DNA of 64,000 bases from contig OY762943.1 of assembly GCA_963667145.1 (NCBI GenBank), positions 145,459 to 209,458 on the forward strand, read 5' to 3'. This document shows, piece by piece, positions 1 through 64,000 of this stretch (positions within the stretch are counted from its first letter, which is position 1; every line of letters begins with the position of its first letter). Both the position numbers and the translations under genes were made by a program. This stretch comes from Candidatus Cloacimonadota bacterium. GTDB lineage: Bacteria > Cloacimonadota > Cloacimonadia > G963667145. The notes beneath the pieces are model-generated. The model was not told the DNA's origin, did not search any database, and saw nothing but the letters and a program-made list of their open reading frames with translations.

Positions 1-198
1 TACTCACGCCAAGAATTGAAAGATTTGCTCACGGCTAATGGGGGAAAATATCTTTCCACAGTCTCAGCGAAGCTCGATTATCTGATAGTTGGGGAAGCAC
101 CTGGTTCCAAGTTAACCAAAGCCGAGAAACTTGGAACGGTAACAATTGTGCAAGAAGAAGAGTTGTCGAGGTTGTTGGGATTTCACAAATTAATATAG
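1..198 (+). CDS. ligA: NAD-dependent DNA ligase, C-terminal BRCT-domain fragment (5' part of gene upstream of window)
   Basis: Frame open from nt 1 to TAG 196-198. The tail ...KLDYLIVGEAPGSKLTKAEKLGTVTIVQEEEL matches the conserved C-terminal BRCT region of bacterial LigA. Confidence 0.55.
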   Translation, partial: YSRQELKDLLTANGGKYLSTVSAKLDYLIVGEAPGSKLTKAEKLGTVTIVQEEELSRLLGFHKLI

Positions 199-229
199 AA
201 TTGGTTTTTAAGCAAAGAGGAAAATAGTC

Positions 230-2698
230 ATGAATTTATCAGATATACTGAAAGACTCAAATTATAAACTGACACAGTTTACGGAAGAGCAAATTAGAGC
301 TTTTGAGGAAAGTATTTCAACAAAAGAAGTCAGAGGAAAAGAAACTCCGTATGTAAAATGCTTGGTTCGTAATAAAGAAATAAAACTCACACCCGAAGAA
401 ACTGTTCGTCAGCTTTATGTGATGGTGCTTACAAAGGACTTTAGCTATCCTGTTTCTCGAATGGAATTGGAATATGCAGTTACTTTTGGGCGAGAGAAAA
501 AGAGAGCTGATATTGTTATCTTTGATAAAGACAAAACAACTACTCCTTACATTATTGTTGAGCTGAAAAAACCAAAATTGAAAGACGGGAAAGAACAACT
601 AAAATCTTATTGCAATGCTACTGGAGCTCCTATTGGAGTGTGGAGTAATGGCGATTCTATTTCTTATTACCATCGAAAAGATCCAAACTATTTTGAAGAT
701 TTGTCGGCTATACCTAATGCAAATGAAAAACTTTCTGACATACTTTCTGAAAGATGGACGATAAAGGAACTTGCAGAAAAAGATAAACTGTTTAGTGAGA
801 AGAAATCGTTGAAAGATTTGATTTTGGAAATGGAAGATGAAGTTTTGGCAAATGCTGGCGTGGATGTTTTTGAAGAACTTTTCAAGCTGATTTTCACTAA
901 GCTCTATGATGAAATGGAAAGTGGACGACATCCTGAGCGTCATTTGGTTTTTAGGAATTATGGTGATACCGAAACTGAATTGAAAAATAAAATTCAACAT
1001 CTATTTGATAAGGCGAAACAAAAATGGCAGGGAGTTTTCAGCGAAGATAGCAAAATAATGCTTACTCCATCGCACTTGTCGGTTTGCATTTCTTCTCTGC
1101 AAGATGTGAAACTCTTCAATTCCAACCTTGATGTGGTGGATGAGGCTTTTGAATACCTGATAAACAAGAGTAGCAAAGGAGAAAAAGGACAATACTTTAC
1201 GCCTCGCTACGTGATAGATATGTGTGTGAAAATGTTAAATCCCAAAGCAGATGAGAAGATGATAGACACAGCTGCAGGTAGCTGTGGCTTTCCTGTTCAT
1301 TCCATTTTCTATGTATGGGATCAGCAATTAATAGCTCGTGGATTGAGTAAAAGTCATAAGTTTACCACAGAGGAAAAATTCCCAGAGCAAATAGACTATG
1401 TTCGTGAGAATGTGTTTGCTATCGACTTTGATGAAAGAGCTGTGCGTGTGGCTCGGACTTTGAACCTAATAGCAGGCGATGGGCAGACCAATGTGATGCA
1501 TCTAAACACACTCGACTGGGAGCGTTGGGATGAAAAAACAGAAGATGAAGATTGGCAAGACACTTATTATGAAGGTTGGCGAAAGCTGAAGAGACTCAGG
1601 AAGGACAGAAACATTAATCGTGATTTTGAGTTTGATATTTTGATGGCAAATCCTCCATTCGCAGGAGATATTAAGGAAAGCAGAATTTTGGCAAGATACG
1701 AACTCGGCAAAAAGCCCAACGGTAAATATCAAACGAAGGTCGGTAGAGATATTTTGTTTATTGAGCGAAATCTTGATTTTCTGAAAGCTGGTGGACGAAT
1801 GGCAATTGTTCTTCCGCAAGGCAGATTTAACAATAGCAGTGATAAGCAGATTAGAGAATTTATTGCAGAACGGTGCAGGATTTTGGCTGTGGTTGGTTTG
1901 CATGGAAATGTCTTTAAACCACACACTGGCACCAAAACTTCTGTTCTATTGGTGCAGAAGTGGGATGAGCAACTTTGTCCCAAAAAAGAAGATTATCCGA
2001 TTTTCTTTGCCACTATGCAAGAGCCAAGCAAAGATAATAGTGGTGAGAAAATATTTGTACGCAAAAGTGATTTTCCAAAATTCCCCTCCTCGGGAGGGGT
2101 GGTCGAAGGTCGAGGTGGTAATTGTCGCAATTCCAAAAACTATTTTGCTTTGCCTTTCAATCCTGAGTTGAAGGAAAGAGCTAAAGAACTGAGAAAAGCA
2201 GGGAATTTGTCAGAAGTCCTATTTTGGCAACAGGTAAAAAATAAGAAATTTAAGTCTTTAGATTTCGACCGACAAAAAATTATTGGGAACTACATTGTTG
2301 ATTTTTATTGTGCTAATTGTAATCTCGTGATAGAAATAGATGGCGAGAGTCACAATGAAAAAGCTGAATATGATGCTAAAAGAGATTCTTATTTGGAAAG
2401 TTTGGGATTAACTGTAATTCATATTCCTGATATAGATGTTAAGAAGAATTTGAATGGGGTGATGGAGATGCTTTCTAACCACCCCGCCCTAAAGGGCACC
2501 CCTCCAGAGGAGGGGAAAGTGTCTGATGTGGTAGAACATTATGATGCTAATGCCAGCGATTTGAATGAATATTTGCTCGACACACACGGACATCTGATTG
2601 TGAAGCACGACCTTTTTAACCACGATGGACTAACCCAAGACGGCATTGCAGAAGCTTTTGCCGAGTTTGCCAAAAAGGAAAATTTAAGTTTTTTTTAG
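230..2698 (+). CDS. Restriction-modification subunit: N-terminal PD-(D/E)xK nuclease-like domain plus gamma-class N6-adenine DNA methyltransferase (HsdM/BcgIA-like), carrying an in-frame DUF559/Vsr-like endonuclease module (aa ~635-745) before a short C-terminal tail
   Basis: 822 aa. SAM motif I DTAAGSCGF and motif IV NPPFAGD. N-terminal ADIVIFD...YIIVELKKP resembles a PD-(D/E)xK (HsdR_N-type) motif. C-terminal LFWQQ...DFDRQKIIGNYIVDFYC...VIEIDGESH is DUF559-like. RBS aaagagga upstream. Confidence 0.8.
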   Translation: MNLSDILKDSNYKLTQFTEEQIRAFEESISTKEVRGKETPYVKCLVRNKEIKLTPEETVRQLYVMVLTKDFSYPVSRMELEYAVTFGREKKRADIVIFDKDKTTTPYIIVELKKPKLKDGKEQLKSYCNATGAPIGVWSNGDSISYYHRKDPNYFEDLSAIPNANEKLSDILSERWTIKELAEKDKLFSEKKSLKDLILEMEDEVLANAGVDVFEELFKLIFTKLYDEMESGRHPERHLVFRNYGDTETELKNKIQHLFDKAKQKWQGVFSEDSKIMLTPSHLSVCISSLQDVKLFNSNLDVVDEAFEYLINKSSKGEKGQYFTPRYVIDMCVKMLNPKADEKMIDTAAGSCGFPVHSIFYVWDQQLIARGLSKSHKFTTEEKFPEQIDYVRENVFAIDFDERAVRVARTLNLIAGDGQTNVMHLNTLDWERWDEKTEDEDWQDTYYEGWRKLKRLRKDRNINRDFEFDILMANPPFAGDIKESRILARYELGKKPNGKYQTKVGRDILFIERNLDFLKAGGRMAIVLPQGRFNNSSDKQIREFIAERCRILAVVGLHGNVFKPHTGTKTSVLLVQKWDEQLCPKKEDYPIFFATMQEPSKDNSGEKIFVRKSDFPKFPSSGGVVEGRGGNCRNSKNYFALPFNPELKERAKELRKAGNLSEVLFWQQVKNKKFKSLDFDRQKIIGNYIVDFYCANCNLVIEIDGESHNEKAEYDAKRDSYLESLGLTVIHIPDIDVKKNLNGVMEMLSNHPALKGTPPEEGKVSDVVEHYDANASDLNEYLLDTHGHLIVKHDLFNHDGLTQDGIAEAFAEFAKKENLSFF
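2083..2119. repeat. GC-rich palindromic hairpin repeat copy 1 (CCCCTCC-tcg-GGAGGGG + t-GGTCGAAGGTCGAGGTGGT tail), inside the methyltransferase ORF
   Basis: Perfect 7-bp inverted repeat with 3-nt loop. Extended copy is similar to copy 4 at 2747-2783 (15/19 tail identity). Confidence 0.7.
2481..2515. repeat. GC-rich palindromic hairpin repeat copy 2 (GCCCtaaaGGGC followed by CCCCTCC-aga-GGAGGGG), inside the methyltransferase ORF immediately after the DUF559 module
   Basis: Two adjacent short palindromes. The second is the same CCCCTCC/GGAGGGG stem as copies 1, 3 and 4. Confidence 0.65.
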
Positions 2699-2701
2699 TT
2701 T

Positions 2702-2721
2702 CCCCTCCCACTGAGGAGGGG
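2702..2721. repeat. GC-rich palindromic hairpin repeat copy 3 (CCCCTCC-cactga-GGAGGGG), directly after the methyltransferase stop codon
   Basis: Same 7-bp stem. Located 4 nt after TAG 2696-2698. Confidence 0.65.
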
Positions 2722-2724
2722 TGT

Positions 2725-4254
2725 TTGCAAAATGGGACTAAAAATTCCCCTCCTTTGGAGGGGTTGTCGAAGACCGGGGTGGTTGAACCTTTCAACGAAG
2801 CGAAATATAAAGCACTGTTGGAAGGGCTGGAAGCAGTTGAATTAGATAAAAGTATAGTTTTTAAAAATAATAAATACTTGAGAATTGATAATGAATTTTT
2901 CAATAAAAGATTTATTAAAGAAATAATTAAACTTGAGGAAAAGCCTAATGAAAAATTAATTAATATTTCTAATTTAATAACTGACTTTGGGGCTTTTTCG
3001 CAAATGAATTTTGTGAATTATATTGAAAAAGGAGTTCCTTTTATTAGAAATCAAAATGTTAAAGATAATTTAATAGATACTACAGATATTGTTTATGTTG
3101 ACAAGAAAACATACAATAAACTTTCTCTTAAATTAGAAGAAAATGACATTTTAATACCAAGAGCTGGAACATTGGGGAATGCAGCTGTAGTTTCAAAATC
3201 ATTACTTCCTGCTACTGCTAATCAGAATTTAGCTCAAATAAAACCAAATTTGAATAAAATAAAACCATATTATTTAACAACTTTTTTATGTTCAAAATTT
3301 GGATTAAATCAGATAGAAAGATTTTCTACTGGAAATGTTCAACAATGGTTAAATTTAGAAAATATTAACAATATTAAAATTCATATTCCATCAGAAAATT
3401 TTCAAAATTCAATTCATAATAAAATAATTAGTTCAATTGCATTAAAAAACAAATCCAAACTAACCTATTCCCAAGCTGAGAACTTATTACTTGAAACTCT
3501 TGGTTTAAAAAATTTTGAACCAAGCTGTGAGCCTGTAAACATTAAAAGTTTTAAAGAGTCTTTTGGCTCTTCGGGGCGATTAGATGCAGAATATTATCAG
3601 AAAAAGTATGAGGAAATTGAATTTGCTATAAAAAATTATTCAAATGGTTATAAACATTTTGGAAAATTTATAGAAAATTATTCAACAGGCTATCCATACA
3701 AAAGTGAAACTTACATTGAAAAAAAAGGTGTCCCGTTGATTAGAATAAATAATATAAACAAAGGGAATTTAGATATTTCAAACGCAATTCATATTCCTAA
3801 ACAAGACATAAATTTGAGTGTAAAAGATATTGCAGTTGAAAATGATATTTTAATTTCAATGTCTGGAACAATTGGAAATTCTTGTAAAATCCCAAAAGGA
3901 GTAAAAGCAGTAATAAACCAACGAATTATGAGAGTTACTCCGAAAAATTATAACAATGAAGTATTACCATTAATAATAAATTCTCAAATTGGAAATTTAC
4001 AATTGAATCAAATTGGAACAGGTGGCGTTCAAACAAATATTTCATCAAATGACATTAAAAATATTTTGATACCTGTATTAACAGAAAATTCACAACAACA
4101 AATCGCTGATTTGGTTGAAAAAAGTTTCAGCTTAAAGGCTCAATCCGAGCAACTACTCAAAACTGCCAAAAATGCGGTAGAAATCGCCATTGAGGAAAAT
4201 GAAGAGATTGCTATGGAGTATTTAAAACAAGAAGAGAATAAAAATGCCAAATAA
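2725..4254 (+). CDS. hsdS: Restriction-modification specificity subunit (HsdS/BcgIB-like) with two target-recognition domains; N-terminal boundary uncertain
   Basis: Two TRD halves: GVPFIRNQNVKDNLIDTTDIVYV and GVPLIRINNINKGNLDISNAIHIP. These resemble the EcoKI HsdS TRD start IRANNIQNGKFDTTDLVFV. Central and C-terminal helical spacer regions are present. Very AT-rich. The first 20 codons are encoded by hairpin copy 4, so the true start may be downstream (e.g. TTG 2878). Confidence 0.75.
   Translation: MQNGTKNSPPLEGLSKTGVVEPFNEAKYKALLEGLEAVELDKSIVFKNNKYLRIDNEFFNKRFIKEIIKLEEKPNEKLINISNLITDFGAFSQMNFVNYIEKGVPFIRNQNVKDNLIDTTDIVYVDKKTYNKLSLKLEENDILIPRAGTLGNAAVVSKSLLPATANQNLAQIKPNLNKIKPYYLTTFLCSKFGLNQIERFSTGNVQQWLNLENINNIKIHIPSENFQNSIHNKIISSIALKNKSKLTYSQAENLLLETLGLKNFEPSCEPVNIKSFKESFGSSGRLDAEYYQKKYEEIEFAIKNYSNGYKHFGKFIENYSTGYPYKSETYIEKKGVPLIRINNINKGNLDISNAIHIPKQDINLSVKDIAVENDILISMSGTIGNSCKIPKGVKAVINQRIMRVTPKNYNNEVLPLIINSQIGNLQLNQIGTGGVQTNISSNDIKNILIPVLTENSQQQIADLVEKSFSLKAQSEQLLKTAKNAVEIAIEENEEIAMEYLKQEENKNAK
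2747..2783. repeat. GC-rich palindromic hairpin repeat copy 4 (CCCCTCC-ttt-GGAGGGG + t-TGTCGAAGACCGGGGTGGT tail), in the annotated 5' end of the specificity gene
   Basis: Direct repeat of copy 1 including the tail. GC-rich island in a ~25% GC context. Confidence 0.7.
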
Positions 4255-5077
4255 TCAAGAAAATATAAAAAGTTGGATAGAGCAGTCTAAAATAGATTAT
4301 ATTGGACATTATATAAAAGCTTGGATTCCTTTTAATGCTTGGTATAATAATGTATTCCCAAGTTTAAATTCTGACAGAGAGAAAATTTCTGCTATAAAAA
4401 AAGAAGCTAACACAGTTCGAAATGCTATTAATTCTTATATGGAAACAGAAGCACAAGAGGGCTCATCATTTCGTAGTTATATTTCAGGATTATACTTTCA
4501 ATTACAGCAAAATGAAATTTATGGTCGTGATGATAGAATTTGGTTTGAAACAATTTTAAAAGAAAAAAATTCTGATAACTTAATCAATAATGAAGCATTT
4601 AGGCATAATAAATATTACTTATCTCGAACTGATGGTAGAAATCTTGGAGATGTAACGGAGATTAAAGTTGTTTTAAAAAAGAAATCGAATAATCAAACTG
4701 TTTTTACTTATATTCACCCAAATTATGATTTAGAACATTTGCAATCAAATAGTGAATTTAAAAAATTGTCACAAAACCAACAAGAAAATATTAGATTGCT
4801 ATTTGAAAAACTTACGCCAATAAAAACATATTCAATTATAGAAAATAATATAAAAGAAAATCCTAAAAATTATTATGAATGTGATTCTTATAATTTCAGA
4901 AGAGAAGTTTTAGATGAAAATTGCAAATCAATATATGTTTGTAAGGCTCTTATTGAAATATTGTATCAACTGAGAAATGTAGTGTTTCACGGGGAATTAG
5001 TTCCCAATGATGGAGCTCAAAATGTATATAAGGAAGCATACCATCTTTTAAGAATGATTCTTGATAAAATCAGATAA
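4244..5077 (+). CDS. Hypothetical protein with C-terminal HEPN-like R-x4-H motif (possible Abi/DUF4145-type RNase toxin associated with the R-M locus)
   Basis: 277 aa, AT-rich like hsdS. C-terminal helix ALIEILYQLRNVVFHGEL carries R-N-x-x-x-H-G as in HEPN Rx4-6H active sites. Overlaps hsdS stop by 11 nt, suggesting operonic linkage. Confidence 0.4.
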   Translation: MPNNQENIKSWIEQSKIDYIGHYIKAWIPFNAWYNNVFPSLNSDREKISAIKKEANTVRNAINSYMETEAQEGSSFRSYISGLYFQLQQNEIYGRDDRIWFETILKEKNSDNLINNEAFRHNKYYLSRTDGRNLGDVTEIKVVLKKKSNNQTVFTYIHPNYDLEHLQSNSEFKKLSQNQQENIRLLFEKLTPIKTYSIIENNIKENPKNYYECDSYNFRREVLDENCKSIYVCKALIEILYQLRNVVFHGELVPNDGAQNVYKEAYHLLRMILDKIR

Positions 5078-5146
5078 ATTTAGTTTCCAACAAATCTTTC
5101 GATTTAGATTTACATTTTATCAGCACATTTTTCAAAAAGCATCGTT

Positions 5147-6796
5147 ATGAATTCAATATTTAAGCCGAAATTTTTTACAGTCCTGAGAGCAGGAATTGGA
5201 AAGAAGCAGATAGTCGTCGACATCTTGTCGGGAATAGTCGTTGGCATTGTCGCTTTGCCTTTGGCGATAGCGTTCGCCGTGGCTTCTGGTGTGTCTCCCG
5301 AAAAAGGTCTGATTACAGCCATTGTAGCTGGATTTATCATCTCTTTGCTTGGTGGCAGTCGCGTGCAGATTGGAGGTCCGACTGGTGCCTTCATCGTCAT
5401 AGTTTATGGAATCGTTGAGACTTATGGGATAGATGGTCTTATCATTTCCACTATTTTGGCGGGAGTGATTTTGATTATTTTTGGACTGCTGAAAATGGGT
5501 ACTTTGCTCAAATTTTTTCCGCATTCTTTGATAGTTGGCTTCACCAGTGGGATAGCTGTGACGATTTTTTCCACGCAAATCAAGGACGCCTTGGGTCTGT
5601 CCATTGCCAAAGTTCCGTCCGAATTTTATCAGAAGTGGCTTGTGTATTTTGCAAATATCTCACAGGTGAACTGGACTGCTATTGCCATCACTGTGTTCAC
5701 GATTTTGGTAACTTTCCATTCCAAAAAATTCACCTCCAAAATTCCCGGTTCGTTCTTGGCGATTGTCATCGTTACGCCTTTGGTCTATTTTTTGCAGTTG
5801 GATGTGGCGACCATCGAGACTTTTTTCGGTGCAATTCCCAGTAGCTTCAGCTTTGCGTTTCCGCGAGTTAGCCTTGGCGATTTGCACAACTACATCGCAC
5901 CTGCTCTGACCATCGCTTTGCTTGGCGGAATAGAATCTTTGCTCTCGGCTGTGGTTGCGGACGGCATGATTAGTGGCAAGCATCGTTCCAACACGGAATT
6001 GATAGCTCAGGGGATAGCGAATATTGTAACGCCATTTTTCGGTGGAATCCCTGCCACAGGTGCTATAGCTCGCACAGCCACGAATGTGAAAAACGGGGGA
6101 AGAACTCCGATTTCTGGCATGGTGCATGCTCTCACGTTGCTGTTGATAATGCTCTTCCTCGGTCGCTGGGCAAAGCTGATTCCCATGTCGTGCTTGGCTG
6201 GAATTTTGATAGTGGTTTCCTACAATATGAGCGAGTGGCGGTCATTTGTGGCGATTTTGCGTGGCTCTTATTTCGATGTTCTTATTTTGCTCACAACATT
6301 TTTGATTACCGTGTTTTTCGATTTGACTTTGGCAATTGAAGTTGGCGTTATGCTCTCAGCAATTCTTTTCATGAAGCGGATGTCCGATATTAGCGAAAAG
6401 CGGATTGAGGATGTTGTGGATAACGATATTCTGGACAATTATTCCGACTTGCCCAGAGAGATAAAAATTTATGAGATAAGCGGACCTTTATTTTTTGCGT
6501 GTGCCAGAACTTATTCCGAGGCTATTGCCGAGATAGGATTGCGGTGCAAGGTGCTTATCATCAGGATGCGTCACGTTTCTTTTATCGACCAGACAGGCTT
6601 GCACAATTTGCACGATGTTTTGTCTATTTTGCGGAAGAAAAATATCTCCGTGATTATCTCTGGTGTTAATGCCGAAGTCAAGGAAGAACTGATAAATCAC
6701 CGTTTTGACGATTTGATTTCCCCAGAGTTGATAGTGGACAATTTCAAAGTTGCTACCGAAAAAGGCAAAGAGATTTTGCAGGCTAACGAGTCCTAA
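5147..6796 (+). CDS. SulP-family inorganic anion (sulfate/bicarbonate) permease with C-terminal STAS domain
   Basis: 549 aa, about 10 predicted TM segments. N-terminal GIVVGIVALPLAIAFAVASGVSPEKGLITAIVAGF is the SulP signature region. C-terminal STAS-like fold. Confidence 0.85.
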   Translation: MNSIFKPKFFTVLRAGIGKKQIVVDILSGIVVGIVALPLAIAFAVASGVSPEKGLITAIVAGFIISLLGGSRVQIGGPTGAFIVIVYGIVETYGIDGLIISTILAGVILIIFGLLKMGTLLKFFPHSLIVGFTSGIAVTIFSTQIKDALGLSIAKVPSEFYQKWLVYFANISQVNWTAIAITVFTILVTFHSKKFTSKIPGSFLAIVIVTPLVYFLQLDVATIETFFGAIPSSFSFAFPRVSLGDLHNYIAPALTIALLGGIESLLSAVVADGMISGKHRSNTELIAQGIANIVTPFFGGIPATGAIARTATNVKNGGRTPISGMVHALTLLLIMLFLGRWAKLIPMSCLAGILIVVSYNMSEWRSFVAILRGSYFDVLILLTTFLITVFFDLTLAIEVGVMLSAILFMKRMSDISEKRIEDVVDNDILDNYSDLPREIKIYEISGPLFFACARTYSEAIAEIGLRCKVLIIRMRHVSFIDQTGLHNLHDVLSILRKKNISVIISGVNAEVKEELINHRFDDLISPELIVDNFKVATEKGKEILQANES

Positions 6797-6918
6797 ATTT
6801 ATTTTTTGGAAAAAGTGATTGACACTGAACTCAATAATTTATCGAGTGAATGAAAGTGATTAAGATTTACGGAGATAAGAGAGTGAGAAACAATATCGGA
6901 CACGAAGCAGTAGCTAAC

Positions 6919-6987
6919 ATGATGATGCGAATGTATGGCATGATGATGAGCATGCCTGTTGCTGTTCGGTGGCGTTTTTTGGTTTGA
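6919..6987 (+). CDS. Candidate Met-codon-rich leader peptide MMMRMYGMMMSMPVAVRWRFLV (8 Met in 22 codons)
   Basis: ATGATGATGCGAATGTATGGCATGATGATGAGCATG... read directly from the sequence. Lies 85 nt upstream of a homocysteine/methionine biosynthesis operon and is followed by a terminator-like hairpin. No strong SD, so speculative. Confidence 0.3.
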   Translation: MMMRMYGMMMSMPVAVRWRFLV

Positions 6988-7008
6988 TTTCCAGTTGAGA
7001 CTGGATAG

Positions 7009-7046
7009 AAAAGGAGTCATCGGACAAAACGGTGGCTCCTTTTTTA
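7009..7046 (+). terminator. Hairpin + U-tract (AAAAGGAG...CTCCTTTTTT) between leader ORF and DUF39 gene; candidate attenuator terminator
   Basis: 7-8 bp stem (aaaaggag/ctcctttt), about 19-nt loop, T5-6 run, 26 nt before ATG 7073. Preceded by small hairpin CCAGTtgagACTGG at 6991-7004. Confidence 0.35.
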
Positions 7047-7072
7047 GTAAATAATTAGAGAGGAAATAGAAG

Positions 7073-8227
7073 ATGAAAACGATTGAAGAGATTAAAAAGA
7101 AGTTGGCGAGCGGAGATGCGGTAGTCATTACTGCGGAACAAGCAACTCAACTTGCCAAGACAAAATCGGCTTTGGAAATTAGCAAAGAGGTTGATGTGGT
7201 GACCACGGCGACTTTTGCTCCAATGTGTTCTACTGGATGTTTTTTGAACTTCGGGAACTTGGATTTGCCTATTCGCATGGAAAAGATTTTCCTCAACGGA
7301 GTGCCTGCTCACGGAGGCTTGGCTGCTGCGGACACATATTTGGGTGCTACTGCGGAAAATCCCGCTAACCCTGGCTATGGTGGAGCACATGTTATTTGCG
7401 ATTTGATTGCGGGCAAAAGCGTTTGCTTGGAAGCTCAGGGCAAAGGTACAGATTGCTACCCACGGAAAGAGGTGAAAACTTATTTCAAGCTGGAGGACAT
7501 AAATCAAGCCTATTTGTACAATCCGCGTAACGCTTACCAAAACTATCCAGTGGCTGTTAATCCCAGCGATAGAGACATTTACACTTATATGGGCAAACTG
7601 CTTTCCAACAGTGGGAACGCCAGTTATTCCAGTGCGGGCGAGCTTAGTCCTCTGCTCAACGACCCTCAGATGCGAACAATCGGTGTTGGCACACGAATTT
7701 TCTTGGTTGGTGCCAGAGGCTATGTTAGTTGGCAGGGAACGCAATATGACAATCAGCGTGAGACCAACGAATTTGGTATTCCACTGATTCAATCGGCGGC
7801 TTTAGCTTTGATAGGTGACATGAAGAAAATGAATCCAGACTACATTAAACCACTGATTTTACAAAAATATGGCGTAACCATTTTCTTGGGCATCGGTATT
7901 CCCATTCCTATTCTGAACGAAGAGATTGCGGCGAATGTCAGCATCTCCAACGAGCATATCCAGACCTACGTTCGCGATTATGCCATCAATGATCACCCCA
8001 TATTGTGTAAGACTAACTATAAGGAATTGTTCAGCGGTGAGATAGATGTTAATGGCAAAAAAATCAAGACTTTCTCTTTTTCCAATTTGGACAAAGCCAG
8101 AGAGATAGCGGATATTTTGGCGGACAATATCAGGTCGGGAATTTTCCAGATAAATCAGCCTGTGGAACTATTTGAAGACAAAATCGTTCAGAAGCCATTG
8201 ATTTTGCGGGAGAAGGATGAACGATAA
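7073..8227 (+). CDS. DUF39/COG1900 homocysteine-biosynthesis protein (L-aspartate-semialdehyde sulfurtransferase-like, MA1821 family)
   Basis: 384 aa. Motifs VDVVTTATFAPMCSTGCFLNFG, GTDCYPRK, NPRNAYQNY, GELSPLLNDPQMRTIGVGTRIF are characteristic of DUF39 proteins of methanogens and anaerobic bacteria. RBS gagagg. Confidence 0.75.
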   Translation: MKTIEEIKKKLASGDAVVITAEQATQLAKTKSALEISKEVDVVTTATFAPMCSTGCFLNFGNLDLPIRMEKIFLNGVPAHGGLAAADTYLGATAENPANPGYGGAHVICDLIAGKSVCLEAQGKGTDCYPRKEVKTYFKLEDINQAYLYNPRNAYQNYPVAVNPSDRDIYTYMGKLLSNSGNASYSSAGELSPLLNDPQMRTIGVGTRIFLVGARGYVSWQGTQYDNQRETNEFGIPLIQSAALALIGDMKKMNPDYIKPLILQKYGVTIFLGIGIPIPILNEEIAANVSISNEHIQTYVRDYAINDHPILCKTNYKELFSGEIDVNGKKIKTFSFSNLDKAREIADILADNIRSGIFQINQPVELFEDKIVQKPLILREKDER

Positions 8228-8939
8228 TTTCCGCGTTTACAGAAGCTTGAGTGCAGGTAGCTGGAACAGGGTGCAGGCGTGCCACAAAGACAGCGACATC
8301 GTGGTTCATTATCAGCCTGACGTGAATGGCGAACTTGTCAAGAAAGCACTTTTGGAGAAGATTGTAACGCTAAGAGAGAGTTTGGAGCAGTATCCTCATT
8401 TCGATAGCTTGCGTTCGTTGCTCCCTGTGGCAGTTAGGGAGGATGACACGGATGATGTTGTGGAGCTAAAGAAGTGTTCACAGCAGGCTAGTGTTGGGGC
8501 TTTAGCTGGAATTGCAGGATTTTTCGCCAAAAAAGTTGGAGAATTTTTGTTGCAAAAATTTAATTTAGGCAAAATATTGGTGGAGAACGGTGGAGATTTG
8601 TATTTGTTCGGAGACGATAAGACGAAAGTTTTGTTGCCGAGCGGAGACGAAAACAGTCAGGATTTGTGCATTACGATTGACGAATTTCCGATGGGTGTAG
8701 CCACTTCTTCGGGCAAGAACGGACCGAGTTTCAACAAAGGAAAAGCCGACAGCGTGTGTGTTGTGGCGAAGAGTGCCGTTTTGGCAGATTGCTTTGCCAC
8801 TGCGTATGCAAACCGCCTCAAATCTTCCGAAGATTTACAAGAGGTTTTGAATGGCTTAGACCCTGATGTGCTTGGGTTCATTGCTTGTGTAGATGGTCAA
8901 TATGCCATAAAGTCCAAATTCGCTGTGGAGTTTTGCTAA
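8217..8939 (+). CDS. UPF0280/COG2122 ApbE-like protein (MA1715 family, implicated in sulfide-dependent homocysteine synthesis)
   Basis: 240 aa. Overlaps the DUF39 gene by 11 nt (translational coupling). Size and gene context match COG2122 partners of COG1900. Confidence 0.45.
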   Translation: MNDNFRVYRSLSAGSWNRVQACHKDSDIVVHYQPDVNGELVKKALLEKIVTLRESLEQYPHFDSLRSLLPVAVREDDTDDVVELKKCSQQASVGALAGIAGFFAKKVGEFLLQKFNLGKILVENGGDLYLFGDDKTKVLLPSGDENSQDLCITIDEFPMGVATSSGKNGPSFNKGKADSVCVVAKSAVLADCFATAYANRLKSSEDLQEVLNGLDPDVLGFIACVDGQYAIKSKFAVEFC

Positions 8940-8972
8940 AGGTTCAAAAAAAAATAAATTTCGGGAAAGTGT

Positions 8973-9926
8973 ATGAAAGTTGTAGAAGCTGTAAAACAAG
9001 GTAAACCAGTTTTATCTTTGGAAGTGTTGCCTCCAGTCAGAGGTTCGGAACTTGGCAAGGTGCTTGCTCCTTTGGAGAGATTGGCGAAATACAATTGTCA
9101 GTTTGTTAATGTTACCAATCATCAGCGGGCGTATAAGTTGGTGCAGACTGCCACAGGCGTGGTGAAGGAAGCTACAAATCGCAGAACTGGCACGGTGGGA
9201 GTTGCTGCGGCTATTCAGTACAAACTGGGAATTGAAGCTGTTCCGCACCTCATTTGTGGCGGAGTTGACAAATACGAGTTGGAAGATTTGCTCATCAATC
9301 TGAACTTTTTGGGCATCAAGAACCTCTATGTAATCAGAGGTGATCCGCAGATGGGAGCCAGAGTTTTTGTTGCTAATGAAGACGGCTTTGACCATGCAGA
9401 CCAGATGGTGGTTCAGATTAGGAAGATGAACGAGGGGCAATATCTTTTCCCCATAGACAATGCAGGCAAAAGTGATTTTTGCATTGGAATTGCCGCTTAT
9501 CCCGAAAAGCATTTTGAAGCTCTGAATATGGAAAGAGATTTGTTCTATCTAAAGCAAAAAGTCGCTTCAGGAGCGGATTACATTATCACTCAGATGTTTT
9601 ATGATGTGCAAAAATTCAAGGAGTTCGTGAATTTGGTTCGAGCGGAAGGTATAGATATTCCGATAATACCAGGGATAAAGCCGATAGGTTCGCAAAAGAT
9701 TTTGGCAACACTCCCCAGAGCTTTCTATTTTGACGTTCCCAAAGATTTGGTGCAAGGCTTGTCTGACGCTAATAGCCGAGAAGAGGAACGAAAGTTTGGG
9801 GTGGACTATGTAACTAAGATGATAGAAGAATTATTAGATTTTGGCGTTCCAGGAATACACCTATTCACCATGGGTAGCAGCCGATTGACCGAGCAATTGT
9901 TAGAAAGGTTCAAAGGCGTTTTTTAG
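8973..9926 (+). CDS. metF: 5,10-methylenetetrahydrofolate reductase
   Basis: 317 aa. LSLEVLPP (SFEFFPP-like), AVPHLICGG, IGIAAYPEKH, YIITQMFYDV, IPIIPGI and IHLFTMG align with the E. coli MetF motifs. Confidence 0.85.
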   Translation: MKVVEAVKQGKPVLSLEVLPPVRGSELGKVLAPLERLAKYNCQFVNVTNHQRAYKLVQTATGVVKEATNRRTGTVGVAAAIQYKLGIEAVPHLICGGVDKYELEDLLINLNFLGIKNLYVIRGDPQMGARVFVANEDGFDHADQMVVQIRKMNEGQYLFPIDNAGKSDFCIGIAAYPEKHFEALNMERDLFYLKQKVASGADYIITQMFYDVQKFKEFVNLVRAEGIDIPIIPGIKPIGSQKILATLPRAFYFDVPKDLVQGLSDANSREEERKFGVDYVTKMIEELLDFGVPGIHLFTMGSSRLTEQLLERFKGVF

Positions 9927-9952
9927 AATAACCTCTTATTTTTCAATATTTT

Positions 9953-9977
9953 CTCTCTGCAACAAAAAAGCAGAGGG
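9953..9977 (+). terminator. Hairpin CTCTCTGCaacaaaaaaGCAGAGGG after metF
   Basis: 7/8-bp stem, 9-nt loop, followed by aaaattctt and a TTGACG -35-like hexamer. Confidence 0.4.
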
Positions 9978-10045
9978 AAAATTCTTGACGATTATTTGCG
10001 GGTTAATTTAAGTTAATCGAAACATAAATTAAGTGAGGAGGTAAG

Positions 10046-11188
10046 ATGTCAAAAATAGTTAAATTGCTATTTTTAGTTGCTCTGGTTTTTTCTTTTTGGG
10101 GATGTAAAGAAGAAAAAGCAGAATCAAATGTTATTAAAATAGGTGTTTTTGAGCCTTTGACTGGAGCTAATGCTGCTGGTGGAGAGTTGGAGGTTGAAGG
10201 GATCAAAATGGCTAACGAAATGTATCCAGAAGTCTTGGGTAAGAAAATTGAGTTGGTAATTGTTGATAACAAATCTGACAAAGTAGAGGCTGCTAATGCT
10301 GCTGTTCGCTTGACTGACAAAGAAAAAGTATCTGCTATTTTGGGTAGCTGGGGTTCCTCTTTTTCTATGGCTGCTGGACCTATCGTGGCTAAGGCAAAAG
10401 TTCCTGCTATCGGTGTTTCTTGTACTAATCCTTTGGTTACTAGAGGTAATGATTATTATTTCAGAGTTTGTTTTATAGATCCATTCCAAGGTTCGGTTAT
10501 GGCAAACTATGCTTATTCAAATCTTAATGCCCGTAAAGTTGCGATTGTACGTGAAATTTCCAACGATTATTCTGTAGCTTTAGCTAAGTTCTTTACTGAC
10601 GATTTTATCAAACTTACAGGCGATAATGATGCAATTGTTACAGTTTTGGATTATAATACAGGAGACCAAGACTTTACTTCTCAATTAACCTCTCTGAAAG
10701 GAAAGAAAATAGATGCTATTTTTGCTCCAGGAAATTACACCGAGTCTGCTTTGGTAATGAAACAACTCAAAGAAATCGGACTTGATATCCCCATGCTTGG
10801 TGGAGACACTTGGGAAACTCCTGAGCTGATAGAAATTGCTGGATCGGCTGGAGAAGGTGCAGTTCTTTCTACTTTCTTTACTTCTGAGACCCCTATCACC
10901 AAAACTTCGGAAATTTTCTTGAAGGCGTACAGAGAAAAATACAGCAAAGAACCTGCTGCTGTTACAGCTCTTGGTTTTGATGCGTATTTGTTGGTTTTTG
11001 AAACTATTAAAAAGATAGGTACAGCTGATCCTCAAAAATTGAGAGATGCTCTTGCTAAAACTGAAGGCTTCGAGGGTGCCGCTGGTATCGTTACGTTGGA
11101 TGTTAATGGTGATGCCGTTAAACCTGCTATTATCAAGCAAATTAAAGATGGTAAGTTTACTTATCTTACTACTGTAGAAGCTAGATAA
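10046..11188 (+). CDS. Branched-chain amino acid ABC transporter substrate-binding lipoprotein (LivJ/LivK family)
   Basis: 380 aa. Signal peptide with lipobox FWGC. IKIGVFEPLTGANAAGG and the periplasmic-binding-protein type I fold pattern. RBS gaggagg. Confidence 0.85.
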   Translation: MSKIVKLLFLVALVFSFWGCKEEKAESNVIKIGVFEPLTGANAAGGELEVEGIKMANEMYPEVLGKKIELVIVDNKSDKVEAANAAVRLTDKEKVSAILGSWGSSFSMAAGPIVAKAKVPAIGVSCTNPLVTRGNDYYFRVCFIDPFQGSVMANYAYSNLNARKVAIVREISNDYSVALAKFFTDDFIKLTGDNDAIVTVLDYNTGDQDFTSQLTSLKGKKIDAIFAPGNYTESALVMKQLKEIGLDIPMLGGDTWETPELIEIAGSAGEGAVLSTFFTSETPITKTSEIFLKAYREKYSKEPAAVTALGFDAYLLVFETIKKIGTADPQKLRDALAKTEGFEGAAGIVTLDVNGDAVKPAIIKQIKDGKFTYLTTVEAR

Positions 11189-11199
11189 TTCTATATTTT

Positions 11200-11245
11200 A
11201 TGACTCTTTAGTCTCGACTAATTTTTATTCGGATTAAAGAGTCAT
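11200..11245 (+). terminator. Intra-operon hairpin (ATGACTCTTTA...TAAAGAGTCAT) after the binding-protein gene
   Basis: 11-bp perfect inverted repeat with 24-nt loop and an A/T-rich tail. Typical attenuation point between an SBP gene and the permease genes. Confidence 0.45.
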
Positions 11246-11298
11246 TATTATCATTATAATTTGCTTATTTTTTTTATAATTAGAGGGGATTTAATAAA

Positions 11299-12186
11299 TT
11301 GGATATTTTTTTACAACATTCGATTAACGCTCTTTCTTTAGGTAGCCTTTATGCCCTAATTGCCATAGGATATACAATGGTTTACGGGATTATAAGGTTG
11401 ATAAATTTTGCTCACGGTGAAATTTTTATGATAAGTGCTTATTTTGCTTTCTATTTACTTGGAGTGTTTTTGTTGCCATGGTGGCTAAGTTTCATATTGG
11501 CTATCGTATTAACTATTTTTACTGGAATTTTGGTTGAAAAGGTTGCTTATAAGCCTCTTCGTAATTATCCTAGAGTTTCAGTGATGATTTCAGCTATTGG
11601 AGTTTCTTTTTTCTTGCAAAATTTGGGAATTGTTGTTTTTGGAGGTAGACCGAAAGCTTTCCCTGTTCCTGAATTATTTGGTAAAATTGTTAAACTAGGT
11701 TTTGTGCAATTTGTAGGCGTTTCCGCTTACATTCCTGTTATCACGATTTTGGCACTCTTGGTTTTGTTGCATATAATTTATAAGACAAAAATAGGTATGG
11801 CTATGAGAGCTTCTAGTTTAGATATTGAGGCTACGAGTTTGATGGGAATAAGTGTGAATAAGGTGGTGTCGATAACTTTTGCTATTGGTTCTGGGTTGGC
11901 AGCTGTTGGTGGAATTATGTGGAGTATGCGTTATCCTCAGCTAATGCCTGTGATGGGTCTTATTCCTGGTCTTAAGTGTTTTATTGCTGCTGTGGTAGGA
12001 GGAATTGGAAAAATTAAAGGGGCAGTTGTTGGAGGTTTGGTTATTGGTTTTGGCGAAATTGCTATTGTTGCCTTGTCTCCATCGTTATCGGGGTTTAGAG
12101 ATGCTTTTGCTTTTGTACTTTTAATTGCTATTTTGATGATTAAGCCGACAGGTATTTTTGGATCTAATGCTATAGAAAAGGTGTAG
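11299..12186 (+). CDS. livH: Branched-chain amino acid ABC transporter permease
   Basis: 295 aa, polytopic. LivH-type motifs GYTMVYGIIRLINFAHGE. Confidence 0.85.
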   Translation: MDIFLQHSINALSLGSLYALIAIGYTMVYGIIRLINFAHGEIFMISAYFAFYLLGVFLLPWWLSFILAIVLTIFTGILVEKVAYKPLRNYPRVSVMISAIGVSFFLQNLGIVVFGGRPKAFPVPELFGKIVKLGFVQFVGVSAYIPVITILALLVLLHIIYKTKIGMAMRASSLDIEATSLMGISVNKVVSITFAIGSGLAAVGGIMWSMRYPQLMPVMGLIPGLKCFIAAVVGGIGKIKGAVVGGLVIGFGEIAIVALSPSLSGFRDAFAFVLLIAILMIKPTGIFGSNAIEKV

Positions 12187-12189
12187 GTT

Positions 12190-13233
12190 ATGGATAAAAA
12201 ACTTAAATTAAGATTGAATGTTGTGTTGATAGTAATAGGTATTTTGTTTTTATCTTTAGCTGAATCTATTCTTGGCTCTTATCAGGTGCGAATTTTTAAT
12301 TTGTGTGCTATTTATATTGTTTTGGCTGTGAGTTTAAATCTAATAAACGGCTATATTGGCATGTTGTCTTTGGGTTCTGCGGGGTTTATGGCTTTGGGTG
12401 CGTATGTAAGTGCTCTTTTGACTATGTCTGCACAAGTTAAGCAAATGAATTTCTTTTTAACTCCGATTGTTCCAATTTTAGCTAATGTGGAATTACCTTT
12501 TATAGTGGCTCTTTTGATAGGTGGATTGATAGCTGCTTTTGTTGCTTTTTTGATTGGATTCCCAGTTTTGAAACTTACCGACGATTATTTGGCAATTGCT
12601 ACTTTGGGATTTGGAGAAATCGTTAGAGTTGTTTTTACAAATATGCAACCTATTACTAATGGACCTCTTGGTTTAAAAGGGTTGCCCAGTTATACCAATA
12701 TTTATTGGAGTTGGGGTTGGGCTTTTTTTACGGTGATAGTTATTGGATTTTTAATAAAAGGGAGCTATGGCAAAGCTTTCAAAGCTATTCGTGAAAACGA
12801 AATTGCTGCCAAAGCAGTTGGAATCAACGTCATGAAATATAAACTCATGGCTTTTGTTATTTCGGCTTTTTTTACTGGAATAGGTGGAGGTCTTTTAGCT
12901 CATCTTATAGGCACAATTGATCCTCTCATGTTTCGTTTTATTTTGACTTTTAATATTGTTTTGATTATAGTTTTGGGAGGACTCGGCAGTATTTCTGGCA
13001 GTATTATAGGTTCCATTATTTTTGTAATAGCTTTGGAGGGACTTCGCTTTTTGGATGCTCCGATGAATTTTGGATTGTTCACAATACCTGGAGTTCCTGG
13101 AACTAGAATGGTAGTTTTTTCTGCGATTTTACTTTTTATTATTCTTTTTTATCGCAAGGGGATTATGGGTAGGCAAGAGTTATCTTGGGAAAAAGTTTGC
13201 TCTGTTAAAAGCAGATTTAAAAGGAGCAAATAG
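12190..13233 (+). CDS. livM: Branched-chain amino acid ABC transporter permease
   Basis: 347 aa, polytopic, LivM-like. Tightly linked to livH. Confidence 0.85.
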   Translation: MDKKLKLRLNVVLIVIGILFLSLAESILGSYQVRIFNLCAIYIVLAVSLNLINGYIGMLSLGSAGFMALGAYVSALLTMSAQVKQMNFFLTPIVPILANVELPFIVALLIGGLIAAFVAFLIGFPVLKLTDDYLAIATLGFGEIVRVVFTNMQPITNGPLGLKGLPSYTNIYWSWGWAFFTVIVIGFLIKGSYGKAFKAIRENEIAAKAVGINVMKYKLMAFVISAFFTGIGGGLLAHLIGTIDPLMFRFILTFNIVLIIVLGGLGSISGSIIGSIIFVIALEGLRFLDAPMNFGLFTIPGVPGTRMVVFSAILLFIILFYRKGIMGRQELSWEKVCSVKSRFKRSK

Positions 13234-13998
13234 ATGAGTAGCATTTTGAGTTGCAAAGAGTTAACCATAAAATTTGGCGGTCTCACAGCTGTTGATACAT
13301 ACAACATGGAAATTGAGCAAGGTGAGATTGTCGGACTGATAGGACCCAATGGTGCTGGGAAGACTACTATTTTCAATATGATTACTGGCGTGTATCTTCC
13401 TACGAATGGGGAAGTATATTTAGAAGGTGAAAAGATTGACGGGCTAAAAATCGAAGAAATTGTGAAGAAAGGTGTAGTCAGAACTTTTCAGAACATTCGC
13501 CTTTTTGACGATATGAGTGTCTTGGAAAATGTTTTTATTGCTCAACAAATGAATATTAATTCCAATATTTTTGCTTCTATTTTGCGTACCAAGAGCTATC
13601 GTGATGAAGAGAGCAAAATGTTTGATAAAGCAAGATTGCTCTTGCAAGAAGTGGGGTTGGAAGAATTTGCCGATTATAAAGCTTCGAGTTTACCTTATGG
13701 CAAACAAAGGAGATTGGAAATTGCTAGAGCTTTGGCTACTAAACCTAAAGTTTTACTTTTGGATGAACCTGCTGCAGGTATGAATCCGCAGGAATCTGTA
13801 GAACTGATGGAATTTATCCATCAAATTAGGGATAAGTTTGGTGTAACCATCTTTTTGATTGAGCATCATATGCAGGTAGTCATGGGTGTTTGTGATAGGG
13901 TGTATGTTATTGATTATGGGGAAACTATAGCGAAGGGAATTCCCAGTGAAATTCAAAAAAATCCCAAAGTGATTGAAGCTTATTTGGGGGTTGATTAG
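13234..13998 (+). CDS. livG: Branched-chain amino acid ABC transporter ATP-binding protein
   Basis: 254 aa. Walker A GPNGAGKTT, signature LPYGKQRRLEIARAL, Walker B LLLDEPAAG. Confidence 0.9.
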   Translation: MSSILSCKELTIKFGGLTAVDTYNMEIEQGEIVGLIGPNGAGKTTIFNMITGVYLPTNGEVYLEGEKIDGLKIEEIVKKGVVRTFQNIRLFDDMSVLENVFIAQQMNINSNIFASILRTKSYRDEESKMFDKARLLLQEVGLEEFADYKASSLPYGKQRRLEIARALATKPKVLLLDEPAAGMNPQESVELMEFIHQIRDKFGVTIFLIEHHMQVVMGVCDRVYVIDYGETIAKGIPSEIQKNPKVIEAYLGVD

Positions 13999-13999
13999 T

Positions 14000-14713
14000 A
14001 TGTTAAAAGTTAAAAATCTTAGTGTAAATTTTGGTGGTATCACAGCTATAGATGGTATAAGTTTTGAAGTCCCCAAGGGGAAAATAATTTCTTTAATTGG
14101 GGCGAATGGTGCAGGAAAATCTACTACTCTCAGAACTGTTGTGGGATTGGAAAAAGCAAAGAGTGGCAGTGTGATGTATGATGGTAAAGAAATTTTGGGC
14201 AAGAGCGTTGTGGAAATCGTGAAATCGGGTGTGGTTTTAGTTCCTGAAGGAAGAAGAATTTTTGCTAATTTATCTGTAAAAGAAAATTTAATTATGGGAG
14301 CCTACAATATCAAAAGTAAAGCTGTTATTTTAGATTTGATGAAACATGTTTTTGAGGTTTTCCCTAGATTGGAAGAGAGGCAATGGCAAGAGGCAGGTAC
14401 TCTTTCTGGCGGAGAGCAACAGATGTTAGCAGTGGGCAGAGCTTTAATGACAAAGCCCAAACTAATTATGATGGACGAGCCAAGTCTTGGACTAGCACCT
14501 TTGATTGTGAAAGATATTTTGCAGGTCATTCAAAGAATTAACGAAGAAGGTGTGACTGTTTTGCTTATTGAACAAAACGCTAAAGCAGCTTTAGAAATTT
14601 CTGATTATGCTTTTGTATTGGAAACAGGTCGAGTTACCATGCACGGCACGGGCAAAGAGCTTGCAGATAATGAGGATGTAAAGAAAGCTTATTTGGGAGA
14701 GGAAGCGATATAG
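14000..14713 (+). CDS. livF: Branched-chain amino acid ABC transporter ATP-binding protein
   Basis: Walker A GANGAGKST, signature LSGGEQQMLAVGRAL. ATG 14000 chosen with RBS gggggt; the ORF-track start 13973 overlaps livG. Confidence 0.9.
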   Translation: MLKVKNLSVNFGGITAIDGISFEVPKGKIISLIGANGAGKSTTLRTVVGLEKAKSGSVMYDGKEILGKSVVEIVKSGVVLVPEGRRIFANLSVKENLIMGAYNIKSKAVILDLMKHVFEVFPRLEERQWQEAGTLSGGEQQMLAVGRALMTKPKLIMMDEPSLGLAPLIVKDILQVIQRINEEGVTVLLIEQNAKAALEISDYAFVLETGRVTMHGTGKELADNEDVKKAYLGEEAI

Positions 14714-14786
14714 ATTTTATTTTGTAAAATTTGAAAATTAAAATAATTGTAGGTAATATTTATGGAACTTAATACAGGAGGACAAT

Positions 14787-17700
14787 ATGTCTAAAAAATT
14801 AACGATGGATGGGAACATGGCTGCTGCCCACGTGGCATATGCGTTTTCGGACGTTGCGGCTATCTATCCTATCACACCGTCATCAGATATGGGGCAATAT
14901 GCGGATTTGTGGGCTTCTCAAGGACGCAAAAACGTTTTTGGACAGGTTTTGGATGTAACCGAAATGCAGTCGGAAGCTGGTGCAGCTGGAGCTGTGCATG
15001 GAGCTCTTTCGGCTGGAGCTTTCACCACTACTTTCACCGCTTCACAAGGTTTGCTTTTGATGTTGCCTAACATGCACAAAATCGCAGGGGAAATGCTTCC
15101 TACGGTTTTCCATGTTTCGGCTAGGTCTTTGGCTTGTCAGTCGTTATCTATATTTGGCGACCATTCCGATGTAATGTCGGCACGTAACACGGGCTTTGCC
15201 TTGATGGCAGCTTCCAACGCACAGGAAATTATGGATTTGGCTGTCGTTTCGCATTTGGCTACCTTGAAAGGACGCGTTCCTTTCCTCAACTTCTTCGATG
15301 GTTTCCGCAACTCTCACGAAATTTCCAAAATAGATGTTTTCGATTACGACGAAATCAAAGGTCTTTTGGAGATGAAATATGTCAGAGAGTTCAGAAATTT
15401 GGCTTTGAATCCTCAAAAACCGATGGTGAAAGTTGCTGCTCAAAACCCAGATGTGTATTTCCAAGGAAGAGAAAGCTCCAACAACTATTATGCCAAATTG
15501 CCAGAGATTGTTTTGGAATACATGGACAAGGTAGGGAAGTTGTCGGGACGCAATTACAAACTTTTCGATTACGTCGGTGCTACTGATGCCACCAAAGTGA
15601 TAGTTTGTATGGGTTCCGGAGCTGCTACTGTGGAAGAGACTGTGAACTATCTATCCAAAAAAGGCGAAAAAGTTGGTCTTGTTAAAATCCGTCTGTATCG
15701 TCCTTTCTCCATCAAGCACTTCAAAGATGCGTTGCCGTCTTCAGTGAAAGATGTGGTTGTTTTGGACAGAACAAAAGAGCCGGGTTCTATTGGCGAGCCT
15801 CTTTATTTAGACGTGGTTGCTTCCCTTGTGGACACTGGCTTGAAGGTCGTTGGCGGACGCTACGGGCTTTCTTCCAAGGAGTTCACACCTTCTATGGTCA
15901 ACGCTATTTTTGAGCAAGCTGGAAATGGTTTGAAACACGGATTTACTGTTGGTATTGAAGACGATTTGAGCGGGACTTCGATTAAGGTTGAAAAGCACAT
16001 CAACACTTTGACCGAAGGAACAGTGAGTTGCAAATTTTGGGGACTTGGTGCAGACGGTACTGTTGGTGCTAACAAAAACTCCATCAAGATTATCGGCGAT
16101 CATACAGATATGTATGCACAAGGCTATTTCCAATACGATTCCAAAAAATCTGGTGGTGTTACCAGAAGCCATTTGAGATTTGGCAAAAGTCCGATTTTGG
16201 CTGAGTATCTTATTGTTAATGCAGACTTTATCGCTTGTCACAATCCTGCTTATATAGGAAGATACGACCTCTTGGAAGGAATTAAAGATGGCGGAATTTT
16301 CCTCCTTAATTCCCAATTCAGCAGAGAAGAAGTTTTTTCTAAGCTGACCAAGGATATGCAAGAAACGATTATCAAAAAGAAAATCAGATTCTACAACGTT
16401 GATGCTTTGAGTATTGCCAGAGAGTGTGGTTTGGCTGGTAGAATCAACACAGTGATGCAAGCTGCTTTCTTTGCAATTTCCGAGATTTTGCCGAGAGAAG
16501 AAGCTATCACTCTGATAAAAGAGTCTATCAAAAAAACTTACCTCAAGAAAAAAGGTCAGGCTGTAGTTGATATGAACTGGAAAGCTGTGGACGAGGCGAG
16601 CAAGGCTTTGACACAGATAGAGGTTCCTGCTAAAGCCAGCCAGTGGATTGAGCCTAAGAAGTTGGTTCCTGCTGATGCTGACGACTTCACCAAGAGCGTG
16701 ATAGAGCCGATTATGCACGAAAAAGGTGATGAGATTCCAGTTTCAAAAATGCCTTTGGATGGCTGTATGTATTCTGGAACTGCTGCTTTGGAAAAACGCG
16801 GTGTTGCTGCTCGCGTGCCGAGTTGGATTGCCGAAAATTGTATTCAATGTAACGCTTGTTCGTTGGTTTGCCCTCACGCAGCTATTCGTCCCAAATTGAT
16901 TGCCAAAGACAGCCTTGCGGATAAGCCTGCCCAGTTCAACACTATTCCTGCCATGGGCAAAGACGGTGACAAGTACGAATACAGAATGCAGGTGTTTATT
17001 GACGACTGCCTTGAGTGCGGTGCTTGCCTTAACTCTTGCCCCAAAGCTGCTTTGGAATTCAAGCCTGTGGAAGAAGAGTTGGTGCAAAGAGAGAATTTGG
17101 AATATTTCCAAAGCAAGCCTGAAGATGTGTGCGGAGACGTTATCGCTCCTACCACAATCAAAGGTTCTCAGTTCAAACAACCGCTCTTGGAGTTCTCAGG
17201 TGCTTGTGCAGGATGTGGCGAGACACCTTATGTGAAGTTACTCACACAGCTTTTTGGAAATAGAATGCTCATCGCCAATGCAACTGGATGTTCATCTATC
17301 TGGGGCGGAACTTTCCCCTCAATTCCATATTGTAAGAACAAAGACGGACACGGACCTGCTTGGGCTAACTCCTTGTTTGAGGACAACGCCGAGTACGGAC
17401 TTGGGTTCAGATTGGCTGTAAATTCCAATAGAGCTAACTTGAAGTTCAACATTGAGGCGTATTTGCAAGAGGACAGCTCCAGTGAACTCGCTAAATTGCT
17501 GAAAGAAGCGTTGGACAATTTTGATGCCAAAGATGAAGAAGCTATGAGCAGAGCAGCCAAGATTAGAGAACTTTTGCCAGCTGAGAGCAAGAGCAACAGC
17601 TTAGCCAGAGTCATCGAGTTGCAACATTATTTTGTTGATAAATCGATTTGGGCTTTTGGCGGTGATGGATGGGCTTATGACATCGGTTTCGGTGGATTGG

Positions 17701-18278
17701 ATCATGCACTTGCCACAGGAAAAAACGTCAACATTTTGGTGATGGATACCGAGGTTTATTCCAACACAGGTGGACAGGCTTCCAAAGCTACTCCGATAGG
17801 TGCTATCGCCAAATTTGCCGAAGCAGGAAAACCTCTAAATAAAAAAGACTTAGGTCTAATGATGATGAGCTATGGCTATGTTTATGTGGCTTCGTGTGCC
17901 ATGGGTGCAGACCGCAATCAGTTGATTAAAGCTATGCGTGAGGCTGAGGCTTATGATGGACCTTCCATTCTGTTTGTTTACGCTCCTTGCATCAATCATG
18001 GTATCGATATGAGTAACGCTCAAGCCGAGGAAAAATTGGCTGTTGATACTGGCTACTGGCCTTTGTACAGGTACAATCCTACTTTGATAGCTGAGGGAAA
18101 AAATCCTTTCATCTTGGAAAGCAAGAAACCTGTAAAAGACGTTAGAGAGTTCTTGCAAAACGAAAAACGTTACACATCTCTGATGGATATGAACAAGGAA
18201 AAGGCTGAGAAATATTGGAAAACGGCACAAGAATATGTAGATGCTCGCTATGTACACTACAAAAAGTTAGCCGATTAA
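14787..18278 (+). CDS. nifJ: Pyruvate:ferredoxin (flavodoxin) oxidoreductase, single-chain
   Basis: 1163 aa. N-terminal AIYPITPSS, two ferredoxin-type Cys clusters (CIQCNACSLVCP / CLECGACLNSCP), TPP-binding GGDGWAYDIGFGG. RBS aggagg. Confidence 0.95.
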   Translation: MSKKLTMDGNMAAAHVAYAFSDVAAIYPITPSSDMGQYADLWASQGRKNVFGQVLDVTEMQSEAGAAGAVHGALSAGAFTTTFTASQGLLLMLPNMHKIAGEMLPTVFHVSARSLACQSLSIFGDHSDVMSARNTGFALMAASNAQEIMDLAVVSHLATLKGRVPFLNFFDGFRNSHEISKIDVFDYDEIKGLLEMKYVREFRNLALNPQKPMVKVAAQNPDVYFQGRESSNNYYAKLPEIVLEYMDKVGKLSGRNYKLFDYVGATDATKVIVCMGSGAATVEETVNYLSKKGEKVGLVKIRLYRPFSIKHFKDALPSSVKDVVVLDRTKEPGSIGEPLYLDVVASLVDTGLKVVGGRYGLSSKEFTPSMVNAIFEQAGNGLKHGFTVGIEDDLSGTSIKVEKHINTLTEGTVSCKFWGLGADGTVGANKNSIKIIGDHTDMYAQGYFQYDSKKSGGVTRSHLRFGKSPILAEYLIVNADFIACHNPAYIGRYDLLEGIKDGGIFLLNSQFSREEVFSKLTKDMQETIIKKKIRFYNVDALSIARECGLAGRINTVMQAAFFAISEILPREEAITLIKESIKKTYLKKKGQAVVDMNWKAVDEASKALTQIEVPAKASQWIEPKKLVPADADDFTKSVIEPIMHEKGDEIPVSKMPLDGCMYSGTAALEKRGVAARVPSWIAENCIQCNACSLVCPHAAIRPKLIAKDSLADKPAQFNTIPAMGKDGDKYEYRMQVFIDDCLECGACLNSCPKAALEFKPVEEELVQRENLEYFQSKPEDVCGDVIAPTTIKGSQFKQPLLEFSGACAGCGETPYVKLLTQLFGNRMLIANATGCSSIWGGTFPSIPYCKNKDGHGPAWANSLFEDNAEYGLGFRLAVNSNRANLKFNIEAYLQEDSSSELAKLLKEALDNFDAKDEEAMSRAAKIRELLPAESKSNSLARVIELQHYFVDKSIWAFGGDGWAYDIGFGGLDHALATGKNVNILVMDTEVYSNTGGQASKATPIGAIAKFAEAGKPLNKKDLGLMMMSYGYVYVASCAMGADRNQLIKAMREAEAYDGPSILFVYAPCINHGIDMSNAQAEEKLAVDTGYWPLYRYNPTLIAEGKNPFILESKKPVKDVREFLQNEKRYTSLMDMNKEKAEKYWKTAQEYVDARYVHYKKLAD

Positions 18279-18293
18279 ATTAATTAAGTTACT

Positions 18294-18325
18294 AAAGCCT
18301 CCTAAAAATTTTGGGAGGCTTTTTT
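18294..18325 (+). terminator. Rho-independent terminator after nifJ (GCCTCC-taaaaatttt-GGGAGGC-TTTTTT)
   Basis: 6-bp GC stem, 10-nt loop, T6 run. Confidence 0.75.
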
Positions 18326-18394
18326 AATTCCAAAATTTAGCACTCAAAGAAATAGTTTGACAGTTTTAGTAAAAGGCAAAAGATGACCTCATAA

Positions 18395-18421
18395 TTAGCA
18401 CTCGACAAATATGACTGCTAA
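18395..18421 (+). promoter_or_regulatory. CIRCE-like HrcA operator TTAGCACTC-N9-GACTGCTAA upstream of grpE (extra half-site TTAGCACTC at 18337-18345)
   Basis: 17/18 match to the CIRCE consensus TTAGCACTC-N9-GAGTGCTAA, 30 nt before the grpE start. Confidence 0.65.
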
Positions 18422-18451
18422 AAGATAGCATTTTAGGGAGACTTTTGAGAA

Positions 18452-19084
18452 ATGAGCAAGAAAATTGATAAAGATGAAAATATTATAGATGAGACAAAAA
18501 AAACTGTTGAATCTGAGTTAGATGAGAAAAAGGCAGAAGAGAAAGATGCTGATGCCAAATGTGAAAAAAAAACTGACAAGAAGAAAGAAAAGAAGCTGAG
18601 CGACAAAGAAAAATTGGCGGAAAGTCAGCAGGAAGTTCTTGTGCTCAAGGATAAACTGGCACGGAGTTTGGCAGAATTTGAAAACTTCCGAAGAAGGAAT
18701 ATTCAGGAGAGAGAAAGATGGATAAAATTGTCCACCGAAAAAATTGTGTTAGAGGTTTGTGAGGTTTTGGACAATTTTGAAAGAGCCATTGAATCTGGAG
18801 TGAAGGCACATCAATTTGACGATTTCAAGAAAGGGATGGATATGATTTTCACTCAACTTGGCAACGTCTTGAAAAAAGAGGATGTTAGCAAAATTGATTG
18901 CTTGGGAAAAGATTTTAATCCTGAATTTCACGAAGCTCTTTCGCATATGCCTTCCAGCGATTTTGAGGAGAACAAGATTGCTGCCATCGTGCAAAATGGC
19001 TATATGATGAATGACAAAGTCATTCGACCAGCAAGAGTTATGGTCTCCAGTGGAGCACCGAAAGAAGATAAAAAAGCTGAGTAG
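18452..19084 (+). CDS. grpE: Nucleotide exchange factor GrpE
   Basis: 210 aa. Acidic/lysine-rich N-terminus, LAESQQEVLVLKDKLARSLAEFENFRRR GrpE signature. Confidence 0.9.
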   Translation: MSKKIDKDENIIDETKKTVESELDEKKAEEKDADAKCEKKTDKKKEKKLSDKEKLAESQQEVLVLKDKLARSLAEFENFRRRNIQERERWIKLSTEKIVLEVCEVLDNFERAIESGVKAHQFDDFKKGMDMIFTQLGNVLKKEDVSKIDCLGKDFNPEFHEALSHMPSSDFEENKIAAIVQNGYMMNDKVIRPARVMVSSGAPKEDKKAE

Positions 19085-19097
19085 TTTTGGAGAAAAG

Positions 19098-19703
19098 ATG
19101 AAAGTTTTGGCAATAAACGGAAGTTCGAGGAAAAAGGGTAACACCGATATTTTGCTGGACAAGGTGTTACAACCATTGCAAGAAAGCGGATTTGCTTGTG
19201 AGAAAGTTTGGCTTGGAAATGATGCGGTCAAGGTTTGTCTCGGATGCAGAAAGTGTGCCGAAAATAAAAATAGAAAATGTGTAATTGATAGTGACAACCT
19301 CAACGATTTAGTTCAAAAAATGGCGGAAGCTGATGTGATAATCCTCGGTTCGCCTGTGTATGTGGCTGGCATCACCGCTCAGATGAAAGCTTTTTTGGAT
19401 AGAGCGGCTTTGGTTTGCCGAGCTAACGGATTTTTGTTGAAGCACAAAATAGGGGCTTCGCTTGTTGCCGTGAGAAGAGCGGGAGCTTTGCCTGCCGTGG
19501 ATATGATGAACCACTTTTTTGCTATCCAACAGATGTTTACAGTCGGTTCCACTTATTGGAATTTCGGTTTGGGCAACGCTATTGGAGAAGTGGAGAGTGA
19601 TAGCGAAGGCTTGAAGAATATGGAAAATTTGGGAGAAAATATCGTTTTTTTGGCTAACAAATTGCGTTCGCCCGAGAATGGAGGTGAGCATGGTGGATTT
19701 TAG
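19098..19703 (+). CDS. Iron-sulfur flavoprotein (Isf) / NADPH-dependent FMN reductase family
   Basis: MKVLAINGSSRKKGNT flavodoxin-like start. Compact CX2CX2CX6C motif (CLGCRKCAENKNRKC) typical of Isf. ATG 19098 chosen; the ORF-track start 19011 overlaps grpE. Confidence 0.7.
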   Translation: MKVLAINGSSRKKGNTDILLDKVLQPLQESGFACEKVWLGNDAVKVCLGCRKCAENKNRKCVIDSDNLNDLVQKMAEADVIILGSPVYVAGITAQMKAFLDRAALVCRANGFLLKHKIGASLVAVRRAGALPAVDMMNHFFAIQQMFTVGSTYWNFGLGNAIGEVESDSEGLKNMENLGENIVFLANKLRSPENGGEHGGF

Positions 19704-20841
19704 GTTTCAACTTCCAACTGAGATTTTCTTTGGCAAAGAGGCTATGAGCAATTTGCCGAACCTTGTCAAAGGCAAAAAAGTCTTGTTGACATATGGACTT
19801 GGTAGCATAAAAAAAATGGGATTGTACGACGAAGTTGTGAATGTTTTGCAGAAAGAATGTCCTGTGTTTGCGGAATTGTCAGAAATTGCTCCAAATCCGA
19901 AGGTTAGCAGTGTGCGAGAAGGTGTGAAGATTATCAAGGAAAAGGGTTTGGATTTCATCTTGGCAGTTGGTGGTGGCAGTGTGATTGATGGCAGTAAATG
20001 TATCGCCAGAGCTGTTTATTACGATGGAGACCCTTGGCAAATGATAAAGGACGGTGCAACTGTGGAGAACGCAGTTCCTCTTGGATGCATTTTGACTTTG
20101 TCGGCTACAGGCACGGAAACTAATATGAATGCGGTGATTTCCAACGATGAGACTTCGGAGAAGATACCGAGCTATAGCTTGAAGCAAATCCCCAAGTTTG
20201 CCATACTCAATCCTGAATACACTTATTCGGTGGATGCTTTCCAAACCGCCGCCGGTACAGTTGACATTATGGCACACGTTTTTGAACAATACTTTTCTGC
20301 CAATTCGGATGCGATGGTTGCAGACCAATTTGCTATTGGAATCTTGAAAACTTGCATGAAATACGCACCTGTCGGCTTGATGAAGCCTGACAATTATGTG
20401 GCTCGTGCAAACTTGATGTGGTCTTCCACAATGGCTTTGAACGGGTTGCTGTCCGCAGGTAAAATGACCGATTGGGCGAGTCATCAGATTGAGCATGGAG
20501 TTTCGGCGATTTCCGACATTACGCACGGAGTTGGACTTGCCATTATTTTTCCTGCTTGGATGAATTACGTCATTTCCAAAGGTGCTGATGTGGAAAAATT
20601 TGAGATTTTGGGTAAAGAGTTGTTCGGCTTAGTGGGAAGCGATTTGGCATCGCGTTTTGTTTTGATGCTTGGTCAGTTTTTCGCTTCGATAGGAATGCCA
20701 GCTAAACTTTCTCAAGTGGGAATTAAAAAGGAAGATTTGCCGTTGATGGCTGAGCGTACGATGCTGGGAAGGTCTTCTATAGGAGGATTTATGAAATTAA
20801 ATCAAGAAGATGTATTAAGTATTTTGAATGCGGCATATTAG
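19690..20841 (+). CDS. Iron-containing alcohol dehydrogenase (Fe-ADH family)
   Basis: GGGSVIDGSKCIA NAD/Fe-ADH motif and conserved His cluster. ATG 19690 follows RBS ggaggtgag. Confidence 0.85.
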   Translation: MVDFRFQLPTEIFFGKEAMSNLPNLVKGKKVLLTYGLGSIKKMGLYDEVVNVLQKECPVFAELSEIAPNPKVSSVREGVKIIKEKGLDFILAVGGGSVIDGSKCIARAVYYDGDPWQMIKDGATVENAVPLGCILTLSATGTETNMNAVISNDETSEKIPSYSLKQIPKFAILNPEYTYSVDAFQTAAGTVDIMAHVFEQYFSANSDAMVADQFAIGILKTCMKYAPVGLMKPDNYVARANLMWSSTMALNGLLSAGKMTDWASHQIEHGVSAISDITHGVGLAIIFPAWMNYVISKGADVEKFEILGKELFGLVGSDLASRFVLMLGQFFASIGMPAKLSQVGIKKEDLPLMAERTMLGRSSIGGFMKLNQEDVLSILNAAY

Positions 20842-20892
20842 CAAAAAAATAAATTGATAAATATAGATTAAAAGTTTATAAGGAGAGATATT

Positions 20893-22830
20893 ATGGGAAA
20901 AATTATAGGTATAGATTTGGGAACCACTAACTCTTGCGTGACAGTGATGGAAGGTGGCAAACCAGTTGTTATTACTAATTCCGAGGGAAACAGAACCACT
21001 CCTTCTGTGGTGGGATTTTCCAAGGATAGTCAAAGACTTGTGGGACTTTTGGCAAAAAGACAAGCGGTAACTAATCCGAAGAACACAATTTTTTCAGCTA
21101 AAAGATTTATAGGAAGGCAGTTGAATGAGCTTGCTGAGGAGATAAAAACCGTTCCTTATGAGGTTAAGCAAGGCAAGAGCGAAGCGGTTTTTCATATCGA
21201 TATTGAAAATAAAGATTACACTCCTCAAGAGATTTCCGCTATGATACTTACCAAGATGAAAGAGACTGCTGAGGCTTATTTGGGACAAAAAGTGACCGAA
21301 GCTGTAATCACAGTGCCAGCTTATTTCAACGATGCTCAAAGACAAGCAACCAAAGATGCGGGGAAAATCGCAGGATTGGACGTGAAGAGAATCATCAACG
21401 AGCCTACAGCAGCAGCTTTGGCTTATGGTGTAAATTCCAAAAAAGAGGAAAAAGTAGCTGTTTATGACCTTGGTGGCGGAACTTTCGACATCTCTATTCT
21501 GGATATTTCCGATGGAGTGATTGAGGTGCTTTCAACCAACGGCGACACTCACCTTGGTGGTGACGACTTTGACCAAAAAATCATCAATTGGATTTTGACT
21601 AAGTTCAAAGAGCAAGAGGGTATCGATTTGGGTAACGACCCGACTGTGATGCAAAGACTGAAAGAGGCTGCTGAAAAAGCCAAAATCGAGCTTTCTGGCA
21701 CAACCAATGCGTCAATCAACTTGCCGTTTATCACCGCCGATGCCACAGGTCCAAAACACTTGGATTTGACTTTGAGCAGAGCTGAGTTCGATTCTATGGT
21801 TGCAGATTTGATTGCCAAGAGCATTGAGCCGTGTCGCAAGGCTATGAGCGATGCCAAGCTGTCCACCTCGGACATCAACGAGGTTCTTTTGGTTGGTGGC
21901 TCCACACGTATCCCAGCTGTGGTGGAGGCTGTTGAAAAATATTTTGGCAAAAAAGCTAACAAATCCGTTAACCCTGATGAAGTGGTTGCCACGGGAGCAG
22001 GTATCCAAGGTGGTATCCTCAGTGGAGACGAGAGCGTGGACGATGTGTTGCTTTTGGATGTGACACCGCTTACTTTGGGAATTGAGACTTTGGGCGGAGT
22101 GATGACAGCTCTTATTGAGCGTAACACGACCATTCCGACTAAGAAGTCGCAAGTTTTCTCTACCGCTGCCGACAATCAACCCGCTGTGAACATCAAGGTG
22201 TTGCAAGGCGAGAGACCTATGGCCGCCGACAATAGAGTGCTTGGGAATTTTGACCTTGTGGGGATTCCACCTGCACCAAGAGGCGTTCCGCAAATCGAAG
22301 TGACTTTTGACATTGACGCTAACGGGATTTTGCACGTGACTGCCAAGGACAAGGGTACTGGCAAAGAGCAATCTATCAAGATTGAAAGACCGGGTTCACT
22401 TTCCGAGGAAGAGATCGAAAAAATGGTGAAAGATGCGGAGGCTCACAAAGCTGAGGACGAAAAACGCAAAGAACTTATCGATGCGAAAAATGAGTTGGAT
22501 ACGTTGATTTTCTCTACGGAAAAATCTTTGACAGAATATAGTGACAAATTAGCAGACGATGAAAAGAAAAAGATTGAGGACGCTATTAAGGACGCTAAAG
22601 AGAAGAAAGACAAGGCGATGAGCAAAGAGGAAGTGACCGCTGCTCGTGATGAATTGGCTACTAAAGCACAAAAAATCGGTGAGATATTGCAAGCTGAAAT
22701 GCAAAAAAATCAAGCTGGTGGAAATGCTGGTGCAGGAGCAGAAAATGCAGGTGCCGGTGAGCAAGGCAAATCTGATGATGGCCCTGTTGATGCCGATTTT
22801 GAAGTAGTTGACGATGATAAAAAAGAGTAA
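20893..22830 (+). CDS. dnaK: Molecular chaperone DnaK (Hsp70)
   Basis: 645 aa. [31 protein letters not shown] signatures. Confidence 0.97.
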
Positions 22831-22864
22831 CTTTTACGATGTTGCTTAATTAAAAGATTATAGA

Positions 22865-22900
22865 AGAAGGCGAGGAATTATCTTCGCCTTCTAAATTTCT
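22865..22900 (+). terminator. Hairpin AGAAGGCGA-ggaattatct-TCGCCTTCT after dnaK
   Basis: 9-bp perfect stem, 10-nt loop, A/T-rich tail (partial terminator/attenuator before dnaJ). Confidence 0.55.
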
Positions 22901-23010
22901 TGAATAACAATTTTTACTTGGTTTGATGTTAAATTAAGTAAGGGAATTGAGCCAAATAGAAATTGTTGATTTGAAAGAAGTTATTAAGATTTTGGAGATA
23001 AAAATAGATT

Positions 23011-24159
23011 ATGGCAAAAAGAGATTATTATGAGGTGTTGGGGCTTGATAAAAGTGCTAGTGCTGCGGATATAAAGAAAGCTTATCGCAAATTGGCGATG
23101 AAGTATCATCCCGATAAAAACAAGGACAACAAAGAGGCTGAAGAGAAGTTTAAAGAGGCTTCGGAAGCTTATGAGGTGCTGTCCGATGGAGACAAAAAAG
23201 CTCGCTACGACCAATTTGGACACGCAGGAATGGAAGGAGCTTTTGGGCATCAAGGCGGATTTCGTTGGTCGGACTTTTCGCATTCGGGAGATTTTTCCGA
23301 TATATTCGGTTCTGAGGGATTTTCTTCGTTCTTTGGGAATATTTTCGGTGGAGGTCGCAGGTCAGGACGCAGGAGCAATAGAGGCGAAGATTTAAAAGTA
23401 GGTGTGACTTTATCCCTCAAGGAAATTGCCGAGGGATGCGAAAAGAAGATAAAAATCAAGGTCAAATCTGTTTGTCCCAAATGTGGAGGAAGTGGAGCTA
23501 AAGACGGCAAAAAATCTACTTGTACGCAGTGCGGTGGAACAGGTCAGGTTCGCCAAGTGCAAAATTCACTTTTTGGCAGAATGCAGACTATAGTTGACTG
23601 CCCGAGTTGTGGTGGAACTGGTCAAAAAATCGAAAATCCTTGTTCCAACTGTAGTGGCACGGGCAGAATCGACGAGCAAAAAACCGTTTTGGTGAAGATA
23701 CCAGGTGGTGTGGAAGAGGGGCAATATTTGCGTTTGAATGGTCAAGGAAATGCAGGCATCAACGGTGGACAAAGTGGAGATTTGATAGTTGTCATCTCCG
23801 AGAAAGAACACGATTTGTTCGTCAGAGATGGTGAAAGCCTTTATGTCGATTATCCCATCAATGTTTCCACGGCTGTTCTTGGAGGGAGCTTGGTCATCGA
23901 TTCCATCTATGGTGGTAAGCTCAAATTATCAGTGAAAGAAGGAACCGAGTCGGGAAAAGTGCTACGTGTGAAAGGACAAGGACTTCCGGTAGTCAATCGT
24001 GATTACAAAGGCGATTTGTTCGTGAGATTGTCCGTGAAGATTCCTACAAAGCTGGATAAGGAAGAGAAAAAACTGTACGAAAAACTTGCCAAATTTGATG
24101 AAAAGCGAGAGCTCAGCCCTAGGAAATCTTTTTTGGATAAAGTGAAAGATTTCTTTTAA
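23011..24159 (+). CDS. dnaJ: Molecular chaperone DnaJ (Hsp40)
   Basis: J-domain with HPD (KYHPDKN), G/F-rich linker, four CxxCxGxG zinc-finger repeats. Confidence 0.95.
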
Positions 24160-24179
24160 GAGATTGATTTGGAGAAATT

Positions 24180-24728
24180 TTGAAAAGATTTAAGAAGTTC
24201 TTATTTTTGCTTTTGCCCGTTGTGATTTTCGGTTGTGCCTATAGCATTGGTGGTCGGGGTTTGTCGCATCTTAACACTATCACTGTGCAAACTTTTGCCA
24301 ATTCTACTGACGAAGATTGGTTGGACGAGGATTTGTTGAACTATTTTTCCACACAATTCAATTCCAATAGCGATTTGAAAACTCAGACCAAGAACGCCGA
24401 TTGCATTCTGAAGGGCGAGATTTTGACCTATACGGACGAAGTTTACAAATACGATTCGGACGATAATATCGAGAGTTATCACATCATGATGAGTTTCAAG
24501 GTTACTTTTTACGATTTGGTGAAGAACAAGACTCTCTATTCTGTGAATAGTAAGCACTACAATATCACGTATGCCATTGGCGACCCTTCTAATCCTGATA
24601 TTACGGTGGATGTTACTATTTCCAAGGCACAAAACAATAATCGCGACAAATATGAGCAGATTATTAAGCCCAAGATTTTTGAGGAGTTATTTGATGAGAT
24701 TAATAATTCCACTTTTGAATCTTGGTAA
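24180..24728 (+). CDS. Hypothetical lipoprotein (LptE-like size/architecture; function unknown)
   Basis: 182 aa. TTG start with RBS ggagaaa. Signal peptide with lipobox IFGCA. No recognisable catalytic motifs. Confidence 0.45.
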   Translation: MKRFKKFLFLLLPVVIFGCAYSIGGRGLSHLNTITVQTFANSTDEDWLDEDLLNYFSTQFNSNSDLKTQTKNADCILKGEILTYTDEVYKYDSDDNIESYHIMMSFKVTFYDLVKNKTLYSVNSKHYNITYAIGDPSNPDITVDVTISKAQNNNRDKYEQIIKPKIFEELFDEINNSTFESW

Positions 24729-24738
24729 TGGGTAGATT

Positions 24739-25464
24739 TTGAGAATAAACAAATTTTTGGCTTTTTGCGGTTTCGGTTCCCGACGTAGTGTGGAATCGCT
24801 CATTGTAGCTGGCAAGGTGAAGGTTAATGGTGAAGTCTGCAAAGAGTTCAATTGGCGAATTAATCCGAGGGAAGACAAGGTTGAGGTTGACGGGAAAGTT
24901 GCCGAGTACCTCGAAGAGAAAATCTATCTGATGATAAATAAGCCCCCCGGATATTTGGTGTCGCACAACGATGCTTTCGGGAGAAAATTGGTTTACGATT
25001 TAGTTCCTGATTTTGGAGTACATCTATTTGCTGTGGGCAGGCTCGACTTGATGTCTCAGGGGCTTTTGCTCCTCACGAGTGATGGTGACTTCGCCAACAA
25101 GGTTATTCATCCGAGTTATAAGCTGGAGAAAGTTTATAAGGTTGAAGTTGACGGCTATTTCACTGGCGAGATGGCGAAGATTTTGCGTTCTGGCGTGGAA
25201 ATTGATGGCATCAAAACTTTCCCCGCTAAGGTCTATATCAACAAGGCTACTAGAGATGGTAGCACTCTAAAAATAGTCATCCAAGAAGGTCGCAAAAGGC
25301 AAATTCGCAGGATGATTTCCAGTGTTGGGCTGAATGTGACTAAACTCACCAGATTGCAAATAGGTGGGTTGCATATCGGGTCTTTGCCTATGGGGATGTG
25401 GAAGTTTTTGGATGAAAGGCAAATAAAGAAGATTTTTTCTCTTCGAGAAAATAAGAAGTTGTAG
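24739..25464 (+). CDS. rRNA pseudouridine synthase (RsuA/RluB family) with N-terminal S4 domain
   Basis: KFLAFCGFGSRRSVESLI S4 motif and catalytic AVGRLD. TTG start. Confidence 0.85.
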   Translation: MRINKFLAFCGFGSRRSVESLIVAGKVKVNGEVCKEFNWRINPREDKVEVDGKVAEYLEEKIYLMINKPPGYLVSHNDAFGRKLVYDLVPDFGVHLFAVGRLDLMSQGLLLLTSDGDFANKVIHPSYKLEKVYKVEVDGYFTGEMAKILRSGVEIDGIKTFPAKVYINKATRDGSTLKIVIQEGRKRQIRRMISSVGLNVTKLTRLQIGGLHIGSLPMGMWKFLDERQIKKIFSLRENKKL

Positions 25465-25467
25465 ATT

Positions 25468-25511
25468 GTTACTTTTCTTTTTTTTTCGTGATAAAAAAAA
25501 GAAAGAGTAAC
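25468..25511. repeat. A/T-tract palindromic hairpin GTTACTTTTCTTTTTTTTT-cgtgat-AAAAAAAAGAAAGAGTAAC (bidirectional terminator-like)
   Basis: 19-bp near-perfect inverted repeat immediately after the pseudouridine synthase stop. Similar twin at 25909-25940. Confidence 0.6.
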
Positions 25512-25908
25512 CATAAAGAAAAAAACTCAAAATCAAAAGCCTCACCTCTAAAATATTCAACTCCTTCGTATTATTGTAAGCTCAACCTGTGAAGTCAGAA
25601 TAGAACTTTAGTAAGAGACTACAGGTATCGCACAATAATTGACTTCAGTCGTTTTCTATTTTTACGAGGCTCGACTTGATGGATTTGTTGCTACCCCAAG
25701 CCCGAGCGAAACACTCTTAGGGGTCAGGTGGTAACGGTAAATACATCAAAGCAAAAAGCTTGAAATTTATTAGCTTACCGAACTACGAGAATAGAACCGT
25801 TTCAAGCCTCTTGATAATTTTCTATGTTGGTTATTTGAAGCGGTGCTAATTATCGTGAGAGGGAGAGGTTAGAAATTTAGCTTTTTGATTTTGTATTTAG
25901 AGGTTTTT

Positions 25909-25940
25909 TGCTTCTTTTTTTACGGTGAAAAAAAGAAGGC
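25909..25940. repeat. A/T-tract palindromic hairpin GCTTCTTTTTTT-acggtg-AAAAAAAGAAGGC, twin of 25468-25511
   Basis: Same architecture and loop class as the first hairpin. The two delimit a ~400-bp ORF-free segment. Confidence 0.55.
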
Positions 25941-26284
25941 ATATTGCTATGGATGCCCGTTGTCACGAGCATTAGGAATAGCGAAGCAGGAAGCCCAAGC
26001 ATTCTCATTCTTGCGGATGCGGGAATTCACTCTTCCTTGCCTTCCCCAAAATTATCAATTATCCATTGTCACTTATCAATTATTTCCAAAACCTACCTTT
26101 TGGTTTGTTTCTGTTTTTTGTATCCATAGACTTTGACATTTACCTCCAAAAAAAAAGTATGACTTTGAAAAATTAGTTAGGTGGTTACTTTTGGACTATA
26201 CCGCCAAACTTTTTGGCAAAAAAGTTGGACAAAACCTTGCATTACTAAATCTTGCTGTCAAATTTTTCACAAGCGAGAGATGTT

Positions 26285-27802
26285 ATGACAAAAAAAGTTT
26301 TATTGATGATTTTAGACGGATGGGGCTATTCGACCAATAAGGTTGGAAACGCTGTTGCGTCGGCGGAAACTCTCTTTTTGGACAAGCTGGAAGAAGAGTA
26401 CGGCAACTCTTTTCTTTTGCCCTCGGGAACGGCTGTTGGACTTGAAGATGGTACCATGGGAAATTCCGAAGTTGGTCATCTGAATATTGGGGCAGGACGC
26501 ATAGTTTACCAACTGAACACGCTTATTGACAAAGCTATTTCCACTGGTGAGTTCGACGAGAATGAGGCTTTGAACAAGGCTATAGACAATTGCTTGAAAA
26601 ACGGTAGCAATCTCCACGTGATGGGTTTGCTGTCTGACGGCAAGGTTCATTCCAATCCTAAACATTTGCTTGCTTTTCTGAGGTTGGCAAATTCTCGCGG
26701 ATTGTCTTCCGACAAGATTTTTTATCACATAATAACCGATGGCAGGGACACTTTGCCTAATTCGGGAAAAGGTTTCGTGCAAGATTTTTTGGATAATGCC
26801 AAAGATTTGTGTCAAATTGCCAGTGTCTGTGGGCGTTATTGGGCGATGGACAGAGACAATCGCTGGGACAGAGTGGAGAAGGCTTATAATTGCTTTGTGA
26901 ATAGGCAGGGCAAGCATTTTGACAATCCAGTTGCGGCGGTGGAAGCGAGTTATGCGAGCGATGTGACCGACGAATTTATTGAGCCTTGTGTCATTGGCGA
27001 TGCTCCCGAGATAAAAGATGGCGATTCGCTGTTTTTTTTCAATTTCAGGGCGGATAGAGCAAGACAGATTTCTTACAGCTTTTTGTTACCTGAGTTTGAT
27101 AAGTTTGAGCGGAAAATTTTTAAAAATCTATGCTACGTCAGTATATCGCCGTACGATGTGCATTTGGAAGAGTATTCGGAAATTGCTTTTCGGTTGCCAG
27201 AACTCAAAAATATTCTGGGCGAGGTTGTTCAAGATTGTGGATTGAAGCAGTTGCGGATAGCGGAAACGGAAAAATATGCTCATGTCACTTTTTTCTTTAA
27301 TGGTACACGGGAAGAGCCTTTTGCTCATGAGGATAGAATTTTGATACCATCTCCCAAGGTGGCTTCGTACGATTTGCAACCAGAGATGAGTGCTTACGAG
27401 GTTGCGGACGCTTTGGTGGAGCAACTGCAAAACGAAAAATATCCGATGGTTATTTGTAATTTGGCGAACTGTGATATGGTGGGTCATACGGGAAATTTTG
27501 AGGCTACGAAAAGGGCTGTGGAGACTGTGGACGAGGTTTTGAGGAAGATTGTTCCGACTGCTTTGGAGCATGGTTATGAGGTGCTTGTTACGGCTGACCA
27601 TGGGAACGCCGAAAAGATGCTGAACGAAGATGGCGAGATTTTCACAGCTCACACCACTTCTCCAGTGAAGATTATTTTGGCAGGAGATGGCAGAGATAGG
27701 TTGAATGATGGCAAATTGGGAGACATTGCTCCGACTATTTTGGAGTTGATGGGAATAGATAAACCTGCTGAAATGACAGGTGAAAGTTTATTAAAATCGT
27801 AA
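26285..27802 (+). CDS. gpmI: 2,3-bisphosphoglycerate-independent phosphoglycerate mutase
   Basis: MTKKVLLMILDGWGYS N-terminus and conserved Mn-binding ADHGN. ATG 26285 preferred over the upstream TTG. Confidence 0.9.
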   Translation: MTKKVLLMILDGWGYSTNKVGNAVASAETLFLDKLEEEYGNSFLLPSGTAVGLEDGTMGNSEVGHLNIGAGRIVYQLNTLIDKAISTGEFDENEALNKAIDNCLKNGSNLHVMGLLSDGKVHSNPKHLLAFLRLANSRGLSSDKIFYHIITDGRDTLPNSGKGFVQDFLDNAKDLCQIASVCGRYWAMDRDNRWDRVEKAYNCFVNRQGKHFDNPVAAVEASYASDVTDEFIEPCVIGDAPEIKDGDSLFFFNFRADRARQISYSFLLPEFDKFERKIFKNLCYVSISPYDVHLEEYSEIAFRLPELKNILGEVVQDCGLKQLRIAETEKYAHVTFFFNGTREEPFAHEDRILIPSPKVASYDLQPEMSAYEVADALVEQLQNEKYPMVICNLANCDMVGHTGNFEATKRAVETVDEVLRKIVPTALEHGYEVLVTADHGNAEKMLNEDGEIFTAHTTSPVKIILAGDGRDRLNDGKLGDIAPTILELMGIDKPAEMTGESLLKS

Positions 27803-27816
27803 ATTGAGAGAGAATT

Positions 27817-29229
27817 TTGAAAAGTTTTGAGATAATTAATGGGGTTTTGGAGCAAAGAATTTCGGCTGTTTCTGTGGTCGAAGATGCTTTCGCCAAAATT
27901 AGCGAAAAAGAAGAACTGAACGGTTTTATCACAGTTTTGGAAGAGCGAGCTTTGGCTAAGGCAAAAGACGTTGACGAGAGGATTAGCAAGGGTCAAAAAG
28001 TGGGGAAATTAGCTGGATTGCCCATAGCGGTTAAGGATAATATTGCCATTGCAGACCAAAGGATGACGTGTGCTTCGGCGAGTTTGAAAGATTATGTCAG
28101 TCCATTTGATGCACACGTGATAGAGAGCCTTGAGAATGAGGATGCTATCATCGTGGGCAAGACTAATCTCGATGAATTTGCGATGGGTGCAACTGGAGAG
28201 TACTCACATTTTGGAGTGGCAAAAAACCCTTTGGATAGCTCGTATGTGGCGGGTGGTTCCAGTAGCGGTTCTGCGGTGAGTGTTGCTGGTGACATGGTGT
28301 CTGTGGCTTTGGGGAGTGAGACGGGTGGTTCCATCAGATTGCCTGCGAGTTATTGTGGATTGGTTGGATTGAAGCCGACTTACGGAAGTGTTTCTCGCTA
28401 CGGACTTACAGCTTTTTCTTCTTCGCTCGACCAGATAGGAGTTCTAAGCAAATCTGTTCAGGAAAATCAACTGATTTTTGATGTGATTAAAGGTCAGGAT
28501 AAGAATGATATGACTAGCAAGGCATACAAAAATGAAGCCTCCAACAAAGGCATAGACGAGCTTGTGATAGGTTTGCCCAAGGAGTATTTTGATGTTTTGG
28601 ACAAAGATTTATCCGTGGGAATTTTGGAATTTATAGAGAAGATGAAAGATAGAGGGTTCAAGTTCAAGACGGTTTCCATTCCTTCCAGTAAATTTGCTGT
28701 TCCGACGTACTATGTGCTTACGACTGCGGAGCTTTCGTCCAATTTGTCGCGGTTCGACGGTGTGCGTTATTCCAGCCGTGTGGACGTTGACGCAGGTGTG
28801 ATGGAGATGATAATGGCTTCGCGTTCGGAAGGTTTTGGTCAGGAAGTGAAACGCCGCATTATGCTTGGAACTTATGTTTTGTCGGCTGGGTACTATGACG
28901 CTTATTATGGAAAGGCGTTGCAGGCAAAGAGCAATTTTGAACGTGAATTTTCCGAGATTTTTGCGAACGAGTGTGATATTTTGCTTGCTCCTGTTGCCAA
29001 TTCGTTGCCTCCCAAAATAGGTGAAAGGTGCGAAGACCCTGTTGCTATGTACAACACAGATGTTTTCACTTGCAGTGCTAATATCGCTGGAATACCTGCT
29101 TTGAGTATTCCTATTGGCAGAGTGAGTGACGAGTTGCCTTTTTCACAGAGCATTCAACTAATGGGGAATAAATTTAGTGAAGAACTGTTGTTTTCCGTGG
29201 GGAAAGAGATAGAAAAGTTAAACTATTAA
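27817..29229 (+). CDS. gatA: Asp-tRNA(Asn)/Glu-tRNA(Gln) amidotransferase subunit A (amidase signature family)
   Basis: 470 aa. Amidase signature GGSSSGSAVSVAG...GSETGGSIRLPAS. TTG start. Confidence 0.9.
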   Translation: MKSFEIINGVLEQRISAVSVVEDAFAKISEKEELNGFITVLEERALAKAKDVDERISKGQKVGKLAGLPIAVKDNIAIADQRMTCASASLKDYVSPFDAHVIESLENEDAIIVGKTNLDEFAMGATGEYSHFGVAKNPLDSSYVAGGSSSGSAVSVAGDMVSVALGSETGGSIRLPASYCGLVGLKPTYGSVSRYGLTAFSSSLDQIGVLSKSVQENQLIFDVIKGQDKNDMTSKAYKNEASNKGIDELVIGLPKEYFDVLDKDLSVGILEFIEKMKDRGFKFKTVSIPSSKFAVPTYYVLTTAELSSNLSRFDGVRYSSRVDVDAGVMEMIMASRSEGFGQEVKRRIMLGTYVLSAGYYDAYYGKALQAKSNFEREFSEIFANECDILLAPVANSLPPKIGERCEDPVAMYNTDVFTCSANIAGIPALSIPIGRVSDELPFSQSIQLMGNKFSEELLFSVGKEIEKLNY

Positions 29230-29244
29230 ATGAAGGAGATAAAA

Positions 29245-29472
29245 ATGATTAGTAAAGAAATTGTAGAAAAAAATTTGGATAAGATTAGACCTGCGATTCA
29301 GGCTGATGGTGGAAATGTTGAGTTGATAGAGATTTGTGAGGACGGAGTGATTAAGGTGAGACTTACTGGTGCTTGCAGTGGATGTCCTATGGCAACTTTG
29401 ACCCTGAAGCAAGGCGTGGAAAAAATATTGAAAGAAAACATTCCCGAAGTCAAAGAAGTTGTCGCTGGATAA
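29245..29472 (+). CDS. NifU-like Fe-S cluster scaffold domain protein (Nfu)
   Basis: MISKEIVEKNLDKIRPAIQADGGNVELI...GACSGCPMATLTLKQGVE, CxxC NifU C-terminal domain. RBS aaggagat. Confidence 0.8.
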   Translation: MISKEIVEKNLDKIRPAIQADGGNVELIEICEDGVIKVRLTGACSGCPMATLTLKQGVEKILKENIPEVKEVVAG

Positions 29473-29492
29473 AAAAATCTTAAGGTGGTAGT

Positions 29493-31328
29493 ATGTGCGG
29501 AATTGTTGGATATATCGGCGACAAGCAGGCGTTGCCTATAATAGTTGGTGGCTTGAAAAAACTGGAGTATCGTGGCTACGATAGTGCAGGTGTTGCCCTA
29601 TGGCAAGAAGACAAGCTCAAGGTGACGAAAGCTGTTGGCAAAATCGTCAATTTGCAAGAGAAATTGGCAACGGAGAGCAATACATCAAATTTGGGAATTG
29701 GGCACACGAGGTGGGCAACTCACGGCGAACCAACTTTGGAAAACGCTCATCCTCATTTGAGTATGGATGGGAAAATTTGCTTGGTTCACAACGGTATTAT
29801 TGAGAACTACAAATTTCTGCGTCAGGAGTTGGAAGGGAAAGGATTTGTTTTTAAATCGCAAACCGATACGGAAGTTTTGGTGAACCTGATTAGTTATTTC
29901 AAGAGTAAGGAAAACGATACCAAAAAGGCGATTCAAGTTGCTCTGAAAAAGGTCGATGGAGCTTATGGTGTAGCGGTGATGGATACTGAAAATCCTGATG
30001 TCTTGTATGCAGCCAGATGTGGAAGTCCGTTGGTGATAGGTGTTGGAGACGACGAGAATTTTGTTGCTTCTGATGTTAGTGCCATCATGATTCATACTTC
30101 CAACGTTATCTATCTGGACGATTTTCAAATGGTTAGCATTGGCAAAGACGATTTTGAGATTACCACTTTGGATAATGAACCGATAGAGAAAAAAATCGAT
30201 GTGGTAGATTGGGATATTTCTTCCATTACCAAAGGCGGTTACGAACATTTTATGCTCAAGGAGATTTGTGAGCAAGGGGAAACTGTTCGCAACGCTTTTA
30301 GAGGTCGTGTTAATAAATCTGAATGTTTGGTTCGTTTGGGTGGATTTAATCTTTCGTCAAAAGAGATAAGAGACCTCGAGAATATTCAAATAGTTGCGTG
30401 TGGCACTTCGTGGCATGCAGGATTGGTTGGGAAATATTTGTTGGAAAAAATAGCAAAAATTCCCGTAAGTGTGGAATATGCCAGTGAATATCGTTATCGC
30501 AATCCGATAATTCCCAAGAATACCATCGTGATAGCTATTAGTCAGTCGGGAGCTACTGCCGATACTTTGGCGGCTATGCGTGAGGCTAAAAATAGAGGTA
30601 CAACTGTTTTCGGCATTACCAATGTTGTGGGAAGCGAGATTGCTCGCGAATCTGACGGGGGAACCTATTTGCATGCTGGACCAGAGATAGGAGTCGCGTC
30701 CACCAAGGCTTTCACTTCTCAGGTGACCGTTTTGTCACTTTTGGCTCACCATTTCGGGCAAGTCAGAGGCTTTGTGGATAATGAGCAAATCTTGAAATTC
30801 ATATCCGAATTGGAAGCTTTGCCCGACAAAATTGATGAAGTGCTCAAGTGTAAAGAAGATGTCAAAGAAGTGGCTGAACTCATTTTGGACGCTTCAAACG
30901 CTTTGTTTTTGGGAAGAGACGTTAGTTTTCCTGCGGCTTTGGAGGGTGCTCTGAAACTCAAAGAAATTTCTTATATACATGCTGAGGGTTATCCAGCTGC
31001 CGAGATGAAGCACGGACCGATTGCTTTGATAGATGAAAATATGCCGATTTTGGCGATAGCACCTTCCGACATCATTTATCACAAGGTTATTTCGAATTTG
31101 GAAGAGGTGAAATCCCGAAAGGGCAAAATATATGCGGTGGCTTCCAGTCATGACGAAAATTTGGAAGCTATCTGCCAGCGGGTTTTTTACATTCCGCATA
31201 CGACTTGGTCGCTAATGCCTATCTTGGCAAGCATACCGTTGCAGTTGTTGGCGTATTATGTGGCTCATGGAAAAGGTTTGAACATCGACCAGCCACGCAA
31301 TCTTGCCAAGAGTGTGACAGTCGAATAA
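29493..31328 (+). CDS. glmS: Glutamine--fructose-6-phosphate aminotransferase
   Basis: MCGIVGYIG N-terminal nucleophile, two SIS domains, C-terminal ...KSVTVE. Confidence 0.95.
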   Translation: MCGIVGYIGDKQALPIIVGGLKKLEYRGYDSAGVALWQEDKLKVTKAVGKIVNLQEKLATESNTSNLGIGHTRWATHGEPTLENAHPHLSMDGKICLVHNGIIENYKFLRQELEGKGFVFKSQTDTEVLVNLISYFKSKENDTKKAIQVALKKVDGAYGVAVMDTENPDVLYAARCGSPLVIGVGDDENFVASDVSAIMIHTSNVIYLDDFQMVSIGKDDFEITTLDNEPIEKKIDVVDWDISSITKGGYEHFMLKEICEQGETVRNAFRGRVNKSECLVRLGGFNLSSKEIRDLENIQIVACGTSWHAGLVGKYLLEKIAKIPVSVEYASEYRYRNPIIPKNTIVIAISQSGATADTLAAMREAKNRGTTVFGITNVVGSEIARESDGGTYLHAGPEIGVASTKAFTSQVTVLSLLAHHFGQVRGFVDNEQILKFISELEALPDKIDEVLKCKEDVKEVAELILDASNALFLGRDVSFPAALEGALKLKEISYIHAEGYPAAEMKHGPIALIDENMPILAIAPSDIIYHKVISNLEEVKSRKGKIYAVASSHDENLEAICQRVFYIPHTTWSLMPILASIPLQLLAYYVAHGKGLNIDQPRNLAKSVTVE

Positions 31329-31338
31329 CTTAGGTAGG

Positions 31339-32886
31339 ATGGACAATCTTGTGTCCAAAAAGGGAGATATTTTGAAAAATTCTTTGGTTGAAATTTATTT
31401 AGAAACAGCAAAAAAATTTGGGAAAAAGACGGCTTTCGTCGATTCTATGAGCGGCAAGGAACTAAGTTATTCCAAGTCTTTGGTGGCTGTGCTGATGCTC
31501 GCTAAGAAAATTGAAAAGCTGTCAGGAAAGAGAATAGGCGTGATGATACCTACATCTCCAGGAGGAATGTTGGTTTCTATAGCTACTCTTATGGTGGGCA
31601 AAATTCCAGTTTTGATCAACTATTCGACTGGAGCGATTGCGAACAGTCAATATGCTATCAAGAAGTGCAAGTTGGATGTTGTTATCACTTCCGAAAAACT
31701 TTTGCAAAAGTTGGAGATTGAGCCAATTGATAAGATGATAATGGTGGAGAATATTCTTGGTTCTGTGTCTTTCTTTGATAAGCTCAAAGCTCTTTGGAAA
31801 AGCAAAAAATCACCCGAAAATATTTTGTCCGAATTTGCTAAAAGTGGTGGCGATGATTGGGCTGTAATGCTTCTGACGACTGGTAGCGAGTCCGAACCTA
31901 AGGTGGTTCCTCTTTCGCACAACAACATCGTTTCGCAATTGGTGGCTATACCAAAGATTTTGGATTTGACCGACAAAGACATCTTTTTGTCTTCACTTCC
32001 GCTGTTCCACAGTTTTGGATTTACCACTAACTTCTGGCTACCCATCTCCTTGGGTGCTACCATGGTAACTGTTGCGAATCCTTTGGATTACAAATTAGTT
32101 TGCCAAACAGTTCCCAAATACAGAATTTCCTTCATGACGGGAACACCTGTATTCTTTAAGGCTTATTTGCCTAAATCTAATCCCGACACTTTTGCTACTG
32201 TACGCATAATGATTTGCGGTGCGGATAAACTGCCCGAAGGAGTTCGCAAGGCTTATTTCGATAAATTTGGCAAGGAGCTTTGTGAAGGTTACGGAGTGAC
32301 CGAGGCTTCGCCTGTGATTAGCACCAACACGCACGATTATCACAAACCAGGGAGCATTGGCAAGCAATTGCCCGGTGTGCAGGTTAAAGTTGTGGAAAGG
32401 GAATCTGATAAAGAGCTTCCAGTTGGGCAGGAAGGTAGGCTTTTGGTGAAAGGTGAGAATGTGATGAAAGGTTATCTCGTGGATGAAAAGCTGGATAAAA
32501 GTGCTTTGAATGATGGATGGTATGACACGGGAGATATTGCTATTATTGATGAAGACGAATATATTTGGCACAGAGGCAGAGCCAAGCGATTTTTGAAAAT
32601 CGGTGGAGAGATGGTTAGCTTGGTAGTGGTGGAGGAAGCTCTGCAAAAGTATTTTCCACCAGAAGTTACCTATTGTGCCGTGGAAGTTAGGCAGAAAGAA
32701 GGCAGCTCTTGTGTTGGATTGGCTGTAAATCAGGAGTGCAAACTTTTGGACATTAAAAAATTCTTGAAAAAAAACGGTCTCAATTCTATCAGTTTGCCTT
32801 CCAAACTTTTTGTTTTGGACGAAATTCCCGTAATGGGCAGTGGCAAAGTTGACTTCAAGTCTGTGCAAGAGAGATGCAATAAGTAA
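31339..32886 (+). CDS. Adenylate-forming enzyme, Aas/AasS-like acyl-ACP (or acyl-CoA) synthetase, paralog 1 of 4
   Basis: LLTTGSESEPKVVPLSH (TSGSxGxPK), EGYGVTEASP, GWYDTGD, GRAKRFLKIGGEMVS. These match the synthetase half of E. coli Aas. Confidence 0.75.
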   Translation: MDNLVSKKGDILKNSLVEIYLETAKKFGKKTAFVDSMSGKELSYSKSLVAVLMLAKKIEKLSGKRIGVMIPTSPGGMLVSIATLMVGKIPVLINYSTGAIANSQYAIKKCKLDVVITSEKLLQKLEIEPIDKMIMVENILGSVSFFDKLKALWKSKKSPENILSEFAKSGGDDWAVMLLTTGSESEPKVVPLSHNNIVSQLVAIPKILDLTDKDIFLSSLPLFHSFGFTTNFWLPISLGATMVTVANPLDYKLVCQTVPKYRISFMTGTPVFFKAYLPKSNPDTFATVRIMICGADKLPEGVRKAYFDKFGKELCEGYGVTEASPVISTNTHDYHKPGSIGKQLPGVQVKVVERESDKELPVGQEGRLLVKGENVMKGYLVDEKLDKSALNDGWYDTGDIAIIDEDEYIWHRGRAKRFLKIGGEMVSLVVVEEALQKYFPPEVTYCAVEVRQKEGSSCVGLAVNQECKLLDIKKFLKKNGLNSISLPSKLFVLDEIPVMGSGKVDFKSVQERCNK

Positions 32887-32958
32887 CAATTTGTGAAAGA
32901 GAAGTTAATTCAAAAATAGAAGATAATAGAAAAATGGATTGAGGGGGTTCTTGTACAA

Positions 32959-34482
32959 ATGGTTTTGCAAGAAATGTTTGTTGAGGTTGCCAAAAAGCAG
33001 AAAGATAAAACGGCTTTCATCGATGGAGTTGGTGGCAAAAAGATTAGTTATAACAAGGCTTTGATAGCCAGCATCATCTTAAAAGATAAGATTTCTCTGT
33101 ATGAAGAAAAAAATATTGGAATAATGATACCGACTTCAGGTGGCTGTATGATTGCTATGATAGCCACTCTGATGGCAGGCAAAGTTCCTGTGCTTATCAA
33201 CTATTCTACTGGAGCTATCAAAAATTCCATATTCGCTCGCAAGAAATGTAATTTCGATTTGATTATCACTTCGTCCGCTCTTTTGAAAAAGTTGGAATTG
33301 GAACCGTTGCCGGGGATGATTTTTATCGAGGAGTTCGTTGAAAATATTTCGCTTTTTGCCAAGGTGAAAGCGGGTGTTATTTCCAAACTTTCCACGTCTT
33401 TCATAAAGCAGATGATACATATCGGTAGCGAGGATGAGATTGTGGCGATTTTGTTCACCTCTGGAAGTGAAAAAACTCCCAAGGCTGTTCCTCTGACGCA
33501 CAAAAATATTTCACAGCAATTGGTTAGCATACCTCAGGTGTTGGAGATGGACGAAACGGAGATATTCCTCTCTTGTTTGCCTCTGTTCCATGTGTTTGGA
33601 TTTACCACTATGTTTTGGCTTCCGATCTCTTTTGGATGCACGATAGTTACACACCCTAATCCACTGGAATATAAAAAAATATGTAAGTCAATTGCTAAAT
33701 ACAAGGCGACCTATCTTGTGGCAACTCCGTCGTTTTTCAGGTCGTATTTGAGCAAGGCTGATGATGATACTTTTACCTCTTTGAGAGTGATGATTTCTGG
33801 TGCGGATAACCTGCCAGAAAATGTACGATTAGAGTACTTAAACCGCTTTGGCAAGGAAGTTTGGCAAGGATACGGAGTGACGGAGGCTTCACCAGTGGTT
33901 TCCACAAATAATAAGCAATTTCACAAACCAGGGAGCTTGGGCAAGCCGTTGCCAGGTGTGGAGGTGAAGATTATCGGTATAGATTCTGGCGAGGAGTTGC
34001 CCGCTGGAAGCGAGGGGAAAATTATGCTCAAGGGTGAGAATGTTATGCAAGGATATTATCGTGATGTGGAGGAAACGAGCTATCACATGCATAACGGCTG
34101 GTACGATACGGGCGATATGGGTGTTTTGGATGAAGACGGATTTTTGTGGCATCGTGGCAGACTGAAAAGGTTCGTAAAAATTGGTGGAGAGATGGTCAGC
34201 ATGGTAGCCGTGGAGAACGCTTTGCAAGATTTTTTCCCTGATGATGTTCTATATTGCGTAGTGGAGCTGTTGGCTGCAAAAAAAGGTTCCGCACTTGCTA
34301 TTGCGGTGACCAAACGGACAAATTTGAGTAAATTGAGAAATCATCTGAATTCCAAGGGTTTTGCTGCTATTTATCTGCCTAAGAAGCAGATAGTGTTGAA
34401 AGAAATTCCTCTGATGGGTAGTGGCAAAGTTGATTTTAGAGGAGTTCAGAAAATTTGTGATGAACTGGAGCAAGTTAAATAG
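32959..34482 (+). CDS. Aas/AasS-like adenylate-forming enzyme, paralog 2 of 4
   Basis: Same four motifs (LFTSGSEKTPKAVPLTH, GYGVTEASP, GWYDTGD, RLKRFVKIGGEMVS). RBS gagggggt. Confidence 0.75.
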   Translation: MVLQEMFVEVAKKQKDKTAFIDGVGGKKISYNKALIASIILKDKISLYEEKNIGIMIPTSGGCMIAMIATLMAGKVPVLINYSTGAIKNSIFARKKCNFDLIITSSALLKKLELEPLPGMIFIEEFVENISLFAKVKAGVISKLSTSFIKQMIHIGSEDEIVAILFTSGSEKTPKAVPLTHKNISQQLVSIPQVLEMDETEIFLSCLPLFHVFGFTTMFWLPISFGCTIVTHPNPLEYKKICKSIAKYKATYLVATPSFFRSYLSKADDDTFTSLRVMISGADNLPENVRLEYLNRFGKEVWQGYGVTEASPVVSTNNKQFHKPGSLGKPLPGVEVKIIGIDSGEELPAGSEGKIMLKGENVMQGYYRDVEETSYHMHNGWYDTGDMGVLDEDGFLWHRGRLKRFVKIGGEMVSMVAVENALQDFFPDDVLYCVVELLAAKKGSALAIAVTKRTNLSKLRNHLNSKGFAAIYLPKKQIVLKEIPLMGSGKVDFRGVQKICDELEQVK

Positions 34483-34491
34483 GTGATAGAT

Positions 34492-36021
34492 ATGAAAAAT
34501 TATGAATTGTTGGCAGGAAAATTTGTTGAGATTGCCAAGCGTTATCCGAATAAAGTGGCATTTGTGGACGGCGTAAGAGGACAAGAATTTACTTACGGCA
34601 GAGCTTTGATAGCTGTGCTTTTGCTAAAGAAGAAATTTAAAGGCTTCGAACAAAAAAAGATTGGTATGATGGTTCCCACTTCGGGTGGAGCAATCATCGC
34701 TCTTATCGCTGCTTTGGCTGCTGGCAAGACTTCGGTGATGATCAACTATTCTACGGGAATCATCAAAAATTGCCAATATGCCAAGGAGAAGTGTGGTGTT
34801 GAGCTTGTTTTGACTTCTAAAAAACTTTTGGAAAAACTCAACGTGGAGCCGACAAAACATATGGTTTTCTTGGAAGATATTTTTGTTTCACTTTCCTCAC
34901 TGGACAAAGCCGTCGCTTTTGCAAAATCCAAACTTCCGGTTTTTTGTCTAAAGGCTTCGTTCAATAAGCTTAAACTGGAAGACACCTGTGTGATGTTGTT
35001 CACATCGGGGAGCGAGAAAGAGCCGAAGTGTGTGCCAATCAGTCAAAAGAATGTGTTGAGCCAGCTTAATTCATATCCTCATTACATTCCGATGATGATG
35101 GAAGATGTTGTGATGGCGAATTTGCCTTTGTTTCACGTGTTCGGCTACACAGTTTTGCTGTGGTATGGAGTTTACTACGGAGCCACTTTGGTTACACATC
35201 CCAATCCTTTGGAATTTAAAACTTTGTGTGAAATATTTGAAAAATATAAAGTTACTTTCACTATGGGAACACCAAATATGTTCAGTTCTTATTTGCGATA
35301 TGCCAACGAGCGGACTTTTGCACATATCAGGACGATGATAGCGGGAGCGGACAAATTGGGTAACAAAACCAAGAATGAGTATAGGGAACGCTTTGGTGTG
35401 GAGCTTTTTGAAGGTTACGGAGTGACTGAGGCGTCGCCAGTTATCAGCACGAATATTCCAGGGCATGACAAACCAGGTTCCGTGGGTAGAGCGTTGCCAG
35501 GTGTTGAGGTGAAAATTGTGGATGACCGCACCAGAGAGACTTTGCCTAATGGTAAAGAAGGAAAAATTCTCGTGCGAGGCGAAAATGTGATTAGCGGATA
35601 CTACAACGATGTGGAAGAAAGCTCTCTGCGTTTTTGTGGTGGCTGGTATGATACTGGAGATATGGGAATTTTGGATAATGACGGCTATCTTTGGCATAGA
35701 GGCAGATTGCGTCGCTTTGTGAAAGTTGGAGGAGAGATGGTCAGTCTTGCGGCTATTGAGGAATCTTTGGGCAAAATTTTCCCCGAAGGTTTGCAATATT
35801 GCATGGTTGGTTTGCCCGATGACAAAAAGGGAGCAAGGCTCATTTTGGTCACCAATGGGAAAGTTAGTAGGAGTGAGGTAATCACTCAGCTCACGGAAGA
35901 CGGATTTTCCAAAATATATTTCCCCAAAAAATTCCAAGTTGCTGAGGAGTTGCCGATTATGGGTAACGGAAAAATAAATTTTAGAGCAGTGGAGCAGATG
36001 GCACTGGATGCGGAGAGCTAA
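34492..36021 (+). CDS. Aas/AasS-like adenylate-forming enzyme, paralog 3 of 4
   Basis: Same motifs. ATG 34492 after RBS aggtga, abutting the stop of paralog 2. Confidence 0.75.
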   Translation: MKNYELLAGKFVEIAKRYPNKVAFVDGVRGQEFTYGRALIAVLLLKKKFKGFEQKKIGMMVPTSGGAIIALIAALAAGKTSVMINYSTGIIKNCQYAKEKCGVELVLTSKKLLEKLNVEPTKHMVFLEDIFVSLSSLDKAVAFAKSKLPVFCLKASFNKLKLEDTCVMLFTSGSEKEPKCVPISQKNVLSQLNSYPHYIPMMMEDVVMANLPLFHVFGYTVLLWYGVYYGATLVTHPNPLEFKTLCEIFEKYKVTFTMGTPNMFSSYLRYANERTFAHIRTMIAGADKLGNKTKNEYRERFGVELFEGYGVTEASPVISTNIPGHDKPGSVGRALPGVEVKIVDDRTRETLPNGKEGKILVRGENVISGYYNDVEESSLRFCGGWYDTGDMGILDNDGYLWHRGRLRRFVKVGGEMVSLAAIEESLGKIFPEGLQYCMVGLPDDKKGARLILVTNGKVSRSEVITQLTEDGFSKIYFPKKFQVAEELPIMGNGKINFRAVEQMALDAES

Positions 36022-37589
36022 TGAATGTTTTGTTAAATTTTGTAAAAAATGCCAAACTACAAGGAAAGAAATCTGTCTTTGTAGATGGAGTATCAGGTAA
36101 CAAAGTTTCTTACAGCAAAGCACTGGTAGCGATGCTACTTCTGAGAGGGAAATTCAAAGATTATTCAGGCAAAAATGTCGGAGTGTTAGTCCCCACATCT
36201 TCAGGGGCAATGCTTTCTATGTTGGCTTTGTTGGCTTGTGGCAAAACGCCTGTGATGATAAATTACACATCGGGAGCGAAAAGAAATTGCGAACACGCCA
36301 AGGTTCGTTGCGATGTAAAGCGAATAATCACCGCACAGGCTTTGCTTACAAAATTGGGTGTAAAAAAGACAGACGATATGGAATTGCTAGAGACTATGTT
36401 CAAAAAGTTTTCTCTTTTTGCAAAACTTAAAGCAGTTTTCCTTTCCAAACTTCCGTATAACATCTTGAAAAATGTGTTGTATAGTGCCGACGAGAACGAA
36501 GATAACATAATTTTACTTTTTACATCGGGAAGCGAAAACGCTCCCAAGGCTGTACCCATAACGAACAAAAATGTCGAGGGGCAAATCTTAAACACGGTGA
36601 AGTGCTACGATTTGACGAGCAAAGACAGATTTTTGGCGACGTTGCCTCTGTTTCATGTTTTCGGGTTTCAGGGAAATTTTTGCATTCCGCTTTATCTCGG
36701 GGCAACCATTATAACTCACAGCAATCCTTTGGATTACAAGATGATTTGCAATTCTATCAAGGAGCACAAAGCCTCTTTTATGTTGGGAACTCCCACTTTT
36801 TACGCTGCGTATTTGCGAAAATGTAGTCCCGACACATTCAAATCTGTGAAAGTTGCTATAAGCGGTGCGGATCGTTTGCCCAAGGAGTTGCACAAAAAAT
36901 ATTTGGATGAACACAATCTATTTTTGATAGAAGGCTATGGAACGACGGAAACTAGCCCAATTCTTTCCAACAATAGGTTTGAAGATTATCGACTTGGGAG
37001 CGTGGGAAAGCCATTCCCAGGTGTGGAATTCAAGATTGTTGATATTTATTCTGGCGAAGAGATGGAAGCTGGAGGAACGGGGAAGATTTTGGTGAAGGGC
37101 GAGAACGTGATGAAAGGCTATTACAACGATGTGGAAACCACGGACTTGCATTTTCGCTATGGCTGGTATGACACGGGCGATATGGGATGTTTTGACGAAG
37201 ACGGATTTTTGTGGTTAAAGGGGCGACTGAGACGATTTGTGAAGATAGGTGGAGAGATGGTCAGCTTGGTGGCTATTGAGGACGTTTTGGAAGAGTTTTT
37301 TAAAGGCGAAGAAATTGTGTTTTGTGCGGTGGACATTCCCAACGAAAAAAAAGGTGCTGAAATTGCTTTAGCAACAACGCAGAAGATTGACACCATCAAG
37401 ATGAAAAAATGGGTAAAAGCAAATCTTAACGACATTTCTGTTCCGAAAAGTGTTTTTGTGTTGAAGCGGATACCGCTTTTGGGAAGTGGCAAAGTCGATT
37501 TTCGCAAAGTGGAACGTGTTTGCCGAATTTTTTCTCAGCAAAGGTCTATTTTGGGAAATATTGCCAACGAAATCGGCATTATCAGTTAG
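36021..37589 (+). CDS. Aas/AasS-like adenylate-forming enzyme, paralog 4 of 4 (most divergent)
   Basis: LFTSGSENAPKAVPITN, EGYGTTETSP, GWYDTGD, RLRRFVKIGGEMVS. Start overlaps the stop of paralog 3 (TAATG). Confidence 0.75.
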   Translation: MNVLLNFVKNAKLQGKKSVFVDGVSGNKVSYSKALVAMLLLRGKFKDYSGKNVGVLVPTSSGAMLSMLALLACGKTPVMINYTSGAKRNCEHAKVRCDVKRIITAQALLTKLGVKKTDDMELLETMFKKFSLFAKLKAVFLSKLPYNILKNVLYSADENEDNIILLFTSGSENAPKAVPITNKNVEGQILNTVKCYDLTSKDRFLATLPLFHVFGFQGNFCIPLYLGATIITHSNPLDYKMICNSIKEHKASFMLGTPTFYAAYLRKCSPDTFKSVKVAISGADRLPKELHKKYLDEHNLFLIEGYGTTETSPILSNNRFEDYRLGSVGKPFPGVEFKIVDIYSGEEMEAGGTGKILVKGENVMKGYYNDVETTDLHFRYGWYDTGDMGCFDEDGFLWLKGRLRRFVKIGGEMVSLVAIEDVLEEFFKGEEIVFCAVDIPNEKKGAEIALATTQKIDTIKMKKWVKANLNDISVPKSVFVLKRIPLLGSGKVDFRKVERVCRIFSQQRSILGNIANEIGIIS

Positions 37590-37625
37590 AGAGAGGATTT
37601 GCCATTGAACTGCACAGGGAGAAGT

Positions 37626-38156
37626 ATGGAGATAGAAGCAAGTTTGTATAGCGAGGACAAATTTTGTTTGCGTTGTGGCACTAAGCTCGAAATCAAAAAA
37701 GATAGGGAAGACAAGGTGCGACCGATTTGTCCCAATTGCGGTTGGATAAGATATTTGAATCCCGTGCCTGCTTCCGCGTGTTTGATTTTCAATGGCAAAG
37801 GTGAAATTTGCATTATCCGAAGAAGATTTGAGCCTTCTGCTGGTAAGTGGGCACTTCCTTCAGGCTACATCGAGATAAACCAAACACCTGTTGAAACTGC
37901 TGTGGAGGAGATGCTGGAGGAAACGGGATTGAGTGGAGAAGTAGGGGAGTATTTAGGCTATTTTGTGGACAGTTCACCGATTTACCATCGGATAATTTCT
38001 TTTGGATTTATTATGAAAAACTGGACGGGCAAGCCAGCTGCGGGAGACGATGCTACCGACATTAAATTTGTTCCGATAGATTCTGATTTTGGTTTCATTC
38101 CCTTTTCTTCTCATCGGCATTTTATAGATTGTTACAAGAAAATACATAAGATTTAG
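37626..38156 (+). CDS. Nudix hydrolase with N-terminal zinc ribbon (NudC-like)
   Basis: CLRCG...CPNCG zinc ribbon and Nudix box GKWALPSGYIEINQTPVETAVEEMLEETGL. ATG 37626 after RBS gggaga. Confidence 0.75.
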   Translation: MEIEASLYSEDKFCLRCGTKLEIKKDREDKVRPICPNCGWIRYLNPVPASACLIFNGKGEICIIRRRFEPSAGKWALPSGYIEINQTPVETAVEEMLEETGLSGEVGEYLGYFVDSSPIYHRIISFGFIMKNWTGKPAAGDDATDIKFVPIDSDFGFIPFSSHRHFIDCYKKIHKI

Positions 38157-38167
38157 AGGGAGGAAAG

Positions 38168-39397
38168 TTGCAAAAATTAGAGTTGTTTTTCGATTTGTTT
38201 TTGCAGAAAATACAAGCTTTCGTTTCTGATTACAGCAATTTTTATCAAATTTTTGTTTTTTTGTGCGTTTTTGTTTTCAGCTTTGTTCTGACGAAAGTTT
38301 TTTTGCAGACCTTCAAAAAAAGTAAAGTTGCGAAAAAGCATGAAAAGCTTTTATCCACTTTCAACGTAATTTTTTTTCCATTTGTAACGATATTAGTGTT
38401 GGCGGTTGCTTACCTAATTAGTGTAAGATTTTTTTCCCATTCGTATGTTCTACTAATTTTTTTCAAATTGTGTTTGTTGTGGTTGGTGATTAGAGTTATA
38501 AAAATTTTCCCCAACAACAACATTTTTTTCACGATTATTTCTTTTTCTATCATCAGTTTAGCTGTGCTTTCCATCTTGGATGTTGACCAAAAATTACTCA
38601 CTTTCCAATTGGGAAAATTTTCGATTAGCCTTTACGATTTTTTCAAAAGCCTCGGATTGTTTTGCTTTTTCATTTGGCTGTTTTTCCAGATAAATCGTCG
38701 TGTTGAAAGATTTATTCATAAGCAGTGGAATTTGCCACCAAATTCTAAAGAACTTCTGGTAAAAGTCTGCAATATAATTATAATTTTGGTGTTTTCCTTG
38801 GTTGCTCTGAACATCTTGGGGCTTGATTTAACGCGATTCGCATTTTTGACGGGAGCTATCGGTATCGGTGTTGGTTTTGGACTAAAAAGTATTCTTGCCA
38901 ATTTCGTCAGTGGATTTATTTTGCTTATGGATAAGACTATCGAAAAAGGTTCGGTTGTTGAAATTGAGGATATTTCAGGAATTATCACCAGTATCGGCGT
39001 TAGAAGCACGATTGTGAAGAGCTTTGATGGCAAAGAAATTCTTATCCCCAATGAAAAATTTATCAGTGATAAGGTTGTTAATCTGACACTTTCCGACAGG
39101 CAAATTCGTTTTAAGGCGAAAATTGGTGTTAGCTACAAATCAGAACCGAGTGAGGTTAAAAAGATTTTGCAGGAAGTTTTGGATAAAAATTCTTTTGTGT
39201 CGATGAACCCGAAGCCAAAAGTTTATTTGTCTGAATTTGGAGACAGTTCTGTAAATTTTACGGTTTTCTTTTGGGTGCATGACATTTCTGGTGAGATTCA
39301 TCAGGCGAGGGAGCAAGTGCTTTTGGACATTTGGCAGGCACTCAAAGACAACAACATTGAGATTCCGTATCCTCAAATCGATGTGCATCAGAGATAG
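38168..39397 (+). CDS. Small-conductance mechanosensitive channel family protein (MscS-like)
   Basis: Several N-terminal TM helices, then the MscS pore/beta domain GIGVGFGLKSILANFVSGFILLMDKTIEKGSVVEI. TTG start after RBS gagggagg. Confidence 0.8.
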   Translation: MQKLELFFDLFLQKIQAFVSDYSNFYQIFVFLCVFVFSFVLTKVFLQTFKKSKVAKKHEKLLSTFNVIFFPFVTILVLAVAYLISVRFFSHSYVLLIFFKLCLLWLVIRVIKIFPNNNIFFTIISFSIISLAVLSILDVDQKLLTFQLGKFSISLYDFFKSLGLFCFFIWLFFQINRRVERFIHKQWNLPPNSKELLVKVCNIIIILVFSLVALNILGLDLTRFAFLTGAIGIGVGFGLKSILANFVSGFILLMDKTIEKGSVVEIEDISGIITSIGVRSTIVKSFDGKEILIPNEKFISDKVVNLTLSDRQIRFKAKIGVSYKSEPSEVKKILQEVLDKNSFVSMNPKPKVYLSEFGDSSVNFTVFFWVHDISGEIHQAREQVLLDIWQALKDNNIEIPYPQIDVHQR

Positions 39398-39406
39398 AGA
39401 GGTCTT

Positions 39407-40636
39407 ATGTTGAAAATCGTGATATTGTCTATTGGCAATGAGCTTTTGATGGGCAAGACTGTTAATACAAACCTTACTTTTCTGGGTGAGAAGTTGACCG
39501 AGCTTGGCTACGAAGTTGTTGCGAATTTGGTCTGCAGGGACAAGAAAGACGAAATTTCTAAAATGCTGGATTACTCTTATAGCATCGCTTCTGTGGTGCT
39601 GTGTACTGGTGGACTGGGACCTACCGACGATGACATTACCAGAGGAGCGATTTCCGAATATTTTGGCAGAAGATTGCTTTTTGATGATAAAATTTGGACG
39701 CAAATTAGCGATGTTTATGTGAACTACACAGGGCAAATTCCACCTGAGAATAATAAAGCTCAAGCCCTTGTCCCCGAAGGCTTCAACGTTTTTCCTAATG
39801 AGGTTGGGACTGCACCTGCTTTGTATAAGGTAGATGGAGAGAAAAAGATTTTTCTTCTGCCTGGAGTTCCTTCGGAAATGAAATTTTTTATGGAATCTCT
39901 TGTTTTGCCAGAAATTAAACTCATCTCGCCACCTCGAAAATTTTATATGAAATCGGTGCAAATGTTTGGATTGCCAGAGGCTTTGATAGCAGAAAAGATG
40001 GAAAACGTCACTATCAAAAATGGCGTCAACTTAGCTTACTTGCCACAAGGTGGTTCGGTTATTTTGCGAGTATATGGAGACGATTTTGCAGGTTGTGATG
40101 AGTTATTGGGTGTGATTAAAAAAAAGTTTTCCGAGAACATTGTAGGCATCGGAGAACAAAATCTGTTTGCTTCTTTGCACAATAAGTTAGTCGATAGCGG
40201 GTTGACTTTTGCGATGGCAGAATCATGCACAGGAGGACTTTTTTCGTCTTCCGTTGTGAATAATTCGGGAAGTTCTGCATATTTTGTCGGTGGTGTTGTC
40301 AGTTATAGCAACGAGATAAAAAGGGATGTTTTGGGAGTTGACGAGCATCTTTTGCAGACCAAAGGTGCTGTTAGCAGGGAAGTTGCGGAAGCAATGGCTC
40401 GGGGAGTAGCCAATAAGTTTGGGGCTAATCTCGCTGGAACAATAACTGGTGTAGCTGGTCCTGAAGGCGGTTCTGAGGAAAAGCCCGTTGGACTGGTTTG
40501 GTTTGCCATTTTTCATAAAGGCGAAGTGTTTTCTTTCAGCAGAAATCTTAAGGGAGACAGAAGTAGCATACGAACTTTTGCCTCCAATTTTTTAGTGGGG
40601 AAACTTCTTGTGTATTTGAATGAGAAGATGCGATGA
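39407..40636 (+). CDS. cinA: Competence/damage-inducible protein CinA (MocF-like domain + nicotinamide-nucleotide amidase domain)
   Basis: 409 aa. MLKIVILSIGNELLMGKTVNTN N-terminus. C-terminal PncC-type domain. Confidence 0.9.
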   Translation: MLKIVILSIGNELLMGKTVNTNLTFLGEKLTELGYEVVANLVCRDKKDEISKMLDYSYSIASVVLCTGGLGPTDDDITRGAISEYFGRRLLFDDKIWTQISDVYVNYTGQIPPENNKAQALVPEGFNVFPNEVGTAPALYKVDGEKKIFLLPGVPSEMKFFMESLVLPEIKLISPPRKFYMKSVQMFGLPEALIAEKMENVTIKNGVNLAYLPQGGSVILRVYGDDFAGCDELLGVIKKKFSENIVGIGEQNLFASLHNKLVDSGLTFAMAESCTGGLFSSSVVNNSGSSAYFVGGVVSYSNEIKRDVLGVDEHLLQTKGAVSREVAEAMARGVANKFGANLAGTITGVAGPEGGSEEKPVGLVWFAIFHKGEVFSFSRNLKGDRSSIRTFASNFLVGKLLVYLNEKMR

Positions 40637-40717
40637 AATTTACTGAAGAATAAAAGAATTGACACATTTTTCAGTTAATCTTATTGATACAACATATTAA
40701 AATTTTTGGAGGATTGG

Positions 40718-41488
40718 ATGTTTAGATTCGAAGAAATTGCAATCCCAAAGAGTCTATCGGAGGCTGCGGAATTATTGGCTACATCAGGTAGCGTTCCTGT
40801 TTCTGGTGGACTTTTTTTGCGGTTTGCAAAAGTCAAATGTCAGAAAGCTGTTGATTTGTCCGAGTTAGGTTTGGATTTCATCAAAAAAAGTGGTTCAACT
40901 GTAGAAATAGGTGCAACGACTTCTTTGCGAAAAATAGAGTTGGATACCGCAGACTATTTTGGAGGAGCTTTAAGCGTTGCTGCTTCACACATTCTGGGTG
41001 TGCAGTTTAGGAATTTGGCAACCATTGGCGGAGCGGTTATGGCAAAGCACGGATTTTCCAATTTGATTACCGTTTTGTTAGCTCTAGATGCAAAGTTGGT
41101 TTTTGCTTCGGGAAAAGTTGTCAGTTTGGCGGATTTCATCGAAAACAAGGTTGAAAAAGAGTTGTTGGAAAAAATTGTCATTGAGAACATTTTCGACAAA
41201 GTCAGTTTTCAATTGTTGCAACACACCTCTTTGGACATTGCGGTTTTAAATATCTGCGTAGCCAAAAAAGGTAAGGAAATTAACATCAGCGTTGGCTCTA
41301 GACCTCAAATTGCCGTGAGAGCAAAATCGGCGGAAAAAGAGTTTGCAAGTAGTGGCGATGTTTTGGCTACGGTTAAAGTTGCTGTTGATGAAATTTCTTT
41401 CGGAAAGGACGTGCGAGGTAGCGGTGAATATCGCAAGGCTTTGGCTGAGAGTTTGATAGAAAAAGCGATTGTGGAGGTAAGCAAATGA
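40718..41488 (+). CDS. Xanthine-dehydrogenase-family Mo-hydroxylase, FAD-binding (medium) subunit, operon 1
   Basis: CoxM/XdhB-like FAD-binding domain (VPVSGGLFL, ATIGGAV). ATG 40718 after RBS ggagga. Confidence 0.8.
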   Translation: MFRFEEIAIPKSLSEAAELLATSGSVPVSGGLFLRFAKVKCQKAVDLSELGLDFIKKSGSTVEIGATTSLRKIELDTADYFGGALSVAASHILGVQFRNLATIGGAVMAKHGFSNLITVLLALDAKLVFASGKVVSLADFIENKVEKELLEKIVIENIFDKVSFQLLQHTSLDIAVLNICVAKKGKEINISVGSRPQIAVRAKSAEKEFASSGDVLATVKVAVDEISFGKDVRGSGEYRKALAESLIEKAIVEVSK

Positions 41489-41940
41489 AATTAGACATTA
41501 TTTTGAACGGAGAACCGAAATCTTACCTCATCAACGAGGACGAATACCTTTTGGATGTTTTGCGAAATAACGGAATTACAAGCGTGAAAAGAAGTTGCGA
41601 CTCTTCTTCTTGTGCGATGTGCACCGTTTTGCTTGAGGGCAAACCAATTCTTTCTTGTTCGTTTTTGGCAGCTCGTGCTCAAGGCAAAGCTGTTACCACT
41701 GTCGAAGGCATTCAAAAAGAGGTCGCAGAGTTTTTCAAGGCGATGAACCAAGAGGGTGCTATCCAGTGTGGATACTGCGATTCCGCTTTGGCTGTGACTG
41801 TTTATGCTATGGTTAAGGAGCTTGGCACAAATTTAAGCGATGAGCAAATTAGACATTATGTAGGCGGAAATGTTTGTCGTTGTTCAGGTTATATGAGCCA
41901 AATGCGAGCTATAAAAACATTTTTGGGAGGTTTAAAATGA
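41485..41940 (+). CDS. Mo-hydroxylase [2Fe-2S]-binding (small) subunit, operon 1
   Basis: Plant-type and second 2Fe-2S Cys motifs (CDSSSCAMCTV; QCGYCDSA; CRCSGY). Confidence 0.85.
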   Translation: MKLDIILNGEPKSYLINEDEYLLDVLRNNGITSVKRSCDSSSCAMCTVLLEGKPILSCSFLAARAQGKAVTTVEGIQKEVAEFFKAMNQEGAIQCGYCDSALAVTVYAMVKELGTNLSDEQIRHYVGGNVCRCSGYMSQMRAIKTFLGGLK

Positions 41941-44270
41941 GTAAAATTGTTGGAATTTCTGTTCCCAAAAACGACGGCGAAGGAATGATAAAAGGTAAGC
42001 CACTCTATACCAACGATATGGCTATGCGAGATCCCGATGCTTTGATAGTCAAGATTATGCGTTCGCCCCATCCATTTGCTCGCATCAAATCTATCGATAA
42101 GAGTGTTGCTGAGAAGATGACGGGCGTTGCTACCATCATCACTCATTTGGATGCTGATGTTCCTCGCATCATTTATACGCGTGCAGGACAAGGATTTCCA
42201 GAGCCTTCTCCACACGACAAGTTCATTTTAGATGAGTATGTTAGATATGTTGGCGACGAAGTTTTGGCTGTGGCTGCTGTGGATGAGCGGACTGCCGAAG
42301 TTGCTTTGAAAGCTATCAAAGTTGAGTATGAGGTGTTAGAGCCTGTGCTTGATTTTGAAAAAGCCGAAAGTCACAAAAGCGTTATTCATCCCGAGCCGGA
42401 AGCTCACGAAATGTTCCCGATAGGCTTTGACCCCAAGAACAACTTGGCTTGCTCCTATTCTTGTGAGGATGGCAACACCGATTTGGAGATGTCCAAGAGC
42501 GACATAGTTGTCGAGGACACTTTTTACACACAGGCTCAGGCACATTATTGTGCGGAAACTCACAATTGCTACACTTATTTGGACGGACACGACAGACTGA
42601 ATGTCATCAGTTCCACGCAGGTTCCTCATCATATCAGAAGGATTATTTCCAAAGCGTTGAATTTTGACCGTGCAAGAATTAGAGTTCACAAGCCAAAAGT
42701 CGGTGGTGGCTATGGTGGAAAGCAACAAATTCACGGCGAGATGCTCGCTTGCATCACCACACTTCGCACAGGCAAAGGTGCTATTTGCAAATACAACCGA
42801 AAGGAAGTTTTTGAATCGACTTTTTCGCGTCATCAAATGAGGATTAAGGTCAAAATCGGTGCGAACAAAGACGGCTCTATCAACGCTATAGATATGAATG
42901 TTTTGTCCAACACGGGTGCTTATGGCGAACATGCTCTTACCGTGTTTATGCTTGCCGGTGGCAAGACTTTGCCTTTGTATGTAGTTGAAGGGCGTTCCAA
43001 AGCGGTAAAATTCGGTGGCAAGGTAGTTTACACCAACAAAACTCCTGGCGGTGCCTATCGTGGATATGGAGCTATGCAAGGAAATTATGCGTTGGAATCT
43101 ATGATGGATGTGTTGGCTGAAAAGGTCGGTGTTTCACCAGCTAAAATCCGTGAAATCAACATGATAAAAGAGGGTGAGACTTCTCCTTTGTTCAAACTCA
43201 TGGGCGAAGGAACCGAAGGTAAAGCGATGATGATTGAGTCGTGTAAACTCGACTATTGCATGAAAAGAACCAAGGAGCTTGCCAAATGGAACGACGAGTG
43301 TCAAGTCACCGAACTTGGCGAAGGCAAGGTTCGCGCTCAGGGAATGGCGATTGCCATGCAAGGTTCGGGCATTCAAGATATTGACATGGCTTCGGCTGTC
43401 CTCAAGCTGAACGACGACGGCTTCTTCAATCTCCTTATCGGTGCCACGGAAATCGGTCAAGGTTCGGATACAATTTTAAGTCAAATAGCCGCCGATGTTT
43501 TGAATATTGATGTTTCCAAGATAATTGTGTACTCTTCGGACACGGATACCACTCCATTTGACCCGGGAGCTTATGCTTCCAAAACCACTTATGTGACGGG
43601 CAATGCGGTTATCAAGGCTGCCAAAGCCATGAAAGCCAAAATCGAGAGCAAAGTTGCTTCTTTGTGGGAAGGTGACGCCAAAGATGTGGAATTTGACGGA
43701 AAATTCATCAAATCAGCCAACGGCAAAAATTCTATATCCATCGAAGATTTTAGTTCGGATATGTTCTACAAAATGTGCGGTGGGCAAGAGCAACTTATGG
43801 TTTGCGAGTCTTTTGTTCCCGAAGTTTCGCCACCTCCTTATATGGTTGCCATAGCTGACATTACCATCGATAAATCCACGGGACACTACGACATCAACGA
43901 CTATTTTGCCGTTATCGATTGTGGTGGAATCATCAATCCGGCTTTGGTGCAAGTGCAAGGCGAAGGTGGACTTGTGCAAGGGATAGGTATGGCTTGTTAC
44001 GAAGACGTTGTTTATTCCAATAGCGGACAAATGATGACTAACAACTTGTTCAACTACAAGGTGCCATCTCGCAAGGAAGTCCCCAAACTTACCGTAGAAT
44101 TTGCCGAATCTTATGACCCTACAGGACCTTATGGTGCAAAATCTATCGGAGAGATAGGCGTGGACACTCCCATGGCAGCCATTGCTAACGCCATCTACAA
44201 AGCAACTGGAGTAAGAATAAAGACACTTCCGCTATTCCCAGAAAAGATTTTGATGGGAATGAAAAAGTAG
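41937..44270 (+). CDS. Mo-hydroxylase molybdopterin-binding (large) subunit, operon 1
   Basis: About 777 aa, aldehyde oxidase/xanthine dehydrogenase a/b hammerhead and MoCo-binding domains. ATG 41937 overlaps the preceding stop (ATGA). Confidence 0.85.
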   Translation: MSKIVGISVPKNDGEGMIKGKPLYTNDMAMRDPDALIVKIMRSPHPFARIKSIDKSVAEKMTGVATIITHLDADVPRIIYTRAGQGFPEPSPHDKFILDEYVRYVGDEVLAVAAVDERTAEVALKAIKVEYEVLEPVLDFEKAESHKSVIHPEPEAHEMFPIGFDPKNNLACSYSCEDGNTDLEMSKSDIVVEDTFYTQAQAHYCAETHNCYTYLDGHDRLNVISSTQVPHHIRRIISKALNFDRARIRVHKPKVGGGYGGKQQIHGEMLACITTLRTGKGAICKYNRKEVFESTFSRHQMRIKVKIGANKDGSINAIDMNVLSNTGAYGEHALTVFMLAGGKTLPLYVVEGRSKAVKFGGKVVYTNKTPGGAYRGYGAMQGNYALESMMDVLAEKVGVSPAKIREINMIKEGETSPLFKLMGEGTEGKAMMIESCKLDYCMKRTKELAKWNDECQVTELGEGKVRAQGMAIAMQGSGIQDIDMASAVLKLNDDGFFNLLIGATEIGQGSDTILSQIAADVLNIDVSKIIVYSSDTDTTPFDPGAYASKTTYVTGNAVIKAAKAMKAKIESKVASLWEGDAKDVEFDGKFIKSANGKNSISIEDFSSDMFYKMCGGQEQLMVCESFVPEVSPPPYMVAIADITIDKSTGHYDINDYFAVIDCGGIINPALVQVQGEGGLVQGIGMACYEDVVYSNSGQMMTNNLFNYKVPSRKEVPKLTVEFAESYDPTGPYGAKSIGEIGVDTPMAAIANAIYKATGVRIKTLPLFPEKILMGMKK

Positions 44271-44282
44271 GAAAAATTATCT

Positions 44283-44313
44283 GGAAGCTATCTCATAAGT
44301 TGGGATAGCTTCC
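44283..44313 (+). terminator. Hairpin GGAAGCTATC-tcataagttg-GATAGCTTCC after operon 1
   Basis: 10-bp perfect stem, no clear U-tract. Confidence 0.45.
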
Positions 44314-44560
44314 ACCTGTTGATAGTGAGAATAGGCGAAACACAGGTTGGATTGTAATAAGTTGAAGAATGAGATATAAAAAATTTAAGAAAATTATTGA
44401 CTTAAAAGATGGCACAACGACAATTCGATTGTTTGCTCTATGGGCATTGGAAATGAGCGTGGCGAAGTGGAATCTCTTTTTCTGGATTTGAGATGCTATG
44501 TAGCTTGTGGTTGGATAGTTGGGAGCTTAGAATAGATTCAATTTATTCAGGAGTAAAATA

Positions 44561-46105
44561 ATGAAAGAAAAAATCCAGGCTTTACAAGAAAAGATTGCTG
44601 AGGCTCACCTTGGTGGTGGTCAGAAGAGAATTGATGCTCAACATGACAAAGGAAAATGGACAGCGAGAGAGCGTATAGACTATCTTCTTGACGAGGGCAG
44701 TTTTTCAGAAATGGATATGTTTGTGACTCACAATTGTCACAATTTTGGAATGGAAAATGACAAGACAATTGGTGACAGTGTTGTCACTGGCTCAGGTATG
44801 ATAGATGGGCGTCTTGTTTATTTGTTTGCACAAGATTTCACCGTAAGCGGTGGTTCTTTATCAAAGGTTCATGCCGACAAGATTTGCAAGATTATGGACG
44901 AAGCCATGAAAGTTGGAGCACCAGTTATCGGATTGTTGGATTCCGGTGGAGCGAGAGTGCAAGAAGGTATCGATTCTTTGGCTGGTTTCGGCGAAATTTT
45001 CGTGCGTAATGTAATGGCATCAGGTGTTATTCCTCAAATTTCAACCATATTAGGTCCGTGTGCAGGTGGAGCTGTTTATTCTCCAGCTATTACCGATTAC
45101 GTTATTATGAATAATGAGAACTCTTTCATGTTCATTACAGGTCCTAAGGTTGTAAAAACAGTTCTTTTTGAAGATATTACTACCGAGGATTTGGGTGGAG
45201 CAGATGTTCATATGCAAAAATCAGGCGTTTCTCATTTCAAAGGTGAGGGCGAGCAAGACACATTAGACCACATCAAGTATTTGCTTAGCTACATTCCTTC
45301 TAACTTTAGAGAGACTCCTCCAGAGTATGAATGTACCGATCCTATTGACAGAAAAAATGTTGGTTTTGAGGATATGATTCCTGACAACATTAACAAAGGT
45401 TATGACATTAGAGACGTTATAACTGAGGTTGTTGACGATAATGAGTTCTTCGAAGTTTCTAGAGATTTCGCAAGAAATATTGTTATTGGATATGCTCGCA
45501 TGAATGGAAAAACTGTTGGTATTGTTGCTAATCAACCAGCTTTTTTGGCAGGTTGCTTGGACATTAATGCATCTGTAAAAGCAGCTAGGTTTGTGAGATT
45601 TTGCGATAGTTTTAATATTCCTCTTTTGGTTTTTGAAGATGTGCCAGGATTTATGCCAGGTTCTACACAAGAACACAACGGAATTATTAGAAATGGTGCA
45701 AAATTGATGTACGCTTTTGCCGAGGCTACTGTTCCAAAGGTTACCCTCATTTTGCGTAAAGCGTATGGTGGAGCTTACATTGTGATGAACTCTCGTCATC
45801 TTTATGCTGACAGAGTGGTTGCTTGGCCTTCTGCCGAGATTGCTGTTATGGGTTCTAAGGGAGCTGTTGAGATTTTGTTCAGGAGAGCTTCCAAAGATCA
45901 AGAAGATCCTAAAGCGTTTTTGGCTGAAAAAGAAGCTGAATATAAAGAGAAGTTTGCCAATCCTTATGATGCAGCGTCCAAAAGTTATATAGATGGTGTT
46001 ATTTTGCCGTCCGAGACTAGAACTTATCTCATAAAAACTTTGGAACAATTGGCAAACAAAGAAGCAGAAATACCTGCTAAGAAGCATGGTAATATTCCGC
46101 TTTAA
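44561..46105 (+). CDS. Acyl-CoA carboxyltransferase (methylmalonyl-CoA decarboxylase alpha / propionyl-CoA carboxylase beta family)
   Basis: 514 aa. Carboxyltransferase N and C domains ([18 protein letters not shown]; [11 protein letters not shown]). Confidence 0.85.
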
Positions 46106-46135
46106 TGAGATTTAAAAAATAATTAGGAGTTAGTA

Positions 46136-46948
46136 ATGAAGTTTGATTTTGATTATTATGCCCCAGAATCAGAAAGTGAACTCTTAGATCTTTTAGCCAA
46201 TACAAATGATGCAGTTATTTTAGGTGGTGGAACAGATTTGATAGTGAACATGAGGGCAGGACTCAGAAAGCCTGCAGCTGTTATCGACTTTAAAAAAATA
46301 GCCGGTTGTAATAAGATTGAATTTTCTTCTGACAAAGGTTTGGTTATCGGTGCAGGTGCTACGGTGAATGAGCTTTTGGAAGACAAAGTTGTAAAAGAGA
46401 AGTTTCCTATTTTGGCTGACGCATGCCATTTGTTGGCTTCTCATCAACTTCGCAATAGAGCAACTGTGATAGGTAATGTGGTTAACGCTTCTCCATCTGG
46501 AGATTTGCCTCCAGTGTTCTTGGTTTTGGATGCGTCCATTAAGTTGGTTAGCAAAAAAGGCGAAAGAGTAGTTCCGTTAAAAGATTTCTTTACCGGAGTT
46601 AAAAAAACTGTGCTCGCTACGGATGAATGGGCAAAAGAGATTATTGTGCCTGCAAATAGTGCAAACGCTAAGGGTGGTTACAAAAAACTTACCAGAATTA
46701 AAGGTCACGATTTGTCTTTGTTGGGTGTAGCTGTTGCTAAGGGTAACGACTTCCTTGCTGTGTCTGTAAATGCTGCTGCTCCAACTCCAGTGTTAGTTGG
46801 CAAATATTCTGCAGATACTAAAGTTGACAAAGTTGTTGACGAAATCTCAAACAAAATATCACCTATCGATGATGTCCGTTGTAGCAAAGAGTATAGGATG
46901 TTTATGGCTAAGAAGTATGCCAAAGATATTATGAAGGAGATTGCATAA
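46136..46948 (+). CDS. Mo-hydroxylase FAD-binding subunit, operon 2
   Basis: ILGGGTDLIV, ATVIGNV FAD-binding motifs. Paralog of 40718-41488. Confidence 0.8.
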   Translation: MKFDFDYYAPESESELLDLLANTNDAVILGGGTDLIVNMRAGLRKPAAVIDFKKIAGCNKIEFSSDKGLVIGAGATVNELLEDKVVKEKFPILADACHLLASHQLRNRATVIGNVVNASPSGDLPPVFLVLDASIKLVSKKGERVVPLKDFFTGVKKTVLATDEWAKEIIVPANSANAKGGYKKLTRIKGHDLSLLGVAVAKGNDFLAVSVNAAAPTPVLVGKYSADTKVDKVVDEISNKISPIDDVRCSKEYRMFMAKKYAKDIMKEIA

Positions 46949-47415
46949 TGAAAACTATTTCTGTAAAAGTTAATGGTGATATGTACACCAAAGACGTAGC
47001 TGATAGTCAAATTCTGTTGCATTTTTTGAGAGATGATCTTGGTTTTACTGCTGCCAAAGAAGGTTGTGGAGCTGGAGAGTGCGGTGCTTGTACCATCTTT
47101 ATGAATGGTAGAGTCGTTAATGCATGTCTTGTTTTTGCTGCTGAGGCTGATGGTGCTGAGATTGTTACTCTGGAAAATGAGTCTAAAAATGGGGAATTGT
47201 CTGAATTGCAAAAAGCTTTTCAAAAGCATCAAGCTGTTCAATGTGGATATTGCACAGCTGGAATGATTATGTCTGTTAAAGAGCTTTTGCTTCGTAATTC
47301 AAAGCCGTCTGTTGACGAAATCAAGGAACAAATTGAAGGAAACTTCTGTCGTTGTACTGGATATAGTCAAATCATAGACGCTGTTTTGGACGTAACCGGA
47401 CAATTGGATAATTAG
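46948..47415 (+). CDS. Mo-hydroxylase [2Fe-2S] subunit, operon 2
   Basis: CGAGECGACTI, QCGYCTAG, CRCTGY motifs. Confidence 0.85.
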   Translation: MKTISVKVNGDMYTKDVADSQILLHFLRDDLGFTAAKEGCGAGECGACTIFMNGRVVNACLVFAAEADGAEIVTLENESKNGELSELQKAFQKHQAVQCGYCTAGMIMSVKELLLRNSKPSVDEIKEQIEGNFCRCTGYSQIIDAVLDVTGQLDN

Positions 47416-47434
47416 GAAAGAGGGAGAAATTGTT

Positions 47435-49822
47435 ATGTACGAAAATGATAAAAATCTCAAGTATATAGGTAAAGATATCCCACGTAAAGATACCGTTTCC
47501 AAAATTTCTGGTGAGGCTCTTTACGCTACTGATATGGTACTTCCGGGTATGCTTCATGGTTTGGTGAAAGTTAGTCCTTATGCGAGTGCAAAAATTCTGA
47601 AGATAGATACGAGTAAAGCTGAGGCTTTGCCAGGGGTTAGAGGTGTTTTGACAGGTAAGGAACTTGATTATAAAATTGGTCTTTACTTAGTGGATAAAGA
47701 TGTTCTTGCTAAAGATTTTGTTAGACATTATGGCGAGGCTGTAGCGGCTGTTGCTGCTGATGATTTGAAGATTGCACAACAAGCTATTGACCTTATCGAA
47801 GTTGAATACGAAGAGTTGACTCCAGTGCTTAATGTAAAAGATGCACTCAAAGAGGATGCTCCAGTTATTCATCCTGATTTGGGCAAATACGACTATTTTG
47901 AGCCTTGTTTCACTCCTCAGCCAGGAACTAACGTTGCGAACCACACTAAAACTAGAAAAGGTGATGTGGACAAAGCTTTTGCAAATTCCGACTATATAGT
48001 AGAGCGTGAATATACCAATCCTGCTGTGCAACACGTGCCGATGGAAACTCATGCTGCTATCGTTCAATGGAAAACCAACGACAATATTCAAATTTGGTCT
48101 TCTGCTCAATCTGCATTTACCGTTAGAAACTTGATGGCGACTTCTTTCAAATTGCCTCATTCCAAAATCAAAGTTACTATTCCTAACGTTGGTGGTGGAT
48201 TTGGTGGTAAAGCTGGTGTTGGTATTGAGCCTCTTGTGGCTTGTCTTTCCAAGAAAGCTGGTGGACGTCCTGTTAAATTTGTTGCTTCTCGTGAAGAAGA
48301 GTTCTATATGTTGCCAAGACGTACTGGTCTTACCTATAACATCAAAACTGGTCTTGCCAAAGACGGTAAAATTTTGGGTCAAAAAATGACTCTTTACTGG
48401 GATGCTGGTGCTTATGCTGATTATGCTGTGAACGTAACCAGAGCAACTGGTTATTCGGCTAACGGCCCTTATCATATTCCAGATGCTTGGCTCGACGGAT
48501 ACACAATTTATACAAACTTGCCTTATTCTACTGCTTATAGAGGATTTGGACACGTAGAATTTTCTTGGGGATTGGAGCGTCATATGGATTTGTGTGCTCA
48601 GGCTCTTAACATTGACCCTTATGAATTCCGTAAGATAAATATGTACAAACCTGGTTCCACTACTATCACAGGCGAAGAGATTACCGCTAACTCAGGTGAT
48701 GTTCGCAAGTGTATGGAAACAGTCAAAGAAGCTATCGGCTATGGCAAGTTGAGTGCTGAAGAAAAAGCTATTGAAGCTACAGGTAAAAAAATTGGTAAAG
48801 CTATGGTGACTTTCAAAAAAGCACCTGCAATGCCTGCTTTTACTGGCTCTACAACTACCATCAGAATGAACGAAGATGGAACAGTTAACGCAAACCTTAC
48901 TCTTACTGAGATTGGTCAAGGTGCTTACACTGCAATGGCAGGAATGATTGCTGAGCGTCTTCGTATTCCTTATGAAGATGTAAACGTTACTATTTACTGT
49001 GATACCGAACACGACCCCTATGACTGGCAAACTGTGGCTTCCAAAGGTTTGTTCATGAGTGGTAATGCAACTATCAAAGCCGCTGACGACTTATTGGAAA
49101 GAGCTTACAAAGTTGCTGCTGAAGTTTTGAGATGTGATGTTGTCGATTTGGATCACCAAGACGGCAAAATCTTTATCAAACACCATACCAAATCTTTCGT
49201 TACTTTTGCTCAAGTTGCTGTTGGATACGCCTATCCTAACGGAAATGGTATTGGCGGACCTATCTTGGGTGTTGGAAGTTACATCGCTCAAGGTCTTACC
49301 AACTTGGAAAAAACCACTGGTCAAGGCTATCCCGCTTTGGATTGGACAATGGGAGTTCACGGTGTAATTGTGGAAGCTGACCCTGAATCTGGTGAATATA
49401 CTATCAGAAAAATTGCTACAGCTATGGACTTAGGTAAAGTTATCAACCTTGGATGTGCCAAAGGTCAAACTTTCGGTGCTGTTATTCAAGGAATGGGAAC
49501 AGGTGTTTGTGAAGGCTACATCTACAACGATAAAGGTGTTCTGATGAACCCTAACTTCACTGACAATAAAATTCCTACTTCCAAAGATATGCCTCTTGAA
49601 ATGGAATTTTATCCTGTTGAGACTCCGCAACTTGACGGACCTTTTGGAGCTAGAGGTATTGGTGAACCACCAATGTTGTCTGTTGCTGCGGGTATTGGTA
49701 ACGCACTTAAAGATGCTTTGGGTATCGAACTTCTTAACTTGCCAATAAAAGCTGAAAATGTTTGGGAAGCAATCGCTGAAAAAGACAAATTCAATGTTGC
49801 TGACTATGTAACTAAAAAATAA
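47435..49822 (+). CDS. Mo-hydroxylase molybdopterin-binding large subunit, operon 2
   Basis: 795 aa. Paralog of 41937-44270 (GGGFGGK, GIGEPP motifs). Confidence 0.85.
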   Translation: MYENDKNLKYIGKDIPRKDTVSKISGEALYATDMVLPGMLHGLVKVSPYASAKILKIDTSKAEALPGVRGVLTGKELDYKIGLYLVDKDVLAKDFVRHYGEAVAAVAADDLKIAQQAIDLIEVEYEELTPVLNVKDALKEDAPVIHPDLGKYDYFEPCFTPQPGTNVANHTKTRKGDVDKAFANSDYIVEREYTNPAVQHVPMETHAAIVQWKTNDNIQIWSSAQSAFTVRNLMATSFKLPHSKIKVTIPNVGGGFGGKAGVGIEPLVACLSKKAGGRPVKFVASREEEFYMLPRRTGLTYNIKTGLAKDGKILGQKMTLYWDAGAYADYAVNVTRATGYSANGPYHIPDAWLDGYTIYTNLPYSTAYRGFGHVEFSWGLERHMDLCAQALNIDPYEFRKINMYKPGSTTITGEEITANSGDVRKCMETVKEAIGYGKLSAEEKAIEATGKKIGKAMVTFKKAPAMPAFTGSTTTIRMNEDGTVNANLTLTEIGQGAYTAMAGMIAERLRIPYEDVNVTIYCDTEHDPYDWQTVASKGLFMSGNATIKAADDLLERAYKVAAEVLRCDVVDLDHQDGKIFIKHHTKSFVTFAQVAVGYAYPNGNGIGGPILGVGSYIAQGLTNLEKTTGQGYPALDWTMGVHGVIVEADPESGEYTIRKIATAMDLGKVINLGCAKGQTFGAVIQGMGTGVCEGYIYNDKGVLMNPNFTDNKIPTSKDMPLEMEFYPVETPQLDGPFGARGIGEPPMLSVAAGIGNALKDALGIELLNLPIKAENVWEAIAEKDKFNVADYVTKK

Positions 49823-49846
49823 AACTCACAAAAAAAAGGAGAAATT

Positions 49847-51064
49847 ATGCAAAAAGTTGATGGAAAAACTGTCATTCTTGGTTTGCAACACACATTCGTA
49901 ATGTTTGGTGCTACTGTGCTCGTTCCTATTCTTACAGGATTGGATGTGGGCGTAACCTTGTTCATGGCAGGTATTGGTACTTGGTTATTCCATATTTTAA
50001 CCAAGTTTGAAGTTCCTGTATTCTTGGGAAGTTCTTTTGCTTTCATGCCAGGAATCTTTGCAGTTGTTAAAATGGAAGGTGGTACTTTGTCTGAGGCATG
50101 CGGGGGTATCGTTTTGGCAGGTCTTGTGTATGTTTTGGCGTCTATTATTTTTAAAATAGTAGGTCACGAAAATCTTCATAAGATTCTTCCTCCTCACGTT
50201 ACTGGGCCGGTTATTATTTTGATTGGTCTTCTCTTGGCACCTGTAGCTATTGGTAGTGCACAAGCTAACTGGGCTTTGGCTATGTTTACTTTTGCAGTTG
50301 CAGCTTTTGTTAAGATTTTCTTTGAAAAAAGAAACAAATTACTTTCTATGTTGCCTGTTCTCATCTCTTTGATAGCTGGGTATGTTGTCAGCATGATCTT
50401 CGGTTTGGTTGACTATACTCCTATCAGCGATGCTGCTTGGTTTGGTGTTCCAAAATTTACCATGGCTACTTTCTCAGGTCGTAGTGCAGCTATCATTATC
50501 CCTATTGCTATTGTTACACTTGTAGAGCACTTTGGTGATGTACTTGCTATTGGTAATGTTGTTGGTAAAGACTTTATCAAAGAACCTGGTGTTCACAGAA
50601 CTGCTCTTGGTGATGGGGTTGCAACTAGTTTGTCTGCTCTTTTCGGTGGTCCTGCTAACACTACATATTCTGAGAATACTGGTGCAGTTGCTCTTACAGG
50701 AGCAAGAAATCCTGTTATCATGAGAGTTGCTGCTTGTTTTGCTATTTTGCTTGCTTTTATTCCTAAGTTTACTTCTATTATTAGCACAATTCCTGGACCA
50801 GTTATCGGTGGAATTTCTATTTTGCTTTTCGGTATGATTTCTTCTATCGGTATTAGCAATATGGTTCAAGCTAAGATTGATTTTGCTGACCCTAGACCTT
50901 TGATGACAGCTGCTACTATTTTGGTTATTGGACTTGGTGGTGCTAGCATTTCTCTTGGAGGTGTTACTTTCCAAGGTCTTGGTTTGGGTGCTATAGTAGG
51001 TATTCTTTTGAATGCTGTTTTCTTGCTTACTACTAAAGAGCCAATTAAAAAGCTTGAAGACTAA
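49847..51064 (+). CDS. NCS2-family nucleobase permease (xanthine/uracil permease)
   Basis: 405 aa, 12-14 TM. N-terminal VILGLQHTFVMFGATVLVP typical of NCS2/UraA-PbuX. Confidence 0.8.
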   Translation: MQKVDGKTVILGLQHTFVMFGATVLVPILTGLDVGVTLFMAGIGTWLFHILTKFEVPVFLGSSFAFMPGIFAVVKMEGGTLSEACGGIVLAGLVYVLASIIFKIVGHENLHKILPPHVTGPVIILIGLLLAPVAIGSAQANWALAMFTFAVAAFVKIFFEKRNKLLSMLPVLISLIAGYVVSMIFGLVDYTPISDAAWFGVPKFTMATFSGRSAAIIIPIAIVTLVEHFGDVLAIGNVVGKDFIKEPGVHRTALGDGVATSLSALFGGPANTTYSENTGAVALTGARNPVIMRVAACFAILLAFIPKFTSIISTIPGPVIGGISILLFGMISSIGISNMVQAKIDFADPRPLMTAATILVIGLGGASISLGGVTFQGLGLGAIVGILLNAVFLLTTKEPIKKLED

Positions 51065-51078
51065 AGAATAGTTAATTT

Positions 51079-51873
51079 TTGATTAGACTTAAAGGCGAAA
51101 TAAGAGGAAGGCTTTTTGCTCCGTTGGAGATGGTTGGCAGAGTACATACCATCTTTAGCAAGGCGGTGAACGTGCTGGTTGGTAATCAGTATTACACATT
51201 GCTCAGAGACGAAAATTTGCTTTCCCCTTATTCGCTTTTGGTTACATCTCTATTCGCCAAAAAAATAGAGTTGAAAAGCCAACTGGTTTATTTTTATCAA
51301 GATGTGGTGAAAATAGGTGAGTTGGTGGAGATAGAGTTGCCGAGAGATTCGGTTGATATGGCTCTTGACTCTAAGGATGAGATTGCTACTGGATTCGATT
51401 TTGATGTAGAGAATTTGGTTGAATTTATTTGTTCGTTTGGTAAGCCTGAGGGCTTATTGGGGATTATAGATAAGGCAATTTCGTCTGTGTGGAGCAATAA
51501 GGCTCTAAGGGTATTGGGAGATGGTGAGTTGGAACGCTGTGCTGACTTGGTTGGTTTGGGAATAGGGTTTACTCCCAGCGGGGACGATTTTTTGTGTGGT
51601 GTGCTTTTGGGACTTGATGCGTTGGGGAGAGAGGAAGAGTTTGTGCTGTTGAAAAACCGCTTGGACTTGGAGAGAACGAGTTTGGGTGGCAGAAGTCTTC
51701 TTATGGGGGCTTTGCTAAGGCAATATCCACTTGCTTTTAGAAATTTTGTTTGTGGTGTGGGTAAGGGTAATTTGGACAAAGAGATATTTAATTTTGGATC
51801 CACTTCAGGCACTGATTTTGCTTGTGGATTATGTTGGGTTTTAAAAAAATATAATGAAAGGAAAAGACGATGA
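51079..51873 (+). CDS. DUF2877-like protein (YlbF/AllH-like by context); start uncertain
   Basis: 264 aa, immediately upstream of and overlapping the fdrA homolog. Assignment is by synteny with E. coli fdrA-ylbE-ylbF. Confidence 0.4.
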   Translation: MIRLKGEIRGRLFAPLEMVGRVHTIFSKAVNVLVGNQYYTLLRDENLLSPYSLLVTSLFAKKIELKSQLVYFYQDVVKIGELVEIELPRDSVDMALDSKDEIATGFDFDVENLVEFICSFGKPEGLLGIIDKAISSVWSNKALRVLGDGELERCADLVGLGIGFTPSGDDFLCGVLLGLDALGREEEFVLLKNRLDLERTSLGGRSLLMGALLRQYPLAFRNFVCGVGKGNLDKEIFNFGSTSGTDFACGLCWVLKKYNERKRR

Positions 51874-53423
51874 AAGAAATCTATGTAGAGAAAGATTCGT
51901 ACTTTGATTCCGTTGTGTTGATGCTTATCAATCGTGAAGTCAAAAAAATCGAAGGTATTTCCGAGGCTGTTGTGGCTATGGGTACGCCCATGAACTTGGA
52001 TTTGTTGAACGATTTGAAAATGGTTAACGATGATGTTAAAAGTGCTACACCCAACGATTTAATCATTGCTATCGAGTCTGATGATGAAGCTGTCTTGGCT
52101 GAAGCGATGGAAACAGCTAAGAAAAAGCTGAACGAAAAGGGTTCGGCTGATGAGGGAGAAACCTATAAACCGGCTACTTTGGAAGCTGCTATTAACACTT
52201 ATTCCGACATTAACATGGTTGTGATTTCTTTGCCAGGTGCTTTTGCACCTTCTCAAGTGCGTAAAGCTCTTAACAATGGCAGACACGTGATGCTTTTCTC
52301 TGATAACATTCCGCTTGAGCAAGAGATTTCCCTAAAGAAATTGGCTAAAGAAAAAGGTCTTTTGATGATGGGTCCTGACTGTGGAACCGCTATCATTAAT
52401 GGCAAACCTTTGTGCTTTGCCAACGTGGTGAAAAAAGGTCCTATCGGTGTTGTTGGTGCTTCTGGAACAGGTTTGCAAGAGATTACTTGTAGTATCGAAA
52501 AATTTGGTTCAGGTGTATCTCAAGGAATTGGTACTGGCGGAAGAGACTTGAAGAGCGAAGAAATCGGTGGAACAATGATGTTGATGGGTATCGAAGCTCT
52601 GAAAAACGACCCTGAAACTAAGGTTATCACAATCGTTTCCAAGCCTCCTGTAGAATCTGTTGCCAAAAAAGTTATCGATGCTTTGGAAAATTCTGGAAAG
52701 CCAGGTGTTGTTCACTTCATCGGTTTGGATGGTGAAGACACAAAGAATGTTCATTTTGCCAAGAACTTGGAAGAGGCTGCTAAAATGGCTGTTGCTCTTG
52801 CCAATAACGAAAAATTTGAAAGAACTTTGTTTACCATTTCAGACAGCGAAGTTGATGCAATTGTTGCTAAAGAAACCGCTAAAATTGCAAGTCATCAAAA
52901 ATATTTGAGAGGTATGTACACTGGTGGAACTCTTGCTGATGAGGCTATGATTCTGCTTAATGACAGCCTTGGCGGAGTTTATTCTTTTGATCACGTTGAC
53001 AAAAATTTCATCTTGAAAGATCCGTTCAAATCTACTGGACACACTATTGTGGATTTGGGAGAAGATGTATTCACTAATGGTCGTCCTCACCCGATGATTG
53101 AGCCGGGCACCAGAGATGACAGAATTCTTTTGGAAGCTAAAGATAAAGAAATCGCTTTGATGTTGCTTGACGTTGTGATTGGTTACGGTTCGCATGTTGA
53201 CCCTGCTGGTGCTATTTTGGACAGTTTGAAAGTGGCTAAGGACAGTGCGGAAAAGAATGGTGGTTATTTGTCAATAGTAGCTTCTATTACAGGTACCGAG
53301 GGAGATTACCAAGGATTTGCTGACCAAAAACGCAAATTGGAATCTATCGGTGTTGTAGTGATGCCTTCTAACTATCAGGCTTCTATGTTGGCTCTGAAAA
53401 TTATGGAAAAGGTAGGTAAATAA
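51870..53423 (+). CDS. fdrA: FdrA (AllF)-like succinyl-CoA-synthetase-alpha-fold protein
   Basis: Extended similarity to E. coli FdrA: FDSVVLMLI, MGTPMN, ATPNDLIIAIES, MLFSDNIPLEQEISLKKLAKEKGLLMMGPDCGT, GVVGASGTGLQE. Confidence 0.85.
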   Translation: MKEIYVEKDSYFDSVVLMLINREVKKIEGISEAVVAMGTPMNLDLLNDLKMVNDDVKSATPNDLIIAIESDDEAVLAEAMETAKKKLNEKGSADEGETYKPATLEAAINTYSDINMVVISLPGAFAPSQVRKALNNGRHVMLFSDNIPLEQEISLKKLAKEKGLLMMGPDCGTAIINGKPLCFANVVKKGPIGVVGASGTGLQEITCSIEKFGSGVSQGIGTGGRDLKSEEIGGTMMLMGIEALKNDPETKVITIVSKPPVESVAKKVIDALENSGKPGVVHFIGLDGEDTKNVHFAKNLEEAAKMAVALANNEKFERTLFTISDSEVDAIVAKETAKIASHQKYLRGMYTGGTLADEAMILLNDSLGGVYSFDHVDKNFILKDPFKSTGHTIVDLGEDVFTNGRPHPMIEPGTRDDRILLEAKDKEIALMLLDVVIGYGSHVDPAGAILDSLKVAKDSAEKNGGYLSIVASITGTEGDYQGFADQKRKLESIGVVVMPSNYQASMLALKIMEKVGK

Positions 53424-53424
53424 G

Positions 53425-54849
53425 ATGGATGTTAAAGCTATAAATAAATTGTTTACCCAAAATTTAGTTGCCGCTAATATGGGTTTGGAGAGTTTTGCTG
53501 ATAACTTGAGAGAGCAAGATACCAAAGCTATTCAAGTTGCTTGGAAGCCGCCTGCTGGTGGTGATCCAAAATTGGTTGCTCTTTTGGATGCTATCGAAGC
53601 GAGTGTGGATGTTCCTGCTGCTAACGCCAAAGCTATCAAAAATATTATGGATTCTAAGCCTGTTTTGATGGATATTGGTGTTGCTCTTAATGATATTCCT
53701 GGAATGGAAGAAAAGATGTTCTTGCATTCAGGACCTCCAGTAACTTGGGAAAGAATGAGTGGACCTACTCGTGGTGCCGTGATTGGCGGTATCATTTTTG
53801 AAGGTTGGGCTTCTACTCCAGAAGAGGCTGAAAAATTGGCTGCTTCTGGTGCGATTAAATTCGACCCTTGTCATCATCATAGCACAGTTGGACCGATGGC
53901 TGGTATCGTTACTCCGAGCATGCCTGTTTGGATAGTGAAGAACGAAACTTTTGGCAATATTGCTTATGCTACCCTGAACGAAGGTTTGGGCAAAGTGCTT
54001 CGTTATGGTGCTTACGGCGAGGAAGTTAACAACCGTTTGACTTGGATGAAAGACGTTTTGGCTCCTGTTTTGAAAGCTGCTCTTAAAGCTCACGGACCTT
54101 TCGATATGAAGAACGTGATTGCTCAAGTTTTGCAAATGGGTGATGAAGGTCACAACCGTAACCGTGCAGGTACTTCTATCGTTATTAGAGAGCTTGCTAG
54201 TTGTTTGGTTAAATTGGATGGTTTCAGCAAGGAAGATATTGCTGCTGTGTTTGATTTTCTTAATGAAAACGACCACTTCTTCCTTAACTTGTCTATGCCT
54301 ACTGCCAAAGCGATTATCGATTCTGCGGCTAATATAGAAGGTTCTACCATCGTGACAGTGATGGCGAGAAATGGTACGGATTTTGGTATCAGAGTTTCTG
54401 GGCTCGGTGATGAATGGTTTGTTGACCAAGCTCCGATAGTTGAGGGTCTTTATCTTCCAGGTTACACCGAAGATGATGCTGCTCGCGATATTGGTGACTC
54501 TACCATTACCGAGACTGCTGGATTTGGTGGATTTGCTATGGCTGCTGCTCCTGCTATTGTTAAGTTTGTTGGTGGTTCGCCTGATGACGCACTCACTTTC
54601 ACCAAGAGAATGTATGAGATTACTGATGGTGAAAATAGCACTTTCCAAATTCCTATATTGGATTTCCGTGGTACACCAACTGGTATTAACTTAATCAAGA
54701 TTATTGAGACGGGAATTATGCCAGCTATCAATACGGGTATTGCTCACAAAACTCCAGGTGTTGGTATGGTTGGAGCAGGACTTGTAGAGCCACCTATGAA
54801 GTGTTTCACTGATGCTTTGGAAGCTTTTGCTAAAAAATATTCTAAATAA
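53425..54849 (+). CDS. DUF1116-like protein (YlbE/AllG-like by context)
   Basis: 474 aa, translationally coupled to the fdrA homolog. Assignment is by synteny. Confidence 0.45.
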   Translation: MDVKAINKLFTQNLVAANMGLESFADNLREQDTKAIQVAWKPPAGGDPKLVALLDAIEASVDVPAANAKAIKNIMDSKPVLMDIGVALNDIPGMEEKMFLHSGPPVTWERMSGPTRGAVIGGIIFEGWASTPEEAEKLAASGAIKFDPCHHHSTVGPMAGIVTPSMPVWIVKNETFGNIAYATLNEGLGKVLRYGAYGEEVNNRLTWMKDVLAPVLKAALKAHGPFDMKNVIAQVLQMGDEGHNRNRAGTSIVIRELASCLVKLDGFSKEDIAAVFDFLNENDHFFLNLSMPTAKAIIDSAANIEGSTIVTVMARNGTDFGIRVSGLGDEWFVDQAPIVEGLYLPGYTEDDAARDIGDSTITETAGFGGFAMAAAPAIVKFVGGSPDDALTFTKRMYEITDGENSTFQIPILDFRGTPTGINLIKIIETGIMPAINTGIAHKTPGVGMVGAGLVEPPMKCFTDALEAFAKKYSK

Positions 54850-54879
54850 AAAAAATATATTAAAAAAAGGAGATATATC

Positions 54880-55698
54880 ATGACAAATCAAGAATTCATG
54901 GACATGATGTCCAAAGATATCAAAATGTATGATTTGACAATGAGATTGTCTGTACACACACCACCATGGCCAAGTTATATGCCTCTTGGCTTGCAATATT
55001 TCAAAAGAATTGCTGGTGCTCACATGGGTCAAGGAGCTAATGGACAAATAGTTCACACTTCTAACCACGTTGGTACCCACATTGACGGTGAAGTTCACTT
55101 CTTCGCTGCTGGTCGTACTATTGGTGATACTCCAATGGATTTTTGGGTAGGAGATGCAGCTGTTGCTGATATTTCTGACAAAGTTCAAGACTATGATTTT
55201 TATACCCCAGAAATGATTGAGGAAGTAGTGGAAGTTAGAGAAGGTGATATTCTTGTAATCAACACCGGTTACAATCGCTATGGCTGGGACCAACCAGGAG
55301 CTGATGAGTTGAGATATTTTGTTAAGCATCCAGGTCCTTCTCCAGAGTTCCACAAATGGGCAATCAAGAAAAAAATCAAATGGATTGGGATTGATGCAGG
55401 TTCTGCTGATCACCCAATGAACACCATTATTAGAACTTGGCACCCAAAAGATTTCATCAAAACTGATGAGTTGATGAAAGAAAAATATGGCAAGAGCTTT
55501 GATGAATTGTATCCATTGGATGAATTCTATCAAGTGATGCACTTGAATTTGTTCCCAAAAGGTCTTATTCATGCAGAGAACCTTGGTGGTCAAATTAATG
55601 AGCTCGGAAGCAAGAGAGTATGGCTTGGATTGTTCCCTCTTCGTGGTATTGAGATGGAATCTTCTATGTGTCGTATCGTTGCTTTGGAGCCTAAATAA
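54880..55698 (+). CDS. Cyclase-family metal-dependent amidohydrolase (kynurenine-formamidase-like fold)
   Basis: HVGTHIDGEVHF matches the HxGTHxDxPxH cyclase-family motif. RBS aaaggag. Confidence 0.7.
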   Translation: MTNQEFMDMMSKDIKMYDLTMRLSVHTPPWPSYMPLGLQYFKRIAGAHMGQGANGQIVHTSNHVGTHIDGEVHFFAAGRTIGDTPMDFWVGDAAVADISDKVQDYDFYTPEMIEEVVEVREGDILVINTGYNRYGWDQPGADELRYFVKHPGPSPEFHKWAIKKKIKWIGIDAGSADHPMNTIIRTWHPKDFIKTDELMKEKYGKSFDELYPLDEFYQVMHLNLFPKGLIHAENLGGQINELGSKRVWLGLFPLRGIEMESSMCRIVALEPK

Positions 55699-55762
55699 GA
55701 TATTTGAGTAGTGTAAATTACTTGAAAAAATAAAAAAAGCATATATTAAGGAGACATGTAAA

Positions 55763-56494
55763 ATGCCTAAAAGAGTAGATCAAAATAATCTTCCAAGCTT
55801 GGAAGAAATTGAAGGACTTTTGAATGCACCAAAAGCCCCAGAAATGAAACCTTATCCGCCTAAAAAAATTAAGTTGAAAGACGGTAAAGTGATGGTAGTA
55901 AGAGAAGCTACCTTTAGAGATATTAACCAACTTTTGGAAGCTGTTAGACCTTTGATGTTTGTACCAGACGATTGGTATGACATTGTTTCAGTTAGAATGT
56001 ACGGTGAAATCTTGGGTTGGTACCGCAATAGAGTTGCTAACTGTTTCGTGATTGTTGGAACAGTAGATGGCGAATTGGTTGGTATTGTTACTTCTCGTCA
56101 CAAAAACAAAGATACTGGTATGAGCCTTCACACTCTTGCTCTTAAAAGAGGTTGTAGAGCTGGTGCTCACTTGTTGGCTGCTAAGATGGAGCATCATCTT
56201 GATATTTTGGGCGAAAAAGAGGTTCTTATCGTTGCTGAATCTACTAACGGATTCCGCAGATGGATGGGCGAGTACGGTATGATGGACTATACTGATCTTT
56301 ACAAAGATGGTTTTGGTTTGTCACACGAACTTGGTGGTGGACCAACTTTCTCATTGACCAAAGAAATTTGGGACGAGATGAAAGCTGAAAAATGCAAAAA
56401 TGATGGTACACCAACTGAAGAAGAATTGGCTGCAACTTATCCTTTGAAAGTTCCTAGAGAGTATCCTCAAATTCTTGGATTTGCTAGAAACTAA
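55763..56494 (+). CDS. Hypothetical protein, possible GNAT-like fold
   Basis: 243 aa. No firm motifs. Last gene of the catabolic block before a strong terminator. Confidence 0.3.
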   Translation: MPKRVDQNNLPSLEEIEGLLNAPKAPEMKPYPPKKIKLKDGKVMVVREATFRDINQLLEAVRPLMFVPDDWYDIVSVRMYGEILGWYRNRVANCFVIVGTVDGELVGIVTSRHKNKDTGMSLHTLALKRGCRAGAHLLAAKMEHHLDILGEKEVLIVAESTNGFRRWMGEYGMMDYTDLYKDGFGLSHELGGGPTFSLTKEIWDEMKAEKCKNDGTPTEEELAATYPLKVPREYPQILGFARN

Positions 56495-56524
56495 TAATTC
56501 TTTAGTTTAAAGTAATTTATTATT

Positions 56525-56552
56525 GCAGGGTCTGAAAAGGCCCTGCTTTTTT
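56525..56552 (+). terminator. Rho-independent terminator GCAGGGtctgaaaagGCCCTGC-TTTTTT
   Basis: GC stem plus T6. Confidence 0.75.
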
Positions 56553-56641
56553 ATTGTATAATTGTAATAATTACAAATTTAACTTGACAACAATTCTGAA
56601 CGAGATTTGTTAGTTTTATAATTGAAATTAAGGAGATAAAA

Positions 56642-57187
56642 ATGAAGAAGTTTATTTGTAGTGTATGTGGTTATGTTCACGAAGGAGACCAAGCTCCAGA
56701 AAAATGTCCTCAATGTGGCGTTGACAAGAGCAAATTTGATGAGAAAAGTTCTGGTGAAATGGTTTGGGCTGCCGAGCATGTGGTGGGAATTGCCAAAGGT
56801 TTGGACGAAGAAGTTGTTTGTGGGTTGAAAGATAACTTTATGGGCGAATGCACGGAAGTGGGAATGTACCTCGCCATGAGTAGAGTTGCTGATAGAGAGG
56901 GCTTGCCGGAAGTTGCTGAAGCTTACAAAAGAATAGCTTTTGAGGAAGCTGAGCATGCCGCAAAATTTGCTGAGCTTTTGGGTGAAGTGGTTACCGATTC
57001 CACCAAGAAAAATTTGGAAATGAGAGTTGATGCCGAATGTGGAGCTACTGCTGGAAAGGTTGCTTTGGCGAAAAGAGCAAAAGAGCTCGGATACGATGCT
57101 ATCTATGACACTGTGCACGAAATGGCAAGGGACGAAGCTCGTCACGGCAAGGCTTTCAAAGGTTTGTTGGACAGACATTTTGCTTAA
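56642..57187 (+). CDS. Reverse rubrerythrin (N-terminal rubredoxin-like CxxC...CxxC domain + diiron ferritin-like domain)
   Basis: [21 protein letters not shown] at the N-terminus. ExxH diiron motifs EEAEHAAKF / DEARHGKAF. Confidence 0.85.
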
Positions 57188-57221
57188 ATGAGGTTGTTCT
57201 TCGCAAGATAAAGGAGGACAG

Positions 57222-57644
57222 ATGGACAAATACACAGAGCTTTTGAAAAATAAAAATATTTCACCCTCAATTCAGAGGGTGAAAGTCTTGCAATATTTGG
57301 ATAACAATAGGGTTCATCCGACTGTGGAGCAGATTTATTCGGGAATCAAGGGTCAGTTGCCTACTTTGTCCAAAACTACTGTTTATAATGTGTTGCAGTT
57401 GTTGGAAGAGAAGAAGATTATCAAGTCTATCAGTGGTTCGGATGGCAGAGAGCATTACGATTTTTGCAGGTTGCCTCACGGGCATTTCAAATGTACTGAA
57501 TGCGGGGATGTGTATGATGTGGAAGAAAATTTTGTTTACCAAGGCTCACAGATGATAGATGGGCATAAGATTAACGATTACAATTTGTTGTTCAAGGGGA
57601 TTTGCAGGAATTGCTTGAAGAAAGGGGGAGAAAATGATAAGTAA
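57222..57644 (+). CDS. Fur-family transcriptional regulator (PerR-like by context)
   Basis: 140 aa. Winged-helix N-terminus, HxH and CxxC...CxxC metal sites (HGHFKCTECG...CRNC). Confidence 0.8.
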   Translation: MDKYTELLKNKNISPSIQRVKVLQYLDNNRVHPTVEQIYSGIKGQLPTLSKTTVYNVLQLLEEKKIIKSISGSDGREHYDFCRLPHGHFKCTECGDVYDVEENFVYQGSQMIDGHKINDYNLLFKGICRNCLKKGGENDK

Positions 57645-58140
57645 AGAGTTAGAAAAAACGATAAATTTTCAGATAAATAGGGAGTTATTTTCGGAATATT
57701 TGTACCTTGGGATGTCGGCTTATTTTTCCGAAAAGGCTTTGGATGGATTTGCTAATTTCTTTAAGGTGCAGGCACAGGAAGAGCATTTTCATATGGAGAA
57801 ATTGTTCAATTATTTGCTGGAAAGAGGTGGCAAAGTTGGACTAGAGACGATAGAAGCTCCAGAGCAGAATTTCAGCTCTGCTGTGGACGTTTTTGAAAAA
57901 GCTTTGGCTCATGAAGTAGTTGTTACCAAGTTGATTAACAATTTGATGTCGATCGCTTTGAAAAATAGCGACCATGCAGCTGTGAGTTTTTTGAATTGGT
58001 TTGTTGATGAGCAGGTGGAAGAAGAAGCGTCGATGGAATCCATTTTGCAGAAGTTGAAGTTGGCTGATGGAAATGGCTATGCACTGTTGATGCTGGACAA
58101 GGAGTATAGCACTCGGAGTTTTACTCCCCCTGTGGAATAA
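57634..58140 (+). CDS. Non-heme ferritin
   Basis: 168 aa. Ferroxidase-site residues in QINRELFSEYLYLGM...QEEHFHMEKL...AHEVVV. Confidence 0.85.
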   Translation: MISKELEKTINFQINRELFSEYLYLGMSAYFSEKALDGFANFFKVQAQEEHFHMEKLFNYLLERGGKVGLETIEAPEQNFSSAVDVFEKALAHEVVVTKLINNLMSIALKNSDHAAVSFLNWFVDEQVEEEASMESILQKLKLADGNGYALLMLDKEYSTRSFTPPVE

Positions 58141-58145
58141 AGATT

Positions 58146-58955
58146 ATGCCAGAGTTGCCAGAAGTTCAGACCATAGTAAATCAGCTTGGGGAGAAAATCG
58201 TTGGTCGAGAAATCGAAGATGTTAATATTGCTTGTGCTTCTTCAGTTTCCAATCCTCACAAATTTGATTTACGCACACTAAGGGAAATCGAAAGTATTGA
58301 GCGAGTTGGGAAGTTTATTGTTATTCACCTGAGTAGCTCAATAAAAATTGTTGTTCACCTGAGGATGACGGGTAAGTTGGTTTTTGAAGAGCGGAATATT
58401 TTTTATGATAAAACTCATCTGAGGGCGGAAATTTTCTTCAGAGATGGTAGCAAGCTGTTGTTTATTAGCGTTCGGGGTTTTGCCAAGATGGAAATTTATG
58501 CTGAAGATGACGTGGTGCGAGGGATTGACAATTTGGGAATTGACCCTTTTGATAAAAGTCTTGACAAATTTTATATGGCAAGGCTAATGATGGGCAAAGG
58601 TATGTCGATTAAGGCGTTTTTGATGAATCAGAAATATCTTGCGGGGATAGGGAATATTTATGCTTGTGAGATTCTTTATAGGGTTGGTTTGCATCCAGAG
58701 ACTAAAGCAGGGTGTGTGCCTATTGAGTTGATTGATAGGTTGTTGACTGTTATGCGAGAGGTGCTGAGCAAAGCAATTGAGTGTTGTGGCACTACAATTA
58801 ACGATTATCGCAGTGTGGATGATAAATCGGGAAGATTTCAAGCATTTTTGCAGGTGTATCAGAAAGGGCATTGTCCTTGTGGGCATACTGTAGAAAAGAT
58901 TAGTATTGGCGGAAGAGGCACTTTTTTTTGTCCTGTATGCCAAAAGAAATTTTAG
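58146..58955 (+). CDS. mutM: Formamidopyrimidine-DNA glycosylase
   Basis: MPELPEV N-terminal catalytic Pro. H2TH region. C-terminal zinc finger CPCGH...CPVCQ. Confidence 0.9.
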   Translation: MPELPEVQTIVNQLGEKIVGREIEDVNIACASSVSNPHKFDLRTLREIESIERVGKFIVIHLSSSIKIVVHLRMTGKLVFEERNIFYDKTHLRAEIFFRDGSKLLFISVRGFAKMEIYAEDDVVRGIDNLGIDPFDKSLDKFYMARLMMGKGMSIKAFLMNQKYLAGIGNIYACEILYRVGLHPETKAGCVPIELIDRLLTVMREVLSKAIECCGTTINDYRSVDDKSGRFQAFLQVYQKGHCPCGHTVEKISIGGRGTFFCPVCQKKF

Positions 58956-58982
58956 AAAATTTGCTTACTTAGGGAGGTTAGT

Positions 58983-60155
58983 TTGAAAGCTAAAGAGATA
59001 AAAAAAGGCGTTTATTGGGTTGGTGGCATCGATTGGGATTTACGGAATTTCCACGGATATTTGACTCAGCGTGGCTCCACATATAATGCGTATCTTATAG
59101 TAGATGAGAAGATTACGCTGATAGACAGTGCTAAATATTATTTGGCTTCGGAGCTTTTGGAGAGGATTTCCAGTGTGGTTGATGTTGCGGATATTGATTA
59201 TGTTGTGCAAAATCACGTTGAGATGGATCATTCGGGTGCTTTGCCACAGGTTTTGGCTCTTGCTCCAAAAGCTAAAGTTGTTACCAATCAGAAAGGGAAA
59301 GATGGCTTGGAAGCACATTTTGGTGGTAACTGGGATTATTTGTTGGTGAAGACGGGCGACGAGCTGTCTCTCGGGAAGCGTACATTAAAATTTGTGCAAA
59401 CACCGATGGTGCATTGGCCGGACAACATGGTGACGTATTGTCCCGAAGAAAAAATTTTGTTTTCCAACGACGCTTTCGGACAGCATATTTCCAGTTCGGA
59501 AAGGGTGGACAACGAGTATCCGCTGTCGGTGATTTTGGAAGAAGCAAAAAAATATTATGCGAACATTGTTTTGCCGTATGGAATGCAGGTGCAAAAGGCG
59601 TTGCAGATAGTTGGCGATTTGGAGATAGATTTTATTTGTCCCAGTCATGGGATCATTTGGCACGAACATATAGCGGAGATTATTTCTTTGTACACGGAGT
59701 GGTCTGCTAACCAGACCAAAGAGAAAGCGTTGGTGATTTACGATACGATGTGGGGCTCTACCAAGGCTATGGCTGAAGTGCTGATGGACGCTTTTGAGGA
59801 AAAGAAGATTACCGCTGAGTTGATTAACCTGCAACACACACATATTTCAGATGTTATGACTAAGTTGGTGGATAGCAAATACATCTGTATTGGCTCTCCG
59901 ACGCTCAACAACAATATTTTGCCCACGGTTGCTTCGTTCTTATGTTACCTTAGTGGACTTGCTCCCAAGAAGAGAATTGGGCTTGCATTTGGGAGTTACG
60001 GTTGGGGAGGTCAGAGCGTTGGCATTGTGAATAAGAGTTTGGAAGATGCAGGATTTGAAATGATGAATCCTTATAAATTACAGTACGTTCCCAAAAAAGA
60101 ATCTCTGGAGAAAATGAGGGACGATTTTTTGGAAGAGCTGAAAGAAAAACAATAG
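58983..60155 (+). CDS. Flavodiiron protein (FprA/ROO-type O2/NO reductase)
   Basis: Metallo-beta-lactamase-like diiron motif HVEMDHSG, then a flavodoxin domain. TTG start after RBS agggagg. Confidence 0.85.
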   Translation: MKAKEIKKGVYWVGGIDWDLRNFHGYLTQRGSTYNAYLIVDEKITLIDSAKYYLASELLERISSVVDVADIDYVVQNHVEMDHSGALPQVLALAPKAKVVTNQKGKDGLEAHFGGNWDYLLVKTGDELSLGKRTLKFVQTPMVHWPDNMVTYCPEEKILFSNDAFGQHISSSERVDNEYPLSVILEEAKKYYANIVLPYGMQVQKALQIVGDLEIDFICPSHGIIWHEHIAEIISLYTEWSANQTKEKALVIYDTMWGSTKAMAEVLMDAFEEKKITAELINLQHTHISDVMTKLVDSKYICIGSPTLNNNILPTVASFLCYLSGLAPKKRIGLAFGSYGWGGQSVGIVNKSLEDAGFEMMNPYKLQYVPKKESLEKMRDDFLEELKEKQ

Positions 60156-60164
60156 GAGGGAAAG

Positions 60165-60515
60165 ATGTCATTAGGGTGTTATATGAAAAAATCGGAGTCA
60201 GAAGGAACAGAAAAGCATACGCCATTTATAGAGGTAAAGCCTTGTAGTACGTGTGGTGAGTTAGCTGTGACGGTGAAAGTGGGAGAAGAGATTTTTCACC
60301 CGAGTATGCCAGAGCATTTTATTGAGCATATTGCTCTGCACGCTTTGACGAAAGACGACAAATTGGTTTTCGTCACGAGGTTTGAGTTGGGCAGAGAAAA
60401 CACCATTCCTTATGTGAAGACGCATATCAAAAAGGGGATATTCAAGACTATTTTTGCGGTGTCGCTTTGCAATTTGCACGGACTGTGGGAGAGTAGCATA
60501 GATTTGGAAGATTAG
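60165..60515 (+). CDS. Superoxide reductase (1Fe-SOR, neelaredoxin-type)
   Basis: EKHTP, HPSMPEHFIEHI and CNLHGLW match the SOR centre II ligand motifs (E-K-H-x-P, H...H, C-N-x-H). Confidence 0.75.
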   Translation: MSLGCYMKKSESEGTEKHTPFIEVKPCSTCGELAVTVKVGEEIFHPSMPEHFIEHIALHALTKDDKLVFVTRFELGRENTIPYVKTHIKKGIFKTIFAVSLCNLHGLWESSIDLED

Positions 60516-60532
60516 GATTGATGGAGGAATAG

Positions 60533-61066
60533 ATGAGTTTGAAAGGCACAAAAACCGAGAAAAATTTGTTGGATGCTTTTGCTGGAGAGTCCCAAGCACG
60601 CAATAAATACACATACTTTGCCAAGGTGGCTAAAAAAGAAGGCTACGAACAAATTTCCAGAATTTTTGAGGAGACTGCTGAAAACGAGAAAGAGCATGCG
60701 AAGTTGGAGTTTAAGGCTTTGGGGCTTTTGGGCGATACGATGGCTAACCTGAAAGAAGCTGCCGAGGGCGAGAATTACGAATGGACGCAGATGTATCCGC
60801 GTATGGCAAAAGAGGCTAGAGAAGAGGGATTTGAGGATATAGCGGTGATGTTCGAGAAGATTGGCGAGGTGGAAGCTAAGCATGAGATGAGGTATAAGAA
60901 GCTATTGAAAAACATCGAAGATGGAGTTGTTTTCAAAAAATCTGCTCCGACTAAATGGAAATGTTTGAATTGCGGTTACATTCACGAAGGTAGCGGAGCT
61001 CCCGAGATGTGTCCTGCTTGTAAGCATCCAAAAGCTTATTTTGAGCTTTGGTGTGAAAATTATTAG
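60533..61066 (+). CDS. rbr: Rubrerythrin (N-terminal diiron domain + C-terminal rubredoxin-like domain)
   Basis: [26 protein letters not shown], ExxH pairs. C-terminal CLNCGY...CPACKHP. Confidence 0.9.
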
Positions 61067-61089
61067 AATATCTATCCAAAGGAGGGAAA

Positions 61090-61227
61090 ATGGATAAGTA
61101 TGAATGCAATGTATGTGGTTATATATATGACCCAGCAGAAAATAGTGACGTTCCATTCGCAAATTTGCCTGACGATTGGGAATGTCCAGTTTGCGGAGTA
61201 GGGAAAGACGAATTCTCTAAAATGTGA
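61090..61227 (+). CDS. Rubredoxin (45 aa; below the ORF-track size cutoff)
   Basis: [45 protein letters not shown] has two CxxCG knuckles. RBS ggaggg 5 nt upstream. Confidence 0.8.
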
Positions 61228-61237
61228 TGATTGTATT

Positions 61238-61270
61238 GGGGTCATCCAGAGAGGGTGACCTTTTTTTTTT
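61238..61270 (+). terminator. Rho-independent terminator GGTCATC-cagagag-GGTGACC-T10
   Basis: 7-bp stem (one mismatch) and a run of 10 T. Confidence 0.8.
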
Positions 61271-61287
61271 ATTGAGGAGTAAAGATA

Positions 61288-61794
61288 ATGGATAGTAACG
61301 TTTTATATAGCATGAGTTATGGGATGTATGTGGTTGGTGCCAAGGCAGATGACAAGGTTAATGCTCAGATAGCCAACACTTCGTTTCAAATTAGCTCGAA
61401 TCCCAAGATGGTTGCCGTTTCGATTAACAAAGAGAATTATACGCACGAACTCATTAGCAAAAGTGGGAAATTTTCGATTTCTATCGTTTCCACGATGTGG
61501 GAAATGGTGGACATAGGCAATTTTGGATTTCGTGGTGGTCGCGAGTACGATAAATTCGCCAAATACAAATATGAGCTTTCTTCCACGGATGTGCCTTTGA
61601 TTTCGTATAAGACTGTGGGCGGACTATCGCTCAAGGTTGTTGATAAGATTGATGTTCACACGCACACGGTATTTTTTGGGGAAGTGGAAGACGCCAAAAG
61701 TTTTGATGCGAGTTTAATTCCTATGACTTATGCATATTATCACGGTGAACTGAAAGGGAAAGAACCGAAGAATGCTCCGTTGCACAGAGGGTGA
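61288..61794 (+). CDS. Flavin-reductase-like FMN-binding domain protein (flavoredoxin-type; likely electron donor for the rubredoxin/SOR/FDP chain)
   Basis: 168 aa. Split-barrel flavin reductase-like pattern (YGMYVVGA...MVAVSINKENYTHELI). Confidence 0.55.
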   Translation: MDSNVLYSMSYGMYVVGAKADDKVNAQIANTSFQISSNPKMVAVSINKENYTHELISKSGKFSISIVSTMWEMVDIGNFGFRGGREYDKFAKYKYELSSTDVPLISYKTVGGLSLKVVDKIDVHTHTVFFGEVEDAKSFDASLIPMTYAYYHGELKGKEPKNAPLHRG

Positions 61795-61865
61795 ATTTTA
61801 TAGAAGAAGAAAAGTAAAAAAAACATCTTGGCAGAAATTTATTGGATTTTTGAGTAACTCTTGAT

Positions 61866-62393
61866 ATGGGTGATTTAAAATTCGAGATGATTGGTGGTTT
61901 GGCAGAGAAGCCTGATTTTGTGGCGATAGATTTCGAAACGGCTGTTTCTTATAGGGTGTGTGCTGTTGCTGTGGTGAGCGTGAAGAACGGGGAGATAGTT
62001 GATGAGTTTTACACGTTGGTGCGTCCGCGAGGCAATTATTACAATTACCACAACACTCGGGTACACGGGATAACCGCTGCCGACACGGAAGATGCTCCCA
62101 ACTTTAGGGAGATTTATCCTCTTTTGCGTAAATTGTTGCATTCCAATGTTGTTGTAGCTCACAACGAGAGTTTCGACAGACGAGTTTTGCAGGAGAATAT
62201 GCGAGAAATTGGGCTTAGTTACGGAGATTTGTGTTTGCCAGATTGTTGGGAATGTACACTCAAAATCTATAGGCAAAAGGGCTTTAAGCCAGCAAATTTG
62301 AAAGCGTGTGCCGACAGAATGGGGATTGAATTGAACCACCACGAAGCTCTTAGTGACGCTCGAGCTTGTGCCAGATTATATTTGATGAAGTAA
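61866..62393 (+). CDS. DEDDh 3'-5' exonuclease (DnaQ/epsilon-like domain protein)
   Basis: Exo I VAIDFETA, Exo II VVAHNESFDRRVL, Exo III HEALSDARACARLY. Confidence 0.7.
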   Translation: MGDLKFEMIGGLAEKPDFVAIDFETAVSYRVCAVAVVSVKNGEIVDEFYTLVRPRGNYYNYHNTRVHGITAADTEDAPNFREIYPLLRKLLHSNVVVAHNESFDRRVLQENMREIGLSYGDLCLPDCWECTLKIYRQKGFKPANLKACADRMGIELNHHEALSDARACARLYLMK

Positions 62394-62411
62394 AAACCAA
62401 GGAGATACGAA

Positions 62412-63581
62412 GTGCAAGAGTTTATAGAAAAAGGTCAAAAATTTTTGATGAACACTTATGGTAGACTGCCGATTGTTTTGGATAAAGGAAAAGGGAATAC
62501 TGTTCAAGATGTGCAGGGGAAAGAGTATTTGGATTTTTTGGGAGGAATAGCCGTTAATGCTCTTGGGCATTGCAATGAGCTGATGGTGAGCGAAATCGCC
62601 CGACAATCCAAAAAAATTATCCATTGTTCCAACTATTATTGGACTAAGGAGCAAATCGATTTGGCAGAATTGCTGGTGGAAAATAGTTGCGGAGACAAAG
62701 CGTTTTTTGCTAATTCTGGTGCTGAGGCTAACGAAGGTGCTATCAAATTAGCTCGGATTTGGGCACAAAAAAACTTCAACAAAGAAAAAAATAAGATTTT
62801 GACTTTAAACGGGTCTTTTCACGGAAGAACTTTGGCGACACTCACGGCTACAGGTCAGGAGAGCTTTCATCAATATTTTTCACCGCTTTTGCAGGGGATA
62901 GACTATGTTGATGCTGACTTGCAGGAGATAGCCAAAAAAGTAGATGAGACTGTCTGCGGAATTTTGGTAGAGCCTGTGCAAGGTGAAGGCGGAATAAATA
63001 TTCTGCCAAAAGAGTTTATGCAAGGTTTGGAAAAGCTTTGCAAAGAGAGAAATGTTTTGCTTATTTGTGATGAGGTGCAGACTGGCATAGGCAGAACGGG
63101 CAAGTTTTTTGCTTATGAGCATAGTGGCATCAGTCCTGACATTATCACTTGTGCCAAGGCTTTGGGCGGTGGATTGCCTATAGGTGCTTTTTTGGCGAAG
63201 GACAATGTAGCTTCGGCTTTTGTTCCCGGAGACCACGGTTCCACATTCGGAGGAAATCCATTTGTTTGCGGTGTGGCACAGGCTATCGTTAAGACGATTT
63301 GCCAGAAAGATTTTCTGCAAAATGTTCAGGAAATGGGCGACTATTTCCAAAAGAAAATAGCTGAAATGAATAACGACAAAGTGAAGGAAATAAGAGGTTT
63401 GGGATTGATGATTGGTGTGGAATTGAATGAGCCGAATGCCAAGGAAATCATGAAGAAGGCAGCTACACAAGGAATGTTATTTTGCACCTGCGGAAATAAG
63501 ACTTTGAGATTTTTGCCTGCATTGAACGTTTCCAAAGAGGAAGTGGATAAAGCTGTAGGAATTTTGGGGAAAATCTTATAG
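62412..63581 (+). CDS. argD: Acetylornithine aminotransferase (class III PLP aminotransferase)
   Basis: 389 aa. GTD Lys motif CDEVQTGIGRTGKFFA..., TCAKALGGG. GTG start after RBS aaggagat. Confidence 0.85.
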   Translation: MQEFIEKGQKFLMNTYGRLPIVLDKGKGNTVQDVQGKEYLDFLGGIAVNALGHCNELMVSEIARQSKKIIHCSNYYWTKEQIDLAELLVENSCGDKAFFANSGAEANEGAIKLARIWAQKNFNKEKNKILTLNGSFHGRTLATLTATGQESFHQYFSPLLQGIDYVDADLQEIAKKVDETVCGILVEPVQGEGGINILPKEFMQGLEKLCKERNVLLICDEVQTGIGRTGKFFAYEHSGISPDIITCAKALGGGLPIGAFLAKDNVASAFVPGDHGSTFGGNPFVCGVAQAIVKTICQKDFLQNVQEMGDYFQKKIAEMNNDKVKEIRGLGLMIGVELNEPNAKEIMKKAATQGMLFCTCGNKTLRFLPALNVSKEEVDKAVGILGKIL

Positions 63582-63609
63582 ACTGTGTAAATTTTGAGGA
63601 GTGAATTGT

Positions 63610-64000
63610 ATGAACTTGAAAGGTAGAGATTTTATTGCTCTGGAGGACTGGAGCAAAGAAGAGATAGAATATTTGTTGAATTTTGCTGCTGAGATTAAAG
63701 CTGATTTTAAAGCAGGGAAAGATTTTAAACCACTTGAGGGGAAATCGCTCGGACTGATTTTCCAAAAAAATTCCACGAGAACGAGGGTTTCTTTTGAGAT
63801 AGGTATGTACCAACTTGGTGGACATCCGATGTTTTTGTCTGTTGCCGACACTCAGTTGGGCAGAGGTGAGCCAATTAAAGACACAGCCAGAGTTTTGTCG
63901 GGTTACATCGATGGAATAATGATACGGACTTTTAATCATAGTGATGTTGTGGAATTGGCTGAGTATGCGAGCATTCCTGTCATCAATGGGCTTACCGATT
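63610..64000 (+). CDS. argF: Ornithine carbamoyltransferase, N-terminal part (continues beyond window)
   Basis: [23 protein letters not shown]...[13 protein letters not shown] carries the STRTR carbamoyl-phosphate-binding motif. Not in the ORF track because truncated by the window end. Confidence 0.85.

Follow-up and report, generated by a model that had tools for sequence, protein, structure and literature searches.

The 64,000-nucleotide stretch of a Candidatus Cloacimonadota contig analysed here (the window) contains a homocysteine/methionine operon preceded by a short open reading frame crowded with ATG codons, which raises the question of how this operon is regulated. For methionine genes, the regulators described are SAM riboswitches, T-boxes and proteins such as MetJ and SahR. 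Known cases of leader-peptide attenuation, the textbook form of translation-transcription coupling, respond to Trp, His, Phe, Leu, Thr and Ile/Val, with an incomplete form for Cys; to our knowledge no methionine leader-peptide attenuator is known, and our literature searches found none. The initial annotation read the locus as such an attenuator. This reading is supported in silico by the lack of any Rfam match, a conserved ORF and alternative pairings in every copy of the leader. In our assessment, which draws on sequence comparison and folding models, the element is very probably a ribosome-mediated (leader-peptide) transcription attenuator that senses charged elongator Met-tRNA and controls DUF39-COG2122-metF. 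It would represent a known mechanism in a new form, a trp-style attenuator for methionine, for which the in silico evidence is set out below.

The operon and its leader in the window

The genes of the operon (Table 1) were identified with Pfam, NCBIfam and precomputed Pfam matches, the first of them matching the Pfam HcyBio/DUF39 family at 4.9e-136. Domain matches and the pathway role described for DUF39 and COG2122 (PMC5764234) indicate that the operon supplies homocysteine and methyl-THF for methionine. Between the U-tract of an intrinsic terminator and the DUF39 start codon lie 27 nt, too few for an intervening promoter, so the operon would be expressed only by read-through of this terminator.

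Direct reading of the sequence confirmed a 22-codon ORF with eight ATG codons, including two triplets, located 85 nt (from the end of its stop codon) upstream of the DUF39 ATG at 7073, as described in the initial annotation, the coordinates of which were off by one (the first ATG lies at 6919, not 6920). The frame from ATG 6919 to TGA 6985-6987 encodes MMMRMYGMMMSMPVAVRWRFLV, with ATG codons starting at 6919, 6922, 6925, 6931, 6940, 6943, 6946 and 6952, and an inner hairpin, GGCATG..CATGCC at 6937-6956, lies inside this block. Eight ATG codons are the maximum for any open 22-codon stretch in the window, which elsewhere reaches at most six. In 200 first-order Markov simulations of 64 kb each, the highest counts were four to six ATG per 22 codons, and eight was never attained.

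The leader ORF most likely starts further upstream, at GTG 6883 behind a Shine-Dalgarno sequence, giving 34 codons. The frame in the window genome is also open from ATG 6850, and the choice among GTG 6883, ATG 6850 and ATG 6919 as the start codon in the window is uncertain. The earlier statement that the ORF lacks a strong Shine-Dalgarno sequence holds for the 22-codon version only, whereas the conserved GTG 6883 start is preceded by GGAG at a spacing resembling that of the DUF39 gene's own GAGG.

Conservation among relatives begins at a TTGACA-containing block, the columns of which are invariant in the alignment of the upstream regions (A1). A sigma-70 scan found no canonical -10 element for a leader promoter. 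A loosely conserved TTTG about 19 nt downstream of the TTGACA block suggests a Bacteroidota-type promoter, and leader transcription would then start near 6848-6852.

Table 1. Coordinates of the leader elements and of the downstream operon, in window positions
Feature	Position	Strand	Sequence	Remarks
Promoter-like block	6810..6826	+	AAAAAGTGaTTGACAC	conserved; TTGACA at 6819-6824
Shine-Dalgarno-like sequence	6871..6874	+	GGAG	8 nt upstream of the conserved leader start
Leader ORF	6883..6987	+	V/M-RNNIGHEAVANMMMRMYGMMMSMPVAVRWRFLV*	34 codons from the conserved start column
Region 1	6895..6902	+	AUCGGACA	codons Ile-Gly-His; partner is the 5' half of region 2
Putative regulatory Met codons	6919..6954	+	MMMRMYGMMMSM	8 ATG in 12 codons
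Region 2	6963..6980	+	UGUUCGGUGGC-G-UUUUUU	pairs with region 1 or region 3
Leader stop codon	6985..6987	+		predicted footprint of a ribosome here about 6970-6997
Small hairpin	6991..7004	+	CCAGU-ugag-ACUGG	side branch within the antiterminator
Region 3	7009..7026	+	AAAAGG-A-GUCAUCGGACA	terminator 5' arm and start of loop; antiterminator partner of region 2
Intrinsic terminator (3:4)	7010..7045	+	AAAGGAGUCAUCG / CGGUGGCUCCUUU	U6 tract
Putatively regulated operon	7073..9926	+		DUF39/HcyBio 7073-8227; COG2122/ApbE-like 8217-8939; metF (MTHFR) 8973-9926

Conservation of the leader in Cloacimonadota

We compared eight leaders, that of the window and those of seven orthologous loci (L004-L008, L050 and L051). 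Among these genomes the third codon positions of DUF39 are 44–57% identical, so that neutral sites are near saturation, and invariant columns make up 23 of 38 in the Met block, 16 of 17 in region 2 and 9 of 12 in region 3. The core of region 2 is the conserved motif TGTTCGrTGGCGTTTTT (6963-6979), which occurs once in the window. Each of the seven orthologous loci examined has the leader ORF with conserved Met codons: the Met block of the relatives contains five to eight in-frame ATG codons, with an occasional change of ATG to GTG, AAT or AAG. Arg (CGA), Gly and Pro codons within the block are invariant or nearly so. The start-codon column reads GTG/GTG/ATG/ATG/TTG/ATG/ATG/ATG across the eight genomes, and a purine-rich Shine-Dalgarno-like sequence lies 4–9 nt before the aligned start codon in every one of them.

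Insertions and deletions preserve the reading frame as far as the last Met codon but not past it, which is a signature of coding sequence. Up to that codon, the segment lengths are 30 or 27 nt and 27, 24 or 21 nt, all differing by multiples of three; directly after it they are 7, 8 or 9 nt, followed by a spacer of 39–52 nt. The nucleotides of region 2 are read in three frames (VRWRF*, LFDGVFD* and CSMAFLTN*), and the stop codon of the relatives, TGA or TAA in the frame used, begins 5–13 nt after GGCG.

The gene order of the operon is the same in L004-L008 and in L052, a more distant locus described below. A SulP gene is found upstream in the window and L004 only, being absent from L005-L008. 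Judging from these neighbourhoods, the leader travels with the operon and not with the upstream gene.

Alternative pairings and the position of the ribosome

The terminator consists of a core, GGAGTCATCG-gacaaaa-CGGTGGCTCC at 7013-7039, followed by T6 at 7040-7045; with its flanking A/U pairs it folds at -19.2 kcal/mol, in agreement with the initial annotation, which had placed a hairpin plus U-tract (about -19 kcal/mol in our folding) just before the operon. Terminators were present in all relatives, with folding energies of -12 to -20 kcal/mol. The small hairpin reported behind the ORF was also recovered (CCAGT-tgag-ACTGG in the DNA). At its position, L005, L006, L007, L050 and L051 have a hairpin of other sequence (GAGG/GGGG..CCUC), which does not form in every folding condition, and constrained folds of L008 contain a weak non-homologous stem only. 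The octamer of region 1 is repeated in the 5' arm and loop of the terminator (7019-7026). The RNAalifold consensus combines the terminator with a 1:2 hairpin enclosing the Met codons, in which columns are either unchanged or changed on one side and no pairs are broken. The 1:2 helix also appears in the minimum-energy structures of seven single leaders, the eighth (L051) forming a 2:3-like pairing instead.

From these elements, their preserved frame and their pairing potential, all directly observed, we infer a regulatory cycle of leader translation, ribosome stalling and kinetic competition between helices. Transcription would start just 3' of the conserved TTGACA block, and the leader RNA would encode the 34-codon peptide with eight Met codons in its middle. 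Three mutually exclusive pairings would be available, namely 6895-6902 with 6963-6980 (1:2), 6963-6980 with 7009-7026 (2:3, the antiterminator) and 7009-7026 with 7030-7045 (3:4, the terminator). When Met-tRNA is plentiful, the ribosome would reach the stop codon at 6985, where it covers region 2 or has just unwound it; alternatively, it would be released there and the 1:2 helix would re-form. With region 2 unavailable, the 5' arm of the terminator would be free, 3:4 would form, and RNA polymerase would stop 27 nt before DUF39. When Met-tRNA is scarce, the ribosome would stall at the Met codons, which separate regions 1 and 2, and hold region 1 off region 2, so that 2:3 could form once region 3 has been made, precluding the terminator and allowing transcription of the operon. 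In an untranslated leader, the 1:2 hairpin would sequester region 2. Shortage of methionine should also lower fMet-tRNA and thereby leader initiation, which favours termination and builds a conflict into the design.

Alternative terminator and antiterminator pairings were found in every copy of the leader. We modelled the ribosome by folding the RNA 3' of it before region 4 exists. With the ribosome stalled on the Met codons, the 2:3 helix took up 11–13 of the 12–13 nucleotides of the terminator arm in all eight leaders (12 of 13, paired with region 2, in the window) at -16 to -19 kcal/mol, versus 4–7 arm nucleotides at -2 to -6 kcal/mol, again in all eight, with the ribosome at the stop codon. 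In the window, a ribosome at 6985..6987 lies over no more of region 2 than its 3' half, with the U-run. Across the eight sequences, 92.6% of the cells of the 2:3 helix are paired, compared with 47–63% in slid controls. One pair of this helix is changed on both sides, and shuffled alignments do equally well; the helices are too conserved for compensatory double changes, and covariation is weak. In one alignment (A3), the 3' arm of the terminator is off by one column, and the low percentage of paired terminator cells there is an artefact of this mis-registration, since each sequence on its own folds into a good terminator.

A different result came from folding the entire leader at equilibrium, with the ribosome represented by a 28-nt mask: the terminator had a probability of about 1 in the window, L004, L007 and L008, and the outcome was mixed in L005, L050 and L051. 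We judged this model to be wrong, because it permits 1:2 pairing around the ribosome and ignores the order of synthesis, but retain its result as counter-evidence. It implies that the antiterminator wins only under the kinetic and steric assumptions of the trp model, in which region 1 would be unable to reach round the stalled ribosome and 2:3 would form before region 4 is made. The leader brings together an ORF with start codon and Shine-Dalgarno sequence, a cluster of Met codons, a promoterless gap behind the terminator, a 1:2 hairpin and an antiterminator that is gated by the ribosome in silico.

Known attenuators, other DUF39 loci and competing explanations

The E. coli trpL leader and the his, phe, leu, thr and ilv attenuators likewise contain a short translated ORF rich in codons for the end product, 1:2, 2:3 (antiterminator) and 3:4 (terminator) helices, the last directly before the first structural gene, and a stop codon at which a ribosome that completes the leader puts the antiterminator out of action. 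The terminator (here about -19 kcal/mol) roughly matches or exceeds the antiterminator in stability, as it does in trp, and the choice between them must therefore be kinetic. Unlike the trp-type leaders, to which it has no sequence similarity, the window leader would sense methionine, with codons placed in the 1:2 loop and not inside region 1; its own initiation needs methionine, its host belongs to the Cloacimonadota, and the operon is a DUF39/COG2122 homocysteine operon. The Thr_leader, His_leader, Leu_leader, Trp_leader and Phe_leader models did not match it.

Cysteine-rich leader ORFs upstream of cys genes in Actinobacteria, including mycobacteria (PMC1262725; bioRxiv 10.1101/834739), offer another parallel, as there, too, a short ORF ahead of a biosynthetic operon senses a sulfur amino acid by means of consecutive codons for it. 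These leaders have no conserved intrinsic terminator or antiterminator, and Rho-dependent or translational mechanisms have been proposed for them (PMC1262725), whereas the window element has the full set of hairpins. SAM-I (S-box) riboswitches with a terminator platform do the same job, premature termination ahead of methionine-pathway operons, but their aptamer senses SAM directly and translation is unneeded; the window leader would instead report the charging of Met-tRNA. Met-specific T-boxes in Lactobacillales and other Firmicutes also read this charging, via an AUG triplet, to switch between terminator and antiterminator. They need no ORF, the uncharged tRNA being bound directly by the stem I specifier and the T-box bulge, whereas the window leader carries a coding signature.

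If the attenuator is real, cells can gauge methionine by tRNA charging rather than by SAM, with a leader whose initiation also consumes Met-tRNA, a design problem worth study. Classical attenuation would then extend to Cloacimonadota, a candidate phylum without cultured genetics (the present host is uncultivated), and the element would offer a first way into the regulation of the DUF39/COG2122 homocysteine pathway, itself a recent discovery, as well as a compact, portable Met-responsive switch.

Beyond the eight leaders, the closest parallel is L052, a sister lineage with a DUF39 protein 59% identical to that of the window and the same operon order, in which the leader has no significant nucleotide similarity. 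It contains a 33-codon ORF with nine Met including the start codon (eight ATG by other counts) and a terminator abutting the gene. Its antiterminator pairs 10 of 12 arm nucleotides, versus 2 of 12 with a ribosome at the stop codon, so that by this model an unalignable leader has the same design. In L057 and L058, Met-rich small ORFs preceded by Shine-Dalgarno sequences and followed by terminators stand ahead of aspartokinase-DUF39 operons, which may also have Met-rich leaders; the L057 leader, unrelated to that of the window, scored 30.8 bits with Thr_leader against a gathering score of 55. The Shine-Dalgarno-like sequences before the ATG starts are AAAAGGAG in L058, GAAGGAG in L057 and AAAAGG, directly abutting the ATG, in L052. 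These three leaders have Met richness in common and no peptide motif, and in several unrelated leaders the Met run ends in Met-Pro. At the equivalent position, L055 has a SAM-I riboswitch (68.5 bits), which marks this position as a usual site of attenuation in the methionine pathway. As a point against the attenuator, several of the informative out-group loci, namely the DUF39 loci L009/L060, L059 (Marinimicrobia) and L010 (Elusimicrobia), showed neither a leader ORF nor an Rfam match. A scan of metagenome DNA with TGATGCGAATGNNNGGNATGATG returned 38 loci, all of them chance or repeat matches and none with region 2, and the element appears to be confined to a narrow lineage in the scanned collection.

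The invariant Arg, Gly and Pro residues and the recurrent Met-Pro end in unrelated leaders allow a bolder reading, in which ribosome arrest is set by the nascent Met-rich peptide itself and adjusted by Met-tRNA or by free Met/SAM, and Met-rich leaders, sometimes in tandem, form an undescribed and recurrently evolved class of methionine sensors that replaces SAM riboswitches across uncultivated FCB-group lineages. We consider this unlikely. For the Met-tRNA attenuator proposed here, eight conserved copies, a diverged one, possible tandem copies elsewhere and SAM-I in a further relative would together represent a clean replacement of the regulatory mechanism at one locus.

The initial annotation had also considered that the ATG-rich stretch might be part of an unrecognised riboswitch. 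The stretch and the 1:2 hairpin would then act as an aptamer, with SAM, Met or uncharged tRNA-Met as its ligand, and control the same terminator, and the ORF would be incidental. The evidence disfavours this explanation, which we regard as very unlikely. In its favour, nucleotide conservation of the Met block and region 2 is what a structured RNA would also show, and in L055 this position is taken by a SAM-I riboswitch. Against it, indels keep to the frame precisely until the last Met codon and no further, the start-codon column and its Shine-Dalgarno sequence are kept, and where a single ATG has become GTG, AAT or AAG, no compensating change accompanies it. Despite a conserved inner hairpin (GGCAUG..CAUGCC) and a GGUGGC in region 2 that faintly recalls the T-box core, the covariance-model scan of 6000-8000 at E<=10 found no SAM class from SAM-I to SAM-VI, no T-box (RF00230) and no other Rfam family, and the whole window gave no Rfam match at gathering level. 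SAM riboswitches (SAM-I/IV, II/V, III, VI and SAM-SAH) and the SAH riboswitch had no gathering-score match in the window or in the loci of its relatives, in a scan that does recover SAM-I at this position in L055. The L052 leader keeps a Met-rich ORF and a stop codon over the antiterminator without sequence similarity, which an aptamer would not.

Arrest of the ribosome by the nascent peptide alone, in which a core MMRMxGMM(M/C)MP acts in the exit tunnel in a TnaC-like manner, with free Met or SAM as a conceivable modulator, and not through hunger for Met codons, seems highly improbable. The (near-)invariant Arg (CGA), Gly and Pro of the Met block would fit such a core, but their nucleotides are also under RNA-pairing constraint, and the Met-Pro that closes the Met run in several unrelated leaders is set against the Met richness, without any motif, that is all L052, L057 and L058 share. 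A ligand-induced arrest would moreover have the wrong sign, switching a biosynthetic operon on at high levels of its end product.

Met-rich motifs are known ligands of Cu(I), gene callers annotated the leader ORF in L002, L003 and L050, and the terminator is strong, but we give almost no credence to an independent small gene (for example a metal-binding Met-rich micro-protein), a small RNA with its own terminator or a terminator of the upstream SulP gene, since close relatives read the C-terminal third of the peptide in three frames, which leaves no conserved protein sequence there, a protein search with the 45-aa leader peptide found no homologues, the 27-nt gap would leave the operon without a promoter of its own, the leader stays with the operon in L005-L008 where SulP is not upstream, and the conserved complementarity between region 2 and the terminator arm would have no role.

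Recoding of UGA was rejected, as TGA terminates 7 of the 48 long ORFs in the window. Scanned for further attenuators with a terminator before a gene, the window yielded hairpins within or downstream of genes and the terminator of a small rubredoxin-like gene, and no other candidates. A minus-strand ORF of 109 aa (6799-7128) overlaps the start of DUF39 and was rejected as a gene, both for this overlap and because the corresponding frame in the relatives stays open for anything from 56 to 110 aa. Its existence is explained by the lack of stop codons in the complement of ATG runs.

Leader region of the DUF39 operon

The intergenic region 6797-7072 is flanked by a SulP-family permease gene on its 5' side and a three-gene operon on its 3' side (see the table). 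In Desulfovibrio, synthesis of homocysteine from aspartate semialdehyde and sulfide genetically requires DUF39 and COG2122 (PMC5764234), and the operon is therefore assigned to the methionine pathway. The initial annotation had proposed a Met-codon leader peptide attenuator in this region, and all of the elements it described are present, including a Met-rich 22-codon frame (ATG6919...TGA6987, MMMRMYGMMMSMPVAVRWRFLV, with 8 ATG codons), a small hairpin at 6991-7004 and a hairpin followed by a U-tract (a 10-bp G+C-rich stem with U6, 7013-7045). With its A/U extensions, the latter spans 7010-7045 (-19.2 kcal/mol) and ends 27 nt short of the DUF39 start codon. Eight ATG per open 22 codons is the maximum for the window, the remainder of which reaches at most six, and 200 Markov-simulated 64-kb sequences gave at most 4-6.

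Features of the leader and the adjoining genes (invariant columns refer to the alignment of leaders)
Feature	Position	Invariant columns	Match
SulP-family permease gene	5147-6796
Stretch between conserved elements	6866-6885	0/20
Region 1	6895-6902
Stretch between conserved elements	6903-6918	0/16
Met block		23/38
TGTTCGrTGGCGTTTTT	6963-6979	16/17
Region 2	6963-6980
Terminator 5' arm		9/12
Region 3 (terminator 5' arm and loop start)	7009-7026
Region 4	7030-7045
DUF39/HcyBio, operon gene 1	7073-8227		Pfam, E = 4.9e-136
COG2122/ApbE-like, operon gene 2	8217-8939		PF27030 (precomputed)
metF/MTHFR, operon gene 3	8973-9926

A DUF39 protein search identified orthologs in five complete ~1.56-Mb Cloacimonadota MAG chromosomes (78-87% identity; L004-L008) and on two more short contigs (L050 and L051), the next relatives being 59% identical or less. 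Comparative alignment, as suggested in the initial annotation, recovered the leader in 7/7 of these relatives. DUF39 third codon positions share 44-57% identity with the window, so that neutral sites are nearly randomised; conservation of the leader lies far above this level. Its 5' limit is the block AAAAAGTGnTTGACAC (6810-6826), a likely promoter. Across 6810-6850, an exact TTGACA is present and a TATAAT-like -10 element is missing; a sigma-70 scan found none either. Most relatives have TTTG ~19 nt downstream, and the TTTG...TTTG arrangement may represent a Bacteroidota-like (-33/-7) promoter type, which would agree with the FCB-group affiliation of Cloacimonadota.

We scanned positions 6000-8000 with the covariance models, another check proposed at the outset, and the sole hit (cmscan, E<=10), to aspC, fell on the terminator and is meaningless. 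No Rfam family matched at the gathering level in the whole window or in the orthologous loci, and by sequence the leader is not a member of the curated leader families (Rfam scans of 6000-8000 and of the window). The identical scan detected a SAM-I riboswitch (68.5 bits) 5' of the DUF39 operon of L055, which is more distantly related, and the negative Rfam result is therefore informative.

Coding signature and alternative RNA structures

All eight leaders possess an aligned start codon (GTG 6883 in the window; GTG, ATG, ATG, TTG, ATG, ATG and ATG in the others) with a purine-rich SD 4-9 nt before it (GGAG 6871-6874 in the window), and the leader ORF was annotated by independent gene callers in three assemblies. 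Translation in the window would start at GTG 6883, or at ATG 6850 given an earlier transcript start. Region 1 is separated from ATGCGAATG by 30 or 27 nt, and ATGCGAATG from the last in-frame ATG by 27, 24 or 21 nt; all length differences up to this ATG are multiples of three. Past it, 7, 8 or 9 nt lead up to region 2, and a spacer of 39-52 nt precedes the terminator. These distances do not vary in threes, and thus region 2 is read differently across genomes, its conserved nucleotides being translated as VRWRF, LFDGVFD or CSMAFLTN, each followed by a stop codon. The frame and indel pattern indicates that selection preserves the frame across the Met codons, a stop codon soon after region 2 in the frame that each genome uses, and region 2 itself as nucleic acid, as is characteristic of a leader peptide.

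The same pattern bears on other explanations. A novel riboswitch would be in line with the strong nucleotide conservation, although a frame kept through the Met codons fits poorly with a pure RNA aptamer, and we consider this reading unlikely. An arrest peptide, which would act through its translated product, appears somewhat less likely still, and a functional small protein is a poor fit to a frame kept only to the last Met codon and a region 2 read in differing frames. An unrelated small gene or a SulP terminator is the most improbable: SulP is the upstream gene only in the window and L004, other genes take its place in L005-L008, and the leader element therefore belongs to the DUF39 operon, not to SulP.

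RNAalifold analysis of six leaders predicted both the terminator (3:4) and a long protector hairpin (1:2), in which AUCGGACA of region 1 pairs with UGUUCGGU (6963-6970), enclosing the Met codons, with a GAAAC/GUUUU extension; all its pairs are retained in the six leaders, several by one-sided changes. Stalled-ribosome folds were restricted to RNA 3' of a ribosome holding a Met codon in its A site and extended as far as the terminator loop (the 3' arm being not yet made). They contain the antiterminator (2:3) helix in 8/8 leaders, formed by UGUUCGGUGGC (6963-6973) with GUCAUCGGACA (7016-7026) and UUUUUU (6975-6980) with AAAAGG (7009-7014), with the small hairpin as a side branch. This structure (dG -16 to -19 kcal/mol) sequesters 11-13 of the 12-13 nucleotides of the terminator 5' arm. 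If the A site is instead at the stop codon, pairing in the eight leaders involves no more than 4-7 nucleotides of the arm (dG -2 to -6), so that the terminator can form (dG -12 to -20); in the window, the part of region 2 covered by such a ribosome is limited to the 3' half.

Two copies of the octamer ATCGGACA are present in the window, one in region 1 and one in the terminator 5' arm and loop (7019-7026), and the sharing of AUCGGACA by regions 1 and 3 explains the choice of region 2 between two equivalent partners. Standard pairs occupy 92.6% of cells of the 2:3 helix in the eight sequences, versus 47-63% with the partner slid by 1-3 columns. Where the window and L004 differ from the other six by G/A or A/G, G-U becomes A-U and U-A becomes U-G, and no pair is broken. 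Compensatory double substitutions are essentially absent from the helices across the eight leaders, because the helices hardly vary. At equilibrium, with a 28-nt mask only, the terminator is still favoured in 4/8 leaders; the attenuation model would require kinetic and steric assumptions, as does that of trp.

Proposed attenuation mechanism

We regard the leader as a probable Met-codon leader-peptide attenuator, a reading of the initial annotation that is supported and sharpened by the sequence elements, conservation, coding signature and pairing potential. With ample Met-tRNA, the ribosome would reach the stop codon (6985), region 2 would be occupied or melted, 1:2 would re-form after release, and the 3:4 terminator would stop transcription at ~7045. 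When Met-tRNA is scarce, the ribosome would stall on one of the eight Met codons that lie between regions 1 and 2, with region 1 inside its footprint for stalls at 6919-6927 and otherwise kept sterically apart from region 2; the latter would then pair with the emerging region 3, provided that 2:3 dominates kinetically, so that the terminator is blocked and the operon transcribed. An untranslated leader would form 1:2 and 3:4, resulting in superattenuation, and Met starvation should also lower leader initiation.

The runs of Met codons often end in Met-Pro (MMMSMP, MMMP, MMCMP, IMMP and MMAMP; e.g., window 6946-6957 and the L006, L007 and L058 leaders), also among sequence-unrelated leaders. 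As proline is a slow substrate in peptidyl transfer, this ending might sharpen ribosome stalling.

The leader would work in the same way as trpL and the his, thr, leu, phe and ilv leaders and has every sequence-level feature that defines a classical attenuator. Among the papers searched, none described a leader-peptide attenuator for methionine, although subscription journals may hold an earlier account. Methionine appears only alongside SAM riboswitches and T-boxes in a survey of attenuation (PMC2965389) and only with S-boxes in a delta-proteobacterial reconstruction (PMC545781), while a comparative study of Actinobacteria reported methionine operons without RNA structures there and S-boxes elsewhere (PMC1262725). 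The nearest sulfur-amino-acid analogue is the mycobacterial Cys-rich leader ORF, which differs in having no terminator/antiterminator set (PMC1262725). We thus rate the mechanism class as textbook, and the amino acid, phylum and pathway as new.

Diverged DUF39 loci and neighbouring genes

L052 is a singleton most closely related to the window clade and encodes a DUF39 protein 59% identical to that of the window, followed by COG2122 and metF as in the window and then by metH. Its leader has no significant nucleotide similarity to the window leader (local score 23 vs 17.7 +/- 2.3 for shuffles). It comprises TTGACA, the 33-codon ORF MKNKAMNNLRNTMPVLMSQMMMAMREYSHWCLL with 9 Met including the start codon (8 ATG by other counts), and a terminator abutting the gene (-17.5 kcal/mol). 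The antiterminator UCUCAUUGGUGUUUGUUG / CGCAGGAGCCAUUGAGA overlaps the 3' end of the ORF, and 10/12 arm nucleotides are paired with the ribosome on Met codons versus 2/12 with it at the stop codon.

Two other uncultivated lineages, L057 and L058, have operons of aspartokinase, DUF39, NIL/ferredoxin and COG2122 genes, each preceded by two consecutive units of a small ORF and a terminator (L057:770-1079 and L058:715-1100). The first units have a strong SD (AAAAGGAG in L058, GAAGGAG in L057) and are Met-rich (MQYMIMQMKRSIMMPFLKRYSE and MRCTGLTLNTEMFMAMQTMLINLQRCSG); the second units have a weaker GAGG, and that of L058 is Met-rich too (...FFNMSMMAMPYLFYECLE). An L057 unit has an antiterminator of -9 kcal/mol that overlaps the stop codon, pairing in L058 is weak, and L057 unit 1 gave a below-threshold match to Rfam Thr_leader (30.8 bits, E 0.031). 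These observations are suggestive of possible tandem Met attenuators, comparable to tandem riboswitches. In L055, whose DUF39 is 57% identical, the SAM-I riboswitch (L055:2152-2256) precedes a DUF39, NIL/ferredoxin and COG2122 operon at the equivalent position, and thus a relative uses another sensor at the same regulatory site. Nothing recognisable was found upstream of DUF39 in Marinimicrobia (L009/L060 and L059) and Elusimicrobia (L010).

A second attenuator candidate from the terminator scan, 61092-61270, is an ordinary small gene, a 45-codon rubredoxin-like ORF that contains CPVCG and is equipped with a strong SD and, 27 nt short of the following ORF, a hairpin and T10 terminator of its own.

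The NIL/ferredoxin gene, which is required along with DUF39 in Desulfovibrio and methanogens, directly follows DUF39 in distant loci among L053-L058 (the L056 locus ends before that position) and is not adjacent in the operons of the window (7073-9926), its clade or L052; in the window genome it may lie elsewhere in the 1.5 Mb. Past the metF stop codon lies a hairpin without a proper U-tract (CTCTCTGC-aacaaaaaa-GCAGAGGG, 9952-9978), where the met operon probably ends; it is followed by TTGACG and branched-chain-type ABC transporter genes from 10046. Just 5' of the SulP gene, the type I restriction-modification specificity gene HsdS (Methylase_S, 2725-4254; also the 230-2698 region) probably belongs to a type I R-M cluster.

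Follow-up and report, generated by a model that had tools for sequence, protein, structure and literature searches.

A recurrent AllFGH and cyclase gene cluster in Candidatus Cloacimonadota with a possible role in anaerobic pyrimidine breakdown

Does the block at 40706-56494 of this window (the whole 64-kb stretch of DNA that was analysed) serve the breakdown of purines and ureides, as a preliminary description proposed, or does it belong to another catabolic system? Its main part is an operon that recurs in several anaerobic phyla, and the likeliest reading is breakdown of uracil or thymine rather than a one-off purine/allantoin island. All components named in that description were found with Pfam and NCBIfam models, co-oriented on the + strand and at essentially the same coordinates. 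The host replicon is probably a Candidatus Cloacimonadota chromosome; nearly all Cloacimonadota genes in the window lie on one strand. The term island has no compositional support, GC being 0.409 within the block versus 0.404 outside. There are two units: Unit 1 is a Mo enzyme (FAD1-FeS1-Mo1), and Unit 2 (44561-56494) is a tight 10-gene operon containing a carboxyltransferase, a second Mo enzyme (FAD2-FeS2-Mo2), a permease, AllH-AllF-AllG, a cyclase-family hydrolase and a GNAT protein. The features are as follows.

40706..41488, + strand: FAD1, FAD-binding subunit of Mo enzyme 1, YgfM-like (PF00941, 79 bits; PF03450)
41485..41940, + strand: FeS1, 2x[2Fe-2S] subunit of Mo enzyme 1 (PF01799, PF00111)
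41937..44270, + strand: Mo1, molybdopterin subunit of XdhD type (Pfam MoCoBD_1/2)
44283..44313, + strand: hairpin with a perfect 10-bp stem, directly 3' of Mo1 (sequence and fold)
44561..46105, + strand: carboxyltransferase of PCC-beta/MmdA type, first gene of Unit 2 (PF01039, 647 bits)
46136..46948, + strand: FAD2, FAD subunit of Mo enzyme 2 (PF00941, 164 bits)
46948..47415, + strand: FeS2, 2x[2Fe-2S] subunit of Mo enzyme 2 (PF01799, 100 bits)
47435..49822, + strand: Mo2, molybdopterin subunit of a cluster-specific type (Pfam)
49847..51064, + strand: NCS2/NAT permease of UraA/RutG type (PF00860, 288 bits)
51079..51873, + strand: AllH (DUF2877) homolog, TTG start uncertain (PF11392, 52 bits vs cut-off 25)
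51870..53423, + strand: AllF (FdrA) homolog (NF004760, 518 bits vs cut-off 433)
53425..54849, + strand: AllG (DUF1116) homolog (PF06545, 330 bits)
54880..55698, + strand: cyclase-family metal-dependent amidohydrolase (PF04199, 113 bits)
55763..56494, + strand: conserved GNAT-fold protein without a Pfam family (AlphaFold2 and Foldseek)
56525..56556, + strand: intrinsic terminator that ends the operon (9-bp stem with 6 GC pairs, then TTTTTT)

From the carboxyltransferase through the GNAT gene no intergenic gap exceeds 64 nt, and a single terminator follows. The sole long intergenic gap of the block, 290 nt, separates Mo1 from the carboxyltransferase and holds the hairpin, which has no T-tract; the 50-nt stretch around it folds at -22.7 kcal/mol. 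The hairpin possibly marks the boundary between the transcription units, at most as a putative terminator, and Unit 1 is probably transcribed separately. The large ORFs scanned over the 64-kb window encode neither carbamate kinase nor enzymes of the allantoinase, allantoate and ureidoglycolate steps, as had been noted before; an amidase, a CoA-transferase and decarboxylase beta, gamma and biotin-carrier subunits are likewise missing from them.

The link to purines is confined to Mo1. This protein is 35% identical to Escherichia coli XdhD, carries the XdhD-specific insertion with the Glu606 equivalent (PMC12507026), and has a 64% identical homolog in a clostridial uricolytic cluster; translated from ATG 41937, it is identical to database entry P0241. 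FAD1 is closest in E. coli to YgfM (27%). It begins with TTG without a clear ribosome-binding site, and translation may in fact start a few codons further 3'. FeS1 shares 4-nt overlaps with both FAD1 and Mo1. Mo1 may be a urate/2,8-dioxopurine-type oxidoreductase, and Unit 1 is probably purine-related and functionally separable from Unit 2. The two Mo enzymes had been called paralogous, which is true only in a deep family sense: they are 28% (Mo), 28% (FAD) and 30% (FeS) identical and, by comparison of their sequences, belong to different subfamilies.

In the second enzyme, FAD2 is closest in E. coli to XdhB (27%) and FeS2 is 45% identical to XdhC. The Mo subunit reaches no NCBIfam equivalog cut-off and is 41-64% identical to Mo subunits adjoining AllFGH-cyclase genes in other phyla. 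While xanthine dehydrogenases have a substrate-binding Glu (bovine Glu802), Mo2 and its cluster-linked relatives have Ala at that position; Arg880 and the catalytic Glu are retained, and a 'KAPA' motif occupies the Phe1009 position. The permease passes the NCBIfam NCS2 superfamily model, and its top NCBIfam match, uracil permease, scores 336 bits where the cut-off is 477. It is 36-38% identical to UraA/RutG versus 27% to XanQ/UacT, and its NAT motif, SENTG, has Glu as in UraA (E290), whereas xanthine and urate carriers have Gln. However, Asp replaces His245 of UraA.

The DUF2877 and DUF1116 genes had been likened to ylbF and ylbE, and the family models bear this out. Identity to the E. coli counterpart is 38% for AllF, with conserved motifs common to both AllF proteins, and 47% for AllG; BLAST finds no similarity between AllH and its E. 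coli namesake. The order AllH-AllF-AllG is indeed permuted relative to the E. coli allF-allG-allH. Residues 10-58 of AllG match E. coli AllF 507-555, so that the N-terminal ~50 residues of AllG here have their counterpart at the C-terminus of AllF in E. coli. The oxamate carbamoyltransferase activity of the E. coli proteins was demonstrated with purified protein (PMC11326118). The HxGTHxDxxxH motif of the cyclase-family protein aligns with kynurenine formamidase. Isatin hydrolase, a member of the same family, opens an alpha-keto lactam.

Unit 2 is a member of a widespread, uncharacterized catabolic cluster with an invariant core of AllF-AllG and the cyclase-family hydrolase; we found no published description of it. 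Related loci come from Spirochaetota, Riflebacteria, Chloroflexota and Cloacimonadota, and 35 of the 38 have the cyclase gene next to AllG or close by. Cultured bacteria with such a cluster include Sphaerochaeta halotolerans and Gracilinema caldarium. Of the loci, 18 have the Mo2-type trio and 22 a UraA-like permease, while sixteen Riflebacteria-type loci have only AllF-AllG-cyclase and no Mo enzyme within 10 kb. Together with the (methyl)malonyl-CoA-type module, these parts recur across phyla, contrary to the earlier view that they are normally separate. A neighbor-joining tree of AllG did not cleanly separate cyclase-linked from E. coli-like loci. L007, L027, L028, L041 and L042 encode carbamate kinase within the cluster or next to it. 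The anaerobic route proposed previously from an N-heterocycle to carbamoyl phosphate and ATP, distinct from the E. coli allantoin pathway, is plausible. The downstream genes differ by lineage: some loci encode an MmdA-type decarboxylase that pumps sodium, together with a CoA-transferase and an amidase resembling malonamidase; others combine the GNAT gene with genes for a thiolase and a DUF35 protein; and others have neither set. L034 spans ~14 kb with all genes but one co-oriented, in the order permease, AllH, AllF, AllG, cyclase, CoA-transferase, amidase, a second CoA-transferase (the one on the opposite strand), thioesterase, carboxyltransferase, OAD gamma, biotin carrier, OAD beta and Mo subunit; L028, L029 and L036 are arranged similarly. 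The L038 cluster holds a cytosine-deaminase-like gene that scores below the family cut-off.

The carboxyltransferase of Unit 2 scores 774 bits against TIGR01117 (mmdA), under the cut-off of 998.8, and its top PDB matches are propionyl-CoA carboxylase beta subunits and a methylmalonyl-CoA decarboxylase alpha subunit. A glutaconyl type was rejected, the closest proteins being of propionyl-CoA carboxylase beta/MmdA type. We propose that it is the alpha subunit of a (methyl)malonyl-CoA decarboxylase. The family is generic and highly conserved, and solved propionyl-CoA carboxylases score as high (666 bits with phmmer) as cluster-linked copies (570 bits with BLASTP, 53% identity), scores that are not strictly comparable between programs; its role in the pathway is therefore argued from operon position and recurrence alone. 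In L028, L029 and L034-L037, the AllFGH-cyclase genes are accompanied by a carboxyltransferase of this family and by OAD gamma, biotin carrier and OAD beta. Among all PDB sequences the cluster amidases best match malonamidase E2 (180 vs 157 bits for the next, and 150 vs 109), a comparison run after malonamate had been predicted as an intermediate. The linked CoA-transferases score best against CoA:oxalate CoA-transferase (375 bits, below the cut-off of 522). Taken as a set, the amidase, the dicarboxylate CoA-transferase and the carboxyltransferase with Na+-pump subunits point to a C3 malonyl fragment, as a pyrimidine ring would yield, and not to oxamate.

Our preferred reading, held at somewhat less than even confidence, is that Unit 2 breaks down uracil or thymine via barbiturate to carbamoyl phosphate and ATP. 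The homologies are observed and every reaction is inferred from them; the substrate is deduced from gene context and from the similarity of the transporter and the amidase. The permease would import the base, and Mo2, the proposed hydroxylase, would attack C6 to give barbiturate or 5-methylbarbiturate, with electrons leaving via the 2Fe-2S and FAD subunits. The cyclase-family metallohydrolase is proposed to open the barbiturate ring to ureidomalonate (3-oxo-3-ureidopropanoate), the one-carbon homolog of oxalurate. The AllFGH-type carbamoyltransferase would then phosphorolyse ureidomalonate to carbamoyl phosphate and malonamate, in analogy to the E. coli reaction of oxalurate and Pi to carbamoyl phosphate and oxamate, and a carbamate kinase, whose gene is absent from the window here but lies within the cluster in other lineages, would make ATP. 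Malonamate may be converted to malonyl-CoA by the GNAT-fold protein in this bacterium and by the malonamidase-like amidase and a family-III CoA-transferase elsewhere. Finally, the MmdA-type carboxyltransferase would decarboxylate (methyl)malonyl-CoA to acetyl- or propionyl-CoA, presumably with biotin-carrier and Na+-pump subunits from elsewhere in the genome. The aerobic oxidative pathway runs from pyrimidine through barbiturate and 3-oxo-3-ureidopropanoate to malonate and urea (PMC3758960).

The purine/ureide assignment probably holds for Mo1 and is not supported for the main operon. As an explanation of the whole block it would have both Mo enzymes oxidize xanthine, urate or an allantoin-like compound. 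The cyclase would then yield oxalurate, perhaps from parabanate or a similar five-membered ureide ring, and AllFGH would split it into carbamoyl phosphate and oxamate, following the E. coli precedent. The resemblance of AllF, AllG and AllH to the E. coli subunits (PMC11326118), the XdhD/YgfM-like character of Mo1 with its close homologs in uricolytic clusters (PMC12507026), the CoA:oxalate score of the CoA-transferases and the alpha-keto lactam substrate of isatin hydrolase fit this scheme. Nevertheless it is unlikely. Mo1 is missing from every non-Cloacimonadota cluster among the related loci, the permease, which is UraA/RutG-like, has Glu in its NAT motif, and Mo2 lacks the xanthine-binding Glu. 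The malonyl-type modules of other lineages argue against it as well, since neither a biotin-dependent MmdA-type carboxyltransferase nor a malonamidase-like amidase has a role after oxamate or oxalate. Moreover, enzymes for allantoin (allantoinase), allantoate (the amidohydrolase), ureidoglycine and ureidoglycolate were found neither in the window nor at the related loci with precomputed Pfam annotation.

Another ureido-containing heterocycle could be handled by the same logic: it would be imported, hydroxylated by the Mo enzyme and opened by hydrolysis, carbamoyl phosphate would be released by phosphorolysis, and the remainder would be processed at the CoA level. The acyl-urea intermediate would in that case not be ureidomalonate. 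Candidate substrates include derivatives of cytosine or isocytosine, uracils substituted at position 5, hydantoins or imidazolones, and modified nucleobases. No component passes an equivalog model that would define its substrate, the downstream modules vary among lineages and the permease departs from UraA at His245, all of which leave room for such a compound. We consider it rather doubtful, as a malonamidase E2-like amidase with a carboxyltransferase of a (methyl)malonyl-CoA-specific family would imply a three-carbon malonyl fragment plus a urea unit, the make-up of a pyrimidine ring, and uracil and thymine would be the abundant natural candidates. That a purine Mo enzyme, a carboxyltransferase of central metabolism, a second Mo enzyme, a nucleobase permease and an AllFGH unit were juxtaposed by chance, with no common pathway, is very improbable: the 290-nt gap with its hairpin, the generic carboxyltransferase without partner subunits here and the general strand bias would allow it, but the close spacing up to one terminator, and the occurrence of the same families together in differing gene orders in Spirochaetota and Chloroflexota, speak against it.

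The last gene of Unit 2, left undescribed before, encodes the GNAT-fold protein, which belongs to the system. It has 509 homologs, with 52-57% identity in Spirochaetota and Terriglobales, and in Sphaerochaeta/Treponema-type clusters its gene lies directly 3' of the cyclase. At the related loci it never occurs together with amidase or CoA-transferase genes. Its AlphaFold2 model (pLDDT 84.7) best matches GNAT acyltransferases in Foldseek, and it might, speculatively, handle an amide-to-CoA-thioester step.

Genes on the plus strand run without interruption from 40706 to 56494 in the ORF listing, and domain searches recovered every component named in the preliminary description. There are two trios of FAD, 2x[2Fe-2S] and molybdopterin genes, both in the order M-S-L (Pfam domain search), with a PF01039 carboxyltransferase between them and an NCS2 permease 3' of the second trio. 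After the permease, Pfam and NCBIfam matches give the order AllH (PF11392, the DUF2877 or ylbF-like gene), AllF (FdrA), AllG (PF06545, the DUF1116 or ylbE-like gene) and a PF04199 cyclase-family hydrolase. The features of the block are:

40706-44270, plus strand: first Mo-enzyme trio (FAD1, FeS1 and the large subunit Mo1)
44283-44313: perfect hairpin with a 10-bp stem, at the start of the gap after Mo1
44561-56494, plus strand: operon of 10 genes, from the carboxyltransferase to the GNAT-fold gene
46136-49822, plus strand: second Mo-enzyme trio (FAD2, FeS2 and the large subunit Mo2)
51079-51873, plus strand: AllH
55763-56494, plus strand: last gene, with a predicted GNAT fold and no Pfam or NCBIfam match
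about 56525-56546: strong intrinsic terminator, 3' of the last gene

Intergenic gaps do not exceed 64 nt from the carboxyltransferase through the last gene, and AllH, AllF and AllG are contiguous, with 4-nt overlaps or 1-nt gaps. The sole long gap in the block (290 nt) separates Mo1 from the carboxyltransferase. Because of this gap with its hairpin, the short gaps after it and the terminator, we divide the block into two units, FAD1-FeS1-Mo1 and the 10-gene operon. No riboswitch or other RNA leader was found in the block by Rfam at E <= 0.1. The GC content is 0.409 in the block and 0.404 in the remaining window; composition thus gives no support to horizontal transfer, and the term "island" of the preliminary description was abandoned.

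The operon represents a conserved cluster of wide distribution. Thirty-eight related loci were collected, 34 through AllG homologues and 4 through homologues of the GNAT-fold gene, and scored by BLAST against a reference set. A cyclase-family gene is beside or near AllG in 35 of the 38; of the other three, one is truncated by the end of its contig. Twenty-two loci have a UraA-like permease, and 18 have a Mo2-type trio within 10 kb. Sixteen Riflebacteria-type loci have AllF-AllG-cyclase only. Carbamate kinase was found in 5/38 loci, above the arcC cut-off in one of them (L028). The AllG of the window is 87-95% identical to proteins on complete Candidatus Cloacimonadota chromosomes, which are syntenic over the part covered, from the 3' end of Mo1 to the GNAT-fold gene. 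Mo1 is missing from the related clusters outside Cloacimonadota.

AllF matches NF004760 with 518 bits (cut-off 433), and HMM searches confirmed both DUF families, with 330 bits for AllG (PF06545) and 52 bits for AllH (PF11392, cut-off 25). Identity to the E. coli proteins is 38% for AllF and 47% for AllG, while AllH was matched by HMM only, with no BLAST-detectable similarity to E. coli AllH. The E. coli enzyme AllFGH splits oxalurate, an acyl-urea, by phosphorolysis into oxamate and carbamoyl phosphate (PMC11326118). As in the AllFGH-AllK system of the anaerobic allantoin branch, the window has three adjacent genes of the same families, and the shared chemistry is likely acyl-urea phosphorolysis to carbamoyl phosphate and an amide. 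However, the order is permuted from F-G-H to H-F-G, as the preliminary description had noticed, allECD and allK are not in the window, and the genes linked to this unit encode a cyclase hydrolase, a Mo hydroxylase, a UraA-like permease and malonyl-CoA-type enzymes. These linked genes suggest that the substrate is probably ureidomalonate, the one-carbon homologue of oxalurate, rather than oxalurate itself.

The preliminary description had read the block as a purine/ureide catabolic system lacking carbamate kinase and the allantoin steps. Both absences hold for the large ORFs of the whole 64-kb window, where a domain scan found no carbamate kinase and where the allantoin-pathway enzymes (allB/C/D/E) and allK were likewise not found. 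Since these context features were looked for in the window and not found, the block does not belong to the allantoin system. Allantoin-pathway genes were also not found in those related loci that have precomputed Pfam annotation. In a neighbour-joining tree of AllG, with an arbitrary root and this sampling, cyclase-linked and allantoin-type systems are not cleanly separated.

The purine part of that reading concerns the two Mo enzymes, described as paralogous operons. The two M-S-L trios stand, and both carry FAD, 2x[2Fe-2S] and Mo-cofactor modules (Pfam), but they are only 28% (large subunits), 28% (FAD) and 30% (FeS) identical and have different subfamily features. Mo1 and Mo2 fall below every NCBIfam equivalog cut-off (best scores 606 and 499 bits versus 780), and the nearest PDB match of both is 4-hydroxybenzoyl-CoA reductase alpha, a distant match only. 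Residues were numbered on a bovine reference fragment; the motif positions are unambiguous. In the alignment, both enzymes keep the equivalents of the catalytic Glu1261 and of Arg880, whereas the position of the substrate-binding Glu802 is Gln in Mo1 and Ala in Mo2. Judged by these residues and by the equivalog scores, which set them apart despite the shared modules, catalytic Glu and Arg880, neither is a xanthine dehydrogenase proper (XdhABC/PucCDE/bovine XOR type).

For Mo1, a purine substrate is nevertheless probable. Its nearest E. coli protein is XdhD (35%), and that of FAD1 is YgfM (27%). XdhD-YgfM reduces urate to 2,8-dioxopurine, and XdhD Glu606, missing in XdhA, was proposed to orient the substrate (PMC12507026). 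An insertion in Mo1, LMGEGTEG, aligns with the AIGEGKAP of XdhD that holds Glu606 and is common to the close homologues of Mo1; the same alignment shows no such insertion in XdhA or in any Mo2-type enzyme. A 64%-identical homologue of Mo1 in Clostridium sp. MB40-C1 lies directly 3' of a UacX-like gene and near YgeX-, YgeY- and YgeW-like genes, adenine deaminase and XdhC; this locus also has a second xanthine-dehydrogenase-like enzyme with a Glu802 equivalent. The XdhD/YgfM similarity, the insertion and the neighbourhood of the clostridial homologue, all likenesses to the reductive uric acid (2,8-dioxopurine) pathway, suggest that Mo1 is probably a purine enzyme of the urate/2,8-dioxopurine type. 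Unlike that pathway, the window has no ssnA, hyuA, ygeW, ygeX, ygeY or YgfK/UacX among its large ORFs; xdhC and selD were not found there either. Mo1 also differs from the XdhD system in having its FeS domain as a separate protein, and in having Arg at the bovine Arg880 position, which is Gln in E. coli XdhD. This Arg is also present in the close homologues of Mo1 from Clostridia and Marinitoga, and the Mo1 clade is widespread (57-65% identical across phyla). It may differ from E. coli XdhD in substrate handling.

Mo2 belongs elsewhere. The E. coli proteins nearest to Mo2 and FeS2 are XdhA (30%) and XdhC (45%), and Mo2 falls in a coherent group of enzymes, 41-64% identical, encoded beside AllFGH-cyclase genes in other phyla. 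Throughout this group the Glu802 position is Ala, KAPA stands where the bovine enzyme has Phe1009, and the equivalents of Arg880 and the catalytic Glu1261 are kept.

The permease is 36-38% identical to UraA/RutG versus 27% to XanQ/UacT, and its TM3 motif, GSSFAF, is as in UraA. Glu versus Gln at the first position of the NAT motif is read as a specificity marker; the signature here is SENTG, with Glu as in UraA (E290) and RutG, versus Gln in xanthine/urate carriers. In these respects the permease is like UraA/RutG, but it is below the cut-offs of the uracil-permease equivalog (336 versus 477 bits) and of RutG (274 versus 759 bits), and Asp occupies the position of UraA His245.

The cyclase gene product matches PF04199 with 113 bits (cut-off 23), and its metal-binding motif HxGTHxDxxxH, present as HVGTHIDGEVH, aligns with HTGAHVDGPLH of kynurenine formamidase. 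By its sequence it is a member of the PF04199 cyclase / kynurenine formamidase / isatin hydrolase family. Neither the window nor the annotated loci yielded a barbiturase of the AtzD or "Toblerone" family; the constant partner there is the PF04199 hydrolase. In Chloroflexia (L022-L026; about 11431-13131) the cyclase gene encodes a tandem double-domain protein, which has two PF04199 stretches in about 560 aa, and the GNAT-like gene is 5' of AllF in divergent orientation.

Two alternative downstream modules accompany this core:

Module A (L028, L029, L034/35 and L036/37): amidase-signature amidase, one or two family-III CoA-transferases and a Na+-translocating decarboxylase set
Module B (L015 and L038-L042): homologue of the GNAT-fold gene directly 3' of the cyclase, followed by an archaeal-type thiolase and a DUF35/zf-ChsH2 protein

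The full decarboxylase set (carboxyltransferase alpha, OAD gamma, biotin carrier and OAD beta) is present in L028, L029, L034 and L036, and the beta subunit scores 512 bits against TIGR01109 (cut-off 191). In L034 the module A genes occupy a stretch of about 14 kb between the permease and a Mo subunit, all but one co-oriented. Malonamate is the predicted product of AllFGH, so the amidase of this module would be expected to resemble a malonamidase. Two of these amidases were compared with the whole PDB sequence set, and both matched malonamidase E2 best (180 versus 157 bits and 150 versus 109 bits for the next hit). Arg158 of malonamidase E2 was dropped as a diagnostic residue: it is kept in the cluster amidase, and its equivalent is conserved across the amidase-signature family, so that it does not discriminate. 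Taken by homology, module A fits a malonyl route, with a malonamidase-like amidase, a dicarboxylate CoA-transferase, a PCC-beta/MmdA-type carboxyltransferase acting on malonyl-/methylmalonyl-CoA, and Na+-pump subunits. The thiolase/DUF35 module possibly serves the decarboxylative condensation of malonyl-CoA.

In the window, the carboxyltransferase of module A and the GNAT-fold family of module B occur together. Its carboxyltransferase is of the propionyl-CoA-carboxylase-beta / MmdA type, below the mmdA subfamily cut-off. It is of the same family as in MmdABCD-type Na+ (methyl)malonyl-CoA and malonate decarboxylases, but only this alpha subunit is present; beta, gamma and the biotin carrier were not found in the large ORFs of the window. 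The family of the last gene has 509 detected members of 228-243 aa without a Pfam domain, with 52-57% identity between Cloacimonadota, Spirochaetota and Terriglobales. AlphaFold2, given 27 sequences, produced a model with a pLDDT of 84.7, whose best Foldseek matches in the PDB are all GNAT acyl-CoA N-acyltransferases (E down to 1.5e-7, TM about 0.45-0.53 on the query); the product is therefore predicted to be a CoA-dependent acyl-transfer-type protein. This family occurs in 13 loci and the amidase and/or CoA-transferase in 4, with zero overlap.

In the classical oxidative pyrimidine pathway, barbiturate is converted to 3-oxo-3-ureidopropanoate (ureidomalonate) (PMC3758960). We propose uracil/thymine as the substrate of the operon; a urea unit and a malonyl or methylmalonyl unit together make exactly the uracil/thymine ring. 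After import of uracil or thymine, Mo2 would hydroxylate C6 to give (5-methyl)barbiturate, and the cyclase-family hydrolase would open this ring to ureidomalonate. Phosphorolysis by AllHFG would yield carbamoyl phosphate and (methyl)malonamate, and a carbamate kinase encoded elsewhere would form ATP from the former. The amide would then become a CoA thioester, a step given in the window to the GNAT-fold protein solely because this gene and the amidase and CoA-transferase genes are mutually exclusive, and the carboxyltransferase would act in the decarboxylation of (methyl)malonyl-CoA. The specific pyrimidine model reads all its reactions from gene content, homologies, neighbourhood conservation, the fold of the last gene product and active-site patterns, and we give it slightly less than an even chance. 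It is slightly less probable, and is put forward tentatively, that the operon and its relatives in Spirochaetota, Chloroflexota, Riflebacteria and Cloacimonadota represent an undescribed energy-conserving anaerobic pyrimidine fermentation. The same probability applies to the complete route, from uracil/thymine through barbiturate and ureidomalonate to carbamoyl phosphate (ATP) and malonamate, then malonyl-CoA and acetyl-CoA, with Na+-motive decarboxylation in some lineages. Among the related loci, a cytosine-deaminase-like gene in L038, below cut-off, points weakly to a pyrimidine substrate. A nucleoside-phosphorylase-fold gene in L028 was considered as a uridine phosphorylase and rejected, being MTA/SAH-nucleosidase-like instead.

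Such a system would work like a hybrid of the E. coli oxamate branch (AllFGH and carbamate kinase) and the aerobic barbiturate pathway, with a (methyl)malonyl-CoA decarboxylase attached. With the aerobic oxidative pathway of Rhodococcus and relatives (uracil/thymine dehydrogenase, barbiturase and ureidomalonase) it would share the intermediates barbiturate and 3-oxo-3-ureidopropanoate. The first step would be made in both by a molybdenum/FAD/iron-sulfur dehydrogenase, these being the cofactors of the Rhodococcus uracil/thymine dehydrogenase. In contrast, there is no AtzD/barbiturase-family gene here and the cyclase-family hydrolase would replace it; the ureido group would leave as carbamoyl phosphate, yielding ATP, instead of urea; processing of the malonyl moiety would go through a CoA ester, with a Na+-pumping decarboxylase in some lineages; and the hosts are strict anaerobes.

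Pyrimidines are known to be degraded by the reductive, Rut and URC pathways and by the aerobic barbiturate pathway. No description of a cluster of cyclase, AllFGH and Mo enzyme, or of an anaerobic barbiturate/carbamoyl-phosphate route, was found in full-text searches of open-access papers, and one may exist elsewhere; no gene assignment for uracil/thymine dehydrogenase was found there either. If true, the model would provide the first gene assignments for uracil/thymine dehydrogenase (Mo2 type), for a barbiturase outside the AtzD family (cyclase family) and for a "ureidomalonate carbamoyltransferase" (an AllFGH paralogue), and possibly a new GNAT-fold enzyme acting on malonamate. It would widen the newly discovered AllFGH carbamoyltransferase class past oxalurate and explain a cluster whose present annotation does not go beyond xanthine dehydrogenase family, FdrA, DUF1116, cyclase and hypothetical. 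Drawing ATP from the ureido group via carbamoyl phosphate, and ion-motive force from the malonyl part, would amount to a new mode of fermentation. The anaerobic turnover of nucleobases accounts for a significant flux of nitrogen and carbon in digesters, sediments and guts. The model is directly testable with a handful of recombinant enzymes and cultured carriers.

The AllF/AllG boundary is not the same in all lineages. Residues 507-555 of E. coli AllF, its last ~50, correspond to the first ~50 residues of AllG in the window (53425-53600), and AllF and AllG are fused into one protein of 1026-1040 aa in Sphaerochaeta/Treponema-type loci (L039-L042; 5919-9049); some Chloroflexia loci (L023-L025) also appear fused. 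These shifts and fusions argue for an obligate AllF-AllG complex. In seven Riflebacteria-type loci (L006, L008, L010, L011, L012, L018 and L020), about 200 nt between AllF and a 417-aa AllG ORF encode the N-terminal segment of AllG in another frame or as a separate short ORF (L018, 9974-10201, is an example); a frameshift, a separate small peptide or a misassembly could account for this. AllH diverges much more quickly than its partners, with 53-75% identity among Cloacimonadota (versus L002-L004) where AllG has 87-95%, and was not detected beside AllF in L018. The SucD-like phosphohistidine motif GHAGA is absent from the AllF alignment, in which other motifs are conserved.

Upstream of the block there are restriction-modification genes, transporters, PFOR, chaperones, iPGM, GatA, GlmS, four acyl ligases, Nudix, MscS and CinA. 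The "amidase" at 27817-29229 was rejected as a pathway amidase, being GatA (TIGR00132, 541 bits; cut-off 481). Four tandem paralogous AMP-binding enzymes of 507-522 aa (31339-37589) are nearest to the acyl-ACP synthetase / long-chain fatty-acid ligase domain of Aas-type proteins; they were discarded as malonyl-CoA synthetases, with only ~170 bits against the malonyl-CoA synthase model (cut-off 558), and seem unrelated to the operon. Directly 3' of the block is a dense oxidative-stress cluster (56642-61794), with partial synteny in related Cloacimonadota, that contains two rubrerythrins, a Fur-family regulator, ferritin, an Fpg glycosylase, a flavodiiron protein, desulfoferrodoxin and a flavin reductase. 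At 230-4254 there is a type I-like restriction-modification gene of 822 aa, in which an N6-methylase, an HsdR N-terminal domain and a DUF559 endonuclease-like domain are fused; a specificity-subunit gene comes next.
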